This document shows, in pieces, positions 1-64,000 of a stretch of 64,000 bases of DNA. Source of the DNA: Candidatus Versatilivorator sp. (GTDB taxonomy: Bacteria > Acidobacteriota > Terriglobia > Versatilivoradales > Versatilivoraceae); contig OZ242296.1 of the NCBI GenBank assembly GCA_965207735.1, positions 2,432,001 through 2,496,000 of the forward strand, written 5' to 3'. A model generated the notes under the pieces. The model ran no database searches. It was not told the origin of the DNA and saw only the letters and a list, made by a program, of their open reading frames with translations. Within the stretch, counting starts at the first letter, position 1. Each line of letters begins with the position of its first letter. The position numbers and the translations under genes were made by a program.

Positions 1-427
1 CCAGATCCTTGACGATCTCGGCGCAGACGGAATAGTCGCGCTCATCGGCATCGAACCCCAACCGGTGGTTGGCTTCCACGGTATCGATTCCCTGGTCCTG
101 CAGCTCGTAGGCGCGCAACTTGTTGAGCAGACCGATCCCCCTTCCCTCCTCCGGGTGGTAGATGATGACTCCCTGCCCTTCCGTCTGAATCATCTCCATG
201 GACACCCTGAGCTGCTCGCCGCAGTCGCATCGGGTCGAGCCGAAAACGTCACCGGTCAGGCACTGAGACTGGATGCGGACCAGCGGAGCCGATGCCGCCG
301 TGAGGGCGCCTTTCGACAAGACCACGTAGGACTTGGCGACCCCGCCCGTCCCGGCCTCGTATCCGAGCAGGTCGAACTCGCCATGGGAGGTCGGAAGCAC
401 GGAACTGGCGATTCTCCTCACACCCAT
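1..427 (-). CDS. ribA: GTP cyclohydrolase II (runs off window start)
   Basis: Manual translation from ATG 427: [18 protein letters not shown]...[24 protein letters not shown]...[27 protein letters not shown]; zinc-binding Cys motif typical of RibA. Not in the ORF track. Confidence 0.93.
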
Positions 428-520
428 TCGGAGCCTCTCGAATCTGGCTATCCCCCGGCCGCGGCTGGGGGCCCGCGCCGCCGGAGAAACGCTGAATCCT
501 AGCCGATGCGGGCACCTCTG

Positions 521-3055
521 TCAAATGGGGGACGGGGAGACGAGACCCGGATCGCCGGCGGGTTGCCGCTCATCCCAAAACCGCGCCAGTTCATCCTCAT
601 AGGCCCTGGAGATCAGCTCGGCCGGCGACGATTCGTACCAGTCCCCGGGGAAAAGGTTCATGTAGTTCTCGTATCCGAATCGCTGGCCGATGAGCACAAT
701 CACCCCCTGATCGGTCTCGGAACGAATGACTCGCCCCGCCGACTGAATGACCCGGTTCATCCCGGGGAACAGGCAGGCATACTCGAATCCCCGGCCGTAC
801 TGCTCTTCAAAGTATTGCCGGGTAAGGTCGAGCTCTCGTCCGACCCGGGGCAGCCCCGGCCCCACGATGATGACCCCGATGGCCAGATCTCCCGGATAGT
901 CGACCCCCTCGGCAAAGATCCCTCCCTGCACCCCCAACAGCAGGTGAGGTTGGTTGCCGGCGGCAAGCTCCTCCAACAGCGCGTTGCGGGCGTGGTCGCC
1001 CATGGTTCTCTTCTGAACCAGCAGGCGATAACCCTGCGGGCGGAGACGGGAACGAACCGCGGCCAGGAACTCGAAGCTGGGGAAAAAGGCCAGGTAGTTG
1101 CCCGGGCGGGCCGCCACCACCCGTTCAATGATCCGCCCGACTCGAGGGACGGTCTGCGCCCGGTGGCGGTAGCGGGTGGAGACCTCGGGCACCACTACCA
1201 CCTTGCGGTTGTCCGGGGGGAAGGGAGAAGCCATGGAAAGCAGCCTGGCGTCGGTTTCGAAACCCAGTACGTCCCGGTAGAATTCCAGCGGGGACAGGGT
1301 GGCCGACATGGCCACCACCGAGTGAAAGCTGCGATGCCGCTTCCGTAGCTGCAGGGCAGGATTCAGGCAGAGGATGCGAAGTTGATGGGACTTCCCGGTC
1401 TCATCGTAGAGGTGAACGAACTCCTCTCCCTCGATCTCGAGAACGGTGCGGAACTCTTCCAGGCTGCGAGCCATTTCCAGGAACTCATCCTCTCCCCGCG
1501 GAGCCGCGCGGCGCTTCGGATCCAGCAGGTAGCGGCGCAGCAGATCGTGGAAGCGGTCCCCCAGATCGTCAAAGAACGGCCCGTCCAGGCGGACCGGGAA
1601 GGGGTCCCCTTCGGAACTCTCACGGAAGTCGGCGCGCACGTCTCCAAAGTAGGCCTCCAGGCGGTTCAAACAGTCCACCACGTCCCGGGCGAAGGCGGCG
1701 TCTTCCTCCCCGCCGGCCTGCGCCGCCTCCTCAGGCCCGAAGTCGATGGCAGCCTGGGCAGCATCCGCCTTGCCGGTCAGGGCCTGCATCTTTTTCTTCA
1801 GACTGCGAACCCTTCCCAGATCCAGGCGGGGGGAATAGTAGTCGCGAGCCCGCCCATAGAGATTGTGGGCCTCGTCGATGATCACCACCGCAGCACGGCT
1901 GTCCCCGGCAAATCGGCGTTTGAGACTGATCCGGGGATCGTAGAGGTAGTTGTAGTCGCACACCACCAGATCGGCCTCCGGCAGGAGCTCCACCGACAGT
2001 TCAAAGGGACAGATCTCGTTCTCCACCGCCCTCTGGTAAACCAGATCGGGGGTGATCACTGTGAAGTCCGCCAGGCTCCTCCTCAGGCCGCTGCTTTCCA
2101 GCTTGCCGTAGAAATCCCTGGCGAAGGCGCAGCGGGAGGGATGACAGCAGACCACGTCATTGGCGCAGATCTTCTCCTTGGACCGAAGGACCAGGCCGGT
2201 GAAGGGCCGCCCCGATCCGTCCTCCTCTATCCTCGCCTCATCCCACAGAGCCAGAGTGTCGGCGACGATACGCTGCTGTGTGGTCTTGGAGGTCAGGAAG
2301 AACACCGACAGACCCTGGCGGCGGCTGAAGTTCAGGGCGGCGAAAAGCGCCGCCACCGTCTTGCCGATGCCCGTCGGGGCGGAAACCAGAAGGGGCCGGC
2401 TGGTCTCCAACGCCTCCTCGACAGCCTCCACCAGACCGTCCTGACCCTCGCGCATGCGTGGATAGGGGAAGCGCAAGGGCGGCAGGCCCCGAGCCTCCTT
2501 CTCCCGCAGGGCGCTTCGCTGCAGCTCCGCCAGGATCTCGCGGGTCCGGGTTTCCAGAAATCGGTCCATGGCCGGAGCATCCGACTCCACTTCCAGGCTG
2601 TGGCGGCTCCCATCGCTGCAACTGATGACTACCAGCCGGCCGCGAACTCCACCGGCCTCACGAGTCTTCAGCCAGAGATGGACGTAGACCTTCAACTGCA
2701 GCAGATGGGCCGGAACCACCGGCGATTCCTTCCCCGACCCCACTGAACCCAGCCTCGACTTGACCTCCTCAACCACCCAGCCTTGCCCGTCGCGATAGAC
2801 GCCGTCCAGCCGTCCCTGAACGGTCACCCCGTATCCGTCGACTTCGAACTGGTAGCTGAGAGGCACCTCCGTTCGATAGCCGGGAAAGAGTCGGGACTGG
2901 GTGGCTTGGTGCTCGCGATGAACTTCCCTGCCCAGTTCGCCGCGCAGGTCCCGCAAGGGAACCAGGTTGAGGCTTCCGGAGCCGGCCGGCTCGGAGCAGA
3001 GATCGCCCACGCTCAGAGACAGGCTCCGTTGCTGCGGATCGAACTTGACCGTCAT
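521..3055 (-). CDS. DinG/XPD-family Fe-S DNA helicase with N-terminal PD-(D/E)XK nuclease-like domain
   Basis: GRLDG..VVEEVKS N-terminal motif; Walker A APTGIGKT; Cys cluster C..CC....C..CPF; DEAH; SAT; GIFAEGVD; QSAGRVIR. Confidence 0.9.
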   Translation of the reverse strand: MTVKFDPQQRSLSLSVGDLCSEPAGSGSLNLVPLRDLRGELGREVHREHQATQSRLFPGYRTEVPLSYQFEVDGYGVTVQGRLDGVYRDGQGWVVEEVKSRLGSVGSGKESPVVPAHLLQLKVYVHLWLKTREAGGVRGRLVVISCSDGSRHSLEVESDAPAMDRFLETRTREILAELQRSALREKEARGLPPLRFPYPRMREGQDGLVEAVEEALETSRPLLVSAPTGIGKTVAALFAALNFSRRQGLSVFFLTSKTTQQRIVADTLALWDEARIEEDGSGRPFTGLVLRSKEKICANDVVCCHPSRCAFARDFYGKLESSGLRRSLADFTVITPDLVYQRAVENEICPFELSVELLPEADLVVCDYNYLYDPRISLKRRFAGDSRAAVVIIDEAHNLYGRARDYYSPRLDLGRVRSLKKKMQALTGKADAAQAAIDFGPEEAAQAGGEEDAAFARDVVDCLNRLEAYFGDVRADFRESSEGDPFPVRLDGPFFDDLGDRFHDLLRRYLLDPKRRAAPRGEDEFLEMARSLEEFRTVLEIEGEEFVHLYDETGKSHQLRILCLNPALQLRKRHRSFHSVVAMSATLSPLEFYRDVLGFETDARLLSMASPFPPDNRKVVVVPEVSTRYRHRAQTVPRVGRIIERVVAARPGNYLAFFPSFEFLAAVRSRLRPQGYRLLVQKRTMGDHARNALLEELAAGNQPHLLLGVQGGIFAEGVDYPGDLAIGVIIVGPGLPRVGRELDLTRQYFEEQYGRGFEYACLFPGMNRVIQSAGRVIRSETDQGVIVLIGQRFGYENYMNLFPGDWYESSPAELISRAYEDELARFWDERQPAGDPGLVSPSPI

Positions 3056-3068
3056 GTCCCCTGCCTAT

Positions 3069-4226
3069 TCAGGAAAGATAGCGCTCCAGACTCTTGAGTT
3101 CGTCGGCGGTGTAGGGGTCTTCGAAAGCACTGTCGGAAGGGAGCCCTCCCTTCTTGAGAGAAAGCGAGGGAGGCGGGATTTCCCAGCCCTCCACCTCCCT
3201 GCGACTCACGGGTGCGCCTCGGCCATCCAGGGCGGACTTGAAACCCATCAGGAACATGGTGGCTTTCTCCAGCAGGTCATCGCCCTGCTCGGGAGCGGTC
3301 CGTTTCAGAATCATCTCCTGAATGACCAGTTGCATGGCATTCCAGGTGTTGTAACGAAACCACCCGGGACTGGCAGGAATCTTGCCCTCGAAATCTCCGG
3401 ACCGATCCCCGAAAAGCCGCAGGTAGGCCTGGCCGTCCATGTCCGACTGCAGGTGGAGCTGCCCATAGAAAAACCCGCCGTCCCGTCCCTCATGGACGAA
3501 ACTCAGCGCCCCGGGCGGTTTTCGCCAATCGGGCGTCAGATAAGAGGCCTGAAGACACTTTCCCCGGCCCTTTTTCCGTTCCTCCCGCAACACGGCGGCG
3601 ATGTAGTAGATCCCGTGGACGCCGTGGGTGTAATAGTCGCTCATTGAATTGTGAGCCGTGTAACCCAGGATACGCGGCATTCGGGACGCCTTGTCCTGCA
3701 AGTCGCCCACACTCTCGGCGAACTCCCAGGTGGAATTGCTCATCAGGGGCGCCCGTCCCAGGCGAGCCGCCTCGACAATCAGTCTGGCTTTCTCGATGGA
3801 AGTCGAAAAGGGACGGTTCACAAAGGTCGGCATTCCGGCCAGCAGAAAGGGACGGGCCAGCAGGTGGTAGAGGGAAACCGCGGGCATGGCATCGATGTAG
3901 ACCCCATCCACCGTCCCGACCATGTCCTCGAGGTTTCCGACAGCCTCCACTCCCGGGAAGCGCTCCGCAAAACCAGCGGCAAAATCGGGACGGAAGCTCC
4001 AGACCTTGGTGATGACCATGCCGTTGGTTCGCATCCGACCGGCAGCCGGGTTCATGGTATCCGCCCAAACGGCCTGGGCATGGGAGCCGTGAGCCACCAC
4101 CATGCCGATCTCGGCGAGGCCCTGCATGCTCGCCTGGCGACCGGCAGCCCCCAGGAGGTCCGGTAGCAGCGACCCCGCTGCCAGCCCGGTTCCGGAAACC
4201 TGTTTCAGAAAAGTACGACGCTGCAT
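3069..4226 (-). CDS. Tat-exported Gfo/Idh/MocA-like oxidoreductase
   Basis: MQRRTFLK twin-arginine signal; GMPTFVNRPF resembles the Gfo family motif; SD AAGGAGG upstream. Confidence 0.6.
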   Translation of the reverse strand: MQRRTFLKQVSGTGLAAGSLLPDLLGAAGRQASMQGLAEIGMVVAHGSHAQAVWADTMNPAAGRMRTNGMVITKVWSFRPDFAAGFAERFPGVEAVGNLEDMVGTVDGVYIDAMPAVSLYHLLARPFLLAGMPTFVNRPFSTSIEKARLIVEAARLGRAPLMSNSTWEFAESVGDLQDKASRMPRILGYTAHNSMSDYYTHGVHGIYYIAAVLREERKKGRGKCLQASYLTPDWRKPPGALSFVHEGRDGGFFYGQLHLQSDMDGQAYLRLFGDRSGDFEGKIPASPGWFRYNTWNAMQLVIQEMILKRTAPEQGDDLLEKATMFLMGFKSALDGRGAPVSRREVEGWEIPPPSLSLKKGGLPSDSAFEDPYTADELKSLERYLS

Positions 4227-4235
4227 GGAACCCTC

Positions 4236-4290
4236 CTTGCCTGGAACACCGCTGTTTCACTCCGTATGATCCGTCCCGTCGTCGGGGACG
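4236..4290. repeat. Minimal IS110-end-like repeat plus GC hairpin
   Basis: CTtgcctggaacaccgctgtttcactccgtatgatccgtcccgtcgtcgggga matches the 59223-59280 unit and the IS110 termini. Confidence 0.65.
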
Positions 4291-4304
4291 GAGAGCTGCC
4301 AGTC

Positions 4305-5237
4305 TCAATCCAGACCCAGGACACTAGACCACTTTGCCAGGAGCTGCCGGGTGACTCCGGCCCCGCCGCACACCACCACCAGGACGTTCTGCGCTCCTCG
4401 CAGCGGCTCCGACCGGTCGTAGACACCCGCCAGGGCTGCGCCGCAGGCCGGCTCCACCAGCAGCCGGTGGTCGTCTGCGAAGCGCAGCACCGCTCCGACG
4501 GCGGCCCGGTCCGACACCACCCAGGGGAGAACTTTGTGGGACCTTGTCCAGGCCAGCGCCCGGGAAGCGACCTGGCGGGCCCCCAGGGAGGTGGCCAGCG
4601 AAGCGATGCCCGGAAGAGTCACCAGCCGCCCGGCTTGGACCGACCGATGGAACGAGTCGGCCCCCTCGGTCTCCACCGCGCAGACCGGCACATCCCGCCA
4701 GCCGGCCTGGTGCATTCCCTCCAGCACGCCGCACAGCAAGCCGCCGCCGCCAACCGCCAGCACCACCAGGTCCGGCTTCACCCCGGCCTCCCCGACTTCC
4801 CGCACCAGGCTGGCGTGGCCGGCCCAGATCCTGGAATCGTCAAAGGGGTGGATGTATGCCGCCTCCTGCCGGCGGGCCAGATCCAGGGCCACCGCGTGAG
4901 AGTCGTCCCAGGCGGCGCCTTGCTGCATGACCGTGGCTCCCTCACCGCGGAGCCGCTCCAGCATGAGGCTCGAGGTCGTCTGCGGAACCACCACCGTGAC
5001 GGGCAGGCCGAGTTGGCGGCCGGCGTAGGCCACGGCATAGCCGGCGTTGCCCCCGGATGAGGCCACCAGGGCTCGGGCCCCTTCGGACAGGGCCGACTGG
5101 CAAGCGTGGCCCACACCCCTGATCTTGAAGGAGCCGGTGGGCTGAAAGGCCTCCAGCTTGAGCCAGACCCGGGCGCCCAGCCGCGCGCCGAGGGGCCCGG
5201 ACTCCCAAAGGGGAGTTTGGTGGTGCAGTGGCTTCAT
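4305..5237 (-). CDS. PLP-dependent serine/threonine dehydratase
   Basis: True start MKPLHHQTPL at 5237 (the ORF track over-extends it); GSFKIRG PLP lysine, SSGGNAG, VGGGGL, VVVCGG. Confidence 0.88.
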   Translation of the reverse strand: MKPLHHQTPLWESGPLGARLGARVWLKLEAFQPTGSFKIRGVGHACQSALSEGARALVASSGGNAGYAVAYAGRQLGLPVTVVVPQTTSSLMLERLRGEGATVMQQGAAWDDSHAVALDLARRQEAAYIHPFDDSRIWAGHASLVREVGEAGVKPDLVVLAVGGGGLLCGVLEGMHQAGWRDVPVCAVETEGADSFHRSVQAGRLVTLPGIASLATSLGARQVASRALAWTRSHKVLPWVVSDRAAVGAVLRFADDHRLLVEPACGAALAGVYDRSEPLRGAQNVLVVVCGGAGVTRQLLAKWSSVLGLD

Positions 5238-7156
5238 CGGAAATGTCTCCTCGGGACGACCGGCAGGATGAGGTGTGAGGGACGGCCGGCATCCAGGTAG
5301 ACCGTGTTGCGGGCTGCCTGGGAGCGGGTGTGCCTTCCCATGGGCTCGCCGGTGTTGGGGTTGACGTCGAAGCGAGGGAAGTTGCTGCTGGAGACGTCCA
5401 CCCGCATCCGATGGCCGGCCTTGAAACAGTTGCTGGTCGGCGGCAGGTCGATCCGGATGGCATAGACCTCGCCGGGCCGCACGGGCTCTTCCTTTTCGAA
5501 GCTGTCGCGGTAACGGACCCGGAGGATTCCGTCCGCCAGGTTCAGATCGTAGCCCTCCGGATAGTCCGGGTTGGGAGGGTAGACGTCCAGGAGCTTGACG
5601 GTGAAGTCGGTATCCGGCGTGGTAGAGGAGATCCACAACCTGGCGGTGATGTGGCCGGTCAGCTCGACATCCTCCTGCAGGGGCGGCGTCTGAAAAACCA
5701 GCACGTCCGCCCGTTCCGACAGGCGGGGGAAAGGAGGACGGCAAGCAAACAGCCCCGGCTGCTCTTTCTGGTCGGCCGCCCCTTCGGTCACCAGGCTCCG
5801 CATCCGTGCCCTGGCGGGAATGAACCCGGACCAGGGGGACTGCGCCAGCTCGCCCAGGGGAGCCAGCTCGAAGATACTGGTCATGGCCCCGGCAATGGTG
5901 GGCACCGGATGGGAGGGGTCGAAGTCGAAGCTGGCAGGGGCCTCGCCGGGAAGCGGCGGGGCGGGACTCAACCCTCCATCGCCGTGCAGGTAATAAGGAC
6001 AATAGCGGGTGCGGGCCAGCGGCCACTCGTTCTCGCAGCGCCACTCCCCTCCATGGCTCAGTCTGCCCTCGGCGGTTTTCCTGCCGCTGCCTCCGCCCAT
6101 GCGGAAGAGACGTACCGGGGGACTCGGGTCGGGAGGCGGGGGCGGGTCCTTCAGCCAGCCTTCGAACCAGGAGAGCCGTTCCCGGTTGTAGCGCTCCCGC
6201 CCCCAGGCCGCCTCCGGGCCGAAGTCGACGTCTCCCGCAAAGGAATATCCAGCGCGCATACCCCCGTGGGTCCAGGGCCCCATGACCAGCCGCTGCGGCG
6301 TCCGGTTCTGCCGGGCCATGGCCTGGTAGTAGCGGGTGGTGGCGATGGCGAAGGGATCGTACCAACCGCCGCTGTAGGTGGCCGGGATGTCGGCGTGGCG
6401 CCGGAAGTGCGGCTCGAAATCGTTGCTCTCAAGCCGCCAGAACTCGTCGTAGGCTCCCCGGCGATAGTAGTCCAACAGGATCTTTTCCAGGTTGGGAACC
6501 TCCTCCAGGGGCGTGCCACCCGGCTGGAACGGCGTCCGCCGCACCCAGTCTCCCATCCGCTCCATTCCCTGCAGCACCCGCTGCCGGGCTGCAGGGTCGT
6601 CCCGAATTTCCTGGGCGTCATAAGCATGCAGAAAGAGTGCGCCGAACATGTGGAGCTGCATGGCTCCACCCCAGCGCACCTGGTGAGCGTAGCTGTTTGT
6701 GGGGCTGACGTCGGGCCAGATGGCCCGCAGGTGGGGTGGGCGGTAGAGGGCCATGTGGGTTTGGACCAGGGCCAGATGGGAGCTGCCCATGGCGCCCACC
6801 CGGCCGTTCGACCAGGGCTGGGCCGCAATCCACTCCACCGTGTCGAATCCGTCGGTCCCGGCCGTTTCGTTTACCGTGTGGAAATACTGGCCGGTGCCCT
6901 CGGAACCGTGTCGGCCGCGCAGGTCCTGCAGCACCAGTACGAAACCTCTCGGGGTGAAGTGGTGGGCCACCTCGTCGATAAGCCACTCCGCCTGCTTGTC
7001 GTAGGAGGTGCGCACCAGCAGGGCCGGAAAGGGGCCCGGCAGCACCTCTCCGTCGCGGGCCGGCCGGTAGATGTCGGCGGCCAAGCACACCCCATCCCGC
7101 ATGGGGATCATCAGATCCTTGAATATGGCTACCTGGTAGGGCTCGGAAGTTGCCAT
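5234..7156 (-). CDS. CocE/NonD family hydrolase
   Basis: IPMRDGVCLAADIYRP, QDLRGRHGSEG, GSSH nucleophile elbow, GGWYD, GPWTH, SSSNFPRFDVNPNTG. Confidence 0.92.
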   Translation of the reverse strand: MATSEPYQVAIFKDLMIPMRDGVCLAADIYRPARDGEVLPGPFPALLVRTSYDKQAEWLIDEVAHHFTPRGFVLVLQDLRGRHGSEGTGQYFHTVNETAGTDGFDTVEWIAAQPWSNGRVGAMGSSHLALVQTHMALYRPPHLRAIWPDVSPTNSYAHQVRWGGAMQLHMFGALFLHAYDAQEIRDDPAARQRVLQGMERMGDWVRRTPFQPGGTPLEEVPNLEKILLDYYRRGAYDEFWRLESNDFEPHFRRHADIPATYSGGWYDPFAIATTRYYQAMARQNRTPQRLVMGPWTHGGMRAGYSFAGDVDFGPEAAWGRERYNRERLSWFEGWLKDPPPPPDPSPPVRLFRMGGGSGRKTAEGRLSHGGEWRCENEWPLARTRYCPYYLHGDGGLSPAPPLPGEAPASFDFDPSHPVPTIAGAMTSIFELAPLGELAQSPWSGFIPARARMRSLVTEGAADQKEQPGLFACRPPFPRLSERADVLVFQTPPLQEDVELTGHITARLWISSTTPDTDFTVKLLDVYPPNPDYPEGYDLNLADGILRVRYRDSFEKEEPVRPGEVYAIRIDLPPTSNCFKAGHRMRVDVSSSNFPRFDVNPNTGEPMGRHTRSQAARNTVYLDAGRPSHLILPVVPRRHFR

Positions 7157-9258
7157 CAGCCGGGCGTCCGTTTTTTCAGAATCAGGTTGTCGTGGCTGTC
7201 CACCTCCGCCAGCCAACCCGGATGGATGACCGTGGTGGAGTCCAGCTCCACCACCACGGCCGGCCCCGCGATCCCGTGCCCCGGCTCCAACCGGTAGCGG
7301 TCATAGAGGGGACAGGGAGCGTATCCGCCATTCTCGTCGAAATAGACCGAGGCGGTGCCCTTCAGGGCCGAGGACAGGTCACGCCCCGAGGCCGTCCGTT
7401 GCCGCAGTCCGGGCTTTCGGATGCGGCCGACGGCCACCAGCCGGAGGTTGACCAGCTCGACCGGCTCCTCCGGAGCGCTGAATCCATTGGCCCGGTCGTG
7501 CTCCCGGTGAAACCGATTCGCCGCCTGCTGGACCGCCGAGGGATCGACACGGTTCTCCGCCCATGGAACATTCAGTTCGTAGCTCTGTCCCACGTAGCGC
7601 AGGTCCGCTTGCCAAAGACAGGAAATGTCCTGCGCCGGCACCCCCTCCCTGGCAAGCGTCTCTCGACCCTGGGCTTCCAGCTTGCGGTAGATCGCTTCCA
7701 CAGCGGCAAGGTCGAGCCGGTCCAGCCGCTCGATCAGGGTGGTCGTATACTCGTGCTTGAGGTCGGTGACCAGCAGCCCCAACGCCGAGGTGGTCCCCGG
7801 ACTGGGAGGGACGATGGTGGTAGGCATTTCCATTTCGGCGGCCAGTCGGTTGGCATGCACCGGTCCGGCTCCGCCGAAGGCCACCAGAGCGAACCGCCGG
7901 GGATCGTAGCCCCGTTGAACCGAGACCAGCCGCAAGGCGTTCACCATGGCCGCGTTGGCAATCTCCACGATGCCGTAGGCAGCCTCCACCACTCCCATTC
8001 CCAGGGCATCGGCGCATTTTTCCCGGATGGCCCGGCGGGCGGCCTCCACGTCCAGCGTGAGCCGACCTCCGAGAAAATGGTCCGGCTGCAGGCGACCCAA
8101 AACCAGGTTGGCATCGGTTACCGTGGGTTCGCCGCCCCCCTTTCCGTAACAGACCGGTCCCGGCTCGGCTCCGGCGCTTCGGGGCCCCACCCGAAGAATT
8201 CCGCCCGAATCCACCCAGGCGATGGACCCCCCGCCGGCTCCAATCTCCACCAGATCGATCACCGGCGTGCGAATGGGATAGCCGCTCCCCCGCTGGGCGC
8301 CGGTCCCGGCCTGAGCCGAGGCTCCCACCTCGTAGTCCTTGGTGATCCTGGGAGTCCCATCCTGGATGAGTCCGACCTTGGCGGTCGTGCCCCCCATGTC
8401 GAAGGAGATGAGGTCGGGATAGTTCAACTCCTTCCCCAGGTAGGCTGCCGAGATGACTCCGGCGGCAGGACCGGATTCCACCATGAATACGGGCCGGCGC
8501 CGTCCTTCGGCGAAGGTGAAGACACCGCCGCTACTCTGCATCAGGAGCAGCTCCGCCTCCAGCCCTTCCTTTCGCAGTTGACTCTCGATGCGTTCCAGGT
8601 AACGGGCCACCACAGGCTGGATGGCGGCATTGATGACGGTGGTGCTGGCCCGAAAGTATTCGCGGAACTCGGGGGCCACCTCGCTGGAAAGGGAGAGAGG
8701 AACCCCCGGCAGGGCCTCCCGGAGTATCCGCCCCACCCGCTTCTCGTGTTCCGGGTTGGCGTAGGCGTGAAGCAGGCAGACGGCAATCGATTCCACCTTC
8801 TCGTCGGCCAGGCGCCCGGCCACCCGGGCCACGGCCGCTTCATCCAGGGGCGTCACCACCTCCCCCCGGGCATCCAGGCGCTCGGGGACCCCGAAACAGA
8901 GGTAACGGGGCACCAGCGGCCTGGGTTTCTCGAACTGGAGGTCGTAAAGGCTGGGCCGAATCTGGCGGGCGATCTCCAACAGGTCTCGGAAACCCTCGGT
9001 GGTGACGAAACCGGTGGGGGCAATGGTTCCCTCAATGATGGCGTTGGTGGCCACGGTGGTCCCGTGCACCAGGTAGGTCACCTGGGCGGGATCCACGCCG
9101 TTTTCGCCCAGGATTCGGTGAGCGGCTTCCAGCAGAGCCTGCGAATGGTCCCTGGGCGTGGAAGGGACCTTGCCGATCCGAATTTCACCGGTGTCTTCGT
9201 CGATCAGGGTGGCGTCGGTAAAGGTGCCGCCGATATCGATTCCCAACCGGTAGGCCAT
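7156..9258 (-). CDS. Hydantoinase A / 5-oxoprolinase ATP-binding subunit
   Basis: GIDIGGTFTD, HGTTVATN, ESGPAAG, DMGGTT, IGAGGGSIA. Confidence 0.93.
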   Translation of the reverse strand: MAYRLGIDIGGTFTDATLIDEDTGEIRIGKVPSTPRDHSQALLEAAHRILGENGVDPAQVTYLVHGTTVATNAIIEGTIAPTGFVTTEGFRDLLEIARQIRPSLYDLQFEKPRPLVPRYLCFGVPERLDARGEVVTPLDEAAVARVAGRLADEKVESIAVCLLHAYANPEHEKRVGRILREALPGVPLSLSSEVAPEFREYFRASTTVINAAIQPVVARYLERIESQLRKEGLEAELLLMQSSGGVFTFAEGRRRPVFMVESGPAAGVISAAYLGKELNYPDLISFDMGGTTAKVGLIQDGTPRITKDYEVGASAQAGTGAQRGSGYPIRTPVIDLVEIGAGGGSIAWVDSGGILRVGPRSAGAEPGPVCYGKGGGEPTVTDANLVLGRLQPDHFLGGRLTLDVEAARRAIREKCADALGMGVVEAAYGIVEIANAAMVNALRLVSVQRGYDPRRFALVAFGGAGPVHANRLAAEMEMPTTIVPPSPGTTSALGLLVTDLKHEYTTTLIERLDRLDLAAVEAIYRKLEAQGRETLAREGVPAQDISCLWQADLRYVGQSYELNVPWAENRVDPSAVQQAANRFHREHDRANGFSAPEEPVELVNLRLVAVGRIRKPGLRQRTASGRDLSSALKGTASVYFDENGGYAPCPLYDRYRLEPGHGIAGPAVVVELDSTTVIHPGWLAEVDSHDNLILKKRTPG

Positions 9259-9269
9259 TGGATCCCGTC

Positions 9270-9330
9270 CTTTCCTGGAACAACCGCTGTTTCGCCCCTT
9301 TTGAGCCGCCCCGTCGTACGGGACGGCGGC
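9270..9330. repeat. Minimal IS110-end-like repeat plus GC hairpin
   Basis: CTttcctggaacaaccgctgtttcgccccttttgagccgccccgtcgtacgggacgg, homologous to the 4236 and 59223 copies. Confidence 0.55.
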
Positions 9331-9338
9331 GCGCCTAC

Positions 9339-9373
9339 GTGAAAAGTGAATAGTGGAGAGTGAAGAGTGAAGA
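9339..9373 (+). repeat. Heptamer tandem repeat (GTGRAGA-like) x5
   Basis: GTGAAAA GTGAATA GTGGAGA GTGAAGA GTGAAGA. Confidence 0.85.
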
Positions 9374-9533
9374 GCTATTCGATCGACACGCAAAGCATCT
9401 TGTCGGTCTCGGCTCAGTCCTTCAAATAAGACTGGAATCGATCAGTGAGGTGTCTTGTTGATCTCGGCACGGTCCTTGAGAAAGTGCAGCTGGGTCATCA
9501 GGCGCTTGCCTGCTCCCAGCACCCTCCGCTGAC
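9374..9533 (-). pseudogene. Degenerate four-helix-bundle protein C-terminal remnant
   Basis: Broken frames give LMTQLHFLKD and ETDKMLCVSIE*; lies between two inverted heptamer arrays; homologous stretch at 29148-29177. Confidence 0.4.
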
Positions 9534-9589
9534 CACTCTCCACTCGTCACTCGTCACTCTCCACTCGTCACTCTCCACTCTCCACTCTT
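9534..9589 (-). repeat. Heptamer tandem repeat (CACTCTC/CACTCGT) x8, inverted relative to 9339-9373
   Basis: Eight 7-bp units read directly; contains the stop codon of the hydantoinase B gene. Confidence 0.9.
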
Positions 9590-11310
9590 CCCCCCCGGCG
9601 AAGCTCCCGGGTGCGCCTTTCGTCCAGGCGGAGCGTGACCGGGTCGACAACCACCCGGTACACCCGCCGGGCCCGCTCCAGGCCGACCTTGCCCTCGCGC
9701 ACATCTCGGGCCACGGCTTGCGGGTCCCGTTGACAGGGATCCCCGTACCCTCCCCCGCCACAGGTGCGGTAGCTGACCACGTCCCCCGGCTGGAGCTGGA
9801 GGGTCACCTTGGAGCCCAGCCGGGTGGCCGCACCCTGCGGATTCAGAACATAGCTGGCCTTGAGTCCGGGCAATCCTCCAAACAGCCCCCAGGGGCCCCA
9901 CCGGTCCCGGTCCGCCAGGATGGTAAAGGAGACGGCGTGATCGGGGAAACAGTAATCGCGGCGCAGTCCCAAACCGCCCCGCTGCCTTCCGGCCCCCTCC
10001 GACTCCTCCACCAGCTCGTAGCGGACGATCCGGACAGGATAATTGATCTCGATCTCCTCCACGGGAGCGTTTTCGGTATTCTGGCCGTGGGCCTGCACGG
10101 CATCGGGACCGTCTCGGGAGACCCGTCCGCCGTAGCCGCCGGCAATGGCCTCGTAGAAAGCGTAGAGCTCACCCGTCCCGGGGTCTGTGCCGCCGAAACC
10201 CACCTGGCACTGCATGGCCTTGGTGCCTGCCGGGACACGTTCGGGCAGAACCGGCGCCAGGGCCTTGAACATCACGTCGGTCAAGCGCGTCTGCGTCTCC
10301 CAGCCACCCACCACCGGGGCCGGAGGCCGGGCGTGGACCACCGTGCCGGCGGGAGCCGTCAGGCTCACCAGGCGGTAAAAGCCGTGGTTGACCGGCACGT
10401 CCGGATCGATCAGGCACTTCAGGACGTAGGCGCAGGCCGAATAGGTCATGGCATAGGTGGAGTTGACGGGGGCCGGCCTCTGAGGGTCGGAGCCGCTCAG
10501 GTCGAACGAGACTCCCCTCTCGTCGATCACCACCCTGGCCACCAGGCGCACCGGCCGATCGGTGAAGCCGTCGTTGTCCACCACACCCTCGGCGGAGAAC
10601 TCCCCCCGGGGAAGGTGAGCCAGTTCCCGGCGCGTTCGCCGCTCGGTATAGGCCAGCAGCTCCTTCTGGCCGGCACGAACCGTTTCGGCTCCCCAGCGGG
10701 TCACCAGGTCTTTCAAGCGGCGCACCCCGGTGACGTTGGCTGCCATCTGAGCCCGGAAATCTCCGGCCGTCTCGTATCTCGAGCGAATCTGGGCCATCAC
10801 CAGCGCAAAGAGGTCCTCGAGCACCTCCCCTCCCCGAACCAGCTTGATGGGAGGAATGATGATCCCCTCCTGGAAAACTTCTCGGAAAGCGCCGATGCTG
10901 GCCGGAGCCCCTCCGCCCACGTCCACGTGATGGGCCAGGTTGGCCACGTAGCCGAAGCACTCTCCCTGGACATGGACGGGCGATATCAGCGTCACGTCGT
11001 TCAAGTGGACGCCGCCCGAATAGGGATCGTTAGTCAGGATGGCGTCGCCCTCTCCCAGCTTTTCGACGCCGTAGGCCCGGACAGCCCTGGGCACCAGTTC
11101 CACCAGAGACCCCAGGTGGACCGCCTGCCCGAAGGCCTGCGCGACGGGTCTCAACTCGCGGTCGAAGTAGGCGCAGGAGAAGTCGGCCCGGGTCTTGATG
11201 TTGGTGGAATAGGCGCTGCGCCTGAGCGACACCGCCATCTCCTCGGTGGCTTCCACCAGCGCGTTGCGGATCACTTCGAATTGAATCGAATCCAATTGAG
11301 AGGACCCCAT
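9568..11310 (-). CDS. Hydantoinase B / 5-oxoprolinase subunit
   Basis: RRSAYSTNIK..DFSCA, NDPYSGGVHLND, HHVDVGG, GGGGYGDP. Confidence 0.93.
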   Translation of the reverse strand: MGSSQLDSIQFEVIRNALVEATEEMAVSLRRSAYSTNIKTRADFSCAYFDRELRPVAQAFGQAVHLGSLVELVPRAVRAYGVEKLGEGDAILTNDPYSGGVHLNDVTLISPVHVQGECFGYVANLAHHVDVGGGAPASIGAFREVFQEGIIIPPIKLVRGGEVLEDLFALVMAQIRSRYETAGDFRAQMAANVTGVRRLKDLVTRWGAETVRAGQKELLAYTERRTRRELAHLPRGEFSAEGVVDNDGFTDRPVRLVARVVIDERGVSFDLSGSDPQRPAPVNSTYAMTYSACAYVLKCLIDPDVPVNHGFYRLVSLTAPAGTVVHARPPAPVVGGWETQTRLTDVMFKALAPVLPERVPAGTKAMQCQVGFGGTDPGTGELYAFYEAIAGGYGGRVSRDGPDAVQAHGQNTENAPVEEIEINYPVRIVRYELVEESEGAGRQRGGLGLRRDYCFPDHAVSFTILADRDRWGPWGLFGGLPGLKASYVLNPQGAATRLGSKVTLQLQPGDVVSYRTCGGGGYGDPCQRDPQAVARDVREGKVGLERARRVYRVVVDPVTLRLDERRTRELRRGGRVESGE

Positions 11311-11508
11311 CTTCGATTCTCCAACCGGCAGTTGTACTCAAGCGGCCGTGTGGCTCGGCAGCACGGCTCCAGCGCCCAGTTTAGTGCAAAGCCGGGTCAA
11401 CGGGAAAAAATTGAGTCGGAACCGGGTGTAAGACAAATTTATGGGGCGAGGGAAGGAGGGGAGCACCAAGCGAATCACTCTCTCTTGCGGATTTGGCGTT
11501 TTTTGAAT

Positions 11509-11528
11509 GAGCCTTTTGCAAAAGGCTC
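11509..11528. repeat. Perfect 20-bp palindrome GAGCCTTTTGCAAAAGGCTC
   Basis: Self-complementary; the first 15 bp recur at 59501. Confidence 0.7.
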
Positions 11529-11759
11529 GAATGGCAGTGCGTTCGTCGCTATCAAGGCAACTACCGGGTGCGCAAGTTTTCCTGCCTCGATCAATTCCTT
11601 TGCGTGGCAGTATCCCTTGTTTTATCCGCATCACGGCCGCCAACGTTCACGATGTCACCCTTTTCGAAAAAGCCTCTATGAATCAAATACTTAAGGAATT
11701 CCCTTGCAACAAGAAGGCTCCATATCCTGGAAGGAGTTGATATTGTTCAAGTCTTAACC

Positions 11760-11773
11760 GGACAGTACTGTCC
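11760..11773. promoter_or_regulatory. Candidate operator palindrome GGACAGTACTGTCC
   Basis: Perfect 14-bp palindrome in the AT-rich region about 90 bp upstream of the large protease gene. Confidence 0.35.
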
Positions 11774-11865
11774 TAAAGTGCTATTGTTTCAGACACTTAA
11801 TCGATTCGGGACGCTCTCGCTAAACGGGAATGCTAACGAAAGCTTGCAACGAGTTAGGGGAAACG

Positions 11866-14800
11866 ATGACCCACAGGAAGAAGACACCCTGCTCGTTGAC
11901 GGTTTTGCTTCTGACCGGACTTGGCATTTCTGTCAGCCCCCATCAAGTCCTGACCCGCACGGCCGAAGTCTCGAGGGCTCTGAACCCAGTTCTGTCGCAC
12001 TACGAAGTCCTTCTTCTTGAACCCGGTGAAATCGAACTGCAGGTTCGCACAACCGGAAAGTTGCGGTTCCGGTTCAACGAGACCGACTTCTATATCAACC
12101 TCGAGCCTCACAACATGCGGGGTCCCCACTACCGGTCTGTGGCGACGGGCTCCGGAGGGCGGCGGCGGTCGCTACCTACTCAGCCGGTGCACACCTTCAA
12201 GGGAGTGCTGGCGGGAAGCGAAGACACCAGAGGCCGATTCAACCTCACCGATGACGGGGTCGAGGGAGTCGTCTTCGCCCCCGAGGGCCGGTACTACATG
12301 GAGCCGTTGCGGAACTACCTCCCCAGCGCCCCGGCGGGAGAACTGGTGGTCTACAGGGAGGCAGACATCAAACAGGGAGAGGACCTAAAGTGCGATGTGT
12401 CGCTGCCCCAGCGCCTGCAGATGGGGGTGGCACGGGTGGAGGACCAAGCGGAAACTGTCTCATCCACCAATCCGACGAATTACGTGGTCGACGTGGCGAC
12501 AGAAGCCGATTACGAGTATGTGCAGGAAATGGGAGGAGTGGTCCAAGCCAACCGCAACATTGAGGGCATCCTGAACTATGTGGAGGGGGTTTTTCAGCAC
12601 GAGCTGCTGGTTCAACTGCAGATCAGTTTCCAGCATGCCTGGGATACGGAAGAGGATCCCTACACCGCAACGGACTTACCCCATTTGTTGGTAGAGCTAG
12701 ATGATCATTGGATAGAGAATTTCCAAGCAGCGAGAGACTCTGACATCATACATCTCTGGACTGGAAGGTCCTTCGCCAGACGGGATGGAAGAGCTCATGG
12801 GAGGGTGTGTGGCAGATCAGGACGTTACGCTAGTTCTGCCTCAGAGCACCAAAATTACCTGGCAAGAGATTACGCCATTCCCGCTCATGAAATCGGGCAC
12901 AATCTCGGAGCCAGCCATCCCTGGGAGCAAATCCCGCCAGTCGCAGCCTGCTCTCGAACCGTCATGTCTTCAGGTGCGGGAGAGGTGACATTCTGCCAGT
13001 TCTCTCGAGACGAGATTGCCCGGCACCTCGCACGGCACAACAGTTGTCTCGACACTCAACCCATCACACTGCAGGCACCAACAAGTCTCTCAGCTCAGGC
13101 AGCTTCCTCATCCGGCATCAACCTGGCCTGGCGGGACAACAGCACCAACGAAACGGGCTTCATTGTGCAGCGTCGTAGGCTCGGTTCCGACAAGTGGGTT
13201 CAGATCGGAACGACGGCAGCCGATGCAGAAACCTATTCGAGTGACGGATTGTTTCCCCATTCCACCTATATCTACCGTGTGCAAGCCTTCAATGAGAGTG
13301 GATCGTCCGCCTACTCGAACGAAGCTGCAGCAACCACTCTGGCTGGAACCTCGACCGGTAACGACTGGACAATTCATACGATCGCTGGGAGAACAGATAA
13401 TGACGGAGACAACGGCGCGGCGGGCCGGGCACGGCTAGGCGATCCCCAAGGCATAGCGTTAGACAAGTCGGGAAACCTCTATATCGCCGATTCCTTAAAC
13501 AACCGGATCCGGCGGGTGGACACCTCGGGCACGATTACGACGGTTGTGGGGTCGGGGAAGAGAGGTTTCAGCGGGGACGGCGGACCGGCCGTAGCCGCGC
13601 AACTGAATTGGCCCTTCGGCGTGGCGGTGGACGGGTCGGGAAGCCTGTATATAGCAGATTATGCGAACCAGCGAATCCGGCGAGTGGATAGCTCCGGGAT
13701 CATCACCACCATCGCGGGCAACGGGGGGAGAGGCTACGGCGAAGATAGTGGCGAACCAGCGATTCGGGTTTCACTCACTTGGCCGTACGGCGTGGCGGTG
13801 GACACCTCGGGCAACGTCTATATCGCCACTACGGGCGACCACAGGGTTTTTAGGTTGGACATCTCCGGATTCATTACCACCGTCGCGGGGACCCGGGAGG
13901 CCGGCTTTAGCGGGGACGGAGGCCCTGCAGTCGATGCTGCCCTGGATTGGACCCCAGCAGTGGCGCTTGACGGAGCAGGCAACGTCTATATCGCCGATGG
14001 CGGGAATCGCCGGGTGCGGCGGGTGGACACCTCCGGGACCATCACGACCGTCGCAGGATCGGGGGAGGAGGGCTACGGCGGAGACGGGGGTCCGGCTATC
14101 AGGGCACAGCTGGGCGTTCCCGTTAGCTTGGCTGTCGACGCGGAAGGCAACCTCTATATCTCTGATTCCTCAGAGCGCAGAATCCGGCGGGTGGATGCGA
14201 CGGGAAACATTACGAACGTAGCGGGAATTGGGGAAAGCGGCTACCGTGGAGATGGGGGACCAGCCGTCAGGGCATGGCTCTACGATCCCTTCGGGATAGC
14301 CCTTGACAAGCCAGGCAACCTCTATATCGCCGATAGCGGGAATCGTCGGGTGCGGCGGGTAGACACCTCCGGGATCATCACGACCGTCGCAGGATCGGGG
14401 GAGGAAGGCTACGGCGGAGACGGGGGTCCGGCCGTTGAAGCACAACTAGGCGGAGCCGTCCGTGTGGCCGTAGACGGCTCGGGGACTCTCTACATCAGCG
14501 ATGCGCAGTATCACCGCATCCGAAGGGTAAACGCGTCTGGAACCATCACCAGCGTTGTGTCGGAAACAATCCAGCCCCAGGGGTTGGCCGTAGACGGTTC
14601 GGGAAACCTCTATATCGCGCAGTTTACGAGAGTCCTTCGATTAGACACCTCGGGGACCGTCACCACCGTCGCAGGAACCGGAGAGCTCGGCTTCAGCGGG
14701 GACGGAGGTGCGGCAGTCGAGGCAAGACTGAACGGGCTCCGAGACGTGGCGATAGACGCTTCGGGAAATCTCTACATCGCCGATTCCTACAACCAAAGAA

Positions 14801-17175
14801 TCCGGCGAGTGGATACTTCGGGTATCATCACTACCGTCGTAGGAATTGGCCCGGGAATTGACGAAGGAGGTTCCGGCTTGGCAACCGAGGCCGTGCTAAA
14901 CACGCCTGGAGGCGTAGCGGTGGACCGCTTGGGCAATCTTTACATCGCCGACACAATCAAGAACCGGATAAAGCGGGTAGACACCTCAGGCATCATTAGC
15001 ACCATTGCGGGGACAGGGGAAGAGGGCTTCAGTGGTGACGGTGGCCCGGCGGTTGAGGCGGATCTGTACCATCCTCAAGGAATAGCGGTCGACCTCTCAG
15101 GCAATGTGTACTTCGCCGATCAGGGGAACCATCGCGTTCGCATGTTGACGAATCCTTCGACCGCCACTCCGCCTTCGACTCCCGCCAACCTGACGGCAAA
15201 GGCGGTTTCTGCCTCAGAGATCAACTTAAATTGGCAGGACACCAGCAGCAATGAGATAGGGTTTAGAGTACAGCGACGGCTAGAAGACTCTACCGGTTGG
15301 GTTCAGATTGGAACCGTAGCGGCCAACGCGACAACATTTTCGGATGTCGGCTTATCGCCCGGCACCTCCTATATCTATCGGGTACAGGCCTTCAACCGCA
15401 CGCACTTCTCCACCTTCTCTAATGAGGCGCGGGCAACAACCGTGGCAGTATTGCCCCCGACCCTCATCCGATTCACCCCGGCAATCGGGGCTGTAGGCAC
15501 AAGGGTCACCTTGACCGGAACCCATTTTCTCGGCACCAGTGATGTCCGGTTCAACGGAGTCAGTGCCGTTGTGTTCGAGGTTGTATCGGAGACCAGCATT
15601 GAGGGGGTAGTGCCGCCGGGGGCAACCAGCGGCCCGATCAGCGTGGTGACTCCTGGAGGAATGGCGGAAAGCGCCGAACCCTTTACGGTCACAACCAGAA
15701 TCCAGAGCCGCCTGTTCGTGCCCGTCGTACTGCGGTCTCAGGGGCGTACCCCCGGTTCCTTGTTCACTTCCGAGCTAACTCTCACCAACCGGGGATCGAC
15801 GAAAGCAAACATCGGCTACACCTATACGGCGGCCTTCGGAGGAGGCTCAAACACGGCTGTAGATTCCCTGGAGCCTGGGGGGCAACGGGTCATTCCCGAC
15901 GCCATTGCCTATCTGAAATCCCTGGGCGTTCCCATCGGAACCGGTTCGGCAGGCGGCACGCTGGCGGTCGATTTCTCCAACCTTTCCTCTCCTTCAGATG
16001 CCGCTGTCACCGTGAGAGTCACCACACCGGTCGAACAGGGACGGGCCGGTCTGGCCTATGTGGGACTGAATCCTGCCGGCCTTAACACTACCCCTGATCT
16101 TATCACTGGACTGCGGCAGAATAGGCAGGATCGCTCCAACGTGGCTCTTCAAAACGCGGGGGATGCCAGCGAGGGAAGCATCACTCTCAGAGTAACGGTT
16201 TTCTCCGGAGACTCGCCCGCGCCGGAGCAGGGTTTTATCTTGCCGGATCGAACCCTGGCACCGGGAGGGTTCCATCAATTCGACGGCATTCTAAACATGG
16301 CCGGTTTTGAGAATGGCTTTGTGAAGGTGGAACGGGTGAGGGGGACCGCGCCGTTCTATGCCTACGGGGTCGTCAATGACAATTTCAACTCGGACGGTTC
16401 TTTCGTCTTTCCGGTCACAGCCGCGGCGCTGGCAGGCAAGCTGCAACAGACTCTGCCAGTGATCGTCGAGACGGTGGAGTTCTCAAGCGAGCTGACGGTG
16501 ACGAACTTTTCCGACCAAGCCAAGACGCTTCATTTCAGCTTCGTCGCCGACGGACTCACGACCCGCGACCGCACGGCCCGATTCAGCCTTACGCTCGAAG
16601 CTGGCCATCAGCGGATCATTCCCGAAGTCATCGACAGCGAATTGCGGCAGAAAGGCGTGGAAGGCCTGCGCTCGTCAAAGGGCGGTCTGGCCGGCGCCCT
16701 GTTCGCCACGGTGGAAAGCGGCGATATGAGCGGGATCGTAATCGGGGCACGCACCAGTTCCTCTGACGGCGACGGCGGCCAATACGGCGTCTTCTACCCA
16801 GCGGTGCCGGACGGGGCGGCCTTCACTACCAGCGCATGGGTCGGCGGCCTGCAGCAGGACGGGGAGAACCGCAGTAACCTGGCCCTGGTCAATACCGCTG
16901 TAATCGACGACACCGACAGCGTCTTTGACCTCGATATCTATGACGGGGAGACCGGCAGGCGGGTCCAAACGGTCACGACCGAACCGCTTCCCGCCCGGCG
17001 CTGGCGCCAGATCAACGCGATCCTAGCCGACCATGCCCCCGGAACCGGGCAGGGCTATATTCGGATCCGCAAAACTTCCGGCAGCAACCCGTTCCTGGCC
17101 TATGGGGTGGTCAACGACGGCGGAACTCCGGGCGAGCGTAGCGGCGACGGAGCCTTCGTACCGGCCCGGGAATAG
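11866..17175 (+). CDS. Large secreted multidomain protein: reprolysin-like (M12) zinc protease, FN3, NHL repeats, FN3, IPT/TIG, repeated C-terminal module
   Basis: Signal-like N-terminus; HEIGHNLGASH zinc motif; two WxDxSxNExGF..Y.YRVQAFN FN3 domains; about 10 GNLYIADxxNxRIRRVD repeats; GTRVTLTG..F IPT domain. Confidence 0.88.
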   Translation: MTHRKKTPCSLTVLLLTGLGISVSPHQVLTRTAEVSRALNPVLSHYEVLLLEPGEIELQVRTTGKLRFRFNETDFYINLEPHNMRGPHYRSVATGSGGRRRSLPTQPVHTFKGVLAGSEDTRGRFNLTDDGVEGVVFAPEGRYYMEPLRNYLPSAPAGELVVYREADIKQGEDLKCDVSLPQRLQMGVARVEDQAETVSSTNPTNYVVDVATEADYEYVQEMGGVVQANRNIEGILNYVEGVFQHELLVQLQISFQHAWDTEEDPYTATDLPHLLVELDDHWIENFQAARDSDIIHLWTGRSFARRDGRAHGRVCGRSGRYASSASEHQNYLARDYAIPAHEIGHNLGASHPWEQIPPVAACSRTVMSSGAGEVTFCQFSRDEIARHLARHNSCLDTQPITLQAPTSLSAQAASSSGINLAWRDNSTNETGFIVQRRRLGSDKWVQIGTTAADAETYSSDGLFPHSTYIYRVQAFNESGSSAYSNEAAATTLAGTSTGNDWTIHTIAGRTDNDGDNGAAGRARLGDPQGIALDKSGNLYIADSLNNRIRRVDTSGTITTVVGSGKRGFSGDGGPAVAAQLNWPFGVAVDGSGSLYIADYANQRIRRVDSSGIITTIAGNGGRGYGEDSGEPAIRVSLTWPYGVAVDTSGNVYIATTGDHRVFRLDISGFITTVAGTREAGFSGDGGPAVDAALDWTPAVALDGAGNVYIADGGNRRVRRVDTSGTITTVAGSGEEGYGGDGGPAIRAQLGVPVSLAVDAEGNLYISDSSERRIRRVDATGNITNVAGIGESGYRGDGGPAVRAWLYDPFGIALDKPGNLYIADSGNRRVRRVDTSGIITTVAGSGEEGYGGDGGPAVEAQLGGAVRVAVDGSGTLYISDAQYHRIRRVNASGTITSVVSETIQPQGLAVDGSGNLYIAQFTRVLRLDTSGTVTTVAGTGELGFSGDGGAAVEARLNGLRDVAIDASGNLYIADSYNQRIRRVDTSGIITTVVGIGPGIDEGGSGLATEAVLNTPGGVAVDRLGNLYIADTIKNRIKRVDTSGIISTIAGTGEEGFSGDGGPAVEADLYHPQGIAVDLSGNVYFADQGNHRVRMLTNPSTATPPSTPANLTAKAVSASEINLNWQDTSSNEIGFRVQRRLEDSTGWVQIGTVAANATTFSDVGLSPGTSYIYRVQAFNRTHFSTFSNEARATTVAVLPPTLIRFTPAIGAVGTRVTLTGTHFLGTSDVRFNGVSAVVFEVVSETSIEGVVPPGATSGPISVVTPGGMAESAEPFTVTTRIQSRLFVPVVLRSQGRTPGSLFTSELTLTNRGSTKANIGYTYTAAFGGGSNTAVDSLEPGGQRVIPDAIAYLKSLGVPIGTGSAGGTLAVDFSNLSSPSDAAVTVRVTTPVEQGRAGLAYVGLNPAGLNTTPDLITGLRQNRQDRSNVALQNAGDASEGSITLRVTVFSGDSPAPEQGFILPDRTLAPGGFHQFDGILNMAGFENGFVKVERVRGTAPFYAYGVVNDNFNSDGSFVFPVTAAALAGKLQQTLPVIVETVEFSSELTVTNFSDQAKTLHFSFVADGLTTRDRTARFSLTLEAGHQRIIPEVIDSELRQKGVEGLRSSKGGLAGALFATVESGDMSGIVIGARTSSSDGDGGQYGVFYPAVPDGAAFTTSAWVGGLQQDGENRSNLALVNTAVIDDTDSVFDLDIYDGETGRRVQTVTTEPLPARRWRQINAILADHAPGTGQGYIRIRKTSGSNPFLAYGVVNDGGTPGERSGDGAFVPARE

Positions 17176-17397
17176 CGCTGCAGCTTCACAGGATGGTCCC
17201 CTGCTCAGTTGCATCACTGAGCCACGGCAACTCCTTGCCCCACCGATCTTGACTTCGGTGATCAGCGAGGAGTTACTCGCTTCATGTCCATTCGTGGTTC
17301 TTCGTGCCTCTTCTTAGCTGGCTATTCTCCCTCAATTGCTTGTCGGTCTGAGGCGAGGCTTCTATAAGCTTCATTTCCAATGGAAACGCCTGGCGAG

Positions 17398-18702
17398 ATG
17401 GTTGAATTCCCGCGGATGTTCCGAGTCCGGCAGCACTTCGAGGGACCCGAGTTGGCCGACGTCGCCATCGCGGTCGACTCCGAACTCTCAGGTCTTTCAC
17501 TGAGGGAGAAGGTCAGGCCCGGCCAGAGGGTGGCCATCACCGCCGGAAGTCGAGGGATCGCCAACATCGGCCGGATCCTCCAGGCCGCCGTGCGCCACTT
17601 CCGGCGACTGGGCGCCAATCCCTTCATCGTTCCGGCCATGGGCAGCCACGGCGGCGGGACCGCACAGGGACAGCGCAACATCCTCGAGTCCTACGGAATC
17701 ACCGAGGAATTCTGCGGCTGCCCCATCCGATCCAGCATGGAAACCGTGGTGGTTTGCCGGGCCTCCGAAGGATTCCCGGTCCATTTCGACAAGCAGGCCT
17801 TCCAGGCCGACCACGTGGTGGTCTGCAATCGGGTCAAGCCCCATACGCTCTTCACGGGCGAGGTCGAGAGCGGCCTCATGAAGATGATGCTGATCGGGCT
17901 GGGCAAGCACGACGGAGCCCGAATCTATCATCGGGCCATCAAGGACTACAGCTTCGGTCAAATCGTCGGCAGCGTGGCCCGGGAGGTCCTCTCGAAATGC
18001 TCCATTCTGGCCGGGCTGGCCGTGGTGGAGAACAGCTACGGGCGGACCGCCGGGATCCGGGCGCTCGGGCCCGAGGCTCTGCTGGAGGGAGAGAAGGCCC
18101 TGCTGCGAGAGGCCAGGCGCTGGATGCCCCGTCTTCCCTTCCAGGCGGCGGATATCCTGCTGGTGGACGAGATCGGCAAGAACATCAGCGGTTCGGGGCT
18201 GGACCTGAACGTGGTCGGCCGCAAGCACCTGTGGCACAGCCCGGCGGAGCACGAGGTCCCCAAGATCCGGACAATCGCGATCCGGGACCTGAGCGCCCTG
18301 ACTCACGGCAGCGCCGTCGGCATCGGAACGGTGGAGTTCTGCCGCCGCCGGGCCCTGGAAAAGATGGATGTCGGCATGACCCGCGTCAATGCCTTGACCG
18401 GAGGGTTCGCCATGGAGGCCATGCTTCCGCTGGACTACCCCACCGACCGCGAAATGCTCCGGGTGATGCTGTCCCAGATCGGTCTCACCGAGCCGCCCGA
18501 CGCCAAGCTGCTCTGGATTCGCAACACCATGTCCCTGGCCGAGGTCGAATGTTCGGCCGCCTACCTCCAGGAAGCCCGCGGCCGCGAGGACCTTGCCATT
18601 CTCACCGACCCACGCCCCCTTCCATTCAGTGCAGAGGGCAACCTGGACGACAGCCACATGCAGGCCGGCAGCCCGCTTGCTGGGGCGGCGCGGGCCGGGT
18701 GA
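17398..18702 (+). CDS. LarA (lactate racemase) domain / DUF2088-type protein
   Basis: GSRGIANI, PAMGSHGGGT, NRVKPHT, ESGLMKM..IGLGK, GKNISGSG. Confidence 0.8.
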   Translation: MVEFPRMFRVRQHFEGPELADVAIAVDSELSGLSLREKVRPGQRVAITAGSRGIANIGRILQAAVRHFRRLGANPFIVPAMGSHGGGTAQGQRNILESYGITEEFCGCPIRSSMETVVVCRASEGFPVHFDKQAFQADHVVVCNRVKPHTLFTGEVESGLMKMMLIGLGKHDGARIYHRAIKDYSFGQIVGSVAREVLSKCSILAGLAVVENSYGRTAGIRALGPEALLEGEKALLREARRWMPRLPFQAADILLVDEIGKNISGSGLDLNVVGRKHLWHSPAEHEVPKIRTIAIRDLSALTHGSAVGIGTVEFCRRRALEKMDVGMTRVNALTGGFAMEAMLPLDYPTDREMLRVMLSQIGLTEPPDAKLLWIRNTMSLAEVECSAAYLQEARGREDLAILTDPRPLPFSAEGNLDDSHMQAGSPLAGAARAG

Positions 18703-18830
18703 CGGCCGGAAAGACCGGCGAGCTCGAGGATGCCCCGAAACCGCTTGCCAAGCCATCGAAGCGCTCGGTAAGATCCCTCCAACCGGCGGGAATTCGAGAA
18801 TCTTTCAAGCCGGCGAATCCATCCGAAAGC

Positions 18831-18907
18831 GGGCCTGTAGCTCAGCAGGATAGAGCAGCGGTTTCCTAAACCGAAGGTCGGGGGTTCGAATCCCTCCAGG
18901 CCTACCA
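18831..18907 (+). tRNA. tRNA-Arg(CCT)
   Basis: GGGCCTG acceptor stem, TAGCTCAG D-arm, anticodon loop TT-CCT-AA, GGTTCGAATCC T-arm, encoded CCA. Confidence 0.96.
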
Positions 18908-18940
18908 TTCACCTGAAGTGTCAGAGTCTATCAGGAAAAC

Positions 18941-20401
18941 ATGCATCATCAATGGACGCCAGTAGAAGACTTGGAATCATCCGCAACGCTAGCCAAGGAG
19001 GAACTAGTCGCCTTAGCTGAGGTCTGGAGGGAGCAGCGCGAGCGGTTGGGCAGTCAGGAAGCATACCGTCAGTTCGAGGAACGGTTGAAGCGGGAATGGG
19101 CCATTGAGACCGGGTTGATCGAACGCCTCTACACCTTGGACCGAGGCATCACCCAATTGCTTATCGAACATGGAATCCAGACTGCCCTGATTCCACGTGA
19201 TAGCGTTACGAATCGAGACTTAATCGTCGCGATGATCGCCGATCACAAGGCAGCTGTGGAAGGCTTGTTCGACTTCGTTAAGGGAAACCGGCCGCTGTCT
19301 ACTAGCTACGTCAAGGAGTTGCACGCCCTGATAACTCAGCACCAGGAGACCGTGGAAGGCATCGACTCGCTCGGCAGGAGAACATCGATTCCACTCCTTC
19401 GCGGCGCATATAAGAAACTGCCCAATAATCCGCTACGGCAAGACGGAACCGTCCATGAGTATTGCCCGCCCGAGCAAGTCGATTCGGAAATGGACCGGTT
19501 GATCGCATTGCATCACCAACACCAGCACAACGGCGTCCCACCTGAGGTCGAGGCAGCCTGGCTGCACCACCGGTTCTCACAGATCCATCCGTTTCAGGAC
19601 GGCAATGGACGGATCGCCCGCGCCCTGGCAACGCTGGTGTTGGTCAAGGCCGGATGGTTCCCGCTAGTAGTTCGCAATCAGGATCGGGCGAAATACATCG
19701 GCGCACTGGAAACTGCCGATAACGGCGACCTAAAACCGCTGGTCGAGTATTTCGCTCGGTTGCAGCGGTACGAATTCGTCCGTGCGTTGAACATTGTCGA
19801 GGATGTGCGGCAGGAGCGCCGTGTTGCCGAAGCGATCGAGTCAGTGCGGCTACAACTGCAACGACGGAGGGACTCTCTTGTTGCCGAGTGGGAATCAGCT
19901 AAAGGCATTGCCTCGGCGTTACGGCACGAAGCTGAAACCCGCTTGAGCGAAGTGGCAGCTGAGTTGAGGCGAGAAATGCAGGATGTGCTCGAACATGGCG
20001 ACTACTTTGCCAGTGGCGCAGAAGATGGTGGTGAACGAAGCCATTACTATCGGTACCAAATCGTCCAGACTGCCCGGGCGCTGGACTATTTTGCGAACCT
20101 ACGCATCTATCGAGCCTGGACACGACTAGTTCTGCAGAACGCCAATCGGACTGAGCTGTTGATCTCCTTCCACGGGGTGGGGCGAGAATTCCAAGGTGTA
20201 CTTGCCTGCTCCGCATCTTGGTTCCAGCGTGTAGAGACGGAAGACGGCGAGCGAGAAGTCGAAGCGGTGACACCGGTATCAGACCAAGTCTTCCTGATCA
20301 ACTACAAGGAAGCCCTCGCCACAGCCAGTGCTCGGTTCTCAGACTGGTTGGAAGACGCTGTCGTCCGCAGTCTGAAGCTGTGGCAGGAAACGGCGCTGTG
20401 A
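18941..20401 (+). CDS. Fic-domain protein with long C-terminal extension
   Basis: Canonical HPFQDGNGRIAR motif; TGLIE resembles the auto-inhibitory motif. Confidence 0.9.
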   Translation: MHHQWTPVEDLESSATLAKEELVALAEVWREQRERLGSQEAYRQFEERLKREWAIETGLIERLYTLDRGITQLLIEHGIQTALIPRDSVTNRDLIVAMIADHKAAVEGLFDFVKGNRPLSTSYVKELHALITQHQETVEGIDSLGRRTSIPLLRGAYKKLPNNPLRQDGTVHEYCPPEQVDSEMDRLIALHHQHQHNGVPPEVEAAWLHHRFSQIHPFQDGNGRIARALATLVLVKAGWFPLVVRNQDRAKYIGALETADNGDLKPLVEYFARLQRYEFVRALNIVEDVRQERRVAEAIESVRLQLQRRRDSLVAEWESAKGIASALRHEAETRLSEVAAELRREMQDVLEHGDYFASGAEDGGERSHYYRYQIVQTARALDYFANLRIYRAWTRLVLQNANRTELLISFHGVGREFQGVLACSASWFQRVETEDGEREVEAVTPVSDQVFLINYKEALATASARFSDWLEDAVVRSLKLWQETAL

Positions 20402-20480
20402 TGCCCGCGGCTGCGAGGTCCTAGCGCCCGTGACGTTCTAAGGCTTTCCTCTCAGAAAGCGCGGCGGTGCATCGAGACCG

Positions 20481-20830
20481 GTGTATGCAAGATTTGCAGA
20501 TGGTTCGGATGAAAACGCCGGCAGATTCACCAAAGAGATCAACTCCTACTTCATTGAGGAGGGCATCGGTTGGCAGCTCGTGGATGGCCAGGTAGTCACG
20601 AGGGGACCAGAGTCGTTCGAATCCGTCGTGACGGCAGCGACGGCAGCCCTAAACAATACCGGCCGGCCAACGGCGGCTGGTCACCTGCATGAAGCACTAC
20701 AGGATCTGTCGCGCCGTCCGAATCCTGATCTGTCAGGTGCCATATACGACGCCATGGGTGCGCTGGAGGCCGTTGCGCGTGACCTCGTCGGCAATCCCAA
20801 TGCGACACTTGGCCAGATTCTCGTCCGAAG
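20481..20830 (+). pseudogene. Internal fragment of an AbiJ-like abortive infection protein
   Basis: YFIEEGIGWQLVDG..RG.ESFE..HLHEALQDLSRRP.PD.SGAI..AMGALEAVAR; no convincing start, and similarity ends abruptly. Confidence 0.5.
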
Positions 20831-20881
20831 GCTTACAATTCAGACACTGGGCCGGACCGTTGCTTGACTTGGAAGCGCGAA

Positions 20882-23110
20882 ATGCTCTCCCATGAGACCG
20901 TGACGGCAACGTCGCCGCTTCGCAATCTGGTGTCGGAACTTCGCACGGACATCCTGTCGGCGAAGGCCGCTCCGGCGCTGGCGGCCGGCTTCACCACGGG
21001 CCTCGGGCTGCTGGTCGCCCAGATCGCCTTCGGGAGCTTGATATTCTCCGGGTTGCTGGCTCCATATACCTCCCAGGGCGTCGGCCTGGTTCTGTTCGGA
21101 AACTTCGCCGCCTGCCTGGTCATTGCTCTCGCGGGCGGTTTTCGCGGGGCGATATCGGGACTGTCTCCCGCGCTGGTAATCGTGATGGCGCAGATCGGCG
21201 CCACCATGGACACCGACGGGGATACGCTGTTCGTGACCACGGCGGGAGCGCTCATGATCGGCGCCGTCGCCACCGGCTTGTGCTTTCTCCTCATAGGACG
21301 ATACGGGCTTGCCAATCTGGTGCGATTCATCCCCTACTCGGTCGCGGGCGGTTTCGTGGCCGGAATCGGGGGAGCCGTGTGCCTGGCCGCCATGTCCCTG
21401 ATGGGGGCGGATACGGACTGGCGGGCTATTCCGGCGCTGCTGGAACCGTCGGCGCTTTGGAGGTGGGGTCCGGGCGCGGCCTTCGGGATTGGCCTGTATC
21501 TCGCGATGAAGCGGTGGCGCCATCCGCTCATCCTGCCCGTCAGCGTCGCGCTTGCCGTCGGTGCTTTCCACCTCATGCTCTCCATCCTCGACATCTCCGG
21601 CGACGAGGCGAGGGTGGCAGGTCTCCTGCTGAAGAGCACCTCGGACGGCAGCTTCTGGCCGGCCTTCCGGCCCACCGACCTGGCCCAGGTGGACTGGACC
21701 GCGATAGGCATCCAGCTCCCATCCCTGCTGACACTGGTGCTGCTGGCGCTGACCGTCGTGATCATGAACATCGCCGGACTGGAAATGGCCGCCAACCAGG
21801 ATCTGGACTGGGACCGCGAGTTCAGGGCGACGGGGCTGGCGAGCGTGGTTGCGGGCCTCGGCGGCGGCACGGCCGCCAGCATGATCGTGCCCGCGTCGCT
21901 GCGCAGCAAGTTGTTCGGGGCCGCCACTCGCCTGACCGGCGTCGTCGCCGCCCTCGTCATCGCAACCGCCCTGTTTCTGGGCGATGGGATGCTGGAGCTG
22001 GTCCCGGTACCGCTGGTGGGAGGCATGCTCTTCTTCGCCGGCGTGGGCATGCTGGACGAAGGGCTGGTGAAAAGCCGGAAGCGGCTTCCCTGGTCGGAGT
22101 ACGGCATCATCCTGCTGATCGTCGGCATCATCACGGTCTTCGGGCTGTTCGAAGGCGTGGGCTCCGGCATGCTGGCCGCCCTGGTGTTTTTCGCCGTGCG
22201 CTTGAGCCGCGTGGACCCGATCCAATCGCGCTTCACGGCCCGCGAGCTCCGAAGCACCAAGGCCCGTCCCGTCCCGGATCGCGCCATCCTGCTGGAGGAG
22301 GGTGAGCGCGTGCTGGCTTACCGGCTACGCGGCTATATCTTCTTCGGTAGCGTCTGCCCTCTGGCCGATCATCTCAGGAAATCCCTGAGCGGCGACTCGC
22401 GTCCCACCTGCCTGATGCTGGACTTCGCGGCTGTCTCAGGCTTCGACTTCTCGGCGGTGACCGTCCTGGCAAGGTTCCTGCAATCGGCCAACACGGCGGG
22501 AGTGCAGGTGGTTCTGAGCGCACCGCCTGAGCAGCTGAGGACCCTTTTGGAGCGCAACCTTCGGCCGTCGGACCTGGCGTTGTTGCGAATAGAACCTGAT
22601 GTTGATCGCGCGCTGGAGCGCTGTGAGGAGATCGTCATTCAGGCCTGGAACGCGAATGCGAGCCTGGTTGGCGAGCGCCGCGCATCGCTGCTGGCGCGTT
22701 CCGTCGACGATCTCGAGCGACACCTGGAGCGGCAGATTCGATTCGAGGACCTGATGGACGAGCTTCAATACTGGTTGACGCCGTGCCGCTACGCCGCCGG
22801 GGCAGCTCTGGCGGGGCCGGGTGCACCGAGCAAGGGCCTGCAACTACTCACCTCCGGACGCGCTTCCGCCCATGAAGCCGCCGGCAGGCGTTTCCGCCAG
22901 TACGGCCCCGGCGATGCGATCTGGCCCGCCGATCCCTCTGACGAGAAGGCGCCCGCGGTGATCGCGGACGAACCCTGTGAAACAATGGTGGTGACTCCGG
23001 AATCGAGGCGCTGGCTGGAGGAAAACGAGGAACGCCTTGCACTCAAGCTGTATCGATATCTGCTCGCCCGACGCTTCGAGGCCGAGCCGAACGCCTCCCG
23101 GCCGGAATAG
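20882..23110 (+). CDS. SulP-family anion transporter with STAS and cNMP-binding-like domains
   Basis: Many TM helices; RFIPYSVAGGF; LRGYIFFGS and LDFAAVSGFDFS STAS motifs. Confidence 0.88.
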   Translation: MLSHETVTATSPLRNLVSELRTDILSAKAAPALAAGFTTGLGLLVAQIAFGSLIFSGLLAPYTSQGVGLVLFGNFAACLVIALAGGFRGAISGLSPALVIVMAQIGATMDTDGDTLFVTTAGALMIGAVATGLCFLLIGRYGLANLVRFIPYSVAGGFVAGIGGAVCLAAMSLMGADTDWRAIPALLEPSALWRWGPGAAFGIGLYLAMKRWRHPLILPVSVALAVGAFHLMLSILDISGDEARVAGLLLKSTSDGSFWPAFRPTDLAQVDWTAIGIQLPSLLTLVLLALTVVIMNIAGLEMAANQDLDWDREFRATGLASVVAGLGGGTAASMIVPASLRSKLFGAATRLTGVVAALVIATALFLGDGMLELVPVPLVGGMLFFAGVGMLDEGLVKSRKRLPWSEYGIILLIVGIITVFGLFEGVGSGMLAALVFFAVRLSRVDPIQSRFTARELRSTKARPVPDRAILLEEGERVLAYRLRGYIFFGSVCPLADHLRKSLSGDSRPTCLMLDFAAVSGFDFSAVTVLARFLQSANTAGVQVVLSAPPEQLRTLLERNLRPSDLALLRIEPDVDRALERCEEIVIQAWNANASLVGERRASLLARSVDDLERHLERQIRFEDLMDELQYWLTPCRYAAGAALAGPGAPSKGLQLLTSGRASAHEAAGRRFRQYGPGDAIWPADPSDEKAPAVIADEPCETMVVTPESRRWLEENEERLALKLYRYLLARRFEAEPNASRPE

Positions 23111-23151
23111 ACCGCGGAACCAGGGTCCGGTTCCCAATCGATTTCCCCCTC

Positions 23152-25107
23152 ATGAAAAGATTCGTTGCCACCGTCGCCCTCCTGTCTGCCGCTCTCGGGT
23201 GCGCCCGCGAACCGGACGCCGTGATCGAATGGCCCTATGTCGGCTCCGACCAGGCGCAGACCAAATACTCGGCGGCTGAGGGAATCACGGCCGCCAACGT
23301 CGGCGAGCTGGAGATCGTCTGGCAATGGGAACCGAAGGAGACTCCCCTGGAGGAGTACGGCACACGGCCGGGCCGGTTCCAGGCGACGCCCGTCATGATC
23401 GGCAACGTCCTCTACCTGTCGACCATGTATACGCGCGTGGCGGCCCTCGACGCGGAGACAGGCGCCGAGCTTTGGACTTTCGATCCCAGGGCCTACGAGG
23501 GTGGGCCCGTGGGCGCGGGGCCGAGCGGCTTCAAGCACAGGGGCATCGCCTACTGGAGAGACGGGGACGACGCCCGCATCTTCCTCAACAGCCGCGATCG
23601 GCTGTATGCGGTCGATGCTGCGACCGGTGATCCGGACACGGACTTTGGCGCGAGCGGGAGCGTTCTGCTGACCGAGGGACATGGCCGCCCGGTGAACCGT
23701 TACGAGTTCGACCAGACCTCGCCTCCGGTGGTGTTCGAGGACCTGGTGATCGTGGGGAGCCGCGTGCCCGACGGGGTGCAGCGAAAGTCGGATCCGCCCG
23801 GAACCGTGCAGGCTTTCGACGCCCGCACGGGCGAGCGGCGTTGGGTGTTCTTCACCATCCCGCAATCGAGCGGTGACTTCGGAGCGGACAGCTGGGAGAA
23901 CGAGTCCTGGCGCTACACCGGCCACGCCAACGTGTGGGGACTGATGTCGCTCGATGCCGAGCGGGGGCTGCTCTACGTGCCGACCAGCACGCCGAGCAGC
24001 GACTACTGGGGAGGGCGCCGGGTGGGAGCGAACCTGTTCGCCGATTCGCTGGTGTGCCTCGACGCGCGCTCGGGCAAGCGAAAATGGCACTTCCAGACCG
24101 TTCACCATGGTGTGTGGGACTACGATCTGTCCGCCGCGCCGAACCTGGTGACGATCACGATGGACGGGCGCGAGATCGACGCGGTGGCCCAGGTTTCGAA
24201 GCATGGATTCACCTTCGTCTTTGACCGGGTGACGGGCGAGCCGATATGGCCGATCGAGGAGCGTCCGGTGGACACGGCGACGGACGTGCCGGGCGAGATC
24301 CTGTATCCGACGCAGCCGTTCCCGACCAAGCCGCCGCCATTCGGCCGGCAGGGGGTGTCGCTGGAAGACGCGAACGATCTGACCCCGGAGATCCATGCGC
24401 TGGCGGTGGCGGCGATGCAGCAGTTCCGGCTGGGCCCGCTCTTCACGCCGCCCAGCCTGCGGGGAACGCTCCAGCGCCCGGGCGCAAGCGGCGGCGCAAA
24501 CTGGGGCGGAGCGGCACTCGATCCGGAGACCGGGCTCCTCTTCGTGCGGACATCGGAAGACGCCGACACCAACCAGGTCTGCGTGAATGCGGGCGGCGAC
24601 CCGCGAGTCGATGTCGCCTATAGCAACAACTGTCCCTACGGCGCGACGCTCGTCATGTATCGAGAGGCCGGCGGACCGGGCGCCGCCCAAGCCCCGGAGA
24701 GCGAGCTCGGCTCGATCCCGCTCACCAAGCCGCCCTACGCGCACCTGGTGGCGATCGACCTCAACGCGGGGGAGCTTGCCTGGAAGACTCCGTTCGGGGA
24801 AGGTAGCGAAGAGATGCGTGAGCACCCGCTGCTTCGCGGCGTCGAGTTGCCGGAACGGCTGGGCACCAGCGGCAACTCCGGATCGCTGGTGACCAGGGGC
24901 GGGTTGGTGTTCCTTGGCGGTGGCGACCCCTACCTGTATGCGTTCGACACGGCGACGGGCGCCGAGATCTGGCGCGGGGCAACGCCCTTTCGAACAGCCG
25001 CCAACCCGATGACCTACCAAACCGGGTCCGGGCGGCAGTTCGTCGTGATCGCGACGGGTGGGGGACCCAAGGCGGCGCTGGTGGCCTTCGCGCTATCCGG
25101 GCAGTGA
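23152..25107 (+). CDS. PQQ-dependent dehydrogenase (glucose/quinate/shikimate type), probable lipoprotein
   Basis: ALGC lipobox; FQATP, WHFQTVHHGVWDYD, GGANWGG, ANPMTY. Confidence 0.9.
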   Translation: MKRFVATVALLSAALGCAREPDAVIEWPYVGSDQAQTKYSAAEGITAANVGELEIVWQWEPKETPLEEYGTRPGRFQATPVMIGNVLYLSTMYTRVAALDAETGAELWTFDPRAYEGGPVGAGPSGFKHRGIAYWRDGDDARIFLNSRDRLYAVDAATGDPDTDFGASGSVLLTEGHGRPVNRYEFDQTSPPVVFEDLVIVGSRVPDGVQRKSDPPGTVQAFDARTGERRWVFFTIPQSSGDFGADSWENESWRYTGHANVWGLMSLDAERGLLYVPTSTPSSDYWGGRRVGANLFADSLVCLDARSGKRKWHFQTVHHGVWDYDLSAAPNLVTITMDGREIDAVAQVSKHGFTFVFDRVTGEPIWPIEERPVDTATDVPGEILYPTQPFPTKPPPFGRQGVSLEDANDLTPEIHALAVAAMQQFRLGPLFTPPSLRGTLQRPGASGGANWGGAALDPETGLLFVRTSEDADTNQVCVNAGGDPRVDVAYSNNCPYGATLVMYREAGGPGAAQAPESELGSIPLTKPPYAHLVAIDLNAGELAWKTPFGEGSEEMREHPLLRGVELPERLGTSGNSGSLVTRGGLVFLGGGDPYLYAFDTATGAEIWRGATPFRTAANPMTYQTGSGRQFVVIATGGGPKAALVAFALSGQ

Positions 25108-25165
25108 GATTCGGCCCGGGGGCCACAGCGGTCCGTCGTTTCACCCGCGAATGACATTCACGGCG

Positions 25166-27415
25166 TCAGCGGGCCGGCGGCGCCAGCTCGAAGGAGGGCC
25201 GCTCCAGGGGCACGACGCGGGCCTCTCCCTCTCGAATCCTGTAGAACCCGTCCAGGGAGAGATTGGAATGGGTCTGGGTCTTGCCGGTCACGGGCCAGTA
25301 GACCTCCACGGCCCTGATCCCGGTCGCCCGGCCCAGCCCGATCTCCTGCTGCAGGCTGGAGGCCCCGAAGCTGCCCCCGCTGGTCAGGGTGGCGTGGACC
25401 TCCCGATCTCCCTCCTCGGTCTCCACCGTCACCTTGATGCGCGCTCCCAGAGCCATGCGATTGGTCTTGACGCCCTCCAGCAGGAGAGTGATCCAGCGGT
25501 TGCCGTGCCCCGGATTGAGGAAGAGCAGATTCTGGTAGACATCCCCCGAATACCAGCCCCCCATCACGGTGTAGATGTCCTGATCGCCGTCGTTGTCCAG
25601 GTCCCCGAAGGAAACGCCGTGGCCCTTCTGGAGATGACCGAATCCCCCCGAGGTAGTGACGTTCTGAAAAACCCTTCCCTGGTGGTTGCGAAACATCTGA
25701 TTGGGAATGAGCGTCCGCAAGTCGGGCTCCCCCGTTCCCAGGTAGCAGTCCGGGAATCCGTCGTTGTCCAGGTCCCCGAAGTTGGCGCCCATGGTCAGCA
25801 GCGCTCCTTCAAGACCCGCTTCCCGGGAGACGTCGCTGAAGGTGCCGTCGCCGTTGTTGCGGAAGAGCCGTGAAAACTCGCCCTGGTGGGGCAGCCCCAG
25901 GAACGCCTTGACCGCCTCCTCCAGCGAGCCCGAGAAATCGGGCTTGAGCGAATATCCGGCCGCGAACAGATCCTGCCACCCGTCGTTGTCGTAGTCCCAG
26001 AACCAGGTGGCGAAGCTCTTCCGCGGCTCCCGGACCCCGGCCTGCCGCCCCACCTCTACGAATCTCCAGGACGAATTCCCTTCGCTGGCCTCCCCGGCAG
26101 AGGGATCGGGGCCGTCATTGCGATAGAGCAGGTTGCCGGCATCCATGCGGGACAGATAGAGGTCCGGGTCTCCGTCGTTGTCGATGTCTCCCCAGGCCAC
26201 CCCCTTGACATAGCCGGCCCGGGCCAGGCCCAGGGCGGCGGCCACATTGGAAAAGGTCCCGTCCCCGTTGTTGCGAAACAGCTCGCAGGGATGAATCTCT
26301 CTGCCGGTGGACTCGTTGCCGACAAAGAGGTCCAGGTGGCCGTCGTTGTCGTAGTCCGCCCAGGCGGCCGCCTGGGTGGGGTGGTAGCTGAGCAGACCGG
26401 CCGCTTCGGTGACATCCTCGAAGGTACCGTCGCCGTTATTCCTCAGCAGCGAGTTGGGGTGGTCTCCCAGGCCCTGCAGCCAGGCCCCCCGCAACACCAG
26501 CACATCCGGAAAGCCGTCGTTGTCGTAGTCGGCCTGGCAGATGTTGAGTCCTCCGAGCTGTCCTTCCAGGCCGGCCGCCCGGGTCCGATCGCTGAAGGTG
26601 CCGTCGCCGTTGTTGCGGAAGTAGCGCAGCGGGTCCCGCATCCCCCAGGAGGAAGCCATGATGTCCAGGGCGCCGTCCCGGTCGAAGTCTTCCAGGATGC
26701 TTCCCCCGGACAGCGCCGTGACATCCACGCCCAGATGGGGTGCTACCTCCCGGAAATGCCCGACATCGTAGTCCGCGTCCAGGGTTTCAGCCGGAATGAC
26801 CCATTGCGGGGGAACCTTGGCCGGGTGCTCCCCCAGGGTCATGTGGGCCAGGTTGAGCAGCCAGCGATACCCCAGATGGCCGGGATCGTCCGACAGAAGC
26901 CGGCCCAGGATGGGGATGGCCCCCCGGGAGCCCCGCTGCAATCGATGCCGGCCGGATTCCCGGAAGGGCAGAAAACAGGAGTGCTCTCCGTGGGCGGCGA
27001 TGCAGTTTTCCTGCTCGCCCAGCCGCAGAAAGGCGACCGCCAGCAAATCCCGGATCACGGCGACGGTCTCCCCCGACAGTTGCCAGGGTTGCCGCCCGAC
27101 CCAGGCTTGCAGATCCGTCAACTCCTCGATGGCGGCCTGGCTCTGCCCGCTCCTGAGAAGCTTCAGCGCCACCTGAAGGCGCAGGCTCATTTGCCGGCGG
27201 GGGTCTTCGACGGCCTGCAGGCGCCGTCGCAGTTGCGCCACCGCCCGGGTATTCATGGGATGGTCTGGAAAGAAGTCGGCGTTGCGGGCCAATTGTGCCA
27301 ACCGCGAAGCCATGCGCCGGGAGCCGGACCCGGCCTGGGCCTGCAGATCGCCTCCAAGGCAAAGGAAGGCAATCAGGCAGATCGGCAGTGCGGCGATCGG
27401 GAATATTCTGGACAC
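25166..27415 (-). CDS. CRTAC1/ASPIC-UnbV family protein with helical N-terminal extension
   Basis: Repeated ADYDNDG / RNNGDGTF motifs; C-terminal GGSFG..EIGLG ASPIC/UnbV domain. Confidence 0.9.
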   Translation of the reverse strand: MSRIFPIAALPICLIAFLCLGGDLQAQAGSGSRRMASRLAQLARNADFFPDHPMNTRAVAQLRRRLQAVEDPRRQMSLRLQVALKLLRSGQSQAAIEELTDLQAWVGRQPWQLSGETVAVIRDLLAVAFLRLGEQENCIAAHGEHSCFLPFRESGRHRLQRGSRGAIPILGRLLSDDPGHLGYRWLLNLAHMTLGEHPAKVPPQWVIPAETLDADYDVGHFREVAPHLGVDVTALSGGSILEDFDRDGALDIMASSWGMRDPLRYFRNNGDGTFSDRTRAAGLEGQLGGLNICQADYDNDGFPDVLVLRGAWLQGLGDHPNSLLRNNGDGTFEDVTEAAGLLSYHPTQAAAWADYDNDGHLDLFVGNESTGREIHPCELFRNNGDGTFSNVAAALGLARAGYVKGVAWGDIDNDGDPDLYLSRMDAGNLLYRNDGPDPSAGEASEGNSSWRFVEVGRQAGVREPRKSFATWFWDYDNDGWQDLFAAGYSLKPDFSGSLEEAVKAFLGLPHQGEFSRLFRNNGDGTFSDVSREAGLEGALLTMGANFGDLDNDGFPDCYLGTGEPDLRTLIPNQMFRNHQGRVFQNVTTSGGFGHLQKGHGVSFGDLDNDGDQDIYTVMGGWYSGDVYQNLLFLNPGHGNRWITLLLEGVKTNRMALGARIKVTVETEEGDREVHATLTSGGSFGASSLQQEIGLGRATGIRAVEVYWPVTGKTQTHSNLSLDGFYRIREGEARVVPLERPSFELAPPAR

Positions 27416-27421
27416 GGCGGG

Positions 27422-29101
27422 CTACTCCGCTGCCGGACGGGGACCGGGGGCGATCGAGAACTCGGAGGCGCGCCCCTCGGTCACCTGCAGGATCCGATTG
27501 GCGGGAATTTCCTTGAGGACTTCCTCTTTTCCGCTGGGCCAGCGGATCCGGATCTCCTCCACCCTGGAGGCCTCTCCCAATCCGAAATGAGCGCTCAGAT
27601 CGCCGGCCGACAGATAGCTTCCCCCACCCGTGACCTGGTCGGTCTGCCTTCCGGCGGCCGTGGTGAGGGTCAAGCGGGTCCCCACGGCGTCGCGGCTGCT
27701 GTCGGTCCCGGTCAATCGGAGCTGGATCCAGTTCTTGCGGGCGCCGACCTGGTTGAGGAGCAGGGCCGGCTCGGCCCCGCAGTTGCTGACAAGGACGTCG
27801 ATATCGCCGTCGTTGTCGATGTCTCCCAGGGCCATGCCCCGCCCTACCCGCGGCTGCCGGGAAGACCAGCGGTAGAAGGGCTCGTGCTCCAGGAATCGCC
27901 CGCCCCGATTTTCGAACAACTGATCCGGCTGAGCATGGGAAAGGTCGGGCTGGATCCGTTCGATGTTGTCCACCACGTGTCCGTTGACCACCAGCAAGTC
28001 CCGGTCTCCATCGTTGTCGAAGTCCAGAAAACCGGCGCCGAAGCCCAGCAGGAAGCGGTCCTTCCGCGCCAGGCCGGACCTCCAGCGCTCGTCCCCGAAC
28101 AGCCAGTTTCCCTGGTAGCGGTAGAGGGCGTTGGTCTCCAGGTCGTAGTTGGTCACGACAATGTCCAGCAGGCGGTCCCCGTCGTAGTCGGCCGCATCCA
28201 CGCCCATTCCGGCTTCCGCCTGGGCCTGGCTGTTGTAGCCGGTCCCCGAGAGAAGCGTCACGTCGGCAAAAGTCCCGTCCCTGTTGTTCTTGAACAGAAG
28301 GTTGCGCACGGAGTCGTTGGCCACGTAGAGGTCGACCCAGCCGTCCTGGTCGAAATCGGCCGCCACCACTCCCAGGCCCTTGCCCTCGGGGTTCAGAATG
28401 CCGCTGGAGCGGCTGACGTCGCGGAATCGGCCGTCGCCCAGGTTCCGGTAGAGACGGTCGGCCACCCCGGCAAAGTGGCGCGGATGGCAATAGGCCCGGA
28501 TCCCCTTCATCTCGCAGGGAGGATTGCGCTCGAAGGCCGCATCCAGATAGTTGACCACGTAGAGGTCGGGGGCGCCGTCCCTGTCGTAATCGAAGAAGGC
28601 GGCGCTGGTGCTCCATTCGGCGCCGGCAACGCCGGCCCTGCCGGTGACGTCGCTGAAGGTGCGGTCGCCGTTGTTGCGATAGAGCCGGTTGGGGCCGAAA
28701 TAAGTAAGGTAGAGATCGGGGTCCCCGTCGTTGTCGTAGTCACCCACGGCCACTCCCATGCCGTAGTCGGCGGTCGCCGCCAGGCCGGCTTCGCGGGTCA
28801 CCTCCTCCAGGCGCCCGCCGCCCAGGTTGCGGTAGAGGGCGTGGGACCTCGGCTCGAACGGCGGCGAATCGGGGGTGCGGCCGCCGTTGATCAGCAGCAC
28901 GTCCAGCCTGCCATCACCGTCGTAGTCCAGCAGGGCGCAACCCGATCCCATGGTCTCCGCCAGGTGTTTCTGCGCCGAGGCGCCGTTCTGGTGCCGAAAA
29001 TCGATGCCCATCGCCCGGGTCCGGTCGTGGAACGGCGCGGCAGGATCCGCCGGAACGGCATCGCCGGAAAAGCCAAGAAGATACAGCGCCGGAAAGACCA
29101 T
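27422..29101 (-). CDS. CRTAC1/ASPIC-UnbV family protein
   Basis: ETMGSG, DYDNDG repeats, GGGSYLS..HFGLG; start taken at MVFPALYLLG (29101) rather than 29170. Confidence 0.9.
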   Translation of the reverse strand: MVFPALYLLGFSGDAVPADPAAPFHDRTRAMGIDFRHQNGASAQKHLAETMGSGCALLDYDGDGRLDVLLINGGRTPDSPPFEPRSHALYRNLGGGRLEEVTREAGLAATADYGMGVAVGDYDNDGDPDLYLTYFGPNRLYRNNGDRTFSDVTGRAGVAGAEWSTSAAFFDYDRDGAPDLYVVNYLDAAFERNPPCEMKGIRAYCHPRHFAGVADRLYRNLGDGRFRDVSRSSGILNPEGKGLGVVAADFDQDGWVDLYVANDSVRNLLFKNNRDGTFADVTLLSGTGYNSQAQAEAGMGVDAADYDGDRLLDIVVTNYDLETNALYRYQGNWLFGDERWRSGLARKDRFLLGFGAGFLDFDNDGDRDLLVVNGHVVDNIERIQPDLSHAQPDQLFENRGGRFLEHEPFYRWSSRQPRVGRGMALGDIDNDGDIDVLVSNCGAEPALLLNQVGARKNWIQLRLTGTDSSRDAVGTRLTLTTAAGRQTDQVTGGGSYLSAGDLSAHFGLGEASRVEEIRIRWPSGKEEVLKEIPANRILQVTEGRASEFSIAPGPRPAAE

Positions 29102-29112
29102 GCGGAACCGCA

Positions 29113-29147
29113 GGAGAGTGGAGAGTGGAGAGTGGAGAGTGGAGAGT
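29113..29147 (+). repeat. Perfect heptamer tandem repeat (GGAGAGT) x5
   Basis: Read directly; same family as the 9339-9589 arrays. Confidence 0.9.
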
Positions 29148-29258
29148 GATTTGATCGATGCGTTCAGCATGTTGTCCGGAACACCCTTGTTTCACCCAAA
29201 ATCAGCAGCCCTCACAGACCGAAATTCTAGCACGGACGCCGGCCTCGGCCCGGCGGCG

Positions 29259-29860
29259 CCCCTCCGCATCAGCCTTCGCCCTTGGCGCTGCCGTTCGGAG
29301 GCGCCGCGTTGGCCCCCCTCCTAATCGGCCTTCGCCTGCGGCTCGACCTCTGCGACTCCCCCACCGCAACCGACGCACGCCGGCGGTTACCGCTACGGCG
29401 CACAAGATCTCGCCCTTGGCTCGCCTTGTGCGAACCCCCCTCCGCATCAGCCTTCGCCATTCGGCTCGACTTCTGCGACTCCCCCTCAAGGGGGGAGTGA
29501 TACCCGTGTTTTGAAGATGGAACGGAGTTTATACGTTAGACCGGGAACATGGTTTACATCGCACCCGGGAATTGGGCGCGGCGCCTCTTGCAAGCCTCAA
29601 GTATCACTCCCCCCCTTGAGGGGGAGTCGGCGAGAGGGCGGAGCCCGCTGTCGAGCCGGAGGGGGGCAAACTCGGCGTCTCGTGAGTGACTACCAAAAGG
29701 CGCAGCCCGCAGTCGATCCGGAGGGGGGCAGACTCGGCGTCGCGTAAGTAGCGATCGGCAGTGCGCGCGGAGTCACAAATCGAGACAGACCTGCTTCAAC
29801 GGCACGCGTTGCCGCAACGCCGCGCCGGAGGGGGGCAGACTCGGCGTCTCGTGAGTGCCT
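29259..29860. repeat. Composite palindromic intergenic repeat, copy 1
   Basis: Inverted repeat CGACTCCCCCTCAAGGGGGGAGTGATAC (29476-29503 / 29601-29629) around a ~100-bp core, flanked by CCTCCGCATCAGCCTTCGCC and CCGGAGGGGGGCA sub-repeats. Confidence 0.85.
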
Positions 29861-30200
29861 GTCCGTTGCCCGGACGTGCGGAATCGTTGCCCTCAGGACC
29901 CGACGCAGGCGTCCCCCCATTGAAAAAAAATCGGGTTGGGGTTAACCTTGGAATGTCGAATGAAGCACCTGCCGCAGGAGTTGGTCTCCTGAGCAGTTGA
30001 AGGCGAATCTTGCCGTCGAGGATGCACCTTCGAATTCGCAGTTACCCCGTGCACAACCCTTTCCATGGCGCCCTGCACAAACGGGGGCGAGCCCGCATCT
30101 CTCACCGGGAGGATGTGGCGATGACGACAGCAGCACGGGAGTTTCGACCTGAGAGGCGTCCCAAATTCGCCGCCGTCAACCGGAATTGGAAGTTGCGGTC

Positions 30201-31052
30201 ATGACCGAACCCGACACTTCATCCATGATCGAGGCCCAGGGCCTGAGCAAGGTCTTTGGGACCTTTGCAGCGCTGCAGGACGTCTCCTTCTCGGTCCCCC
30301 GGGGACAGGTGGCCGCCTTCCTGGGACCCAACGGAGCCGGCAAGTCGACCACCCTGCGGATCCTGACCGGATATCTCACCCCTACCGCCGGCATTGCCCG
30401 TATTGCGGGCCGGGATGTCTCCCGCCACCGCATCGATGCGGCCGCCCGGATCGGTTACCTGCCGGAGAACGGTCCCCTATATCCGGAGATGACGCCTCTG
30501 GAGCTGCTCAGGTTCTTCGGCGAGGCCCGCGGGCTGACCCGGGCACGGCTCGAGGCGCGCATCGGGGCCGTGGTTGAGCAGTGCAACCTGGAAGCCGTCC
30601 TGGAAAAGAGCATCTACAAGCTCTCCAAGGGCTATCGCCAGCGGCTGGGTATGGCCCAGGTTCTGCTCCACGAGCCCGACATCCTGATCATGGACGAGCC
30701 CACCAGCGGCCTGGACCCCAACCAGATCCGCGAGGTCCGGGAGTTGATCCGGAGGTTGGGCCAAACCCGCACGGTGCTGATTTCGACCCACATTCTGCAG
30801 GAAGTGGAAGCCGTGGCCGACCACGTCATTCTCATTCACGAAGGCCGGATCGTCTTTGACGGCACGCCCGGGGAGATGGCGGGAGATGGAAGCCTGGACG
30901 AGGCCTTTTACCGCCTGACGGGCAGGAACGGCCAGGAGGCGCTTGAACCGGAAGGCTCCGCTCCGGGGCCGCATGGCCAGACCCCGTCGGAGCGGGAGGT
31001 CCGGATCGGCGAGCAGGAGCCGACCCCGGAGGCAAAGGAGACGGAAGAGTGA
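30201..31052 (+). CDS. ABC transporter ATP-binding protein (GldA-like)
   Basis: GPNGAGKST, LSKGYRQR, MDEPTSGLDP, STH. Confidence 0.93.
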   Translation: MTEPDTSSMIEAQGLSKVFGTFAALQDVSFSVPRGQVAAFLGPNGAGKSTTLRILTGYLTPTAGIARIAGRDVSRHRIDAAARIGYLPENGPLYPEMTPLELLRFFGEARGLTRARLEARIGAVVEQCNLEAVLEKSIYKLSKGYRQRLGMAQVLLHEPDILIMDEPTSGLDPNQIREVRELIRRLGQTRTVLISTHILQEVEAVADHVILIHEGRIVFDGTPGEMAGDGSLDEAFYRLTGRNGQEALEPEGSAPGPHGQTPSEREVRIGEQEPTPEAKETEE

Positions 31053-33673
31053 AAAGGCATTGGCGGCTGGCCAGAGTTGTCTGCAAGCGGGAGCTGACCG
31101 GTTACTTCAGCAGTCCCACCGGCTATGTCTTCATTACCCTGTTTGTCTTCCTGAGCGCCCTGGCGGCCTTCTGGCAGGACGGGTTCTTCGCCGACAACCT
31201 GGCCAATCTGGACCAGCTCAACCGCGTCTTTCCCTATTTGCTGGTCTTCCTGGTTCCCTCCATCACCATGAATATCTGGGCCGAGGAGAAACGGAACGGA
31301 ACCGACGAGCTGCTGCTGACTCTGCCGGCCACCGACTTCGGCATCGTGTTGGGGAAGTACCTGGCCGCGGCCGGCATCTACACCGTGGCCCTCCTCTTTT
31401 CCCTGACCCATGTGCTGGTGCTGGGGTGGCTGGGTAACCCGGACCCCGGCCTGATGGCCTCCACCTATCTCGGCTACTGGCTCATGGGAGTGGCTCTGCT
31501 GGCCCTGGGCATGGTGGGGTCCCTGCTGACCGACAACATCACCGTGGCCTTTATCCTGGGAGCCCTGCTCTGCGCCGTCCCCGTCTTCATCGACCATGCG
31601 GGCACCGTCCTGACCGGGGGCGCCGAACGCCTGGTGGCCGGCTTCTCCTTCAACCAGCAGTTCCAGGACCTGGCCGCGGGAGTGGTGTCCCTTTCGTCGG
31701 TGGCCTACTTCCTCGCCTTTGCGGCAGCCATGGTCTATCTCAACGTGGCGCTGCTCGGGAGGCGACACTGGCCCACCGGCCGACAAGCCCCGGCCATGGG
31801 CGCCCACCTGCTGGTGCGGGGGCTGGCTCTGGTGGTCGCCCTGGCCGGTCTGACACTGCTGCTGGACCGCCTGGGAGGAAGAGTTGACCTGACCGCCGAA
31901 CGGATCCACTCTCTCTCGCCCGACACGCGAGCGCTCATCGACGGGTTGGATCCGGGCGAGACGGTCTTCATTCAGGCTTACCTGAGCCCGCAGGTGCCCC
32001 GCAACCACCTCCCCACTCGGAACAACCTGATCAACCTGCTCCGGGAGTTGTCGGCCCTGGGCGGGGAGCGCCTGCTGACCCGGATCGTGGAGACCGAAAA
32101 GTATACGCCGGAGGCTCGCGAAGCCCAGGAGCGTTTCGACATCCGCCCCCGCCAGGTCCCGGCGTCCCGTCAGAGCACGGGAACTCCCGAGGAGATCTTC
32201 CTGGGCATCGCCTTCAACTGCGGCGCCGAGGAATTCGTCATCCCCTTCCTGGATCCCGGACTGCCGGTAGAGTACGAGCTCATGCGCTCGATTCGGGTGG
32301 TCTCGCGGGCGGAACGCAGAAGGGTGGGAGTCCTGGAGACGGGAGCCGGACTTTTCGGTGGATTCGACTTCCAGTCCCGCCAGCACTCGACCGACTGGGC
32401 CATTGTGGCCGAGCTGCGCAAGCAGTACCAGGTGGAAAGGGTGCAGCCCGGCCAGAACTACCCGAAGAATCTGGACGCCTTGATGGTGGTGTTGCCCAAC
32501 ACCCTGGAACAGGACCAGGTGGACCGGCTCACGGACTACGTCAAGGAGGGAAATCCGACCCTGATCCTGGTGGATCCCCTGCCGGCATTCAATCCCGAGC
32601 TCTCGGCGCAGCCGATGCCTCAAGGCCCCTTTCGCCAGGGCCCGCCGCCCAGGAAGCCGGCCGACCTCCAGCCGCTGATGGAGGTGCTGGGAGTGGACTG
32701 GGACCCGGGCCGCATTGCCTGGGACAAGTACAATCCCCATCCACAGTTCCGCTCCCTGCCTCCGGAAGTCATCTTTCTGGGCTCCGGGAGCGGCGAGAGT
32801 CCTCCCTTCAATTCGGACGAGGCCATCACCTCCGGACTTCAGGAGCTGGTAGCCATCTATCCGGGGTCGATCAAGCTCGCGGCCGGCAGTCGCACGACGC
32901 TGACCCCTCTGCTTCAAACCGGAGCCGATTCCGGCCTGACGGACTGGAATCGGCTGGTGCAACGCTCGCTGTTCGGATTGCAGTTGGCCGGCAATCTCCC
33001 CCACGAACCCGATCCCGAACGCTACACACTGGCGGCCCGCCTGACCGGCATAGGGCCGGATCATCCGGTCCGGGCCATCCTGATCACCGACGTCGACCTG
33101 ATGGGGGAGCAGTTCTTTTCCATCAGGCGCCAAGGCATTGAAACTCTGCAGTTCGACAACGTGACCTTCCTGCTGAACGCCGTGGACCAGCTGGTTGGCG
33201 ACGAGTCCTTCATCGCCCTGCGCAAGCGCCGGCGGCGGCATCGCACCCTGGAGGCCGTGGAATCCCGAACCAAGGTCTACGAGGAGCGGCGCCTGGACGA
33301 CACCCGGCAGGCCGAAACCACGGCCGCCCAGCGTCTGCAGGAAGCCCAGGCGCGGCTGGATCGGTCGGTAGAAGCACTGCGCCAGCGCCGGGACCTGGAC
33401 GAACAGACCAAGCGCATCATGATCTCCAACCAGGAAAAGGCCGAGAATCGGCGCCTGGCCGTGGCCCGCACCAACATCGAAGAGGAAAAACAGCGACTGA
33501 TCGGCAAGAGCCGCGCCGACATGGAATCTTCAATCCGGGACATCCAGAACGCCATCAAGTTCCTGGCGGCGGCCCTGCCGCCGGTTCCCGCCTTTGCGCT
33601 CTTCCTGGTGGTGTCGGTGCGCAGGCTGCGCCGGGAAAAGATCGGCGTGGCGGCCGACCGCCTGGTGGAATAG
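31049..33673 (+). CDS. Fused ABC-2 permease / GldG-like periplasmic component
   Basis: RELTGYFSSPTGYVF, EEKRNGTDELLLTLP, DLTAERIHSLS, C-terminal coiled coil and TM helix. Confidence 0.85.
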   Translation: MKRHWRLARVVCKRELTGYFSSPTGYVFITLFVFLSALAAFWQDGFFADNLANLDQLNRVFPYLLVFLVPSITMNIWAEEKRNGTDELLLTLPATDFGIVLGKYLAAAGIYTVALLFSLTHVLVLGWLGNPDPGLMASTYLGYWLMGVALLALGMVGSLLTDNITVAFILGALLCAVPVFIDHAGTVLTGGAERLVAGFSFNQQFQDLAAGVVSLSSVAYFLAFAAAMVYLNVALLGRRHWPTGRQAPAMGAHLLVRGLALVVALAGLTLLLDRLGGRVDLTAERIHSLSPDTRALIDGLDPGETVFIQAYLSPQVPRNHLPTRNNLINLLRELSALGGERLLTRIVETEKYTPEAREAQERFDIRPRQVPASRQSTGTPEEIFLGIAFNCGAEEFVIPFLDPGLPVEYELMRSIRVVSRAERRRVGVLETGAGLFGGFDFQSRQHSTDWAIVAELRKQYQVERVQPGQNYPKNLDALMVVLPNTLEQDQVDRLTDYVKEGNPTLILVDPLPAFNPELSAQPMPQGPFRQGPPPRKPADLQPLMEVLGVDWDPGRIAWDKYNPHPQFRSLPPEVIFLGSGSGESPPFNSDEAITSGLQELVAIYPGSIKLAAGSRTTLTPLLQTGADSGLTDWNRLVQRSLFGLQLAGNLPHEPDPERYTLAARLTGIGPDHPVRAILITDVDLMGEQFFSIRRQGIETLQFDNVTFLLNAVDQLVGDESFIALRKRRRRHRTLEAVESRTKVYEERRLDDTRQAETTAAQRLQEAQARLDRSVEALRQRRDLDEQTKRIMISNQEKAENRRLAVARTNIEEEKQRLIGKSRADMESSIRDIQNAIKFLAAALPPVPAFALFLVVSVRRLRREKIGVAADRLVE

Positions 33674-33724
33674 GCAAGGTCCAATGAGAAACTATTGCAA
33701 ACCCTCCCCCGAGGTAAGCCGGAC

Positions 33725-34984
33725 ATGAGCGAATGGTTGAGAACGGCGATTCTCTGCCTGGCTGCCCTGGCCGTTTCCACGGCGGCGGTACTGGTCGATC
33801 CCGGCAGAAGAACCCCCGGGATCTTCGACGATCAGGGAGAGCCCTTCTTCCCGGGATTTGACGACCCTCAGGCCCCCAAGACCATCGAGGTCATCGACTA
33901 CGACGCGGCCACCGCCACCGCCAGCCCCTTGAAGGTGGAGTTCAAGGACAACCGGTGGGGCATCCCCTCTCACCACGACTATCCGGCCGATGCCGAAAAC
34001 CGCCTGGCCGATACCGCGGCGGCGCTCATGGCCCTCAGAAAGGACATCGTGGTATCCGACCGCATCGAGGACCACGGCCGTTACGGGGTTGTCGACCCAC
34101 TCGACGACCGCACCGCCAGCCTGACCGGCCGCGGAAAACGAGTGACGCTCAAGGGCGAAAACGATCAGGTCCTGGCCGACTTCGTGATCGGCAAGCCGGC
34201 AGAGGGCAAGTCCGGTTACCGCTACATGCGGGTCCCCGCCCAGCGACGGATCTACTCGGTCAAGACCGACGCCCGGGTGTCTTCCAGGTTCGAAGATTGG
34301 ATCGAGACGGATCTGTTGAAGCTGGAGGCCGGGGACATCCGAAAGATCACCATCAACAGCTACTCCATCAACGAACGGCTGGGGAGGCTGGAGAATTCCG
34401 AGCGAACGATTCTCACCAAACGGAAGGACCGCTGGCTGCTGGGCCGCCGCAGGCTGCGGGGGAAGAAGATCGACGCCCTGACCGACGCGCTCGACAATCT
34501 GCGCATCGTCGATGTCCAACCCAAGCCCGAGAATCTGACCCGAGACCTCAAGACCCCCGAAGGCATCCGGCTGTCCATGGAGTCGGTCGTGTCACTGCGC
34601 CGGAAAGGCTTTTTCATCACTCCTTTGGGCCAGCTCCTTTCCAATGAAGGGGAGATCCTGGTGGAAACGGCCAACGGGATCCAATACACGCTGCGCTTCG
34701 GGGAGGTGGCGCCCGCAGGGACGGGTACTCTTGCAGCCCCCTCCGAGCAGGAAGGAGAGCAGGCATCCGAAACCAAGGGGACGGAGGAGCGCCGCTATCT
34801 GTTCATCACCGTCGACTACAGCGCCGCCCGGGCCCGAAAGTACGCCGACGGGAAAACTCCGGGCGAGGAGGGCCGGACCCTGGAGCGCGAGCTGCGCCAT
34901 CGCTTCGCCGACTGGTATTACATCATCTCGGGTGCGGATTTCGGCAATCTGCGACCCAGCCGGCGAGAACTCACCCGCGGCTAG
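33725..34984 (+). CDS. DUF4340-domain protein
   Basis: N-terminal TM helix, W....HDYPAD, YG...P, position in a Gld-like ABC operon. Confidence 0.75.
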   Translation: MSEWLRTAILCLAALAVSTAAVLVDPGRRTPGIFDDQGEPFFPGFDDPQAPKTIEVIDYDAATATASPLKVEFKDNRWGIPSHHDYPADAENRLADTAAALMALRKDIVVSDRIEDHGRYGVVDPLDDRTASLTGRGKRVTLKGENDQVLADFVIGKPAEGKSGYRYMRVPAQRRIYSVKTDARVSSRFEDWIETDLLKLEAGDIRKITINSYSINERLGRLENSERTILTKRKDRWLLGRRRLRGKKIDALTDALDNLRIVDVQPKPENLTRDLKTPEGIRLSMESVVSLRRKGFFITPLGQLLSNEGEILVETANGIQYTLRFGEVAPAGTGTLAAPSEQEGEQASETKGTEERRYLFITVDYSAARARKYADGKTPGEEGRTLERELRHRFADWYYIISGADFGNLRPSRRELTRG

Positions 34985-35045
34985 CCGTTCCGATGGGCTT
35001 CGGCAGGGTCGATCCGGCTGGATCCCTGGCGCCGAAATGGGCTAG
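34981..35045. other. Long imperfect intergenic hairpin
   Basis: CTAGCC..TTCGGC.AGG..GATCC-GGCT-GGATC.CCT..GCCGAA..GGCTAG directly after the operon stop codon. Confidence 0.4.
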
Positions 35046-35078
35046 ACTCTAGCGATTTCGGCTGATGCGGCCAACGTA

Positions 35079-35420
35079 ATGAGTCAAAAAAAGCAGGTCT
35101 ACAAGATTACCTTTCTGAACGAAGGCAAGGTCTACGAGATCTACGCCAAGCGGGTGAGCCAGGGCGGACTGTTCGGCTTCGTCGAAGTGGAGCAGTTGCT
35201 ATTCGGTCAGAAAACCTCGGTGGTGGTCGACCCCTCCGAAGAAACGCTACGCACAGCATTCGAGGGAGTGCGGCGGACCTACATTCCTCTCCACTCGGTG
35301 ATCCGCATCGACGAAGTGGAAAAGAAAGGAACCGGCAAGATTCACGACCTGTCTGACAGGGACGGGAAGATTCACCAGTTGCCCACCGCCATCTATACGC
35401 CGGTGAAGAAGGATTCCTGA
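35079..35420 (+). CDS. DUF1820 family protein
   Basis: YKITFLNEGKVYEIYA..VVVDPSEE.LR..FEGV.R..IP.HSVIRIDEV. Confidence 0.85.
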   Translation: MSQKKQVYKITFLNEGKVYEIYAKRVSQGGLFGFVEVEQLLFGQKTSVVVDPSEETLRTAFEGVRRTYIPLHSVIRIDEVEKKGTGKIHDLSDRDGKIHQLPTAIYTPVKKDS

Positions 35421-35464
35421 GCATCATCCCCGAGACGCCAGCTTGGCCCTTATGCGGCTTGGGA

Positions 35465-35899
35465 GTCTGCCCCCCACCGCATCAGCCTTCGCCATTCGGC
35501 GCTGCCGTTCGGAGACGCCGCGTCTGCCCCCCTCCGCATCAGCCTTCGCCATTCGGCTCGGCTTCTGCGACTCCCCCTAAAGGGGGGAGTGATATCGTGT
35601 TATGCAGAGGGAATGGAGTTTATACATTAGACCGGGAACATGGTTTACATCCTGCCCAGCAATCGGGCAAGAAGCCATGTGCAGGCCTCAAGTATCACTC
35701 CCCCCTTGAGGGGGAGTCGGAGAGACAAGGGCGCAGCCCGCAGTCGATCCGGAGGGGGGCCAACGCGGCGTCCCGTGCGTGACTACCAAAGGGCGCAGCC
35801 CGCAGTCGATCCGGAGGGGGGCAGACGCGGCGTCCCGTGCGTGACTACCAAAAGGCGTAGCCCGCGGTCGATCCGGAGGGGGGCCAACGCGGCGTCCCG
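35465..35899. repeat. Composite palindromic intergenic repeat, copy 2, with ~62-bp tandem units
   Basis: Same IR (35568-35594 / 35692-35719) and conserved core GGAGTTTATAC.TTAGACCGGGAACATGGTTTACATC; about three tandem GGCGCAGCCCGCAGTCGATCCGGAGGGGGGC units. Confidence 0.85.
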
Positions 35900-35960
35900 A
35901 AGCCCATTCCACCGGCGTTTGGCGAATCTTCTTTTCCGGTCATTTTCGAGACGACATTGG

Positions 35961-35990
35961 TTGACAGGCTCCGACCGGGTGAGATAGATT
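35961..35990 (+). promoter_or_regulatory. Candidate sigma70 promoter
   Basis: TTGACA-18bp-TAGATT upstream of SD GAGGAG and the 36023 gene. Confidence 0.5.
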
Positions 35991-36022
35991 TAGAGTGCAT
36001 TTGTACATCTAATTGAGGAGCA

Positions 36023-38866
36023 TTGTCGATGAAATGGCGAGTGATTGCGGTATTGTTGGGATCGATTTCCGCTATTCTGGCCGGGAGCCATCTCCTGGGA
36101 GAGTCCCCGGTCGACTTTGAGAGGGACGTCCAGCCCCTTCTGCAGGAAAAGTGCCTCTCCTGTCACACTGCCGCCGCGCCCCAGAGCGCCCTGGTCATGG
36201 AATCGATCGAGGCCATGCTCGAGGGGGGCGAGAAAGCGGGGCCCTCGATCCTGGCCGGAGACAGCGCCGGCAGCCCCCTGGTCCGGCACTTGAGGGGAGA
36301 ACTCGAGCCCCGGATGCCGGTCGGAGGCGACCCGCTTCCGGAAGCCCAGATCGCCTTGATCGCCAGGTGGATCGACCAGATGGCTCCTCCGGCAGCCCCG
36401 GACGGAGCCGCCCAGGCCGCTTCCTCCCATGATTTCGAGGCCCAAGTCAGACCTCTGCTGGAGCAGAACTGCCTCGCTTGCCACAGCTCCCAGACCCACC
36501 AGAGCGGGTTGGTGGTGGAGACGGAGACGGCCCTTCTGAAGGGAGGCGCCATCCAGGGACCGGCCATCGTTGCCGGCAACAGCCAGGAGAGTCCTCTGAT
36601 CCAGCGCCTGCGAGGCACCCGAGCCCCTCGGATGCCCATGAACGGTCAGCCTCTTTCCGAGGAGCAGATCGAACGCATCGCCCACTGGATCGATCAGTTG
36701 GACCCTGCCCTGGCGTCCCAGACCGCGGAGGATTCCGGCAAGCCGGGTTGGCCCTGGACCCCCGTCGCCCAACCCGAGGTTCCCTCGGTCAAGAACCAGG
36801 AATGGGTGAGAAACCCGGTCGATGCCTTCGTGCTGGCCAAGCTGGAAAAACAGCAGTTGGAACCGGCCGCGCCGGTTTCTCCCCGCGGATTGCTGCGGCG
36901 CCTTTATTTCAGCCTGATCGGTCTTCCTCCCACCCCGGAAGAAATGGGGCGGTTCCTGGCCGATCCTTCTCCGGAGGCCTACAGGCTGGAGGTGGAAAGA
37001 CTGCTGGCCGATTCCCGCTACGGGGAACACTGGGGCCGGCACTGGCTCGACCTGGCCCGCTATTCCGACACCCGCGGCGGCGCCATCGACGACCCTCAAA
37101 CTCACCTGTGGCGGTATCGGGATTACGTCATTCGAGCTTTCAACCAGGATCGCCCCTACGACCGCTTCATCAAGGAGCAACTGGCGGGAGACGCCTTCAG
37201 GACCTATGGGGACGAGGGGAAGCTGGGACTGGGCTTTCTGGGTTTATGGGTCAAGGTTGAAGCCAATGGGCAACAGGGGCGGCGAAACTACATCACAGAC
37301 GTAGTCAACACCACCAGCTCGGTCTTCATGGGCCTGACCCTGGGATGCGCCCAATGCCATGACCACAAGTACGACCCGCTTCCTCAAGCGGATTACTTCC
37401 GGATCGAAGCCTTCTTCTCGCCGGTGAATTTCGACAAGCAGGATCTGGCCTTCCACCAGTACGAGATGCCGCTGCAGGACCCGGAGCGATGGGAAACCCG
37501 CAAGAAGGCCTGGAAGGAGCACCTCGAAAAGATCAAGAAGAACGCCGAGGCCTTCAGCAAGGAGCTGTCCCAAAGGGAAATCGAGCACCAGTTGCTGGTC
37601 GCCCCCCAGGACCTCAAGGACTGGGCCCACGCCGACCAGAAGATGATCCCCTTCCCCAAGGACACCCTGCGCACCGCGGAAGAGAAGGAACGGTCCCGCA
37701 AGATCTCCCTCATGACCGGCCGCTTCGCCAACCCCAACGTGGACGGTTACTACGACCCCAAGGCCTATGTGGTGAGAGACTCTCCCCTCCAGCACAACAT
37801 CGCCACCTACGTCCTGACCGGGGGCAACTGGAGACTGCGGGCCGATCAGGTCAAGCCCGGTTTCCTGAGCGCCATTACGGGGAACTCCGACCCGGTCGAC
37901 ATGGACGGCCTGGTGGGCAGCCGCCGGCAACTGCTGGCCAAGTGGATTGCCAACCGGGAAAATCCCCTGACGGCCCGGGTGATGGTCAACCGCATCTGGC
38001 AGTATCACTTCGGCAACGGCCTGGTGGCCACCCCCAGCGATTTCGGCTCCAACGGCAGCGGAACCGTCCATCAGGATCTGATCGACTGGCTGGCCTGGGA
38101 GTTCATGGAGAGCGGATGGAGCATCAAGGAAATCCACCGGCTGATCCTTGACTCCAACGTATATGCCCTATCGATGACCCATCCCCGGTCCGAGGAATAC
38201 GAGAAGGTGGATCCCGGCAACCGCTACTTCTGGGTCCGCGACCCGGTCCGCATCCCGGCGGAATCGCTGCGCGACACCATCCTGGCGGTCAGCGGCAAAA
38301 TGAATCCGTCCATGGGCGGACCGCCCTTCTTTCCAGAGGAAAACCTGGAGCAGATGGCCCGGGCGGGAACCTGGTGGATACCCTCCAGCCCGGAGGAGGT
38401 CAACCGGCGCACCCTCTACACGATCCAGAGCCGCTCCTATCCGATTCCGTTGATCAAGGTCTTCGACGGACCCAACCTGGACGAGAGCTGTGTCGACCGG
38501 GGGAATACCACGGTGACGCCCCAGGTCTTTTCGCTCTTCAACGGCAAATTCCCCCACCGGCAGAGCCGGGCCATGGCGGAGCGTATCCGGTCCGAGGTGG
38601 GACCCGACCCGCTCAAGCAGGTGGTCAGGGCCTTTCAACTGGCTTTCCAGCGCGATCCGTCACCAATGGAAAAGACCCGGAGCCTGGCCTTTCTGGGAGA
38701 ATCCGGCGGGGCGCCTGAGCACCGGGAGCGCCTCTCATTGAAACAGGTCTCTCTGGTGCAGAATCATGAGTCCGAACATGGAGGCATGGGTCAGGGAGAG
38801 ACGGGATCGCTTGCGGATCTCTGTCTCATTCTCATCAACTTGAACGAGTTTGTTTACCTGGAGTAG
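36023..38866 (+). CDS. Planctomycete-type cytochrome c / DUF1549 / DUF1553 protein
   Basis: Two N-terminal CxxCH domains (CLSCH, CLACH), YGEHWGRHWLDLARY, CAQCHDHKYDP, NPLTARVMVNRIWQ, NLNEFVY. Confidence 0.92.
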   Translation: MSMKWRVIAVLLGSISAILAGSHLLGESPVDFERDVQPLLQEKCLSCHTAAAPQSALVMESIEAMLEGGEKAGPSILAGDSAGSPLVRHLRGELEPRMPVGGDPLPEAQIALIARWIDQMAPPAAPDGAAQAASSHDFEAQVRPLLEQNCLACHSSQTHQSGLVVETETALLKGGAIQGPAIVAGNSQESPLIQRLRGTRAPRMPMNGQPLSEEQIERIAHWIDQLDPALASQTAEDSGKPGWPWTPVAQPEVPSVKNQEWVRNPVDAFVLAKLEKQQLEPAAPVSPRGLLRRLYFSLIGLPPTPEEMGRFLADPSPEAYRLEVERLLADSRYGEHWGRHWLDLARYSDTRGGAIDDPQTHLWRYRDYVIRAFNQDRPYDRFIKEQLAGDAFRTYGDEGKLGLGFLGLWVKVEANGQQGRRNYITDVVNTTSSVFMGLTLGCAQCHDHKYDPLPQADYFRIEAFFSPVNFDKQDLAFHQYEMPLQDPERWETRKKAWKEHLEKIKKNAEAFSKELSQREIEHQLLVAPQDLKDWAHADQKMIPFPKDTLRTAEEKERSRKISLMTGRFANPNVDGYYDPKAYVVRDSPLQHNIATYVLTGGNWRLRADQVKPGFLSAITGNSDPVDMDGLVGSRRQLLAKWIANRENPLTARVMVNRIWQYHFGNGLVATPSDFGSNGSGTVHQDLIDWLAWEFMESGWSIKEIHRLILDSNVYALSMTHPRSEEYEKVDPGNRYFWVRDPVRIPAESLRDTILAVSGKMNPSMGGPPFFPEENLEQMARAGTWWIPSSPEEVNRRTLYTIQSRSYPIPLIKVFDGPNLDESCVDRGNTTVTPQVFSLFNGKFPHRQSRAMAERIRSEVGPDPLKQVVRAFQLAFQRDPSPMEKTRSLAFLGESGGAPEHRERLSLKQVSLVQNHESEHGGMGQGETGSLADLCLILINLNEFVYLE

Positions 38867-38935
38867 GCGGCGGCGGACGCGGGAGTCCCCCTTCATCCAA
38901 CTTCGGAAGGAAGATTAAAAGGAGTAACGGTCATC

Positions 38936-40390
38936 ATGCGCAAGGGAGAGTTTGAATTCTGCGACCAGGTCGAGCGGCTCGATCCAAGGCTCGGCGAGAT
39001 GGGCCGGAGAGATTTTGTCTACCGGTTCGGCAAGGGACTGGGAAGCCTGGCCCTCACCTCGCTCCTCTACGGCGACGGTCGGCTGGCTGCCGCGGCCCGG
39101 GCCGAAAATCCCCTGCTCCCCAAGAAGCCTCACTTCACACCCAAGGCCAAGTCCTGCATTTTCATGTTCATGCAGGGAGCTCCCAGCCAGATGGACACCT
39201 TCGATCCCAAGCCCAAGTTGAACGAGCTCCACGGCAAGCCCATCCTTCGCAAGTACGGAAGCCTGGAAAAGCGGATGTACGTGGGCAGCCCCTTCAAGTT
39301 CAAGAGGCACGGGCAATCGGGAATCGAGATGTCCGACATGTTCACCGAACTTGGGACCTGCGCCGATGACATTGCGGTGGTGCGGGCCATGCACACCAGT
39401 TCGGAAGCCCATACCACGGCCACCTTTTTCATGAACACGGGCGTCACCATACCGGGCAGCCCCTCGGTGGGCGCCTGGACCATCTTCGGCCTGGGAACCG
39501 AGAATCAGAACCTGCCGGCCTTCGTGGTCCTGCCCGACACCCGGACCCGGATCTTCGGCGGTCCTATCAACTGGGCCAACGGCTACCTGCCTGCAGCCAC
39601 CCAGGGAACGCTGCTCAACTCGGAAGGGGACCCCATCGTCGACCTGAGTCCTCCGGCGGAAGTCACGACCCGGCGCCAGGAAAAGAATCTGGAGCTTTTG
39701 AACCAGCTCAATGCTCCCTACCTGGATGTCCATCCCAGGAATCCCAATCTCCTGGCCCGCATGAGGAACTACGAGCTGGCCTTCCGCATGCAGGCCGCGG
39801 TTCCCGAAAGCCTGGACCTCGGCAGCGAGCCCCGGAAGATTCGGGAAATGTACGGCCTCGACAACAAGATCAGCGAGCCCATGGCACGCAAGTGCCTGAT
39901 GGCTCGGCGCCTGGTGGAGCGCGGCGTGCGCTTCGTGCAGATTTACTGCAGCGGCTGGGATTCCCACGAGAACATCGCGGGAGAGCACAAGAAGCGGGGG
40001 ATGGAGACCGACAGGCCCATCGCCGCCCTGCTCAAGGACCTCAAGCAGCGGGGCCTGTTGGACCAGACCCTGGTGGTCTGGGGAGGTGAATTCGGAAGAA
40101 CCGCCGACAACACCATGGACTTCTTCCGCACCGGTCCCGGGCGCGACCACAACAAGAACGCCATGGTGATGTGGCTGGCCGGAGCCGGCATCAAGGGTGG
40201 GACTGTGGTCGGCGAGACCGATGAGCTGGGAATCAAGTGCGTCGAGGACGTCTACCACACCCATGACCTGCACGCCACCATGCTTGGGCTCATGGGTTTG
40301 GACGACATGCGCCTGACCTACTACCACTCCGGAAGATTCAAACGCCTCACCGACCTGGGCGGCAAGCAGATCAAGGAGATCCTGGCTTAA
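38936..40390 (+). CDS. DUF1501 family protein
   Basis: RRDF Tat-like motif, GAPSQMDTFDPKP, ARRLVERGVRFVQ, GGEFGRT. Confidence 0.92.
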   Translation: MRKGEFEFCDQVERLDPRLGEMGRRDFVYRFGKGLGSLALTSLLYGDGRLAAAARAENPLLPKKPHFTPKAKSCIFMFMQGAPSQMDTFDPKPKLNELHGKPILRKYGSLEKRMYVGSPFKFKRHGQSGIEMSDMFTELGTCADDIAVVRAMHTSSEAHTTATFFMNTGVTIPGSPSVGAWTIFGLGTENQNLPAFVVLPDTRTRIFGGPINWANGYLPAATQGTLLNSEGDPIVDLSPPAEVTTRRQEKNLELLNQLNAPYLDVHPRNPNLLARMRNYELAFRMQAAVPESLDLGSEPRKIREMYGLDNKISEPMARKCLMARRLVERGVRFVQIYCSGWDSHENIAGEHKKRGMETDRPIAALLKDLKQRGLLDQTLVVWGGEFGRTADNTMDFFRTGPGRDHNKNAMVMWLAGAGIKGGTVVGETDELGIKCVEDVYHTHDLHATMLGLMGLDDMRLTYYHSGRFKRLTDLGGKQIKEILA

Positions 40391-40391
40391 C

Positions 40392-41531
40392 CTATCCCCA
40401 CTCCACCCGGAAGCGGCAGGCTCGGACGTGGGTGATGCCGTCCAGGGTGGCGTAATAGGTCATCAGCAGGCTGCCGTCGTCCAGGAGCACCAAGTCGGGC
40501 GTCCCGAAGGTGAAGCGGTCCAGGGCATCCCAAAGCCCTCCCGCATCAACGGCAGCTTCCTTCGCCGGGACCACCGGCTCTCCCACCATGCGGTTCGCGA
40601 CAGGATCCCACATCTGGATGGGACCCAACCCGGCCCAGGTCTCCCCGCCGTCCCGTGATCCCCATAGCCGGATACCTTCCGGCACCAGACGATAGTTGCT
40701 GGCCGCCACCACGGAGCCGTCGGGAAGCACGACCGGCGCTGTGACCTGGCCCACGAATCCGATGTCTTCTGGGGCCGTCCAGGTCTGTCCTCCGTCCGAG
40801 GACCAGGAGCGGCGGACCTCGATGGTCTCCTCGGTATCCTCACGGAAGGTCCAGATCAGCGCCAGGATCCGTCCGTCGGGCAGGATGTCGTAGCGGGCGT
40901 CGCAGAGGTTCAGCTCCCCCGAGTGATCGGCCGCCACAACGACGGAGGGATCGAAGGTCTGGCCGTGGTTCCGCGAGAAGATCATGGCCGACCCGTTGGG
41001 ACCGGTGGGAGCCAGCTTGTACTCCAGGGGTACACAGATCTTGCCGTCGGCCAGCGGGAAGGGACGGGAGGTGACTCCCGCCGTGGGCAAGGTAGGATGC
41101 GGAACCGGCCGGGGTTCCGACCAGCTTTGCCCCCCGTCGGCGCTTCGCGTCACCAGCAGCGGGTGCGGCAGAGCTCTCCCCTCCTGGCTGAACATGTAGA
41201 CGCCCGGCCTCAATCCCTCGATGGCTCCGAAAATCACCATCAAATGCCCATCGGCGGTCTGACACAGGCCAGGCGAGACCAACGTGGTGGGAGGGGTGCG
41301 CTTGAGTCCGTCAAACACCACCCGCGGAGCCGACCAGGTGTCGCCCAGATCCTCGGAGGTCTGCATGACCAACAGGCTGTCGACGCTGTGCTTGCTCGAT
41401 CCCTGCCGGTAGGCGCAGCAGACGGACCCGTCCTTGAGGCGCATGGAGAGCGGATAAGCGCAGGCGCTGTTGCTGTCGCCCGCAGCCAGGTTAGACGAAA
41501 CCGCTTGATCGGATAGAATGGTGACCTTCAT
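40392..41531 (-). CDS. BNR/Asp-box sialidase-like protein
   Basis: Multiple SxDxGxTW Asp boxes. Confidence 0.8.
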   Translation of the reverse strand: MKVTILSDQAVSSNLAAGDSNSACAYPLSMRLKDGSVCCAYRQGSSKHSVDSLLVMQTSEDLGDTWSAPRVVFDGLKRTPPTTLVSPGLCQTADGHLMVIFGAIEGLRPGVYMFSQEGRALPHPLLVTRSADGGQSWSEPRPVPHPTLPTAGVTSRPFPLADGKICVPLEYKLAPTGPNGSAMIFSRNHGQTFDPSVVVAADHSGELNLCDARYDILPDGRILALIWTFREDTEETIEVRRSWSSDGGQTWTAPEDIGFVGQVTAPVVLPDGSVVAASNYRLVPEGIRLWGSRDGGETWAGLGPIQMWDPVANRMVGEPVVPAKEAAVDAGGLWDALDRFTFGTPDLVLLDDGSLLMTYYATLDGITHVRACRFRVEWG

Positions 41532-41557
41532 GGATAAAACCTCCTGGTTTGACCGGT

Positions 41558-43315
41558 TCAGGCGGACGTCAGGCTGCCGTCGGGCCTCACCTTCATGTAG
41601 TGTCCGCGAATGCGGGTCGGGGTGCGGTAGGCCTCATGGAAGACCACCAGCACCCGCCCGTCTTTCATCTCGGTCATCCCCATCATCCCCGAACAAAGGG
41701 AGACGCGGGTTTCCCGAGACCAGCTCCGGCCTTCGTCAATGCTGGTCTTCATGAAGATGCCCGAGCCCCGGCTGCCCATGATGAGCACCCCCGAGCTGTG
41801 ACGCAGCAGCTGGGGGCACTCGCCGGTGCAGTCGGAAGGCACCTGCCGGGACCAGGTGAGCCCCTTGTCCCCGGAGCGGCTCATCCACATGAAGGGAGCC
41901 CGCAGGGTCCGGGCGAAGGCCACGATGCTGCCGTCGCCGCATTCCACCCCCATGCACTCGTTGCTGTCGAAGTTCTCGGGGTCGAGGTAGTAGGGGCCCG
42001 TCCAGGTCAGGCCGTCGTCGGTGGAGCGAATGGCCAGCGAGCGGTCGCGCCGCTCGGCGTTCGACTCCACGCTTCCCCCCGCCACCGTTTGCAGGTGGTA
42101 GTAGAACTGAAGCAGGGTGCCGTCCGAGTAGCGGGTGATGGGGGAGTAGGGACCGATCTTTCCCTCCCCGGCCGCGGCCTGCAGAGGCTTCCCGCTCACC
42201 TCCAAGGGCTGGGCCGGAGTCCAGGTTCGCCCCGCATCCTCCGAAAAGGCGACCTTGGGGCCGGCAACTTCGGAGTCCCATTCGTAGGTGTAGAGGCAGG
42301 ACAGGCGACCGTCCCGATGGCCGAAGAAAAACCCCGGCCTGCCGCCGTCGGGCAACTTCTCAACCAGCACCGGCTCCCCCCAACTCCTTCCCTCGTCGCG
42401 AGACCGGACCAGCAGGAAGTCGTTGAAGTGATGCGGGGGCCCGTTGACGCTCATCCACACCAGCAGATCGCCTTCGGCCGTCCGGCAGACCCCGGGATAG
42501 GTCTGGTTGTCGCCGTAACCCTTGTCCGGGTCGGGGTAGGGATAGAAGTAGCCGGGATGCTCCTCGCCGGCGGCACTCCAGGGAGCGTCCAGGTGGCCTC
42601 TCCTTCCCTGTAGGGACAGGCGCCGCATCTTGACCGGGCCCCGGGCCATCACCCCCGCCCGACCGGCCCGCCAGGTCCCGTCCCGGACATCCAGCACCGG
42701 TTCCCCGTCCACCAAGACCTGAATCCGGTCCCCCTCGGCCAGGACGCGGGCCTTTATCCAGCCCGGGGTCGCTTCTTCCCACTCTTCGGGCCGGGGTCCG
42801 CGCTGCACCCAACGCTCGGGCAGCCCGGGATGGGGCGCAAAACCGCCGGCAATGTCCCGCCGGTAACCGGAACCGTCCTGGACAAAGAGGCGCACCGCAT
42901 ACTTGGCTCCCTTTCGCCCCATGTCGTCGAACTCGACGCAGTAGAACCGGCGATCGTCCTGCGCCCGCAAGACGATCGACAGGTTGGTCACCGACCAGTA
43001 GAAGGTCTGAAACTCCAGGCTCAGGTCCGTATCGCTCAAGACCTCCCGGGTGGGATAGGCGAAATCCTCTCGCTTCAGCAGGTCGCTGTAGCGGGCCTTT
43101 CTCTGGTTCCACACCGGTGAATAGAGGATGCCCCGACTGTCCTGGGACCAATCCTCACTACCGACGAAAGTCCAGGAGTCGCGGTCGCCGTTGAGCTGCG
43201 GCTGCAGGGATACTTCAATCGGGGAACCCCCGACGCAGCCGCTCAGGCCGCTCAGAGCCCCGACCATGGCGCCCTTGATGAATTCCCTTCTCGGCAAATT
43301 GCCACCGGTCGACAT
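41558..43315 (-). CDS. Tat-exported sialidase-like protein with N-terminal lectin/DUF1080-like domain
   Basis: RREFIK and LSGC lipobox; five SxDxGxxW boxes in the C-terminal half. Confidence 0.78.
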   Translation of the reverse strand: MSTGGNLPRREFIKGAMVGALSGLSGCVGGSPIEVSLQPQLNGDRDSWTFVGSEDWSQDSRGILYSPVWNQRKARYSDLLKREDFAYPTREVLSDTDLSLEFQTFYWSVTNLSIVLRAQDDRRFYCVEFDDMGRKGAKYAVRLFVQDGSGYRRDIAGGFAPHPGLPERWVQRGPRPEEWEEATPGWIKARVLAEGDRIQVLVDGEPVLDVRDGTWRAGRAGVMARGPVKMRRLSLQGRRGHLDAPWSAAGEEHPGYFYPYPDPDKGYGDNQTYPGVCRTAEGDLLVWMSVNGPPHHFNDFLLVRSRDEGRSWGEPVLVEKLPDGGRPGFFFGHRDGRLSCLYTYEWDSEVAGPKVAFSEDAGRTWTPAQPLEVSGKPLQAAAGEGKIGPYSPITRYSDGTLLQFYYHLQTVAGGSVESNAERRDRSLAIRSTDDGLTWTGPYYLDPENFDSNECMGVECGDGSIVAFARTLRAPFMWMSRSGDKGLTWSRQVPSDCTGECPQLLRHSSGVLIMGSRGSGIFMKTSIDEGRSWSRETRVSLCSGMMGMTEMKDGRVLVVFHEAYRTPTRIRGHYMKVRPDGSLTSA

Positions 43316-43372
43316 GAAATATCTCCTTTGGGCATTCAATTGGCTTGCGTCCTTCTGACATCCACGCCCATC

Positions 43373-43462
43373 TGCTGTCGCCGCCTTCGCGGCTCGGGCA
43401 TTGAGCTATCGGTTTCCATGGGCTTACGCCCACGGCTAAGTGCTGCCGCCGCTTCGCGGCTC
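43373..43462. repeat. REP-like element
   Basis: Direct repeats TGCTGYCGCCGC(C)TTCGCGGCTC around hairpin CCATGGGCTTACGCCCACGG. Confidence 0.75.
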
Positions 43463-43569
43463 CACCGGACCCCCGCCAACGTACCGACGCGACGGAATCA
43501 CCTGGGAGCCCTCGTTCCATGACCTCGTCACACAAAGGACACGAAATTGCAGAAACATTTGGGTGCCGA

Positions 43570-43690
43570 TTGTCATTGAAACAGGTCCGTCTGTCTGTGC
43601 TTATTCGTGTTGATTCGTGTGCATTCGTGGTTCGTCTTTACTAACGATCGGCTGTTTTTCCTCAAATGATCCGCACGGAAGACCAGGCTT
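43570..43690. repeat. Degenerate IS110-end-bounded unit containing ATTCGTG repeats
   Basis: tgtcattgaaacag...ctgtttttcCTcaaatgatccgcacgg..ggCTt; the tail matches the array spacer at 48259-48293. Confidence 0.5.
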
Positions 43691-43693
43691 CGC

Positions 43694-44725
43694 CTAGGCC
43701 TCCCTCCCCACCGGACCTTCCAACACCACCACGTCCACATCCCGGCCCTCCAGCCTGATCTGCCCCGGTAGCCGAGCCAGGGGCTTCAGGCCGAATCGGC
43801 GGAAGCGTTCCTGCTTGCCCTCGTCCGAAGCCGCCACGTAGGCCTGGAGCTGCTCGACCCCGCGAGCCGCGGCCTCCGACAGCAGCCATTGCGTCAAGGA
43901 GTCCGCCCCCTCGGCGTAGTCATCGTGACTGCAGACGTCGATGACCGCCTTGTGGCGCCGATATTCCCCGGGTTCAGGGGTAATGGAGCCAAAGCCCAGA
44001 ACCCGATGGGCAGACTCACCCACCAGGACGCCCAGCACCCCGCCGCGCGGCGCCGCTTCTTCGTGAACCGCCGGAAAGTTGGAGACACACCGCTGCAACT
44101 TGACGTATTTCCCCGAAAGCAGGGCCCGCGGATAGTCCAACACCAGGGTGTTCCAGGGCTGAACCACGAAGCAGGCGAAGGCAGGCAGGTCCCCCCAACT
44201 GGACTGGCGAACCGAGATGGCTTGGCCCGGTGCGAAAAAGGACTCCTCGCACCCAGACGAATCCTCCCGCTCCAACCGCATGACGCCTCCGTTCCACCAG
44301 CGAAACCCGCAGCGGAGATAGACGTTCCGGGGATCTCGGGTGGCCCCCAGGTAGGACACCCGGCAGCCGGCCCGGAAGGAGAGATCCGCCACGGCGGAAG
44401 TCAGGGCTTCGGCCACTCCCAGTCTGCGGCAGTCCGGGTGGGTCAGGACCGATCCGACCACCGAGACTTCCGGTTCCCGGCAGGGAAAGCAGACCGAGGC
44501 CGTTCCGGCCGGACGGCCTTCGATGGTCCCCAGGACCGCCTGGATCCTGAGATGTTGGCTGTAGTCGCCGTTCATGGACCGCAGCCAGTCGTAGTCCCCC
44601 CCGGTCCACTCGGTCCGCCATAACCCGATGAGCGCGTTTTGGCGGGCGGAGTCGATGGGAAAGGTCAGGACCTCGATTTCCAGGCTGCGTCCGTCTCTCA
44701 GCGGGATGGAATATCGGTCTGCCAT
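43694..44725 (-). CDS. Tandem-domain GNAT acetyltransferase
   Basis: VLTHPDCRRLGVA acetyl-CoA motif, Y.RCGF, second GNAT-like half. Confidence 0.75.
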   Translation of the reverse strand: MADRYSIPLRDGRSLEIEVLTFPIDSARQNALIGLWRTEWTGGDYDWLRSMNGDYSQHLRIQAVLGTIEGRPAGTASVCFPCREPEVSVVGSVLTHPDCRRLGVAEALTSAVADLSFRAGCRVSYLGATRDPRNVYLRCGFRWWNGGVMRLEREDSSGCEESFFAPGQAISVRQSSWGDLPAFACFVVQPWNTLVLDYPRALLSGKYVKLQRCVSNFPAVHEEAAPRGGVLGVLVGESAHRVLGFGSITPEPGEYRRHKAVIDVCSHDDYAEGADSLTQWLLSEAAARGVEQLQAYVAASDEGKQERFRRFGLKPLARLPGQIRLEGRDVDVVVLEGPVGREA

Positions 44726-44749
44726 CGGCATCTCCCCCAGGCGGGCCAA

Positions 44750-46222
44750 TCAACTCCCGGCCCGCTCCTCCAGTTGTTTCGCAAAGGGATCCCCGGTACG
44801 CCGCGACCAGGCCAGCAAGGCCTCCCTGAGGGTGCTCGCCGTCGAGGCCCGGTCGGACCGGGCCGCCAGGTTGGCCATTTCGCCGGGATCCTCGCCCAGG
44901 TGGTAGAGTTCGGTCTCGCCGTTCTCATGCAGCACGTACTTCCAGGGCCGGCGCACGATGGCCCGCCAGTTCTCCACCCCGTGCCAACCGGCAAAGTTGC
45001 GAGCCACGTTGTATTGCACGAAACAGTCGCGGGCCGCGGGCTCGGGCTCGGCGCCCCTCAAATAGGGAACCAGACTCTCTCCTTCCAAGCCCAGGGACTC
45101 GACCCCTACGCCGGCCAGGTCCAGCAGCGTAGCCGCCACGTCAACATGGCTGGCGTCCACTCGACACCGCCTGCCCGGCTTGAAGGCCGCCGGCCAGCGC
45201 ATGGCCCAGGGAACCCGGATGGCCTCCTCGTAGGGACAGAACTTTTGCCAAAGCCCGTGCTGTCCCATCATCTCGGCATGGTCGGAGAGCATCACCAGCA
45301 GAGTGTCGTCCAGCAGATCGCATGCTTCCAGGCGCTGGACAAACTGGCCGAATAGCCAGTCGATGTAAGTAGCGTATCCCCAGTAGACGGCGATGGACTT
45401 GCGCCAGGCCGAGAAGTCTTCCCCCCACTCGTTTCTCAAGCGGCGGTAGTAGCTTCCCTCCAGGAAGCCGGGCTCACCCGTGCCCGGATTCCAGTTGTCC
45501 GGTTCGGGGATGTCCTCGGGCTCGTAGAGGTGGTACCAGGGCTCGGGCACCACCAGGGGCGGATGGGGACCCTCCAGGCTGATCACCAGGAAAAAGGGCC
45601 TGTCGGGATCCCGCAGGCCGAACATCTCGAAGCCGTGGCCCAGGATCCAGCGGTTGTGCTCCTTGTCGGCGGGGATGTCCAGGATTCCGGTCTGAGGCAC
45701 CGTCATTCTCGGATAGTGTAAGGAACGATAGGGACCGCTGCGCTCGTCGTCGTGAAAGATGAAGCCGTCGGGGACTCCCTGCCAGCGGCACCACTCGGAG
45801 TAGGAACGGTCCCCATTGTCGCAGGCGCTGACCCAGTCGAACCAGCGCTGAACATTGCGAGTCCCCAGGTGCCATTTGCCGGCGTAGAGGCACTGGTATC
45901 CCTCCTCCCGCAGAAAGTGGGAGATCGGAGGCCGGGTGATCTCCATGTCCGGATACTCGTCCTCTTCTCCCACCCGAAGCGCCCCCAGGTAGGGCAGATG
46001 GGGCATCCCGGCCTGGTGGGGCTGGAACCCGGTAAAGAAGGAAGCCCGGGCCGGAGAGCAGATAGGGCTGGTTGTGCGCAGATTTTCCATCAGGACCCCT
46101 TCCCGGGCCACGCGGTCCCAGGTGGGAGTTCGGCAGGCGGTCCGTCCAAGGATTCCGAGGGTGTCCAATCGCTGATTGTCACTGATCAGGAGGACGATAT
46201 TGGGTCTGGAAGGGGTGCTCAT
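44750..46222 (-). CDS. Formylglycine-dependent sulfatase
   Basis: PNIVLLISD, CSPARASFFTG, GKWHLG, SDHAEM, ELY.L.EDP.E. Confidence 0.93.
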   Translation of the reverse strand: MSTPSRPNIVLLISDNQRLDTLGILGRTACRTPTWDRVAREGVLMENLRTTSPICSPARASFFTGFQPHQAGMPHLPYLGALRVGEEDEYPDMEITRPPISHFLREEGYQCLYAGKWHLGTRNVQRWFDWVSACDNGDRSYSEWCRWQGVPDGFIFHDDERSGPYRSLHYPRMTVPQTGILDIPADKEHNRWILGHGFEMFGLRDPDRPFFLVISLEGPHPPLVVPEPWYHLYEPEDIPEPDNWNPGTGEPGFLEGSYYRRLRNEWGEDFSAWRKSIAVYWGYATYIDWLFGQFVQRLEACDLLDDTLLVMLSDHAEMMGQHGLWQKFCPYEEAIRVPWAMRWPAAFKPGRRCRVDASHVDVAATLLDLAGVGVESLGLEGESLVPYLRGAEPEPAARDCFVQYNVARNFAGWHGVENWRAIVRRPWKYVLHENGETELYHLGEDPGEMANLAARSDRASTASTLREALLAWSRRTGDPFAKQLEERAGS

Positions 46223-46458
46223 GGCTCTGATTGGCTGTGGGAAGAGGTCCCGGCACCGGCGTTCCCGCGGGACCGGCCACTGCAAGAAAGGGGGACATTA
46301 TAGGTCGCCGGCAGACACGATCACAAGGTCCCTGCCCGATCCCCTGGCAAACCCCAACCCCGCTCTGCCGTGCGGACCATGCGACAGCGTGACAACGCAT
46401 TCTTATGGGCGATCGGGAGCAAGAACGATGTCCGGCTTGTCTGAAACAACCCCGCAGT

Positions 46459-47853
46459 TCAAGCGGCTGCGATTTGTGGAACCAGGTTGAAACCAAGAGA
46501 CTTAGCAGCATCTTTGAGGCCCGCGAGGCGTCGTCGCCGGAACCGGTCCTCGTAGCACGCTTCCCCGATGTCGATGTAGTCCTGGCCGTAGCGCAGCATG
46601 CGGTAGACGAGAACGGCCAGCCGGCGGGCCATGGAGAAGACGGCGACGGTCCATCCCTTGTGGCGGGCCTTGCGACGGAAGGCGGCCCCCAGAGCGGTCT
46701 TGGAGTGCTTCAGAGAGACGGCTGCCATGCGCAGGACGGCGGCGGCGCGAGTAGACCCGGTGCTGTTGGCCTTCTTGTAGTGGAGCGGCTTGCCTGCGGA
46801 GACGGCCGTTTTTGGAGCCAGGCGCAGCCAGGATACAAAGTGCTTCTCCGAGGGGAAGGCCGTCAGGTCGAGGCCGGCCTCAGTCAGCAGGGTCAGGGCC
46901 GCTTCGGTGCCGATGCCGTCGATGCGCGTCAGATCGACTCCGGCAAAGCGCCACAGTTCGGTGCGCAGGTGGTGCCCACCGCGGCGGCGAATCGCCTTTT
47001 CCTTGATCGCATTGGGATGCTTCGGCACGGGCTGGTCGTGGCGCTCCACCGGTTGCAGCGCCTGGATTTCCTCCAGGAAGCGGGCCTCATAGGCCGCAAT
47101 CTCGCGTTGAGTCATGTCGTAGAGCTTCAGCGCCGACTTGAGGTTGAACAGATGCTCTTCTCGCCAGTTGCCTCTGAGGTGCTCGGCAAACTCCCGGCTG
47201 GACTTCTTGCACCGTCGGTCCCGCAGACCCGCCAGACGGACCGGGTCCCGTTCTCCGTTGACAATCGCCCGCACGATCGCTATCCCCGTCTGACCGGTCA
47301 GATCGGTGACCGCACGATGGATCTGGACGTTCATCTGATCCAGCGCCTTCTGCATCCACTGCACAAAGCGGGTACTCTCGGCCCCCAGAGTGCTCAGTTG
47401 CCGGTGCAGGGTCCGAACCCGGACGATCGCCTCGTGCGGACGGAAGGATCCCCGCAGCAAGCCGCAACTGTGCAGCAACTGGATCCACTGGCAGTCCCGC
47501 ATGTCGGTCTTGCGGCCCGGAACGTAGCGCAACTGCCGGGCGTTGACCAGCAAGACCTCGATGCCGCAGGACTCCAGCAGTTCGTAGAGGGGAATCCAAT
47601 ACACGTTGGTGCTCTCCATCGCCACCGACTCCACCCCTTGCTCCAGCAACCAGTCGGCCAGTTGCTGCAGTTGCTCCATGGTGGTGCCGAAGGTGCGCAC
47701 GTTCGGCTTCCCTGGGGTCACCTCCAGAGCGCACACCCAGTGCTCCCGACTCCCCAGGTCGATCCCTGCCACCTCGGGGTGGATCCGCGACAAGGCTGTC
47801 GAACGGCTGCGCTTCTTCTTCGTCTTCGTGTTGACTTTCCTGCTCTTTTGCAT
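46459..47853 (-). CDS. IS110 DEDD recombinase/transposase
   Basis: GID, MES, KTDxxD RuvC-like DEDD residues; IDGIG and SAGK in the C-terminal domain; SD GAGGAGG. Confidence 0.96.
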   Translation of the reverse strand: MQKSRKVNTKTKKKRSRSTALSRIHPEVAGIDLGSREHWVCALEVTPGKPNVRTFGTTMEQLQQLADWLLEQGVESVAMESTNVYWIPLYELLESCGIEVLLVNARQLRYVPGRKTDMRDCQWIQLLHSCGLLRGSFRPHEAIVRVRTLHRQLSTLGAESTRFVQWMQKALDQMNVQIHRAVTDLTGQTGIAIVRAIVNGERDPVRLAGLRDRRCKKSSREFAEHLRGNWREEHLFNLKSALKLYDMTQREIAAYEARFLEEIQALQPVERHDQPVPKHPNAIKEKAIRRRGGHHLRTELWRFAGVDLTRIDGIGTEAALTLLTEAGLDLTAFPSEKHFVSWLRLAPKTAVSAGKPLHYKKANSTGSTRAAAVLRMAAVSLKHSKTALGAAFRRKARHKGWTVAVFSMARRLAVLVYRMLRYGQDYIDIGEACYEDRFRRRRLAGLKDAAKSLGFNLVPQIAAA

Positions 47854-47874
47854 GAGATTGGCCTCCTCGGCGGC

Positions 47875-48060
47875 GATCACTCCGGCCCGAGTTGGCGTGG
47901 TCGTTCGGATTCTTGTCTTGAGGAGAGCTTCCCGGGAAGCCTCACTAATGAATGATGACCTGCTCGGACCCAGACTTGCCTTGGGGCACGGGGCACCAAT
48001 GCTGGAACGGGGCGTAGCTGCCGGAGTCTCGCCAGGTGCTTATTCTTTCACAATGATCCG
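47875..48060 (-). ncRNA. Candidate IS110 bridge/seek RNA
   Basis: About 200-nt non-coding upstream end with two stem-loops containing internal loops (GCACC/GGUGC; GGUC/GACC with GCUUCC/GGAAGC) and 7-nt matches to the element end and the flank. Confidence 0.6.
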
Positions 48061-48108
48061 TTGTTTCACCCTCGAATGATCCGCCCGTCGTGGGGGGCGG
48101 GGGCGGGA

Positions 48109-48258
48109 CTTGTCTGAAACAACCGACAAAAGACAAAAGAAAAAGACTTATCCACGAAGGGGCGCGAAGGACCACGAAGGGCCACGAAGGCGCTGAGGTT
48201 GGCCGCGACGGGGTGCCAAGTTCGCGAAGGGTTGATCGATTTCCGATTGTTTCACTCT
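48109..48258. mobile_element. Non-autonomous IS110-ended unit (MITE) 1, 150 bp
   Basis: CTtgtctgaaacaacc...gattgtttcactCT; internal CACGAAG repeats. Confidence 0.75.
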
Positions 48259-48291
48259 ATGTATGATCCGCACGGCAGGGCGGGGACCCGG

Positions 48292-48441
48292 CTTGTCTGA
48301 AACAACCGACAAGAGACAAAAGAAAAAGACTTATCCACGAAGGGGCACGAAGAACGACGAAGGGGCACTAAGGCGCTGAGGTTGGCCGCGACGGGGTACC
48401 AAGTTCGCGAAGGGATGATCGTTTTCCGATTGTTTCACCCT
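48292..48441. mobile_element. Non-autonomous IS110-ended unit (MITE) 2, 150 bp
   Basis: Close copy of 48109-48258 with the same termini. Confidence 0.75.
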
Positions 48442-48661
48442 CGTTTGATCCGCCCCGGGGTAGGGTGGCGTGGGCAGGGCTTGCGGGCAAAGGGCGCCGG
48501 TCGGCGTTCAGAGAAGTCGCCCGCCGGCAAGAAGTGCAAGTCTGCCAAGATCCGAGACGCTCGGCGATTGCCTGTGCTAAGCTTCCCTCCCGAATCGAAG
48601 CCGGAGTTGGCCAGCCCGAATCGCTCCGGAATTTTCGAGTCCCAACCCCGCGAGCAGTCCC

Positions 48662-49669
48662 GTGGCCCAGACATCCCGCAGGCGGTTCCTCTCGCAGTTG
48701 GCAGCCGGACAGAACCTGGGGCCGTCTCCCGGCTCTCGGCCCCGCCGGTCCCTGAACGACCTCCGCCAGGTGCTACGCGGTGTTCACAGCTACCTGCCAA
48801 CGCCCTTTCACGCCAATCTCGAGATCGACCCCGAGGGAATGCGACAAAACGCAGCCTTCTACGCCGAGGCTGGAGTCCAGCCGCTGAGCCTGGTGGTGGC
48901 GGCCGGACTGGGCGAGCTGTTCTCGCTCGGCTTCGAGGAACACCGGGAGGTGGTGGGCGCAGCGGCGGCGGGGGCCAACGGCCGGATTCCGGTGGTGGCC
49001 GGCGTTCGAGGGGGCTACCGGTTCGCCTTGCGGATGTCCCGCAACGCCGAGGAGTCCGGCGCCGACGCCATTCTGATCTTTCCTCCCCCCGGGGGGCCTC
49101 AGACCCTGGAGGGCCTGCGGCAGTATTTCACCGAGATTGCCCGCTCGGTAGGCATCGGCGTGCTGATCTACCCGCGGACGCAACAGGACGACTGGTCCAG
49201 TTTGCTGGAGGAGTTGGCGGACATGCCCAATGTACTGGGGTTCAAGGACGGCAGCCGTGGCATCGCCCTGGGCCGATCCCTGGAACCCCGGACTCGGAAG
49301 CGGCTCGTCTGGACGGCCCGGGGGGAAGAGCATGCGCTCCGGGCCCTGCCGGCCGGGGCCACCGCTTACGCCACCTCCTTCGCCTCACTGGCGCCCAAGG
49401 CTTGCCATGAATTCTGGAGGCTGGGCGCCAAGGGAGACGCCAAGGGCATGGAGAGTCTCTTCAGGAAGCGCATTGCGCCCCTGACCACCATCCGCCGTCG
49501 GCTCCCCCTGCCCGACCGCGCTCCGGGTTTCGGGGTCGCCGCCATCAAGGCGGCCCTGCAGGCCCTGGGACGGGCTGGAGGCAGCGTGCGCCCGCCCAAG
49601 CTTCAGGTCGGCGAAACGGCGGGGATCGCTGAGATTGCAGCCAAGTACTCGGAGTTGACCAAGGGATGA
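48662..49669 (+). CDS. DapA/KDG-dehydratase family protein with Tat-like motif
   Basis: GTG start; SRRRFL; TPF, GLGELFSL, LIY, GFKDG Schiff-base lysine. Confidence 0.82.
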   Translation: MAQTSRRRFLSQLAAGQNLGPSPGSRPRRSLNDLRQVLRGVHSYLPTPFHANLEIDPEGMRQNAAFYAEAGVQPLSLVVAAGLGELFSLGFEEHREVVGAAAAGANGRIPVVAGVRGGYRFALRMSRNAEESGADAILIFPPPGGPQTLEGLRQYFTEIARSVGIGVLIYPRTQQDDWSSLLEELADMPNVLGFKDGSRGIALGRSLEPRTRKRLVWTARGEEHALRALPAGATAYATSFASLAPKACHEFWRLGAKGDAKGMESLFRKRIAPLTTIRRRLPLPDRAPGFGVAAIKAALQALGRAGGSVRPPKLQVGETAGIAEIAAKYSELTKG

Positions 49670-50685
49670 TGGAAAACAAGCGGCGCCGGTTCTTGACGAC
49701 CGTCGGCCTGCTGGCAGGAGGAACACTAGCCGCATCGGCAGGCTGTTCCCCAGTTCCCGGGCCCAGGCGTTCCATGGAGGAACTCACCCGGGCCTGCCGG
49801 GGAGTCCACAACTTCCTGACCACCCCCTTCCTGCCCGATGGGGCGCTGGACGTCGAGGGGCTTCGCGGCAACGTGGCCTACCACGCCGAACGGCATCCGG
49901 AGGACATGACCATCGTGGCGACCTGCAACCTGGGGGAGCTCTTCTCGCTCGACCTGGAGGAGCACCAGGCTGCCGGGCGGGCGGCGGTGGAGGGAGCCCA
50001 GGGAAAGATGCCGGTCATCCAGGGTGTGGCGGGCGGCTACCAACTGACCCTGGAGATGGCGCGCAACGCCGAGCGGGCCGGCGTGGACGCTCTCATGCTG
50101 TTTGCCCCCCCTTACGGCAGCTCGACCGCCCAAGGTGTCTACCAGTACATGCACCGGGTGGCCACGGCCGTGCCCATGGGCGTCTTCGTCAACATGTGGC
50201 ACGGCTACGCCGTAGCGGTCGAGGATTACTGGGCACAGGTGATCCGGGAACTCGCCAGGCTTCCCAACGTGATCGGCTTCCAGGACTCCAGCGGCGGCGT
50301 GGAGGTGGGCCACTCGCTGGGAGAGCTGATCCCCGATCGGTTTCTGTGGATTGCCCGAGGAGAAGGCCACGCCGTCAAGGCCCTTCCTGCCGGAGCCCGA
50401 GCCTACACGGCCGCTGTGGCCTGCCTGGCGCCGGAGGCTTGCCGAGCCTTCTGGAAAAAGGGCACCGCCGGCAACCTGGTCGAGATGAACCGGATCCTGG
50501 AGCAACGGATCGCTCCAATGGCCGCCGTGCGCAGCCTGCGGCCCGGCTACAGCGCCGCCGGCATCAAGGTGGCCCTGGAGACGGTGGGAAGAGCCGGAGG
50601 ACCCACCCGGCCTCCCATGGGCCAGGTGGCGTCCGAGGATCGACCCCGGATCGAGACGATCGTCGGGCGCCATGCGGAGTCCTGA
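49666..50685 (+). CDS. DapA-family paralogue lacking the catalytic lysine, Tat lipoprotein
   Basis: RRRFL..ASAGC; TTPF, LGELFSL; GFQDSS instead of GFKD. Confidence 0.8.
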   Translation: MMENKRRRFLTTVGLLAGGTLAASAGCSPVPGPRRSMEELTRACRGVHNFLTTPFLPDGALDVEGLRGNVAYHAERHPEDMTIVATCNLGELFSLDLEEHQAAGRAAVEGAQGKMPVIQGVAGGYQLTLEMARNAERAGVDALMLFAPPYGSSTAQGVYQYMHRVATAVPMGVFVNMWHGYAVAVEDYWAQVIRELARLPNVIGFQDSSGGVEVGHSLGELIPDRFLWIARGEGHAVKALPAGARAYTAAVACLAPEACRAFWKKGTAGNLVEMNRILEQRIAPMAAVRSLRPGYSAAGIKVALETVGRAGGPTRPPMGQVASEDRPRIETIVGRHAES

Positions 50686-50749
50686 GGAGCGCCCCGCCGG
50701 AACGTTTCAATGCGTTATCCCGTATAAGCCCAACCCTCGAGGAGAAACC

Positions 50750-51412
50750 ATGCTCACCCCGGAACTGCGCCAGCGCCTGGCAAACCTGTCCCCGGCCCTT
50801 CTGGCCGACGCCCGCGTCCGGCTGAAGCTTCCCGAAAGCCACCTCGACCCCGGCATCCGGCCGGTGGTCCCCTTCACCACCATGACGGGGACGGCCGTCA
50901 CCGTGGAGCTGGAAGCGGTGGAAGACGAGGCCTCGGCCGACCTGACCCCGCTGCTGGATGCCTATCAGGCCCAGACCCGGCCCGGCTCCATCATGGTCAT
51001 CCAGATCCCCCGCTCCCTTCATGGCCACGGCATCTTTGGAGAGGGGGCCGCTTCCCTGGCGAGAAGACACGGCTTTGCAGGAGCCTTGATCGAGGGAGCG
51101 GTTCGTGACACGCCCGACCTGGCCAGGATGGAGTTTCCGGCCTGGTCGCGGACGGTGGCGCCCGGTTATATCGTGGGCAAGTCCAGGGTGGCCTCGGCCG
51201 GCCAGGCCGTGCGAATCGGCGGACGCACCATTCACCCGGGAGATGCCGTCGCGGCCGACAACGACGGCGTAATCGTCGTCCGGCCCGATGAGCTGGAAGC
51301 GGTGATCGCCCGGGCCGAAGCCATCAAGGAGTGGGAGCAGCGGGTCCACCAGGCAATGAGCGACGGGGCCGACTACCAGGAGATCCTGCGCCGTGCCGGC
51401 CCGATGCCCTGA
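50750..51412 (+). CDS. RraA / HMG aldolase family protein
   Basis: GTAVTV, FGE, EGAVRD, IHPGD...ADNDGVIV; SD GAGGAG. Confidence 0.88.
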   Translation: MLTPELRQRLANLSPALLADARVRLKLPESHLDPGIRPVVPFTTMTGTAVTVELEAVEDEASADLTPLLDAYQAQTRPGSIMVIQIPRSLHGHGIFGEGAASLARRHGFAGALIEGAVRDTPDLARMEFPAWSRTVAPGYIVGKSRVASAGQAVRIGGRTIHPGDAVAADNDGVIVVRPDELEAVIARAEAIKEWEQRVHQAMSDGADYQEILRRAGPMP

Positions 51413-51486
51413 CGGGTGCTGAAGTCGGGCACTTTCCGGGGTCACCCCAGCTTTCCGAAACTTTCAGCTACCAGGAGAAAGAGTCG

Positions 51487-52914
51487 ATGTCCGACAGAGA
51501 GATCTGTTTCCTGACCGCCACCGAGCTGAGCCGGCTCATACGGTCCCGGGAGCTTTCCGCCGGCGAGGTGCTGGAAGCCCACCTGGCTCAGATCGATCGT
51601 CTCAACCCCAAGGTCAACGCCATCGTGACCCTGGTGGCGGACCAAGCCAGGCAACAGGCCCGCGCCGCCGACCAGGCTCTGGCGGCCGGAAATGAAGTCG
51701 GTCCCCTCCACGGCCTTCCCGTGGCCCATAAGGACCTGGTGTGGACCCGGGGGATCCGCACCACCTTCGGCACCCTGGCTTGCAAGGATTTCGTGCCCGC
51801 CCGGGATGCGCTCATCGTGGAACGCCTCAAGCGGGCCGGGGCCGTCACCATCGGCAAGACCAACACCCCCGAATTCGGCGCCGGGTCCCAGACCTTCAAC
51901 CCGGTCTTTGGAGAGACCCTCAACCCCTACGACACTTCCAGGACCTGCGGCGGCAGCAGCGGCGGCGCCGCGGTAGCCCTGGCCTGCGGCATGCAACCCC
52001 TGGCCGACGGGAGCGACACCGGCGGGTCGCTCCGCAACCCGGCCAACTTCTGCAACGTGGTGGGACTGCGCCCCTCCCCGGGACGGGTTCCCATCTGGCC
52101 CAGCCAGGCGGGTTGGTACACCATCGGCGTTCAAGGCCCCATGGCCCGAACCGTCCGGGACGCCGCCCTGATGCTCAGCGCCATCGCGGGCCCCGACCGG
52201 CGCTCGCCCATCTCCATCGCCGAATCGGGAAGCCGATTCGGCGCACCCCTCGAGCGCGACTTCCGGGAGTGCCGCATTGCCTGGAGCCCCACCCTGGGCG
52301 GGTTGCCAGTCGATCCCCGAGTCACCCGGGTCCTCGAAGGCCAGCGGCAGGTCTTTGAGTCCCTGGGATGCCGGGTGGAGGAAGCCACGCCCGATCTCAA
52401 GGACGCCGAGGCGGTGTTCCGGGCCTGGCGGGCCTGGCGCTTCGAGCTCACGCTTTCGGCTTTGAATCCCACACAGCAGTCCCAACTCAAGGACACGCTG
52501 AAGCAGGAAATCGAAGGCGCCAGGAAGCTGAGCGGAGTCGATCTCTCCAGGGCCGAGCTCCAAAGAACCCAGCTCTACCATCGGGTCCGGGAATTCATGG
52601 AGACCTACGAGTTCCTGGTCTGTCCCGTCAACCAGGTCCCCCCTTTCGACGTCAAGAAACCCTACGTGGAGGAGATCAACGGCGTCAGGATGAACACCTA
52701 TATCGACTGGATGCAGTCCTGCTGGACCATTTCGGTGCTGGGCCTGCCGGCCATCTCGGTGCCGGCCGGCTTCACCCCGGAGGGGCTCCCGGTAGGCATC
52801 CAGATCGTGGGCCGCCACCAGGACGATTGGGGAGTGCTGCAACTGGCCCACGCCTACGAGCAGGCCACCGGACTCTGGAAGCGAAGACCGCCCCTGTGCT
52901 CGGACGGAAACTAG
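51487..52914 (+). CDS. Amidase (amidase-signature family)
   Basis: GLPVAHKD, GKTNTPEFG, GGSSGGAA, GSDTGGSLRNPA. Confidence 0.94.
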   Translation: MSDREICFLTATELSRLIRSRELSAGEVLEAHLAQIDRLNPKVNAIVTLVADQARQQARAADQALAAGNEVGPLHGLPVAHKDLVWTRGIRTTFGTLACKDFVPARDALIVERLKRAGAVTIGKTNTPEFGAGSQTFNPVFGETLNPYDTSRTCGGSSGGAAVALACGMQPLADGSDTGGSLRNPANFCNVVGLRPSPGRVPIWPSQAGWYTIGVQGPMARTVRDAALMLSAIAGPDRRSPISIAESGSRFGAPLERDFRECRIAWSPTLGGLPVDPRVTRVLEGQRQVFESLGCRVEEATPDLKDAEAVFRAWRAWRFELTLSALNPTQQSQLKDTLKQEIEGARKLSGVDLSRAELQRTQLYHRVREFMETYEFLVCPVNQVPPFDVKKPYVEEINGVRMNTYIDWMQSCWTISVLGLPAISVPAGFTPEGLPVGIQIVGRHQDDWGVLQLAHAYEQATGLWKRRPPLCSDGN

Positions 52915-53813
52915 TCCCTCCGCCTCCATTCGAAGAAGCCGATCTTCTCCAGGCTCAGTTTTAGCTGGCGGGCGTCGTCGGAGGCGAGGGGAGGGTTGGG
53001 AGGGCGGGGGTCTCCCGAATCCATATCCAGCCACTTGAGAATCTGCTTGAGGGCGCCCAGGACGTTGAATCCGGCCAGCACCCGGACCGTGCGGTTGATG
53101 CCACGCTGCAGTTCCAGGCCCCGCTCCCAGTCGCGGTCCAGGAAGGCGCGGTAGAGGTTCACGAACACCTTCAGCATCACCGGATAGGTGGAACCGATCC
53201 CGCCCACGCAGCCGGCCATCAAGCCGTACCAGAGCACCTGGTCCTCGCCGTTGAACACGATGATCCTGCCATCGTCGATGGCGGCGGTCAGGGTAATCTG
53301 GGACAGATTGCCGCTGGAATCCTTGAGGCCGACCACTCCCGGTATGCGGATGAGCCGCTCGAAGATCCGGGTGTCCAGGTTGAGGGGAATGCGGCCGGGA
53401 ATGTTGTAGGTCAGCACCGGCCGCTCGGCCGCCTCGGCCACCTGCCGGTAGAACTGGACCAGGCCGTCCAGGTCGGGCTGATAGAAATAGGCCGGGGGCA
53501 TGCTGGCCACGGCGTCGGCTCCCGCCCGGCCGGCGTGACGGGCCAGGCTCACCGCGTCGGGAATCTGAAAGGCCCCCACGTGGGCAATGACCGGGACCTT
53601 CCCCTTGACGGCATCCAGGACGATTTCGAGCACCTGCTGCCGCTCGGGCACCGTCAGCAGCAGACCTTCGCCTCCTCCCCCGCAAACGTAAAAGCCGTTC
53701 ACGCCAACGTCCAGGGCGTGCCGAACCAGTTTGCGCAGCCCGGACTCGCTGACGCCGCCCTGGGCGTCAAACGGGGTCATGATGGCCGGATAGATTCCCT
53801 TGAGCTCCTTCAT
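52911..53813 (-). CDS. DapA/N-acetylneuraminate lyase family protein
   Basis: TPF, GFYVCGGGGE, YNIP, GLKDSSG, GGIGSTY. Confidence 0.88.
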   Translation of the reverse strand: MKELKGIYPAIMTPFDAQGGVSESGLRKLVRHALDVGVNGFYVCGGGGEGLLLTVPERQQVLEIVLDAVKGKVPVIAHVGAFQIPDAVSLARHAGRAGADAVASMPPAYFYQPDLDGLVQFYRQVAEAAERPVLTYNIPGRIPLNLDTRIFERLIRIPGVVGLKDSSGNLSQITLTAAIDDGRIIVFNGEDQVLWYGLMAGCVGGIGSTYPVMLKVFVNLYRAFLDRDWERGLELQRGINRTVRVLAGFNVLGALKQILKWLDMDSGDPRPPNPPLASDDARQLKLSLEKIGFFEWRRRD

Positions 53814-53850
53814 GGGTGAGTTACCTCCTTGTCCGCTGCTCCTCGGAGGA

Positions 53851-56703
53851 TCAGCGGTAGTCGACGGACACGGAACGCAGCACCGGGGCGCCGGTGCCGT
53901 TGGGGCCGACCAGCGTTGCCTTGAACTGCAGGAAGCGGGTCGGGGTACCCATTTCTTTCAGCGAAACTCGGCGGCCGGCGTAGAGACTGCCTTCGCCGTC
54001 CGGCCCCCTCCAACCGGCTTGGTGTAGGGCTTCGATGCTGTCGGCCCCTCTCACCTGGAACTCGATGGCCGAGGCAAAGGGCGTTTCCCCTTCCCAACCG
54101 AGGGTCTCGAAGCGCACCGGCGTGCCGGCGTCGAAGACTTCTGAAATGTAGTCGTAGCGGTCCCCTCGATCGGCGACGTGCCCCACGTCCACCCCGGCCA
54201 GGAAATGGGGCCCGAGTCCCGGCAAAAGCTGGCGCCGCTCGGTCGAGAAGCCCTGGGGACTCCCCTCGTAGAGAAAGGACTCGTTGCGGTGGGCGCTCTT
54301 CACCTTGTGGCAGGCGAACAGCAGATCGGTGAGGCCGTCGTTGTTGAAATCGGCGGCCATCACACCCGAACCGGACTGGGTGGGGATGTGGGTGACGCGG
54401 GACCCGTCGAACTCGCCGTCGGCGTTCCAGTAGATGTAAGAGGGGTGGGAGCGGGTCTCGCCCGCATGATAGCTGGTGGCCACGATATCCAGGAGGCCGT
54501 CCCCGTTGAGGTCGGCCACGGCCACCCCTTCCGGTCCCATGGCGGGCAGCCGCGTCACCCGTTCCGCCTCATATCCGCCGACCGCCCCCCAGTAGACGAG
54601 CACGTCGCTCTCGCGGCCTCCCTCGGCTGACATCAGGTTGGTCGCCAGCACCTCCAGCCAGCCGTCCCCGTTGAGGTCGGCGATCTCGGTGGCCACCGCC
54701 AGGCCGGCGGGCAGGGTCTTCCGGTTGCCGTTATCGAAGCCGTCGGGACCGTTCCAGAAGATCACCAGCTCGCGGTTTACCGTCGGAAACACTACGTCCA
54801 GCCAGCCGTCTCGATTGAGATCTGCAATGCTGTGGCAGCGGACACCATCGATCTGAAAAGTGAAGCGATGGTTGTCGGCAAACCCCATGGGACCGCCCCA
54901 GTAGAGGTCGGTTCCATGGCTGGCGGCATATTCGCTGAGGAGCAGGTCCAGGTAGCCGTCCCGATTGAAGTCGGCCGGCCGGGCCGAAAAGGCCATCTCG
55001 GAGGAGACCACGGTCTTGCGGGCCGAGCTGAAGCCCTGGGGCGAACCCCAGTAGACCGCCGATTCAGGACCTCCCATGTAGATGTCCACCCACCCGTCGT
55101 TGTCCAGATCGGCGGAGGAATACCCCTCCCCCGGAGAGCCGAAGGGGTGGTAGAGATCCAGGCGCTGGTCCACGCTGTATTTCCCCTGCTCGTTGCCCCA
55201 GTAGACGTAGGCCGGCACCGGGTCCCCGGCGGATCCGTCGATGCGATTCACGAAGACCAGGTCCTTCTTGCCGTCCCGATCGAAGTCGGCGCTGCCGGCG
55301 GCGGCGGCCCCCAGGGTGGTCAACTCCAGCCGGCGGGCCGTATCGAACCCCGCCGGGCCGCCCCAGTAGACATAGGAGGGCGCCCGGTGGGAACGGGCAT
55401 TGTGCTCGTTGCTGAAGACCAGGTCGGAATGACCGTCACCGTTCAGATCCTCGATGAGACAGTCGGTGGGATTCAGGGTGGGTAGAACGGTTCGGCGGTG
55501 AGGCTCGAATCCCTCGGGGCTGTTCCAGAAGATGGGGGAGCCGCTCCCCGGACCGGGGGCGGCATGGCCGGACTTCTGGGGGCCGTTGGCAAAGACCAGG
55601 TCCGGCATCCCGTCCTTGTCGAGATCTCCCACCGCCACGCTGCTGGCCGCCACGGTGGGCAGCTCCAGGCGGCGCTCGGCGCTGTAGCCCTGGCTGGATC
55701 CCCAGTAGACGAATGAAGGAATGGATTCGCTGTCGACATCGGTATCCCACTCGCTGCGGTCGTCGGGCTCACGCATGAGCGGACGGTAGCGGTTGGCCAG
55801 AACGATCTCGGGGACCTGGTCGCCGTTGAGGTCGGCCAGGGCCACGGCCGAGCTGCGCTGCCCGGGCAGCAGAGTACGCCGGTCTGCAGAATAATTTCCG
55901 CCGGCGCCGCCCCAATAGATCATGGCGCCGCCGAGCTGTGCGCCCTTCCCCTCGTTGGAAAAGACGATCTCGGGAGTTCCGTCCCGGTCGAGGTCGGCGA
56001 CGGCCACACCTGTGGCCGCGGCGGTGGGCAGGGACTGCCGCCGTTCGATGGAAAACCCCTCCTTGGAACCCCAATAGAGAAAGGAGGCGTTCTCGGGTCC
56101 GGATGGCCGTCCGCCGGCCCAGGCGCTGTTGGCGAAGACGATCTCCGGGTAGCCGTCTCCATTGAGGTCGGCGATGGCAGCCGCCATGCCTCCCAGAGTG
56201 GGCAGCTCGGTTCTTCGCCCGGTGTCAAAGCCCTGGGCTCCGCCCCAGTAGATGAAGCTGTCCAGGTTGCTCTTGATCCCGTTGCGTCCATTGACCACCA
56301 CCAGGTCGATGAAGCCGTCCCGGTTGAGGTCGCCCAGGGCCTGGCCGGTTCCGCCGCCGCTGGGAAGACGGGTGCGGCGCCCGACGTGGTTCTCATCCAC
56401 GCCCCAGTAGATGAAGAGATCGATCTGCTCGTTGTTGTCGTGGGTGTTGGGGAGGACGATGTCGATGAAACCGTCGCGGTTGAGGTCCCAGAGGTTGATG
56501 AGCTTCACCTCGCCGGCCGCGGTGACGTAAGTGTTGGCGCCGGCGTCGCCCAGGCTTCCCCGGCTGAAGTCCAGGAAACTGGAGACGGTCCAGCGCTTGG
56601 CGGCGGTTGTGTCTTGGGACCGGTGTCGAGACCCGCCCCACACCAACAGGGCACAGAAAACCACAAGACCCGAAAACATCATTCTCTTAGATGTTGCAGA
56701 CAT
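53851..56703 (-). CDS. Secreted FG-GAP/VCBS repeat protein
   Basis: N-terminal hydrophobic segment; many DLNxDG..D(L/I)V..N and S.(I/V)YWG repeats. Confidence 0.88.
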   Translation of the reverse strand: MSATSKRMMFSGLVVFCALLVWGGSRHRSQDTTAAKRWTVSSFLDFSRGSLGDAGANTYVTAAGEVKLINLWDLNRDGFIDIVLPNTHDNNEQIDLFIYWGVDENHVGRRTRLPSGGGTGQALGDLNRDGFIDLVVVNGRNGIKSNLDSFIYWGGAQGFDTGRRTELPTLGGMAAAIADLNGDGYPEIVFANSAWAGGRPSGPENASFLYWGSKEGFSIERRQSLPTAAATGVAVADLDRDGTPEIVFSNEGKGAQLGGAMIYWGGAGGNYSADRRTLLPGQRSSAVALADLNGDQVPEIVLANRYRPLMREPDDRSEWDTDVDSESIPSFVYWGSSQGYSAERRLELPTVAASSVAVGDLDKDGMPDLVFANGPQKSGHAAPGPGSGSPIFWNSPEGFEPHRRTVLPTLNPTDCLIEDLNGDGHSDLVFSNEHNARSHRAPSYVYWGGPAGFDTARRLELTTLGAAAAGSADFDRDGKKDLVFVNRIDGSAGDPVPAYVYWGNEQGKYSVDQRLDLYHPFGSPGEGYSSADLDNDGWVDIYMGGPESAVYWGSPQGFSSARKTVVSSEMAFSARPADFNRDGYLDLLLSEYAASHGTDLYWGGPMGFADNHRFTFQIDGVRCHSIADLNRDGWLDVVFPTVNRELVIFWNGPDGFDNGNRKTLPAGLAVATEIADLNGDGWLEVLATNLMSAEGGRESDVLVYWGAVGGYEAERVTRLPAMGPEGVAVADLNGDGLLDIVATSYHAGETRSHPSYIYWNADGEFDGSRVTHIPTQSGSGVMAADFNNDGLTDLLFACHKVKSAHRNESFLYEGSPQGFSTERRQLLPGLGPHFLAGVDVGHVADRGDRYDYISEVFDAGTPVRFETLGWEGETPFASAIEFQVRGADSIEALHQAGWRGPDGEGSLYAGRRVSLKEMGTPTRFLQFKATLVGPNGTGAPVLRSVSVDYR

Positions 56704-56888
56704 GGGCTTACTCCTTGCCGGAAACAGACCAGACCTTGTCAGCCGTCAACTGGGTAGAATCCTCGAATGATCGGGCTCCGTCATTCAGTAGCAAGCCTTC
56801 CCGTTTGTCAATAGAATTTCTCAAGTGCCGCCCCTATAATCGGACAAGGAATTCGCTCCTCAGTGGTGCATTTGATCCCAAGCGATCT

Positions 56889-56963
56889 ATGGATCGTGAC
56901 GCCCCACATATCGTGGACATCCTTGGGTCCGCGCGGCTGGTGTAGAGCTACCTCGAAGGGTAA
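56889..56963 (+). pseudogene. N-terminal remnant of a DUF86/HepT-like toxin
   Basis: MDRDAPHIVDILGSARLV*SYLEG* resembles the MxRD..YL.DIL..AR....Y..G start of DUF86 proteins. Confidence 0.4.
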
Positions 56964-57019
56964 AATAATTCCCAACACCACCGTCAACCACTTCACGGTC
57001 AACTATCAGGAGTCTTCCC

Positions 57020-58198
57020 ATGGAAGAAGCCCGCCCCGTCCGGCCGGAGGAACTTGACCAGGCTCTGACCCTGGTGAACAAGGTCTTCAGGACCGGTGTC
57101 GATCAGGACATGTCCACCGACTACCCCCTGGTTTTTGCGCCGGGGAACCTCGACAACCTTCGGGTGGTGTCGGAGGGCGGCCGCATCTTCAGCCATGCGG
57201 CCATGGCGCACCGGGAACTGCGTGAGCACGGCTGCGCGCTTCCCATCAGCATGATTTGCGCCGTGGCCACCGATCCGGAACGCCGGCGGCGCGGTGCCGC
57301 CAGCAGAATCATGGAGGACGCCACCCAGGCCATGGCCGCTCGGGGCGACGCCTTCGGGCTGCTGTGGACCGGACCTGCCAGGGACTTCTACCGTCGCCTG
57401 GGCTGGGAGGTGGTGGGGTCCAACGGCTGGGCCTACCAGGTGGAACCCCGACTGGCCGGCCGGTTCGAGCAGGCTCTGACCGTCCGAGCATTTCAAGCCG
57501 AGACAGACCTGGAACGGATCATCGAGATTCACGAGGCCCAACCCCGCCGGTTGACCCGACCGCAGGCGGAATACCGGACGCTGCTGGGCCTTCCCAATTC
57601 GGAAGTTTGGGTGGCGGTAGAGAAAGGGCAGCCGGAGGGTTATCTGGTAGTTGCCCGGGCTCACAACAAGTCGGGCGTGGTGGAGTGGGGCGGGACCTCA
57701 CGGGCCCTGTCCTCGCTGCTGGCCCGGGTGCTTCCCGAGCCCGCGGGCGAACGGATGCAGGTGTTCGTGCCCCTGCCCGACAATCCCATGACGGAGCTGT
57801 TGACCGGCCGAGGGTGCCACACACGCATCCCCATGGAGGTAGCCGACGGCTGCGGTCTCAAGATGGTGAGAATTCTTTCCCTGGCAAACCTGATGCGGCA
57901 GCTCTCTCCCCATCTGGAGAAGCGCCTGACCGGATGCTCCGGCCAGGTGAGCCTGCGGGTCCGTGAAACGGGCGAGCGCGTGGACTTGAAGTGGGATGGG
58001 GACAACCTGGAGGTTGGTGGCGGCCGGTCTCGCGACCCTCGGAACGGCGCGCAGGAGCTTTCTCTTCGCCAGGCGGCGCGCCTGGTCTTCGGACCCGAAA
58101 AGCCGTCGCAGGTACTCGACCTTTCCAACGAAGCCGGCCAGGGCCTGGACCGGGCCTTCCCCTTCGGTTTCCACATCTGGATGCTGGACTACGTGTGA
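57020..58198 (+). CDS. Eis-like GNAT acetyltransferase
   Basis: VATDPERRRRGAAS, FYRRLGW, SCP2-like C-terminus. Confidence 0.85.
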   Translation: MEEARPVRPEELDQALTLVNKVFRTGVDQDMSTDYPLVFAPGNLDNLRVVSEGGRIFSHAAMAHRELREHGCALPISMICAVATDPERRRRGAASRIMEDATQAMAARGDAFGLLWTGPARDFYRRLGWEVVGSNGWAYQVEPRLAGRFEQALTVRAFQAETDLERIIEIHEAQPRRLTRPQAEYRTLLGLPNSEVWVAVEKGQPEGYLVVARAHNKSGVVEWGGTSRALSSLLARVLPEPAGERMQVFVPLPDNPMTELLTGRGCHTRIPMEVADGCGLKMVRILSLANLMRQLSPHLEKRLTGCSGQVSLRVRETGERVDLKWDGDNLEVGGGRSRDPRNGAQELSLRQAARLVFGPEKPSQVLDLSNEAGQGLDRAFPFGFHIWMLDYV

Positions 58199-58208
58199 GT
58201 TCCGGAGG

Positions 58209-58964
58209 CTATCCCGGCCTGACCGAGGCGACCCTGTCCAGGTAGGCGCGACCGGCCTGCTCAAGCCAGGCGTTGTAGTTGGTCAGAAAGAACCGCACTC
58301 CCAAATCGTAGTAGTGCTGCAGTTTGTCCTCGAAACCCAGCGCGCCCGCCGTCCTTCCCGAAGCCGCGATCTGTCGCATCGCCCCTTCGACCACCGCTTC
58401 CACCTTGGGGTCCCTGTGCCTGCCGGCCATGCCCATGGTCTGGGCCAGATCCCCGGGTGCGACGAAAAAGACATCGATGTGGTCGACCGACAGGATTTCG
58501 TCCAGATTCTCCACCGCCTGCATCTCTTCGATCAGGACGATGACCAGGGTCTCCAGATTGGCCTGCCCAAAATAGTCGGAGCCGCCGTAGGACCTCCTCC
58601 CTGAAAAGATGCCGCGCCGGCCAACCGGCGCAAAATAGGCCGACTCCACCACCTGCTCCGCCTCGGCCCGGGTGCTGACGTGGGGGACCACGATGCCGTT
58701 GGCGCCCAGGTCCAGGGTGCGCGTGATCACTCCGGGATCGTTCTGGTGCAGGCGGGCCACCGAAGCCATTCCCCACAGGTCACAGGCCCTGGAGAGATCG
58801 CCGATTCCTCCCCAGTTCACCGAACCGTGCTCCCCCTCCAGCCAGATCCCGTCAAAGCCCATAGGACCCAGAAAGTCGATGGTGTCGCTGGTATTGCTGT
58901 GCCCTCCGACGGCAATGGCCACCTCACCCTTGTTGAGCTTCTCCTTGACTCGATTCCCTCGCAT
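58209..58964 (-). CDS. HpcH/HpaI aldolase family protein
   Basis: GFD..WLEGEHG, LDLGA.GI.VPHV, LIE, FVAPGDL. Confidence 0.9.
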   Translation of the reverse strand: MRGNRVKEKLNKGEVAIAVGGHSNTSDTIDFLGPMGFDGIWLEGEHGSVNWGGIGDLSRACDLWGMASVARLHQNDPGVITRTLDLGANGIVVPHVSTRAEAEQVVESAYFAPVGRRGIFSGRRSYGGSDYFGQANLETLVIVLIEEMQAVENLDEILSVDHIDVFFVAPGDLAQTMGMAGRHRDPKVEAVVEGAMRQIAASGRTAGALGFEDKLQHYYDLGVRFFLTNYNAWLEQAGRAYLDRVASVRPG

Positions 58965-59222
58965 GCTCTTTTCGTCTCCTTGGTTGCTCGGTTGGACCTC
59001 CCCGGATGGATCTCTTCCGCAAGGCGGCCAGCCTATGGCCACGGCCCAGGCTGGTGACGATATCCCAAGACCGCACCAGCGGCAACAGAACGTTTCTTGC
59101 AGAACGTTTTGCGATGGACAATTAACATCGATGAACAGGATATACAGGATTATTGGTCGATGGTCTGGGCTGCAGGTACCGAGACCGCAGAGTGCATCCG
59201 GTGTGTTCGACCATCCCCTTGC

Positions 59223-59500
59223 CTTGTCTGAAACAACCCTGTTTCACCCTCGGATGATCTGCCCCGTCGTGGGGGGCAGGGGCGCCCCTTGCCTGAAACA
59301 AACGACAAGAGACGAAAGACAAAAGACTTATCCACGAAGGGGCACGAAGAACGACGAAGGGACACTAAGGCGTTGAGGTTAACCGCGACGGGATACCAAG
59401 GTCACAAAGGGATTATCGATTTCTGATTGTTTGACTCTCGAATGATCCGCACGACAGGGCGGGGGCGGGACTTGTCTGAAACAACCGAAAAAAGACAAAA
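59223..59500. mobile_element. Second array of IS110-ended units (28-bp minimal, 151-bp full, truncated third)
   Basis: Units 59223-59250, 59288-59438 and 59471-59500, separated by TGATC-containing spacers. Confidence 0.75.
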
Positions 59501-59544
59501 GAGCCTTTTGCAAAATTCCGCAGCCAACCGTTTTATGGAGGCTC
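59501..59544. repeat. Short IR-bounded insertion GAGCCTTTTGCAAAA..TTTTATGGAGGCTC
   Basis: Truncates the third array unit; shares 15 bp with the palindrome at 11509. Confidence 0.5.
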
Positions 59545-59560
59545 GGAACAGGTTTTGATT

Positions 59561-59588
59561 CACATGGATGCACAGGATGCACAGGATT
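59561..59588 (+). repeat. 9-mer tandem repeat (CACAGGATG) x3
   Basis: CACATGGATG CACAGGATG CACAGGATT; related copy at 59125-59151. Confidence 0.7.
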
Positions 59589-59819
59589 TGTTCAGGAAAC
59601 GCCCAGTTTCCATTCTTGAGCATCCGCAATCCCGCCTCTCATCATTGCCGGAGCCGGCTTCTCGTGCAGAAACCGCCTTACCAATTCCAGTAACGTTTAC
59701 TCTCGTCCATTGCAGTCCATAAATGTATATAAATTCAGAGTCTTACACGATTCTCGCAACTACTTGGCCGACTCGAAACATCCCTTGCGATCCACTGCCA
59801 TCCCCCATATAATTAGGGG

Positions 59820-61046
59820 ATGATTAATGTAACCAACACCACCCGCCTGCTACGTAAGACGAAACCCAAGGGCCGCCATCCCCAAAAAGCCCTCTCGGCT
59901 GCCTTCATCCGCTCCGCTCCGCCCGGAAGACACGCCGATGGGAACGGATTGTACCTCTTCGTCCAACCCAGCGGAACCCGCAGCTGGATTCAGCGCCTTC
60001 TCGTCCGCGGTCGCCGCCGTGAGCTCGGACTCGGCAGCGTTGCCCTGGTCCCGTTGGCCGAGGCCCGGGAGAAGGCGCTCGCCTACCGCAAGCTCGCCCG
60101 CCAGGGCGGGGACCCGCTCGCCGAGAAGCGACGTAGCCAGGGCATTCCCACCTTCGCCGAAGCCGCCATGCGTGTGCTGGAGCAGAAGCGGGACGGCTGG
60201 CGCAATCCAAAACACTCCCGCGAGTGGCTGTCGAGCCTGAGTCGGTTCGCCTTCCCCCGCATCGGCAAGATGCCGGTCTCCGAGGTCACCAGCGCCGATC
60301 TGCTTGAGATCCTCACGCCCCTCTGGCACCGGAAGGTGGCCACGGCCAAGCGGGTGCGCCAGCGCCTGCGGGCGGTCCTGGAATGGGCGGTGGCCATGGA
60401 GTACCGCCTTGACAACCCCTGTGACCGGATCGGTCCGGTGCTGGGTTCCCAACAGGACGTGACCGAGCACATGCAGGCCGTGCCCCATCGGGAGGCGGGT
60501 GCGGTGATACGTAGGGTGCGGGCATCGGCAGCGCTGCCGGGCGTCAAGTTGGCTCTTGAGTTCCTGGTGCTGACGGCAGCCAGGTGGGGCGAGGTGCGGT
60601 GGGCCGAGTGGAAGGAGATCGATCGGGACGGGAGGGTGTGGACCGTCCCGGCCAGACGGGCAAAGACGAACCGCCGGCACCGGGTGCCTCTGTGTGGCCG
60701 CGCCCTGGAGATTCTCGAAGTGGCCCGAGCACTCGAAGAGGGAGACGGTCCGCTGGTGTTCACCCATGGGGGCGGGAAGCCTCTCCATGACAGCATGCTG
60801 CGGCGCCTGTTGCGCAGACTTGGGATTGCGGCGGTGCCGCACGGGTTCCGCTCGACATTCCGGGACTGGGCGGGGGAGGAAACGGATCATCCCCGGGAGG
60901 TAATCGAGGCGGCCTTGGCGCATGTGGTCCGGAACCGGGTGGAGGCGGCCTATGCCCGCTCGGACCTGTTTGAGCGCCGGCGCATCCTGATGGACGACTG
61001 GGCGCGGTACTTGGCCCAAGGGACGGCTACGGACTCGGAGGCCTGA
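59820..61046 (+). CDS. P4-like tyrosine integrase with arm-binding domain
   Basis: GRHADGNGLYL arm domain; catalytic R (ARWGE), K, HGFR, LAH, AAY all intact. Confidence 0.95.
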   Translation: MINVTNTTRLLRKTKPKGRHPQKALSAAFIRSAPPGRHADGNGLYLFVQPSGTRSWIQRLLVRGRRRELGLGSVALVPLAEAREKALAYRKLARQGGDPLAEKRRSQGIPTFAEAAMRVLEQKRDGWRNPKHSREWLSSLSRFAFPRIGKMPVSEVTSADLLEILTPLWHRKVATAKRVRQRLRAVLEWAVAMEYRLDNPCDRIGPVLGSQQDVTEHMQAVPHREAGAVIRRVRASAALPGVKLALEFLVLTAARWGEVRWAEWKEIDRDGRVWTVPARRAKTNRRHRVPLCGRALEILEVARALEEGDGPLVFTHGGGKPLHDSMLRRLLRRLGIAAVPHGFRSTFRDWAGEETDHPREVIEAALAHVVRNRVEAAYARSDLFERRRILMDDWARYLAQGTATDSEA

Positions 61047-61217
61047 TTGCCAAGCGGCGATTTTTGAATCATCCATTGACATCTCTCTCGCTCGCCTTCC
61101 ACAGAGGGGAGAGAGAGTGTGTGCCAGTCTCCAAGCGCGGGAGAACAGCCGGACCATCGCCCTCTTCGACACGCTGAAAGCCTTCAGCAAGCGTGAAGCT
61201 GGGGGCATGGAGACCCC

Positions 61218-61979
61218 ATGCCCAAGACCAGGGAAACCATGATTGCCCACCTGCAGGGACGAGAAAAACTGCTGGAGTATATTGGCTTCCACCGGCAACA
61301 GGCCGAATGGATCACCCTCGTCTGCCTGCACTCGGGTCTGTTCACCCGAGACCAGCTCGCCTTCTACCTGCAGGGGGCCAACCGCTTCTACGTCCGGCGA
61401 TGCGTCAAGGCCCTGCTCGATTGCCGGGTCTCGTCCCGCCCGTTCGCCGACGAACAAGTCATAGACGGCCGGCTCATCTGTCGCATCTTCGGCAAGCAGA
61501 TCTACGAAGTGCTGGAGACCCCTCACGTCCGTCACCGCCGGGAGGCCTCGCTTGAAGTAATCGGGAGGCGACTATTGTCTCTTGACTTCGTGCTGGATCA
61601 TCTGGATTTGCCCTGGTTGACGACCGAGCAGGAGAAGGTCTCCTGCTTCGAGCAGCTCGGGATCGAGCGAGACCTGCTGCCCCTCAGGATCTACTCCGGC
61701 CATGCCAAGGGGCTGATCCACTATTTCCCCCTCAAGACGCCGGTTGCCGTGGGGCCGGAGGCGGCCGTATTTGTCTACGTCGACCCCGGCATGGGAACCC
61801 GTAGTGAGCTGGACTCCTGGGGAGAGGCCCACCGGCGACTTTGGGAGAAGCTCCGCAGGTCGGGCCGGCGCGTCGAGGTGGTTGCGGTCGCCTGGGAGCA
61901 GGTCCTGCTGGACCGTGCCGGTCGGAGACTCCGATCCTGGGTAGCCGAAAAGATGAGCGAGGACGAAAAAGAAGCCCTA
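61218..61979 (+). pseudogene. Integrase-associated hypothetical protein, 5' part (interrupted by IS1380)
   Basis: Frame continues at 63682 once the IS and one TA are removed. Confidence 0.8.
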
Positions 61980-63679
61980 GCCCGCATTTCTCACCAGAGG
62001 TAGGAAGCATCGGTTCTCGGAATCTGGTAAAATACTCTTGTCTAAGGAGTTAACCAGATTCTTAAAGGAGAACCGATGCCGACACAGTGTAACACCAAAC
62101 CCCTGGAGTTTGAACCCCACGGCCGCCGCCGCGTGGTGGCTGATTTCGACGGCGGTCCCATCACTTCCGATGCCGGCTCCCTGCTGTTGCGCCGGGTGGA
62201 TCGGGGCTTATCTCTCTCCGACCAGGTGGCCGACTGTTTCACCGATCACCGCGACCCCAAGCGGACCCAATACAGCCTGCGCACCCTCATCGCTCAGCGC
62301 ATCCGTGGCATCGCCCTCGGCTACGAGGATCTCATCGACCACGACCAACTCCGTCACGATCCCCTCATGGCCTTGTTTTCAGAGAAAGGCCGTCGTGGCG
62401 ACTCGCCTCCCCTGGCAGGCAAGAGCACCCTCAACCGACTCGAACACGCCCCCACCCAAGGCCCCACCCGCTACCACAAGATTGACCACGACCCCGAGGC
62501 CTTGCAAGCCCTCCTGGTGAAACTGTTTCTGCAAGCCCATCCCCAACCCCCCGATGAGATCATCCTCGACCTCGACGCCACTGACGATCCCCTCCACGGG
62601 GAACAAGAGGACCGCTTCTTCCACGGCTACTACCGAGGCTACTGCTACCTGCCCCTCTACATCTTCTCGGGCCGCCATCTGCTCTCGGCCCTGCTCAGAC
62701 CCGCCAACATCGATGCCTCCGCCGGCGCTCTGGAGCAGGTCCAGCGCATCGTCTCCCGCCTACGGCGTGTCTGGCCTCAGGTCAAGATCCTGCTGCGGGC
62801 CGACTCCGGCTTTGCCCGTGAGGAGCTGATGGGGTGGTGTGAGCAGCATCAGGTCGACTATCTCTTCGGCCTGGCCCGCAACTCCCGCCTCCAAGACGCC
62901 ATCGCCCCCGAGTTGGCTCAGGCCCAGGCCCTCTCAGACCAGCAACAGCAGCCCGCCCGGATCTTCACCGACCTCTCCTACCGCACTCACAAGAGCTGGT
63001 CCCACGAGCGCCGCCTGGTCGCCAAAGCCGAGGTCCTGCCCCGCGGCCCCAACCCCCGCTTCGTCGTCACCTCTCTGTCGGTCCAGGACTACCCCGCCCA
63101 GTTCCTCTATGAGAAGATCTACTGTGCCCGCGGTGAGATGGAAAACCGCATCAAGGAGCAGCAACTCGACCTGTTTGCCGATCGCACCTCCACCCACTCC
63201 TTCCGGGCGAATCAGCTCCGGCTCCTGATGACCTCTTTCGCCTATGTGCTGGTGGAGGGCTTGCGCCGGCGGGCGCTGCAATCCACCTGCCTGGCCCGGG
63301 CCACCGTCGGTTCCATCAGACTCAAACTGCTCAAGATCGGCGCTCAGGTCACCATCTCGGTCCGTCGCATCAAGGTCGCCATGGCTTCCGGATGTCCTTA
63401 CCAGAGGGAGTTCCGCATCGCTTGGGCTCACCTGCCGCCCTGAGGTGCCCTGACCCGACCGTCACTCCTGGCCCTTGAAGACGCGGCCACCAGGCCCGAT
63501 GGCAGAGGTGTCGCTGTTTTCGAGGGAAAATGCCGCCTGAGGTTCCTCGGAGAGCCTCAGAAGCCTCCGCTGTTGGCCTTTGCCTACCGATCCAGCCACC
63601 AACGTTGTTAAACTCGGCCTCAAATGCCTCCATGGCCCCTTTTACCGCTCCTGTGCGAACTCTGGTGAGAAATGCGGGC
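61980..63679 (+). mobile_element. IS1380-family insertion sequence
   Basis: Perfect 20-bp IRs GCCCGCATTTCTCACCAGAG (61980-61999 / 63660-63679); TA on both sides. Confidence 0.93.
62076..63443 (+). CDS. IS1380 DDE transposase
   Basis: FDGG.ITSDAG, GYEDL.DH..LR.DP, LDLDATD, RADSGF, YCARGEMENRIKE. Confidence 0.96.
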   Translation: MPTQCNTKPLEFEPHGRRRVVADFDGGPITSDAGSLLLRRVDRGLSLSDQVADCFTDHRDPKRTQYSLRTLIAQRIRGIALGYEDLIDHDQLRHDPLMALFSEKGRRGDSPPLAGKSTLNRLEHAPTQGPTRYHKIDHDPEALQALLVKLFLQAHPQPPDEIILDLDATDDPLHGEQEDRFFHGYYRGYCYLPLYIFSGRHLLSALLRPANIDASAGALEQVQRIVSRLRRVWPQVKILLRADSGFAREELMGWCEQHQVDYLFGLARNSRLQDAIAPELAQAQALSDQQQQPARIFTDLSYRTHKSWSHERRLVAKAEVLPRGPNPRFVVTSLSVQDYPAQFLYEKIYCARGEMENRIKEQQLDLFADRTSTHSFRANQLRLLMTSFAYVLVEGLRRRALQSTCLARATVGSIRLKLLKIGAQVTISVRRIKVAMASGCPYQREFRIAWAHLPP

Positions 63680-63681
63680 TA

Positions 63682-63888
63682 ATGCTTCGCCAAGCCATCG
63701 CTGAGACCGATTTTGACACCGTCGAACGCCATGGCGGCTTCAATGCTGTCGTAGAGAAAGTCCTCCGATGGGAGCGGGAAAACCCGGCGCCCAAGGGCCG
63801 CGAAACGATCGACGATTTCCGCCTCTGGGGGTCACGCAGATGCCGTCGTATGGGTGGCCACCTTACAAAGGGGGGGTGGCGCAAGTAG
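63682..63888 (+). pseudogene. Integrase-associated hypothetical protein, 3' part
   Basis: MLRQAIAETDFDTVERHGG...GGWRK* is in frame with ..KEAL of the 5' part. Confidence 0.75.
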
Positions 63889-64000
63889 GTGGTGCACGAT
63901 TGTGGCAATTACAAATCTGCACTATCAGAGGGCAAAGCCCTCGCTGTTGTGGTCCAGGCTGTGTCCGGGAATCCGCATTGGAAGCGGGTTGGCACGGATT

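Follow-up and report, generated by a model that had tools for sequence, protein, structure and literature searches.

Minimal noncoding IS110 derivatives in a “Ca. Versatilivorator” genome and their predicted recognition as one folded DNA strand

The strandedness of IS110 intermediates and the way in which directionality is set are currently debated. In IS621 (PMC11208160, PMC11208158, PMC13626964), the recombinase has DEDD and Tnp domains, the core is CT, and the noncoding region upstream of the gene forms two pseudosymmetric loops, with right guides complementary to the CT strand and a handshake base equal to the donor base. The IS110 element described here resembles IS621 in all of these features, those of the RNA by prediction. 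Unlike in IS621, it is the right guide that is long (7 nt), its left target counterpart being weak; what the left donor slot matches is an inverted motif on the CT strand, about 30 nt off and behind a hairpin; and the gene and RNA are read opposite to the CT strand, with inverted repeats of about 7 bp and a protein of 464 amino acids.

Several other systems share parts of this organization. In the available portions of the report on ISPpu9/MITEPpu9 of Pseudomonas putida (PMC12288879), modular circles were shown experimentally, and an AG core on the coding strand, a 43-bp A box with a hairpin, a 16-bp B box, and a nonautonomous module next to the IS all have counterparts here; the ends in its supplement likewise appear to place a 6-bp inverted repeat 5 nt from the core, with 13 nt separating hairpin and repeat. 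ISPpu9 differs in targeting REP sequences and in having 8 MITE copies, the likeness drawn here being one of end layout; no guide analysis was found in those portions. ISPpu10 (bioRxiv 10.64898/2026.03.19.712850) pairs a strict right target guide with a left one that tolerates mismatches, and a DNA stem-loop is important to it, but this stem-loop lies in the target and not in the donor end. For CazIS110-1 (bioRxiv 10.1101/2025.10.25.684509), the part of the preprint available describes top-strand copy-out and single-stranded circles that can integrate; unlike the donor proposed below, CazIS110-1 favors double-stranded DNA (single-stranded donors being about 20-fold weaker at one junction), and a donor hairpin is not mentioned in that part (0 occurrences of “hairpin” or “stem-loop”). 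Expanded IS110 loci (bioRxiv 10.64898/2026.08.14.744561; 10.64898/2026.08.31.748434) have tandem noncoding units at IS110 ends, one-sided donor matches, and single-strand excision; in contrast to those loci, target and donor guides have converged here, and units lacking a transposase are scattered over the whole genome.

The DNA analyzed (the window) is a 64,000-nucleotide stretch from “Ca. Versatilivorator” sp. It holds one of the genome's 10 copies of a full IS110 element, 1,673 bp at 46436 to 48108 on the minus strand, with CT cores at 46436-46437 and 48109-48110 on the plus strand. The recombinase (464 amino acids; 46459 to 47853, minus strand) contains the DEDD RuvC-like and Tnp domains of the family (PF01548 and PF02371; NF033542) with GIDLG, AMEST, KTD..DC, and SWLRLAP motifs; no sequence match was found in the PDB. 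The donor arm, 48061 to 48108 on the plus strand, consists of an inverted repeat (48061 to 48067), a distal motif (48074 to 48080), a hairpin (48081 to 48100), and an 8-nt linker (48101 to 48108). In tandem with it on the same strand are a 183-bp MITE unit (48109 to 48291) and a second unit (48292 to 48479) whose right junction is approximate. Units span one CT core to the next, with CT-TGYCT and an inverted repeat at one end and an inverted repeat, the motif, the hairpin, and the 8-nt linker at the other, and all 10 IS copies retain the hairpin and adjoin a head. At the position of this IS, the congener G002 has a MITE head and no IS. Empty sites close precisely at CT, and the two exact ones, both in G002, indicate that recombination uses a 2-nt core and duplicates no target sequence, as in the IS110 family. 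The subterminal inverted repeats are those of the IS1111 group (7 to 17 bp; at least 7 bp in 37/48); the long noncoding region or RNA downstream of the gene that characterizes that group is not present, the RNA lying upstream and the 3′ end measuring about 25 bp. The integrase at 59820 is of phage type.

Contigs from RNA libraries span the IS in 4 runs, carrying neither strand nor end information and possibly reflecting DNA carry-over. Runs X15 to X20 contributed small shares that we do not take to indicate habitat. A circle junction would resemble a tandem IS copy, and a sigma-70 promoter scan gave no match.

The original prediction placed seven short IS110-end sites in the window, and these motifs are present there at frequencies far above chance: head and tail profiles with scores above 14 gave 346 and 295 hits on both genome strands versus 4 and 5 on one reversed strand. 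Four of the sites proved to be nonautonomous derivatives, 60 to 65 bp long, of the IS110 at 46436 to 48108, and the other three (43570, 53828, and 56714) are not minimal elements. Only the one at 59223 to 59287 (plus strand, like the others; 65 bp) is intact; it is followed on that strand by a 183-bp MITE unit (59288 to 59470) and then by another head at 59471 that runs into a different repeat. The intact element has an extra CTTGC in front (59218 to 59222), and an unexplained extra CTTRY occurs on 16/130 first heads. The element at 4236 to 4296 is decayed, with an uncertain right end, and adjoins the Shine-Dalgarno sequence of the gene at 3069 to 4226; the head-like sequence occurs in 7/11 congeners examined and is missing from G002, G009, G005, and G001. 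Also decayed are the elements at 9270 to 9332, which sits at a native CTT upstream of a hydantoinase A gene, and at 29170 to 29215, which has lost its hairpin and is present in G002 and G008 as well. A decayed longer relic of about 120 bp, present in G002 as well, occupies 43569 to 43690 (plus strand). By congener comparison, 56714 to 56727 (plus strand) is a native head-like sequence over a Shine-Dalgarno sequence, a potential target holding no element: it is native in 5/6 genomes, without a tail, and G008 has a MITE at that spot. Positions 53828 to 53853 hold no element and are ordinary Shine-Dalgarno or intergenic sequence (head score, -18.6), conserved in 6/6 genomes. The reported overlap with Shine-Dalgarno sequences is real in this genome, but the bases are genomic and not, as had been proposed, supplied by the element end: GGAGG is kept in the 4/11 congeners without the head at 4236, and CTT at 9270 is kept in G011 and G001, both without the element. 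The proposed boundary must also be moved, since the hairpin past TGATCC lies inside the element, which makes the CT ahead of TGYCT the junction; the second “CC-CT” is none. Both the empty sites and all 10 copies of the IS rule out inner boundaries (CT to CC-CT), and no second conserved core was seen by eye in homologues.

The suggestion that the sites are collapsed IS110 MITEs was borne out, as both ends are shared with the resident IS110 and the units are noncoding, multicopy, and polymorphic among genomes. Exact copies of the minimal motif number 11 in G000, 82 in G005, and 49 in G009; those in G005 form tandem runs of up to seven with 60-bp spacing. Among strong heads, 136/266 follow a tail or hairpin. 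G009 has many units and no close transposase match. Judged from sequence, the minimal units are likely moved in trans by the recombinase and bridge RNA of the resident IS110. An alternative offered earlier, that TGAAAC-N6-GTTTCA is the operator of a local regulator, draws on its being a palindrome at times near gene starts. The palindrome is instead the two subterminal inverted repeats joined by loss of the interior: its halves are IS ends, which 1.6 kb separates in the full element and about 140 bp in MITEs, they covary between IS ends in distant homologues, and their presence among congeners is patchy. We find an operator scarcely credible here, and as the origin of the palindrome it is refuted.

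The main idea of the original prediction, that the sites are aimed at ribosome-binding sites or mark off gene blocks for integron-like shuffling, is largely refuted, and we hold it to be very improbable. Two minimal elements do touch Shine-Dalgarno sequences, any array junction is formally donor and target at once, and nine head-to-tail spans of 6 to 12 kb enclose ordinary genes. With gene starts from a home-made hexamer gene finder, some of them wrong, 3/23 intergenic first-in-array minimal elements lie 3 to 20 nt from a start, versus 3.4% of control sites; two of those three are the window's own, and without the window's two the enrichment is gone (1/21; p = 0.52). Strong heads at that distance number 6/108 (not significant). 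The actual bias is toward gene ends, 44/108 strong heads lying at most 40 nt after a co-oriented stop. Co-orientation holds within the window (5/5 arrays), but it is chance: orientation along the genome is random, with neighboring arrays on one strand in 96/191 cases and runs of at least five arrays six times, and there is no leading-strand bias (91/192, with GC-skew extremes that are rough). Congeners keep the same order of genes across the sites, and the 23 units of 1.5 to 4.2 kb hold other mobile elements (22/23) or a syntenic block (1/23). Neither of the two insertions specific to the window ends at co-oriented junctions. In the comparison with congeners across the window's sites and in the units of 1.5 to 4.2 kb, no gain or loss of gene-bearing cassettes was found. 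Integron attC sites are recombination sites used as folded single strands; they have a tyrosine recombinase, gene cassettes, and no RNA guide. These last three features are inapplicable here, and the likeness would survive only at the level of mechanism, in the predicted folded single-strand site, and not in gene shuffling.

A bridge RNA with target-binding and donor-binding loops is predicted at 47879 to 48030 (minus strand). The consensus fold of 43 homologues, with 96% of cells paired and double changes in 21/31 pairs, points to an IS621-like two-loop structure; Rfam contained no match, and single-sequence folding was uninformative (z = +1.18). By computation, the element has the two-loop noncoding RNA of IS110, with guides that covary with target and donor. 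The right donor guide, AGACAAG (47912 to 47918; all guides on the minus strand), is complementary to the element end at 46436 to 46442, and donor guides match the element's own end in 33/34 IS copies from six genomes and in 36/40 homologues. The right target guide, AGGCAAG (47975 to 47981), is complementary to CT-TGCCT, which is also the element's own end, and is followed by the handshake base; the base past the target guide equals the core-adjacent donor base in 39/45 (shuffled, 20.8), as in the IS621 handshake guide. A weak left target guide of about 4 nt lies at 48002 to 48005, which rules out an unconstrained other target flank. The score of target guide against flank is partly circular because the core was picked by that match; the fixed linker length gives independent support for the cores.

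In this lineage, the right target guide is identical to the right donor guide or one base off, and it matches the element's own end in 9/34 IS copies from six genomes. Such self-matching copies have an own-end-like sequence at all 23 displayed junctions, and a retargeted relative with the guide GGTCAG lies at GGT(C/T)AG in 9/9 copies. Insertion under a self-matching guide would recreate the target, so tandem stacking of units into MITE arrays is likely to have arisen in this way. Against this stands half-match insertion at donor ends, known without guide convergence from the preprints on expanded loci (bioRxiv 10.64898/2026.08.14.744561; 10.64898/2026.08.31.748434). Self-matching and retargeted relatives within one genus offer a simple account of how an RNA-guided element can fill a genome with tandem MITE units by the hundred.

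Covariation with DNA is seen in three segments of the RNA. The left-donor-guide slot, ATCATTC (47950 to 47956), is complementary to the distal motif at 48074 to 48080 and not to core-adjacent bases. Across about 45 homologues it covaries with the motif beyond the hairpin, on the same DNA strand that the right guide pairs with, and lacks a match to core-adjacent DNA, whereas in IS621-type elements the left donor guide pairs with the core-adjacent bottom strand. When the DNA motif was defined without the RNA, a single RNA window stood out (240/266 matches versus 179.7; z = 10.6; next best, 4.7); the match is exact in 21/38, and 18 distinct variants gave 115/126 versus 79.4, although such shuffle comparisons overstate the signal because homologues are related. 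On a quick tree, about ten separate branches carry joint changes, as counted by eye. No significant canonical pairing linked the slot to the target flank (1002/5000), and the linker is not complementary to the motif (67/336). The commonest MITE motif, GTATGAT (130/288), has one mismatch to the resident guide. The spacings are nearly fixed: the linker is 8 nt in 46/48, the hairpin has 5/5 pairs in 44/48, the motif-to-repeat gap is 6 nt in 37/48, and the inverted repeats measure at least 6 bp in 46/48, with a covarying extension (99/144 versus 42.6). Among homologues of 34 to 47% identity, 6/36 match the architecture loosely, a count without a control that we do not take to demonstrate it there.

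The slot-motif identity could instead reflect sequence conversion or RNA-RNA pairing with an antisense RNA that reads across the element end as Asr9 does in ISPpu9, with arrays arising from a donor half-match alone. Both ISPpu9 and ISPpu10 are reported to have antisense RNAs, donor-half-match insertion and tandem noncoding units are published, and among slot mismatches C opposite A (9) is commoner than wobble-type (5), an excess of C-versus-T mismatches that suits this explanation. We judge it quite unlikely, as the slot sits exactly at the 5′ position of the donor loop in a covarying fold and the relative whose target guide differs while its donor guide is unchanged lies at its new target, and not at its own end, in 9/9 copies.

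We somewhat favor the proposal that these minimal noncoding IS110 derivatives, likely moved in trans and likely self-stacked, are recognized as one fold-back DNA strand. In this model, the 7-nt right target guide would make most of the target choice, assisted by the weak 4-nt left guide, and each insertion would leave a new target at the element's own end because target and donor guides are nearly the same. Copy-out of the CT strand would then yield a circle, a step demonstrated for CazIS110-1 and IS621. Where the ends are joined, the inverted repeats would pair as an outer stem, the hairpin would serve as the inner one, and the loop between the two stems would have the motif on one side, facing the linker, core, and TGYCT. 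Both of these sides would pair with the donor loop of the RNA, the motif replacing the missing bottom strand, and the 60- to 65-bp unit would be the smallest piece retaining all of these parts. The fixed spacings, together with slot pairing on the same strand as the right guide, suggest that one folded strand could mimic a donor duplex.

Folding of naked junction DNA was no better than that of shuffles (z = -1.0 to -1.9), and the CT strand had the more stable fold in only 16/48. Tests of G·T wobble did not favor the CT strand in inverted-repeat positions 1 to 7 (2 versus 3) or in 43 local hairpins (4 versus 10). Also counting against a folded donor, circles still formed by PCR when the ISPpu9 hairpin was mutated, according to the available portions of that report (PMC12288879). 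The single mismatch of the commonest MITE motif to the resident guide and the excess of C opposite A among slot mismatches weigh against the proposal too. Folding energy and wobble without a strand preference would be expected if the donor of this self-targeting MITE system were ordinary double-stranded DNA and the slot paired with the distal motif in an R-loop, in a protein-induced cruciform, or only during excision; such a donor explains the covariation without a free single strand and agrees with the preference of CazIS110-1. It leaves unexplained why the 8-nt linker and 6-nt motif-to-repeat gap match donor-duplex arms and why the canonical left-donor match beside the core is missing, and we consider it unlikely, though less so than an antisense or conversion origin.

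A literature search found no description of a folded donor of this kind. One published survey rebuilt donor sites from 25-nt windows and could thus miss a motif 27 to 34 nt from the core. The broader hypothesis, that in a widespread IS110 clade the bridge RNA has been rewired so that only one strand of the donor is read, with the copied-out circle folding into a duplex mimic, seems to us evenly balanced. The clade comprises relatives with about 55% or more identity to this recombinase, in Acidobacteriota, Myxococcota, Krumholzibacteriota, and many metagenomes. This clade is a sharp test in the debate on strandedness: should pairing of the left donor guide indeed involve the distal motif on the strand that is cleaved, the natural donor would be a folded single strand. 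Bridge recombinases would then have a new mode of recognition, and the folded donor would be the RNA-guided counterpart of an integron attC site, with insertion direct from single-stranded DNA and the linear copy a poor donor. The mobile unit would shrink to a 60-nt dumbbell that stacks on itself when target and donor guides converge, and ends of about 60 nt might offer a route to the programmable insertion of single-stranded cargo.

The complete 5.26-Mb genome containing the window carries 10 copies of an IS110 recombinase gene, the one studied here lying at 46459-47853 on the minus strand; "CT strand" below denotes the window's plus strand, the gene and its RNA being read from the opposite strand. 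All 10 IS copies start with CT-TGYCT-GAAACA (the head). At the other end every copy has TGTTTCA, then a TGATCC motif, then a hairpin and finally a linker (the tail), beyond which lies a further head-like sequence. Tail-to-head distances span 44 to 51 nt at 122 internal junctions. In a comparison of 0.8 Mb of the congener G002 with this genome (G000), unique orthologous flanks existed for 15 of the 136 first heads in G000 and for 16 of the 22 in G002; two exact empty sites (161 and 584 bp) closed at CT, the remainder being shared, nested, or ambiguous. The layout of the IS copies and these empty sites therefore place the second CT, originally read as a junction, inside the element, as do the internal junctions.

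Tails that continue into the start of a hairpin number 288. A head occurs within 25 nt of 20 of them, at 100 to 160 nt from 157, and at 160 to 1,100 nt from 32; 10 belong to the IS itself, and 69 are more distant from a head. A looser pattern recovered 40 minimal elements (14 young and 26 decayed), and the 13 complete young units are each 60 or 65 bp. The exact minimal motif is present in 6 of 14 genus genomes, with 82 copies in G005, and the hairpin-head junction in 13 of 14. An extra CTTRY precedes 16 of 130 first heads genome-wide (in the window, at 59218-59222), which may reflect a second register, offset by 5 nt. In two congeners, G009 and G011, junctions and minimal elements are numerous; because this query found no close transposase match there, the mobiliser is apparently either lost or missed by the query. 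A group II intron and three DDE-type insertion sequences repeatedly interrupt MITE units (loci L068, L070, L065, L066, and L067).

Of the seven IS110-end sites listed in the original prediction, 59223 is an intact minimal element, 4236, 9270, and 29170 are decayed ones, and 43570 is a longer relic. The sites at 53828 and 56714 are native sequence. At the 4236 locus, GGAGG is present also in the four congeners without the head, and in other congeners varying repeat units come after the same head; at 9270, two congeners that lack the element nevertheless have the CTT. Shine-Dalgarno sequences simply include the core's complement. L041 is the orthologue of 9270 in G002; its two junctions have CTTTCC, the head variant of that locus, in place of the MITE consensus, a hint that conversion accompanied insertion. 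Immediately past the 59223 array, a phage-type integrase and an IS1380-type transposase occupy 59820-63443, a region in which the five compared congeners diverge.

The sites had also been read as targeting ribosome-binding sites. Gene calls were made with a simple in-house finder. By these calls, a start lies 3 to 20 nt downstream of 3 of 23 first minimal elements in intergenic DNA (220 of 6,491 control sites; p=0.04) and of 6 of 108 strong heads; the enrichment among the minimal elements disappears once the window's own two are removed (1 of 21; p=0.52), and the targeting reading is rejected. Gene ends are another matter: a co-oriented stop precedes 44 of 108 strong heads by no more than 40 nt, versus 4.5% of control sites, although these controls include long intergenic regions and the start-versus-stop contrast (12 versus 44) is the fairer figure. 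The stop preference is absent among minimal elements alone (10 versus 9). In 10 of 130 cases the head itself provides the TGA that ends the upstream called gene in frame, as at 2555334, 3807003, and 891265 of G000 contig C1. In co-directional gaps, heads run along transcription more often than against it (47 versus 18; p=0.0004), and genome-wide, 96 of 191 neighbouring arrays share a strand.

Nor, in the window and among units of 1.5 to 4.2 kb, do the sites delimit integron-like gene cassettes. All 13 congeners have matches to the genes flanking 4236 and 9270, with collinear order in each of the five that were compared, and the remainder of the window is collinear in five of five. No co-oriented head/tail pair was found at the ends of the two window-specific insertions, which span ~11.4-17.4 kb and ~18.9-25.2 kb. 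The units of 1.5 to 4.2 kb other than IS110 number 23; 22 carry repeated open reading frames only, represented by DDE transposases or reverse transcriptases of group II introns, and the other holds a block syntenic in five of five congeners and flanked by two separate MITEs. The cassette reading is rejected on collinearity, mobile-element cargo, and insertion ends lacking the pair; the original observation as a whole is partly confirmed. Also in the window, 11866-17175 holds a large M12B-peptidase/NHL-repeat gene whose family is multicopy; it is absent from the locus in the five compared congeners and has no IS110 junctions at its borders. A block past tRNA-Arg (18831-25160; Fic, SulP/STAS, and PQQ dehydrogenase) varies among congeners. 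The window has a further, unrelated family of repeats at 29300-29860 and 35510-35910, built of tandem 62-bp units and long inverted arms.

The non-coding region upstream of the recombinase gene (predicted bridge RNA, 47879-48030) folds, across 43 homologues, into an outer stem and two pseudo-symmetric loops, with 96.2% of cells paired (slid controls, 31 to 61%; 0 of 500 shuffles) and double changes at 21 of 31 pairs; G.U pairs favour the coding-strand sense. Six genomes contributed 35 IS copies, of which 34 could be scored; the 3' guide of the second (donor) loop equals the element's own end in 33 of 34, and that of the first (target) loop does so in 9 of 34. For the 26 self-matching copies, all 23 junctions displayed are own-end-like. 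A relative at ~80% identity has the first-loop guide GGTCAG and is located at GGT(C/T)AG in nine of nine copies; this retargeted relative (L006 and L031-L038) inserts into 7-mer tandem repeats of the TGGTCAG type, which are plentiful in the intergenic regions here. The wider homologue set had 57 loci, of which 54 were parsed and 44 are distinct; there the first guide matches the flank at 4.68 of 5 positions (shuffled, 1.68), a partly circular score, and the second guide equals the element end in 36 of 40. After two rows were hand-corrected and two mis-parsed rows dropped, the base that comes after the first guide agreed with the core-adjacent base of the donor in 39 of 45 (shuffled, 20.8) and with that of the target in only 9 of 41. 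The available text on IS621 describes the same base relation in its handshake pattern (PMC11208158), and both guides are therefore right guides. A weak left target guide is also detectable (118 matches versus 92.9 expected, with 0 of 2,000 shuffles as high), positions -1 to -4 matching in 19, 19, 16, and 17 of 44 (expected, ~11).

With target and donor right guides converged, each insertion would regenerate a target. This differs from the loci of 10.64898/2026.08.14.744561, for which the accessible part of that report claims that insertion regenerates none. Right guides are nearly converged also in L157, L189, and L222. Half-match chemistry at donor ends, outlined in 10.64898/2026.08.31.748434 as far as available, may contribute to the arrays. 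In Bryobacterales (L154:2626-2955; also L166 and L167), a transposase-less module of ~330 bp lies directly at an IS110 3' end, with its own A-box and a bridge-RNA-like region whose target guide matches that IS's end; by sequence it looks like a guide-only passenger.

The left donor guide of IS621 pairs with the bottom strand adjoining the core (PMC11208160 and PMC13626964, in the portions available), whereas the corresponding slot here (47950-47956) is complementary to a CT-strand motif just past the hairpin (48074-48080). The match is exact in 27 of 45 and holds at six or more of seven positions in 43 of 45; among 18 distinct variants, 115 of 126 positions match versus 79.4 expected. With DNA geometry as the only criterion for the motif (38 of 39 rows), a scan of all RNA windows in both senses put the slot first (z=10.6; runner-up, 4.7); slot and motif changed jointly on about ten branches, counted by eye on a quick tree of 50 proteins. 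Geometry was compared across 48 junctions (four loci skipped): the linker is 8 nt in 46, the hairpin stem a perfect 5 bp in 44, the motif-to-inverted-repeat gap 6 nt in 37, 5 nt in 7, and 7 nt in 4, and the inverted repeats at least 6 bp in 46, with a covarying extension. No complementarity was found between linker and motif at these junctions. Both donor guides would bind one strand, which would require a U-turn; the hairpin would supply it and the inverted repeats would close the opposite side, so that a single strand would mimic a donor duplex with a pre-opened loop. Integron attC provides a comparison for such a folded-donor site.

Other observations weigh against a folded donor. Folding of naked junction DNA is not significant, the CT strand is the preferred fold in just 16 of 48 junctions, and wobble pairs do not favour it; most of a 23-to-2 wobble excess toward the other strand comes from position 8, which is not part of the conserved stem. 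The majority of local MITE motifs are one base off the resident guide. In ISPpu9, circles still formed after hairpin mutation, according to the accessible text of PMC12288879. The homologues are related rather than independent samples, and the architecture is documented for the close clade. On the other side, a folded single-strand donor would fit CazIS110-1, for which the available portion of 10.1101/2025.10.25.684509 describes top-strand copy-out and weaker single-stranded donors.

Stringent right guides, target stem-loops, IS110-dependent MITEs, modular circles, and tandem growth have been published (10.64898/2026.03.19.712850, 10.64898/2026.10.21.760802, and others). In a literature search that covered few subscription papers and the main text of preprints, we found no account of a distal motif being read by a donor guide from across a hairpin, nor a description of converged target and donor guides. 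These sequence comparisons point to a variant of IS110 bridge recombination that makes a specific, testable prediction, namely that the donor would be recognized in folded form.

Follow-up and report, generated by a model that had tools for sequence, protein, structure and literature searches.

The window, a 64,000-nucleotide stretch of Candidatus Versatilivorator sp. DNA (contig OZ242296.1, positions 2,432,001 to 2,496,000 of the forward strand), carries an IS110-family element with a recombinase gene and a long upstream non-coding region, and directly beyond its left end two gene-less MITE units in tandem (Table 1). Searches with domain models recovered PF01548 (E = 2.4e-23) and PF02371 (E = 8.6e-12) in the recombinase, and NF033542 scored 215.6 bits against a cutoff of 140; the RuvC DEDD domain and the Tnp domain with its conserved serine place the protein in the IS110 family. 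Among 12 recombinase homologs, D32, E80, D117 and S352/G354 are invariant and D120 is nearly so. From what is known of the family, we take D32, E80, D117 and D120 to be the DEDD residues and S352 to be the catalytic serine. A phmmer search of the recombinase against the PDB gave no match, and a profile search reached IS621 and ISCro4 (E = 2e-11 and 7e-10), the nearest solved relatives, which were also the top Foldseek matches of an AlphaFold model whose low confidence (pLDDT 60.9) restricts it to fold look-up. As had been predicted from the letters, the long non-coding region lies 5′ of the recombinase gene, with 255 bp upstream and only about 22 bp after the stop codon, and the proposal that an IS110 recombinase is guided by a bridge-type RNA encoded upstream of it is upheld by the domain matches and by the guide covariation described below.

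Table 1. Features of the element and of the adjoining MITE units (window positions)
Feature	Position	Strand	Remarks
IS110-family element	46436..48108	-	1673 bp and one shared CT core; present 10 times in the genome
Right end, CT core (46436-37) and right-donor site	46436..46442	+	Read by the 3′ guide of the donor loop
Sub-terminal inverted-repeat arm, right end	46442..46450	+	From the sequence; GTTTC/GAAAC kept in homologs
IS110 recombinase gene	46459..47853	-	464 aa; PF01548 + PF02371, NF033542
Predicted bridge RNA	47868..48033	-	Closing stem and two internal-loop arms; target loop 5′, donor loop 3′
Right donor guide AGACAAG	47912..47918	-	Matches 46436-42; covariation
Left donor guide AUCAUUC	47950..47956	-	Non-canonical; matches the internal site 48074-80
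Right target guide (47982-47975) and handshake-like dinucleotide	47973..47982	-	198/215 vs 0.37 shuffled
Left target guide	48000..48008	-	Weak, canonical register; 87/215 vs 0.25 shuffled
Sub-terminal inverted-repeat arm, left end	48060..48068	+	About 40 bp inside the end
Internal donor site	48074..48080	+	Putative pseudo-bottom strand for the left donor guide
DNA hairpin	48081..48100	+	6-bp stem 48081-86/48095-100, between internal site and terminal arm
8-nt terminal arm and true left-end core CT (48109-10)	48101..48110	+	From the arm length in homologs and the empty site in G002
Target and first passenger, a gene-less MITE unit with the same two ends	48109..48291	+	IS sits on the MITE right-end motif
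Second MITE unit	48292..48481	+	Ends at CT core 48480-81 on unique DNA

The copies of the element in this genome (G000), which are 97-100% identical, define its ends. On the stop-codon side, all 10 diverge from one another from the CT at 46436-37, and on the other side all 10 run 40 bases beyond the end originally proposed, through 48108, so that the bounding cores are CT 46436-37 and CT 48109-10. The segment 48069-48108 is carried by every copy, and a 1-nt length variant within it tracks the IS subtype (4 of 10 copies). At the orthologous empty site in another genome (G002), the left flank is joined straight to the MITE, without the IS and without 48069-48108. One contig from DNA run X4 makes the same skip (46451 to 48140), and the IS contigs in DNA runs X4 and X7 continue to 48086. 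Since the stretch 48074-80 is carried in all copies and is absent from the empty site, it is element DNA and not the target flank for which the original prediction had taken it. The 10-bp IS1111-type junction derived from that assignment was found neither in this genome nor in 130 sequences (129 homologous loci and the window copy), its inner core (CT 48071-72) is missing in 10 of the 43 homologs and is not fixed in position, and the mixed IS110/IS1111 architecture is unsupported, the left end being CT 48109-10. The sub-terminal GAAAC/GTTTC repeats that had been noted are present; of the repeated motif AATGATCCG, both copies were found (48052-60 and 48075-83), and the one at 48052-60 is not conserved (for example in L015 and L017). 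An alternative model with a CCG core was ruled out, as the AG/CT core is the exact point from which the flanks of homologs differ.

Homolog locus L004 contains a head-to-tail dimer whose junction has the predicted form. Related IS copies lie head-to-tail in L004, L127 and L141 and thereby provide natural donor-type junctions in the chromosome. Among the contigs listed for the eight sequencing runs, no full-circle joint was seen. One RNA-library contig (run X15) joins an internal CT of the recombinase gene (47358) to the right-end core at 46436, which can be read as a partial circle or as an insertion into the recombinase gene.

Homologs were gathered from 49 genome loci and the best 80 of 587 metagenome loci and were divided into their parts by a regular-expression parser that is blind to guide-site identity. 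The loci with 41% identity or more yielded 73 elements, of which 54 were non-redundant after identical guide sets had been dropped, 43 with a parsed left end and 47 with a parsed right end. Two registers (the L011 group and L051) were set by hand, and L040 (genome G031), which falls under the identity cut-off, was excluded from every count. The consensus fold of 43 aligned RNAs consists of a closing stem and two internal-loop arms; 97% of cells are paired, 19 of 30 pairs show double-sided changes (none of 500 shuffles reached as high), and none of the slid controls approaches the observed pairing. The two stem-loops with internal loops that had been drawn earlier are therefore borne out by the family consensus, although the single sequence of the 211-nt region folds no better than its shuffles (z = 0.68). 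No Rfam model matched the RNA region at E<=1, and a scan for sigma-70 consensus promoters and terminators found none. Contigs from RNA libraries span the region, as sequence that carries no start, end, strand or level; in runs X17 and X19 the coverage is deeper over the loop region, which in contig data is not readable as expression. A covariance model of the RNA (R1) matched only the 10 IS copies in the genome, with 150 of 1858 candidates scored.

Three of the four guides covary strongly with their DNA sites (right target guide, right donor guide and AUCAUUC; z = 12-15), and 17 distinct guide cores and 32 exact matches among 43 elements are represented. In the target loop (loop 1), the right target guide on the 3′ strand agrees with the target side of the core at 198 of 215 positions (shuffled 0.37), and the 5′ strand acts as a canonical left guide (z = 5.9), agreeing with the other flank at 87 of 215 positions (shuffled 0.25) at offset 0 only. 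The target loop thus carries one covarying guide per strand around a dinucleotide core, as in IS110 elements. The nucleotide after the right target guide is also the one with which the left end begins in 39 of 43 homologs, and it resembles the handshake pair of IS621 (PMC11208158). In the donor loop (loop 2), the right donor guide on the 3′ strand agrees with the right end at 232 of 235 positions (shuffled 0.51); it equals the element's own end in all 10 genome copies, an A/G variant included, and all 11 of its changes in independent tree pairs are mirrored in the DNA. The exact identity of AGACAAG (47912-18) with 46436-42 reported at the outset accordingly marks a guide that reads the right end together with its CT core. 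Cross-controls are slightly raised (target guide against right end 0.47 vs 0.39, donor guide against target 0.45 vs 0.38), which is consistent with the 13 of 43 elements that target right-end-like motifs.

The left donor guide departs from the published layout. AUCAUUC on the 5′ strand of the donor loop agrees with the internal site at 231 of 258 positions (shuffled 0.50), whereas agreement with the canonical position beside the core is at chance (0.12-0.19) at all four offsets; its agreement with the downstream flank is likewise at chance at four of four offsets. Among 21 independent tree pairs, 19 of 29 changes in this guide are concordant at the internal site and 1 of 29 at the canonical position, and the internal site changed alone at 6 positions. 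Distant held-out loci (26 of 27 parsed) gave a best left-donor match of 5.0 vs 4.0 of 7 (z = 6.0) in a set that keeps two mis-registered rows and whose subfamilies are not independent. With regard to the donor rule of IS621, in which the guides read opposite strands of a contiguous junction, the right guide conforms and the left guide does not. The match of AUCAUUC to 48074-80 is exact, as the original prediction had it, and covaries, and it belongs to a second donor guide instead of a target guide; the actual target guide, at 47975-82 in the other loop, had been overlooked. That both matches fall on one hairpin, regarded earlier as non-canonical, follows from both being donor guides and is the layout of a canonical donor loop. 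The reservation that 7-nt matches may arise by chance does not hold for these two, given their agreement with the DNA, and the covariation check proposed at that time turned out positive across 43-47 non-redundant elements (90-99% vs 37-51% shuffled). Mismatches between guide and site did not clearly favour wobble pairs (5 vs 2 within the five inner positions).

Several observations concern the evolution of the guides. At RNA position 47982, 8 nt before the right target guide ends, and at its equivalents in homologs, the base equals the target base in none of 43 elements, though the target is usually conserved there, and it is possibly a flipped-out base. Judged by eye, natural reprogramming is visible in L017-L025, L071, L089-L093, L097 and L100, whose targets include heptamer tandem repeats and a REP-like palindrome; one target among these homologs looks like a tRNA 3′ end. 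A sub-clade (L140, L143-L146, L112 and L115) has an AA core and an A-rich target guide and is inserted at an A6 run. The hosts of these A6-run insertions are presumably IS3-type elements.

The distance between core and internal site reveals a consistent geometry. An arm of 8 nt is present in 42 of 43 homologs and is followed by a 12-21 nt hairpin, in which 239 of 258 cells of the first six pairs are Watson-Crick (0.64 in shuffled sequences). The internal site abuts the hairpin stem; since the arm is fixed and the hairpin is free in length, its linear distance inside the left end varies from 20 to 29 nt across homologs (28 nt here). Beyond it lie 5-7 nt and then GAAAC, complementary to the GTTTC found 7 nt inside the right end. 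Both donor guides are complementary to the same strand (window +), and folding of this strand at the end-to-end junction would bring the internal site opposite the terminal arm, in the role of a bottom strand. The folded plus strand would restore the IS621 layout, with the left guide on the bottom, the right guide on the top and a ready-made bubble. In 38 junctions folded in silico, the repeat stem had a mean probability of 0.80 and the guide sites were mostly open (0.32 and 0.41 paired); the folding energy of the junction is not exceptional (z = -1.07), the fold has no strand preference (22 of 38), and no bias in replication direction (replichore) was detected (78 vs 74). The repeat core is compensated in distant members (GAAAC/GTTTC, CAAAC/GTTTG in ISPpu9 and TGAACC/GGTTCA). 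Bases flanking the repeat covary family-wide (82 of 152 vs 0.33), yet only 3 of 25 are concordant in independent pairs. In 133 genome copies, the four core-proximal nucleotides of the displaced arm vary freely, and the internal site occurs in three main variants, in which it is also retained in the left ends of MITEs that lack the RNA gene (150 of 1858 candidates scored in the RNA scan). A subgroup at about 38% identity keeps the guide match and has little apical stem.

The target loop matches CT-TGYCT with weak contacts to the left flank, and this is also the element's own end motif: the right target guide differs from the right donor guide by a single base, which makes the element self-targeting. 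All 10 IS copies sit on end-like motifs, namely MITE ends, while the bare 7-mer occurs 1438 times in the genome; the preference for end motifs may be inflated by purging of insertions in genes. The motif CTTGYCTGAAACAA, with one mismatch allowed, is found 268 times in 147 clusters, where it precedes a MITE body of about 180 bp (209), a 60-bp mini unit (18), a third body (14), the IS (10) or other DNA (17), and a left end stands immediately before it in 116 of the 268 cases. Tandem modules that have these ends and no genes, a trait resembling ISPpu9, are therefore present, and the genome holds about 200 such MITE passengers, in none of which the RNA model found a match (150 of 1858 candidates scored), its only matches being the 10 IS copies. 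Among 141 parsed left ends, 28 adjoin DNA that lacks the full motif and in nearly all cases starts with CTT(G/A)(C/T)(C/T)T (one of the 28 rows is probably a false parse).

Building on the ends, target, guide-site covariation, DNA hairpin, self-targeting and RNA-less passengers described above, we propose that the donor is recognised as a folded single strand and that only top strands are exchanged, a reading to which we assign a probability of roughly 0.6 from comparative sequence data. The RNA would be transcribed from the integrated copy by an internal promoter, and the recombinase would copy out the plus strand as a circle; excision of a single-stranded circle has been reported for IS621 (10.64898/2026.08.31.748434). 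At the end-to-end junction, the plus strand would fold into the inverted-repeat stem, an open bubble and the apical stem, and the internal site would take the part of the "bottom strand" with which the left donor guide pairs. The top strands alone would then be exchanged with the duplex target at CT, and replication would finish the insertion; exchange of the pseudo-bottom strand would yield hairpin-capped broken arms. A precedent is the integration of top-strand ssDNA by CazIS110-1 via top-strand joining (10.1101/2025.10.25.684509). The IS621 handshake pair forms after top-strand exchange (PMC11208158). Because the right-end motif is the target, every insertion at an end already present would rebuild a full donor junction and lead to tandem arrays, and the enzyme and its RNA would move the gene-less MITEs in trans.

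Other explanations of the same data have to be weighed against this folded-donor reading. The same guides might act on a double-stranded circle, in which the RNA-protein complex and supercoiling extrude the hairpin locally and no free single-stranded intermediate is integrated. This is unlikely in our view, if worth keeping in mind: CazIS110-1 favours a dsDNA donor at one junction (about 20-fold better; 10.1101/2025.10.25.684509), replichore bias is absent, and the weak covariation of repeat flanks in independent pairs suggests sites read by protein instead of a pairing stem, whereas about 45 bp of GC-rich duplex would have to be melted and held by two guides of 7-8 nt, and the repeat core is compensated in distant members. 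The internal site might also be an accessory contact (for end-tethering, repression of the internal promoter or insertion immunity, for example), with a half-match exchange carried out by the right donor and right target guides only. Half-match recombination is documented for IS621 (10.64898/2026.08.31.748434), a mutant of the ISPpu9 palindrome still circularises (PMC12288879), the left target guide is weak (0.40), and the RNA is predicted to start just downstream of the site. We nevertheless think such a role decidedly unlikely, given that the fixed 8-nt arm and a site abutting a compensated stem correspond to the place of the left-donor bottom strand, that deletion of the ISPpu9 A box abolishes circles (PMC12288879), and that the site is kept in the left ends of MITEs found without the RNA gene in the same scan of 150 of 1858 candidates.

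The two remaining explanations concern the element itself. An IS1111-like element bounded by the inner CT (48071-72), whose ends meet in a 10-bp junction and whose target guide is AUCAUUC, was the original prediction, and could describe the ancestral state; the inner CT is found in 33 of 43 homologs, and the spacing resembles the 7- and 3-bp extensions of IS1111 (10.1101/2024.04.26.591405). All 10 copies include the disputed segment and the empty site lacks it, the junction was never found, the inner CT is missing in 10 of 43 homologs and shifts in others, AUCAUUC does not covary with the tested flank, and a separate target guide exists, all of which leaves this reading very improbable. As for 7-nt matches that arose by chance in what is merely a 5′ UTR, the single-sequence fold score, the absence of an Rfam match and the absence of a sigma-70 consensus promoter would fit, but the covariation of three guides, the 32 of 43 exact matches with 17 guide cores and the compensated RNA fold reduce its probability almost to nothing.

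Judged by its ends and modules, the element is most likely of the type of ISPpu9, an IS110-group element of Pseudomonas putida KT2440 that is accompanied by MITEPpu9 (ssr9) (PMC12288879, PMC8450116). ISPpu9 has a 43-bp left "A box" with an internal palindrome ending in CAAAC and a 16-bp right "B box" of the form GTTTG-N5-AG (PMC12288879), it forms modular circles (PMC12288879, PMC8450116), and its internal promoter starts transcription about 84 nt into the 5′ region (PMC8450116). Circles were still obtained by PCR from the A-box palindrome mutant and none from the A-box deletion; the exact palindrome mutation is given in a figure of that report (PMC12288879). Both elements have an AG core on the coding strand, a palindromic A box of about 43 bp, a short B box and a common 5-bp repeat (PMC12288879, Table S2), as well as a long structured upstream 5′ region, gene-less modules with the same ends and tandem copies. 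They differ in that ISPpu9 targets REPs and the element described here its own end motif, and in that the MITEs here number about 200 and carry no RNA gene in the scan of 150 of 1858 candidates. In the accessible text of the ISPpu9 reports, no mapping of guides was found and Ssr9 is treated as regulatory (PMC12288879, PMC8450116).

A MITEPpu9 copy lies on a P. aeruginosa plasmid (L147:2501-2850; NZ_CP124659.1). By eye, the target guide in its ssr9 region equals both the flank upstream of this copy and the B-box end of ISPpu9, the donor guide equals its own B′ end, 7 of 8 nt match the A′ box just past the palindrome, and loop motifs are shared with the bridge RNA; covariance model R1 did not match Ssr9 in this copy at E<=1. 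We treat as a lead the reading of ssr9 as a full bridge RNA aimed at the ISPpu9 right end, whose left donor guide is likewise distal. The wider picture would be that a widespread IS110 clade integrates a folded ssDNA donor in the manner of attC by one strand exchange, that the target guide here has converged on the element's own end to give self-building, cassette-like arrays with about 200 passengers, and that Ssr9 is a second bridge RNA aiming MITEPpu9 at the ISPpu9 right end; as a single proposition this is plausible, with the odds slightly against all of its parts holding together.

Integron attC cassettes recombine as a folded single strand. The present element would work like the attC cassettes (PMC2727003) in its use of a folded single strand as the site, single-strand exchange and tandem arrays; it has no tyrosine integrase, its recognition is RNA-guided, and the resemblance is mechanistic only. 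With IS621 and ISCro4 it shares the RuvC-DEDD and Tnp-serine domains, an upstream RNA with a target loop followed by a donor loop, the CT core and a handshake-like base (PMC11208160, PMC11208158, PMC13626964; guide names LTG, RTG, LDG and RDG and the handshake are those of PMC13626964 and PMC11208158). It differs from them in recombinase identity (17-19%) and length (464 vs about 330 aa) and in having its CT core on the non-coding strand; its donor guides read one strand at sites 28 nt apart instead of opposite strands of a 14-bp duplex, and its promoter is predicted to be internal, whereas theirs is made at the junction. Like IS1111 and its seekRNA, it has sub-terminal inverted repeats with one arm 7 bp from the end (10.1101/2024.04.26.591405). 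Unlike IS1111, which has repeats of 11-13 bp located 7 and 3 bp from the ends and usually a downstream non-coding region, it has its RNA upstream, a repeat of 5-9 bp and the other arm about 40 bp from the end, and lacks the 10-bp junction. Top-strand copy-out and integration would be shared with CazIS110-1 (10.1101/2025.10.25.684509), and ISPpu10 also uses a DNA stem-loop as a recognition layer, located in the target and not in the donor (10.64898/2026.03.19.712850). Guide pairing across a donor fold-back is not described in the accessible text for CazIS110-1 or ISPpu10 (10.1101/2025.10.25.684509, 10.64898/2026.03.19.712850), and no description of a fold-back donor was found in a literature search that took in few subscription journals, few figures and few bioRxiv supplements, Fig. 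S12 of 10.64898/2026.10.21.760802 not being among them.

Bridge recombinases serve as tools for genome editing, and in the model published for them the donor guides read opposite strands of a short duplex. If the donor is indeed folded, donor prediction would change, as the site would fall outside windows placed around the core, and a programmable route for the insertion of ssDNA cargo would be available. A folded donor also bears on the open question of copy-out versus cut-out, and would account for two features of ISPpu9 that have lacked an explanation, the A-box palindrome and the Ssr9 module. The self-targeting guide would explain the build-up of tandem MITE arrays in this genome, on which other mobile elements then land.

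The MITE bodies (window 48130-48250 and others) contain a purine run and repeated CACGAAG units within the body of about 180 bp. They also contain TTATCCAC, which we take to be a DnaA-box-like motif. Inside the MITE body that adjoins another IS copy there is a group II intron (RF02003, RF00029; L148:303-2271, G000:C1:2816800-2818770). The MITE bodies after several end motifs (C1:4080359, 3823402) are interrupted at the same spot by a sequence that begins with a GCCTTTTGCAAAA-like repeat and is probably the end of another IS.

Follow-up and report, generated by a model that had tools for sequence, protein, structure and literature searches.

A predicted target guide matching the element's own right end as a candidate cause of head-to-tail arrays of an IS110 element and its gene-less miniatures

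Layout of the locus

An IS110 insertion sequence (1673 bp) and two short gene-less units (183 and 188 bp) lie head-to-tail in the window, the whole 64,000-nucleotide stretch of DNA that was analysed, which belongs to a closed genome of 5.26 Mb (G000). The three elements meet with one CT/AG core per junction. Comparison genomes are denoted G002, G005, G008, G009, G013 and G031, the last from Opitutales. The features of the locus, in window coordinates, are as follows.

46436–48108, minus strand: complete IS110 element, 1673 bp, with the first spacer as its left end; 10 copies in the genome, block absent from G002
46436–46451, minus strand: B box of the IS (right end, donor left arm), TGTTTC-AGACA-AG, with the AG core last; equal to the donor guide in 10/10 copies
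46459–47853, minus strand: IS110 recombinase gene, 464 aa; PF01548 (E 2.4e-23) and PF02371 (E 9e-12)
47872–48031, minus strand: predicted bridge RNA, limits approximate, from an alignment fold; its profile matches only the 10 IS copies
47912–47918, minus strand: predicted left donor guide AGACAAG, covarying with the B-box end across 27 lineages
47975–47981, minus strand: predicted left target guide AGGCAAG, covarying with the upstream target across 27 lineages
48063–48110, minus strand: A box of the IS, including spacer 1 (48073–48108), from comparison of IS copies
48109–48291, minus strand: non-autonomous unit 1, 183 bp, with its B box at 48109–48124 and an interior that is most likely a captured repeat
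48249–48293, minus strand: A box of unit 1, including spacer 2
48292–48479, minus strand: non-autonomous unit 2, 188 bp, with its B box at 48292–48307, then the interior
48432–48481, minus strand: A box of unit 2, including spacer 3
48480–48486, minus strand: terminal junction, CT core and left-target heptamer CCGCAAG; 3/5 non-core matches to the guide

The 10 IS copies in G000 measure 1673–1685 bp, and the copy in the window belongs to the subtype with target guide AGGCAAG and carries donor guide AGACAAG. Its A box is built, in order, from the AG core, 4 nt, a GCCC..GGGC palindrome, GGATCAT and GTGAAAC. Units 1 and 2 are 91% alike over 164 nt and have both termini in common with the IS, and every junction holds a single AG/CT with no target duplication. 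A diverged member of a further dispersed repeat family begins at the terminal junction. This family has 17 copies, 9 of them preceded by an A box; the copy in the window falls outside that pattern.

Two further observations concern the surroundings of the locus. A second array from this element family, also in the window, at 59229–59490 on the minus strand, comprises a 60-bp-type mini, a 183-bp unit and a truncated unit split by a TTTTGCAAAA repeat. Just left of the IS, at 46358–46380, lies an inverted partial A-box copy that is 91% identical over 23 nt to spacer 2 and is found in G002 too.

The spacers are ends of the elements

The original prediction described the locus as IS110, a 36-bp spacer (48073–48108), unit 1 (48109–48258), a 33-bp spacer, unit 2 (48292–48441) and a 38-bp spacer (48442–48479), and this layout is indeed seen in the sequence. 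It was also right that the units share the termini and CT cores of the IS and that the unit interior is unrelated to the IS, with no match to the bridge-RNA profile in 124 units. The repeats are real and number 160 units and 10 IS copies genome-wide, far beyond chance. Its view of the spacers as separate, differing targets has to be abandoned: each is the ~45-bp A box, or left end, of the element that precedes it in window order, and the supposed REP-like target consists of the elements' own A boxes. The census of units and flanks that it had proposed was run genome-wide and parsed 225 left ends, 160 of them from this unit family.

Several comparisons place the spacers within the elements. The ~45-bp sequence next to all 10 IS copies is identical apart from one base, which tracks the IS subtype, and the opposite flanks of these copies are mutually unrelated or are the spacers of other elements. 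The mutual information between spacer variant and the element on its window-left side is 1.01, with a maximum of 0.63 among 2000 permutations; for the element on the other side it is 0.60, against a permutation mean of 0.51, and 23/2000 permutations reach 0.60. When runs are read in window orientation, the spacer motif follows nearly every unit, and the flank before the first unit is unrelated host sequence. At the orthologous site in G002, the same flank continues straight into a unit at the unit 1 position, with the IS and spacer 1 absent together, and in four other genomes the array is absent at the orthologous site. Because the spacers follow their element in the IS copies, in the mutual information and at the G002 site, the true units measure 183 and 188 bp, with one CT core per junction.

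An alternative offered with the original prediction, in which the hairpin TGAAACAA-CCGA-TTGTTTCA together with the spacer is a host REP and the IS and inserts sit in its loop, has become very improbable. The end-only element of 60–65 bp (17 copies) does resemble an empty site, and the loop form TGAAACA-ACCC-TGTTTCA occurs in 15 exact copies. However, the empty hairpin TGAAACAACCGATTGTTTCA has no copy in the genome even when 2 mismatches are allowed, and the A box moves together with the insert. All 10 IS copies share one A-box variant that none of the tallied minis carries, 12/17 minis having two related variants of their own; minis were therefore not the sites into which the IS inserted. Minis are also present or absent as whole blocks, and the AG core agrees with the guide covariation. 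In G002, the IS and spacer 1 are missing together. With these results the hairpin-loop alternative, and the CCG core that goes with it, is largely refuted. A guide array of the CRISPR or TIGR kind was considered as well and rejected: there are no unique variable spacers, the spacers being variants of one A box reused genome-wide.

The recombinase and its predicted bridge RNA

The recombinase consists of a PF01548 (DEDD) and a PF02371 (Transposase_20) domain, with the DEDD residues and the conserved Tnp serine present. Among 20 homologues, D32 is conserved in at least 90% and E80, D117, D120 and S352 in all; from what is known of IS621, we take these residues to be catalytic. The loci of the closest transposases come from Candidatus Versatilivorator or from Terriglobia, Acidobacteriota, and the best-ranked plasmid matches have 45–48% identity. 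The layout is not that of the IS1111 group, with the RNA upstream of the gene and a right end of ~25 bp, although an 8–9-bp sub-terminal repeat is present.

The leader upstream of the gene is predicted to be a structured bridge RNA, from a 27-sequence alignment with 35 predicted pairs, 19 of which have compensatory changes. Single-sequence folds are no better than shuffles (z 1.06 for the leader, 0.54 for the unit); the alignment fold alone is informative. A search of Rfam gave no match at E values up to 1. A search of the genome with the bridge-RNA profile returned the 10 IS copies only. The leader contains two 7-nt segments that each end in AG. In a comparison of 27 lineages, the second is identical to the end of the B box at 135/135 non-core positions (permutation mean 73, maximum 97), and the first agrees with the sequence upstream of the element at 104/135 (permutation mean 55, maximum 76 of 10000). 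By analogy with IS621 (PMC11208160; 10.1101/2025.10.25.684509, as far as the accessible parts of these reports describe it), we read the first segment as a putative left target guide and the second as a putative left donor guide.

For this covariation analysis, a guide-blind parser was used; 71 loci were returned, 57 were given to the parser and 50 were parsed, corresponding to 27 lineages. Loci L048, L050, L071, L074, L085, L086, L087, L092, L093, L097, L101, L106, L109 and L110 were excluded beforehand, mostly as truncated, unparsed or near-duplicate. Two of these, L074 and L087, speak against the assignment of the target guide; the more complete Opitutales count given below includes them. 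The A box is probably mis-called in four of the 27 lineages, which lowers the match count.

Right target and donor guides were sought by eye and by flank counts, and no covarying segment was found. The 64 host right flanks have a weak CCG bias only, and the first 4 nt of the A box are variable. An origin of these 4 nt from the target was rejected, because they read TCCC in 10/10 IS copies while the right flanks vary. In 7/64 host right flanks in G000, an extra RCAAG pentamer directly follows the B box, perhaps with the other AG of AGRCAAG as the core. A promoter at the circle junction, searched for by eye, gave no convincing candidate, and the B|A junction of the IS is absent from G000.

Miniatures as probable captured repeats between IS ends

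The strict parse divides the 225 left ends in G000 into 160 units of the family found in the window, 22 of a longer family, 17 end-only minis of ~60 bp, 16 others and the 10 IS copies. Under a looser parse there are 185 runs, 49 of which hold two to six members. The unit is present in 12/13 other genomes of the genus and in 0/17 outside it, among the genomes searched. It is MITE-like in having both parent ends, no transposase and many copies. No conserved RNA fold was detected in 124 units, and none of these units matches the bridge profile; mimicry of part of the bridge RNA by the unit was considered and rejected. Lacking a guide RNA, the units would have to be moved in trans.

The interior has a likely source elsewhere in the genome. 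Outside A-box neighbourhoods, its CACGAAG tract has 129 matches, a number that includes some units with an A box not recognised by the pattern. At G000:C1:2238550-2250400 (L163), intergenic tandem runs of a CACGAAG interior-like module occur without IS ends; these runs, at 2.238–2.250 Mb, surround two paralogous 570-aa genes with signal-peptide-like starts. As an interior-like module exists in end-less runs and the unit has no match to the bridge RNA, the unit most probably arose when a host repeat was caught between two IS ends, and it would rely on the IS for both protein and RNA.

The original prediction further proposed that the units are MITEs moved in trans by the IS. Their non-autonomous nature, IS110 ends, absence of guide RNA and presence or absence as blocks between species all bear this description out, while for the movement itself we infer mobilisation by the IS from filled and empty sites between species. 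The comparison set ~800 kb of G002, taken mainly from the vicinity of its units, against G000. In an automatic test, orthologous flank pairs were present in this G002 sequence for 12/103 runs from G000 (1 empty, 2 the same, 9 different) and in G000 for 9/46 runs from G002 (4 the same, 5 different). Blocks of 60, 143, 184, 185 and 191 bp are found in only one of the two genomes, each corresponding to about one unit of A box, interior and B box; this polymorphism is between species, and two of the five blocks have diverged flanks. The empty site of the 191-bp block reads GAGGCAAG. A search for empty paralogous sites within the genome was dominated by repeats and uninformative, and the unit matches in two RNA runs are to contigs, which cannot show transcription.

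Other kinds of miniature were seen in related genomes. At L012, L025 and L030 (G002, G013), a ~140-bp miniature keeps a remnant of the transposase 3' end and is a plain internal-deletion derivative. A relative in G008 with a non-self guide (L028, L036) has an end-only mini whose deletion is joined at a GGGGA microhomology, and the non-self copies in that genome are separated by real GTGGTCAG target repeats.

Target guides and insertion sites

Target guides in G000 read AGGCAAG or AGACAAG, as do donor guides and B boxes. The target guide AGGCAAG is thus predicted from sequence to be nearly identical to the element's own donor guide and to its own B-box end, and insertion would therefore regenerate the target. 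The A/G variant of the B box follows the donor guide in 10/10 G000 copies. All 10 IS copies in G000, and 111/225 A boxes, lie directly after a B box. At the 97 clearly non-B sites, the guide match is 2.86/5, compared with 1.55 for random AG sites. An element follows 97/201 B-type sites versus 25/1251 bare heptamers, a comparison that is partly circular because B boxes mark arrays; it nevertheless suggests that the GTTTC repeat helps.

A natural control comes from two lineages, at 78–79% identity, that have the same B box and donor guide and the target guide AGGTCAG. None of their 8 copies lies behind a B box, the copies being placed in GTGGTCAG repeats; B|A junctions do exist in these genomes (18 and 28). 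More widely, all 6 lineages whose guides agree at 4/5 positions or more have at least one B-like upstream site, versus 4/21 other lineages, with four of the 6 being close kin. In Opitutales, the matching B box is found on sibling copies. On a tree of 28 proteins, the self-matching label changes three times, and 206/500 shuffles give a number as low, so the label is silent on clustering; a single clade of self-matching lineages, with groups named from guides before the tree was made, is rejected (p-AU 2.6e-48). The predicted self-matching guides are in three separate branches.

The Opitutales genome has 136 B|A junctions, versus 1 and 3 in two genomes with non-self guides. One self-matching genome has just 2 junctions, so a guide match is not sufficient for arrays to form. 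Since the guides of G000 differ by at most one base, the two loops cannot be told apart within this genome. Six copies have unlike guides; in 4 of them the sequence upstream is identical to the target guide, and in 2, one being the window's own IS copy, to the donor guide. The guides are also unlike in 25 Opitutales IS copies, of which 13 have an upstream site nearer to the target guide, 10 have one nearer to the donor guide and 2 are tied.

Growth of the arrays

The best explanation, to which we assign a probability of about 0.6, is that an ISPpu9-like IS110 and two gene-less miniatures stand head-to-tail because the predicted target guide matches the element's own right end, insertion recreates the site, and the array grows by serial insertions. 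What the sequence itself supplies to this explanation is the limits of the elements, their A and B boxes, the AG cores, the guide covariation, the guide-less miniatures and the blocks present or absent between genomes. In the proposed process, the IS would express the recombinase and the bridge RNA, and any segment running from an A box to a B box, whether IS, 183-bp unit, 60-bp mini or several modules, could be copied out as a circle in which B is joined to A at AG. This joining would be read by the donor guide together with the GTTTC/GAAAC inverted repeat, the latter probably read by the protein. The target loop (AGRCAAG) would then direct the circle to the final AG of a B box or, in a minority of cases, to a similar host sequence, where a new array would be founded. 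The newcomer would carry its own B box, so the landing site would stay open. At the present locus, the IS most probably landed behind the B box of a unit that was already there. Arrays formed in this way would be selfish by-products that need no host function.

Serial insertion competes with the view that IS110 placed single miniatures only, and that arrays then arose by in-place duplication, unequal crossover or gene conversion, or as passengers of composite repeats moved by another enzyme. In G000, adjacent units are no more alike than random pairs (median identity 0.859 in 31 pairs versus 0.846, p 0.36); in 3/31 pairs, a unit's closest relative is its neighbour. The B variant upstream of a unit and the unit's own B variant are unlinked in 70 units, and arrays can contain IS, 183-bp, 60-bp and longer modules side by side, linked through the AG core. 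Unlike neighbours, unlinked B variants and mixed modules together favour serial insertion over local duplication in G000, and we regard local duplication or passage with other repeats as a decidedly unlikely origin of the arrays as a whole, although in-place duplication is what the available text of Hu 2026 proposes. Some data do point its way. Chimeric IS copies occur in Opitutales, the G009 arrays have no IS, and some arrays of G009 and G008 have adjacent units of equal length with like ends. Junctions are also inherited as blocks: 9/12 and 14/19 copies of two flanking repeat families share an A-box start. Block-inherited junctions and like neighbours in G009 and G008 indicate that multi-module moves or recombination contribute. 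In G000, an A box precedes 11/12 and 19/19 copies of the repeat families that start CTTACCTGAGAAT and CTTGTTAGCAATT, respectively, with shared first bases; these are composites that spread as blocks.

The same elements and enzyme could also build arrays through the donor loop, by a half-match between the donor guide and the B box of an element already in place; the resemblance of the target guide would then be coincidental or no more than an aid. Insertions that use the left donor match only (LD-only), and donor-only excision, have been reported for IS621 in the accessible part of the work by Xie et al. on half-match recombination (10.64898/2026.08.31.748434), and LD-only matches are retained in repeat units beside IS110 according to the accessible part of another preprint (10.64898/2026.08.14.744561). 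The exact donor-guide match in front of the window IS fits this account, as do the 10/25 Opitutales copies whose upstream site is nearer to the donor guide, and the one ISPpu9 copy that follows a B box although its usual target is a REP. However, 0/8 copies with the same donor guide and a different target guide follow a B box, and 17/21 lineages with unlike guides have no B-like upstream site. LD-only events in IS621 make up 1.1% of reads in the accessible data (10.64898/2026.08.31.748434), whereas 10/10 copies here lie behind a B box. A sibling with target guide AGGTCAG, acting in trans, could equally account for the Opitutales cases. A donor half-match thus seems to us a real but rather unlikely source of the arrays, and serial insertion guided by the target loop remains the preferred reading.

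Relation to known systems

Tandem arrays of this general kind are in print, and the claim in the original prediction that IS110-MITE arrays were undescribed was mostly wrong. In the accessible parts of the publications, MITEPpu9 is reported in tandem with ISPpu9, duplicated in some strains and forming circles (Parés-Guillén 2025; PMC12288879), and Hu et al. count 468 cases of non-coding units beside IS110 and 437 IS-IS tandems (10.64898/2026.08.14.744561). Comparisons below likewise refer to the accessible parts of these sources.

ISPpu9 has a 43-bp A box with GCCC-N4-GGGC that ends in CAAACA, and a B box TGTTTG-N5-AG (PMC12288879). The present IS resembles it in its AG core, ~43–45-bp A box with a GCCC..GGGC palindrome ending AAAC(A), and 16-bp B box TGTTT(G/C)-N5-AG, a likeness of end geometry. 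MITEPpu9 (ssr9) of Pseudomonas putida KT2440 is like the units in being gene-less, having its parent's ends and standing in tandem at a B|A junction and also alone, and its system likewise includes duplicated copies and a deletion remnant of little but ends. ISPpu9 inserts in a host REP (CTGTAGGAG-like sequence upstream in 7/7 KT2440 copies), whereas the present IS lies behind a B box in 10/10 copies. MITEPpu9 has 8 copies and a small RNA related to the IS leader; here there are ~200 miniatures of several families, with an interior unlike the bridge RNA.

The arrays of Hu et al. (10.64898/2026.08.14.744561) are similar in consisting of tandem non-coding units beside IS110 with left-donor matches at the unit borders. 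Their repeats are at least 95% identical by requirement, whereas neighbours here are ~86% alike and units are dispersed genome-wide with both ends. For the origin of such arrays the authors speculate about in-place duplication, and they state that insertion does not regenerate the target; in the present case, unlike in their account, the predicted target guide and the donor end coincide. The IS621-type bridge recombinases (Durrant et al., PMC11208160) share with the present system a DEDD recombinase, an upstream non-coding RNA, covarying guide segments and a dinucleotide core. The recombinase here is longer (464 versus 326 aa), the predicted left guides are 7 nt, no right guide was found, the 4 nt after the core are variable, a 5–8-bp sub-terminal repeat lies far from the left end, and the target and donor left arms are nearly identical.

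A search of the literature found no publication stating that a target guide matches its element's own end; figures and preprint supplements were outside this search and may bear on novelty. The accessible part of a preprint on non-coding clusters (10.64898/2026.10.21.760802) holds nothing on self-matching guides, and a literature search for the host genus yielded no relevant paper. Because IS110-MITE tandems (Parés-Guillén 2025) and repeat arrays (Hu 2026) have been published, most of the earlier novelty claim fails; what appear to be new are the guide-level cause, the scale and the recurrence, the arrays as such being known.

In integrons, circular end-bearing modules, the cassettes, are stacked in one orientation at a site that is still usable afterwards. 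The arrays described here differ in being many and dispersed, with specificity set by RNA, and no attI/attC or gene cassette was seen in the units. We give even odds to the broader proposition that, within one clade of bridge recombinases, target guides have changed repeatedly so as to match the right end of the element itself or of a sibling, and that as a result a self-renewing RNA-guided site stacks end-bearing DNA one way. If this is true, such a system would be integron-like without an integrase, and the published view that IS110 insertion regenerates no target would be overturned. It would also account, in a simple and testable way, for the IS110 tandem arrays that have been counted in recent surveys with no more than speculation as to their origin: seven guide bases would decide between scatter into host repeats and pile-up on self. 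The lineages with the same donor end and different target guides form a natural pair in which reactions of the target loop and of the donor loop could be told apart. With ends of just ~60 bp required and its site regenerated, such a recombinase could be used to stack DNA repeatedly and in order, or for recording, and for editing the same behaviour would be a warning that donor-like guides cause repeat insertions. For the host, the arrays are probably selfish DNA with no function.

Arrays in other genomes

G009, which is closed (one contig, 100% complete), has 193 B|A junctions and no detectable IS110; we infer that the parent IS was lost there after spread. Its arrays (L164–L167) have up to 8 modules of 61–768 bp. 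In the Opitutales genome G031 (L172–L191), up to four full IS copies stand in a row, mixed with miniatures of 156–340 bp, and at least four B-box heptamers coexist, a situation that suggests that the variants target each other. In three Opitutales IS copies the B box reads ACATTAG and does not match the donor guide of the same copy, an indication that copies have recombined with one another. In both G005 and G009 (L042:880-2330, L043:870-2300), an unrelated insert of ~1.4 kb occupies the same intergenic site and reads, from DNA judged by eye, like an ATP-dependent helicase/AlbA-type gene.
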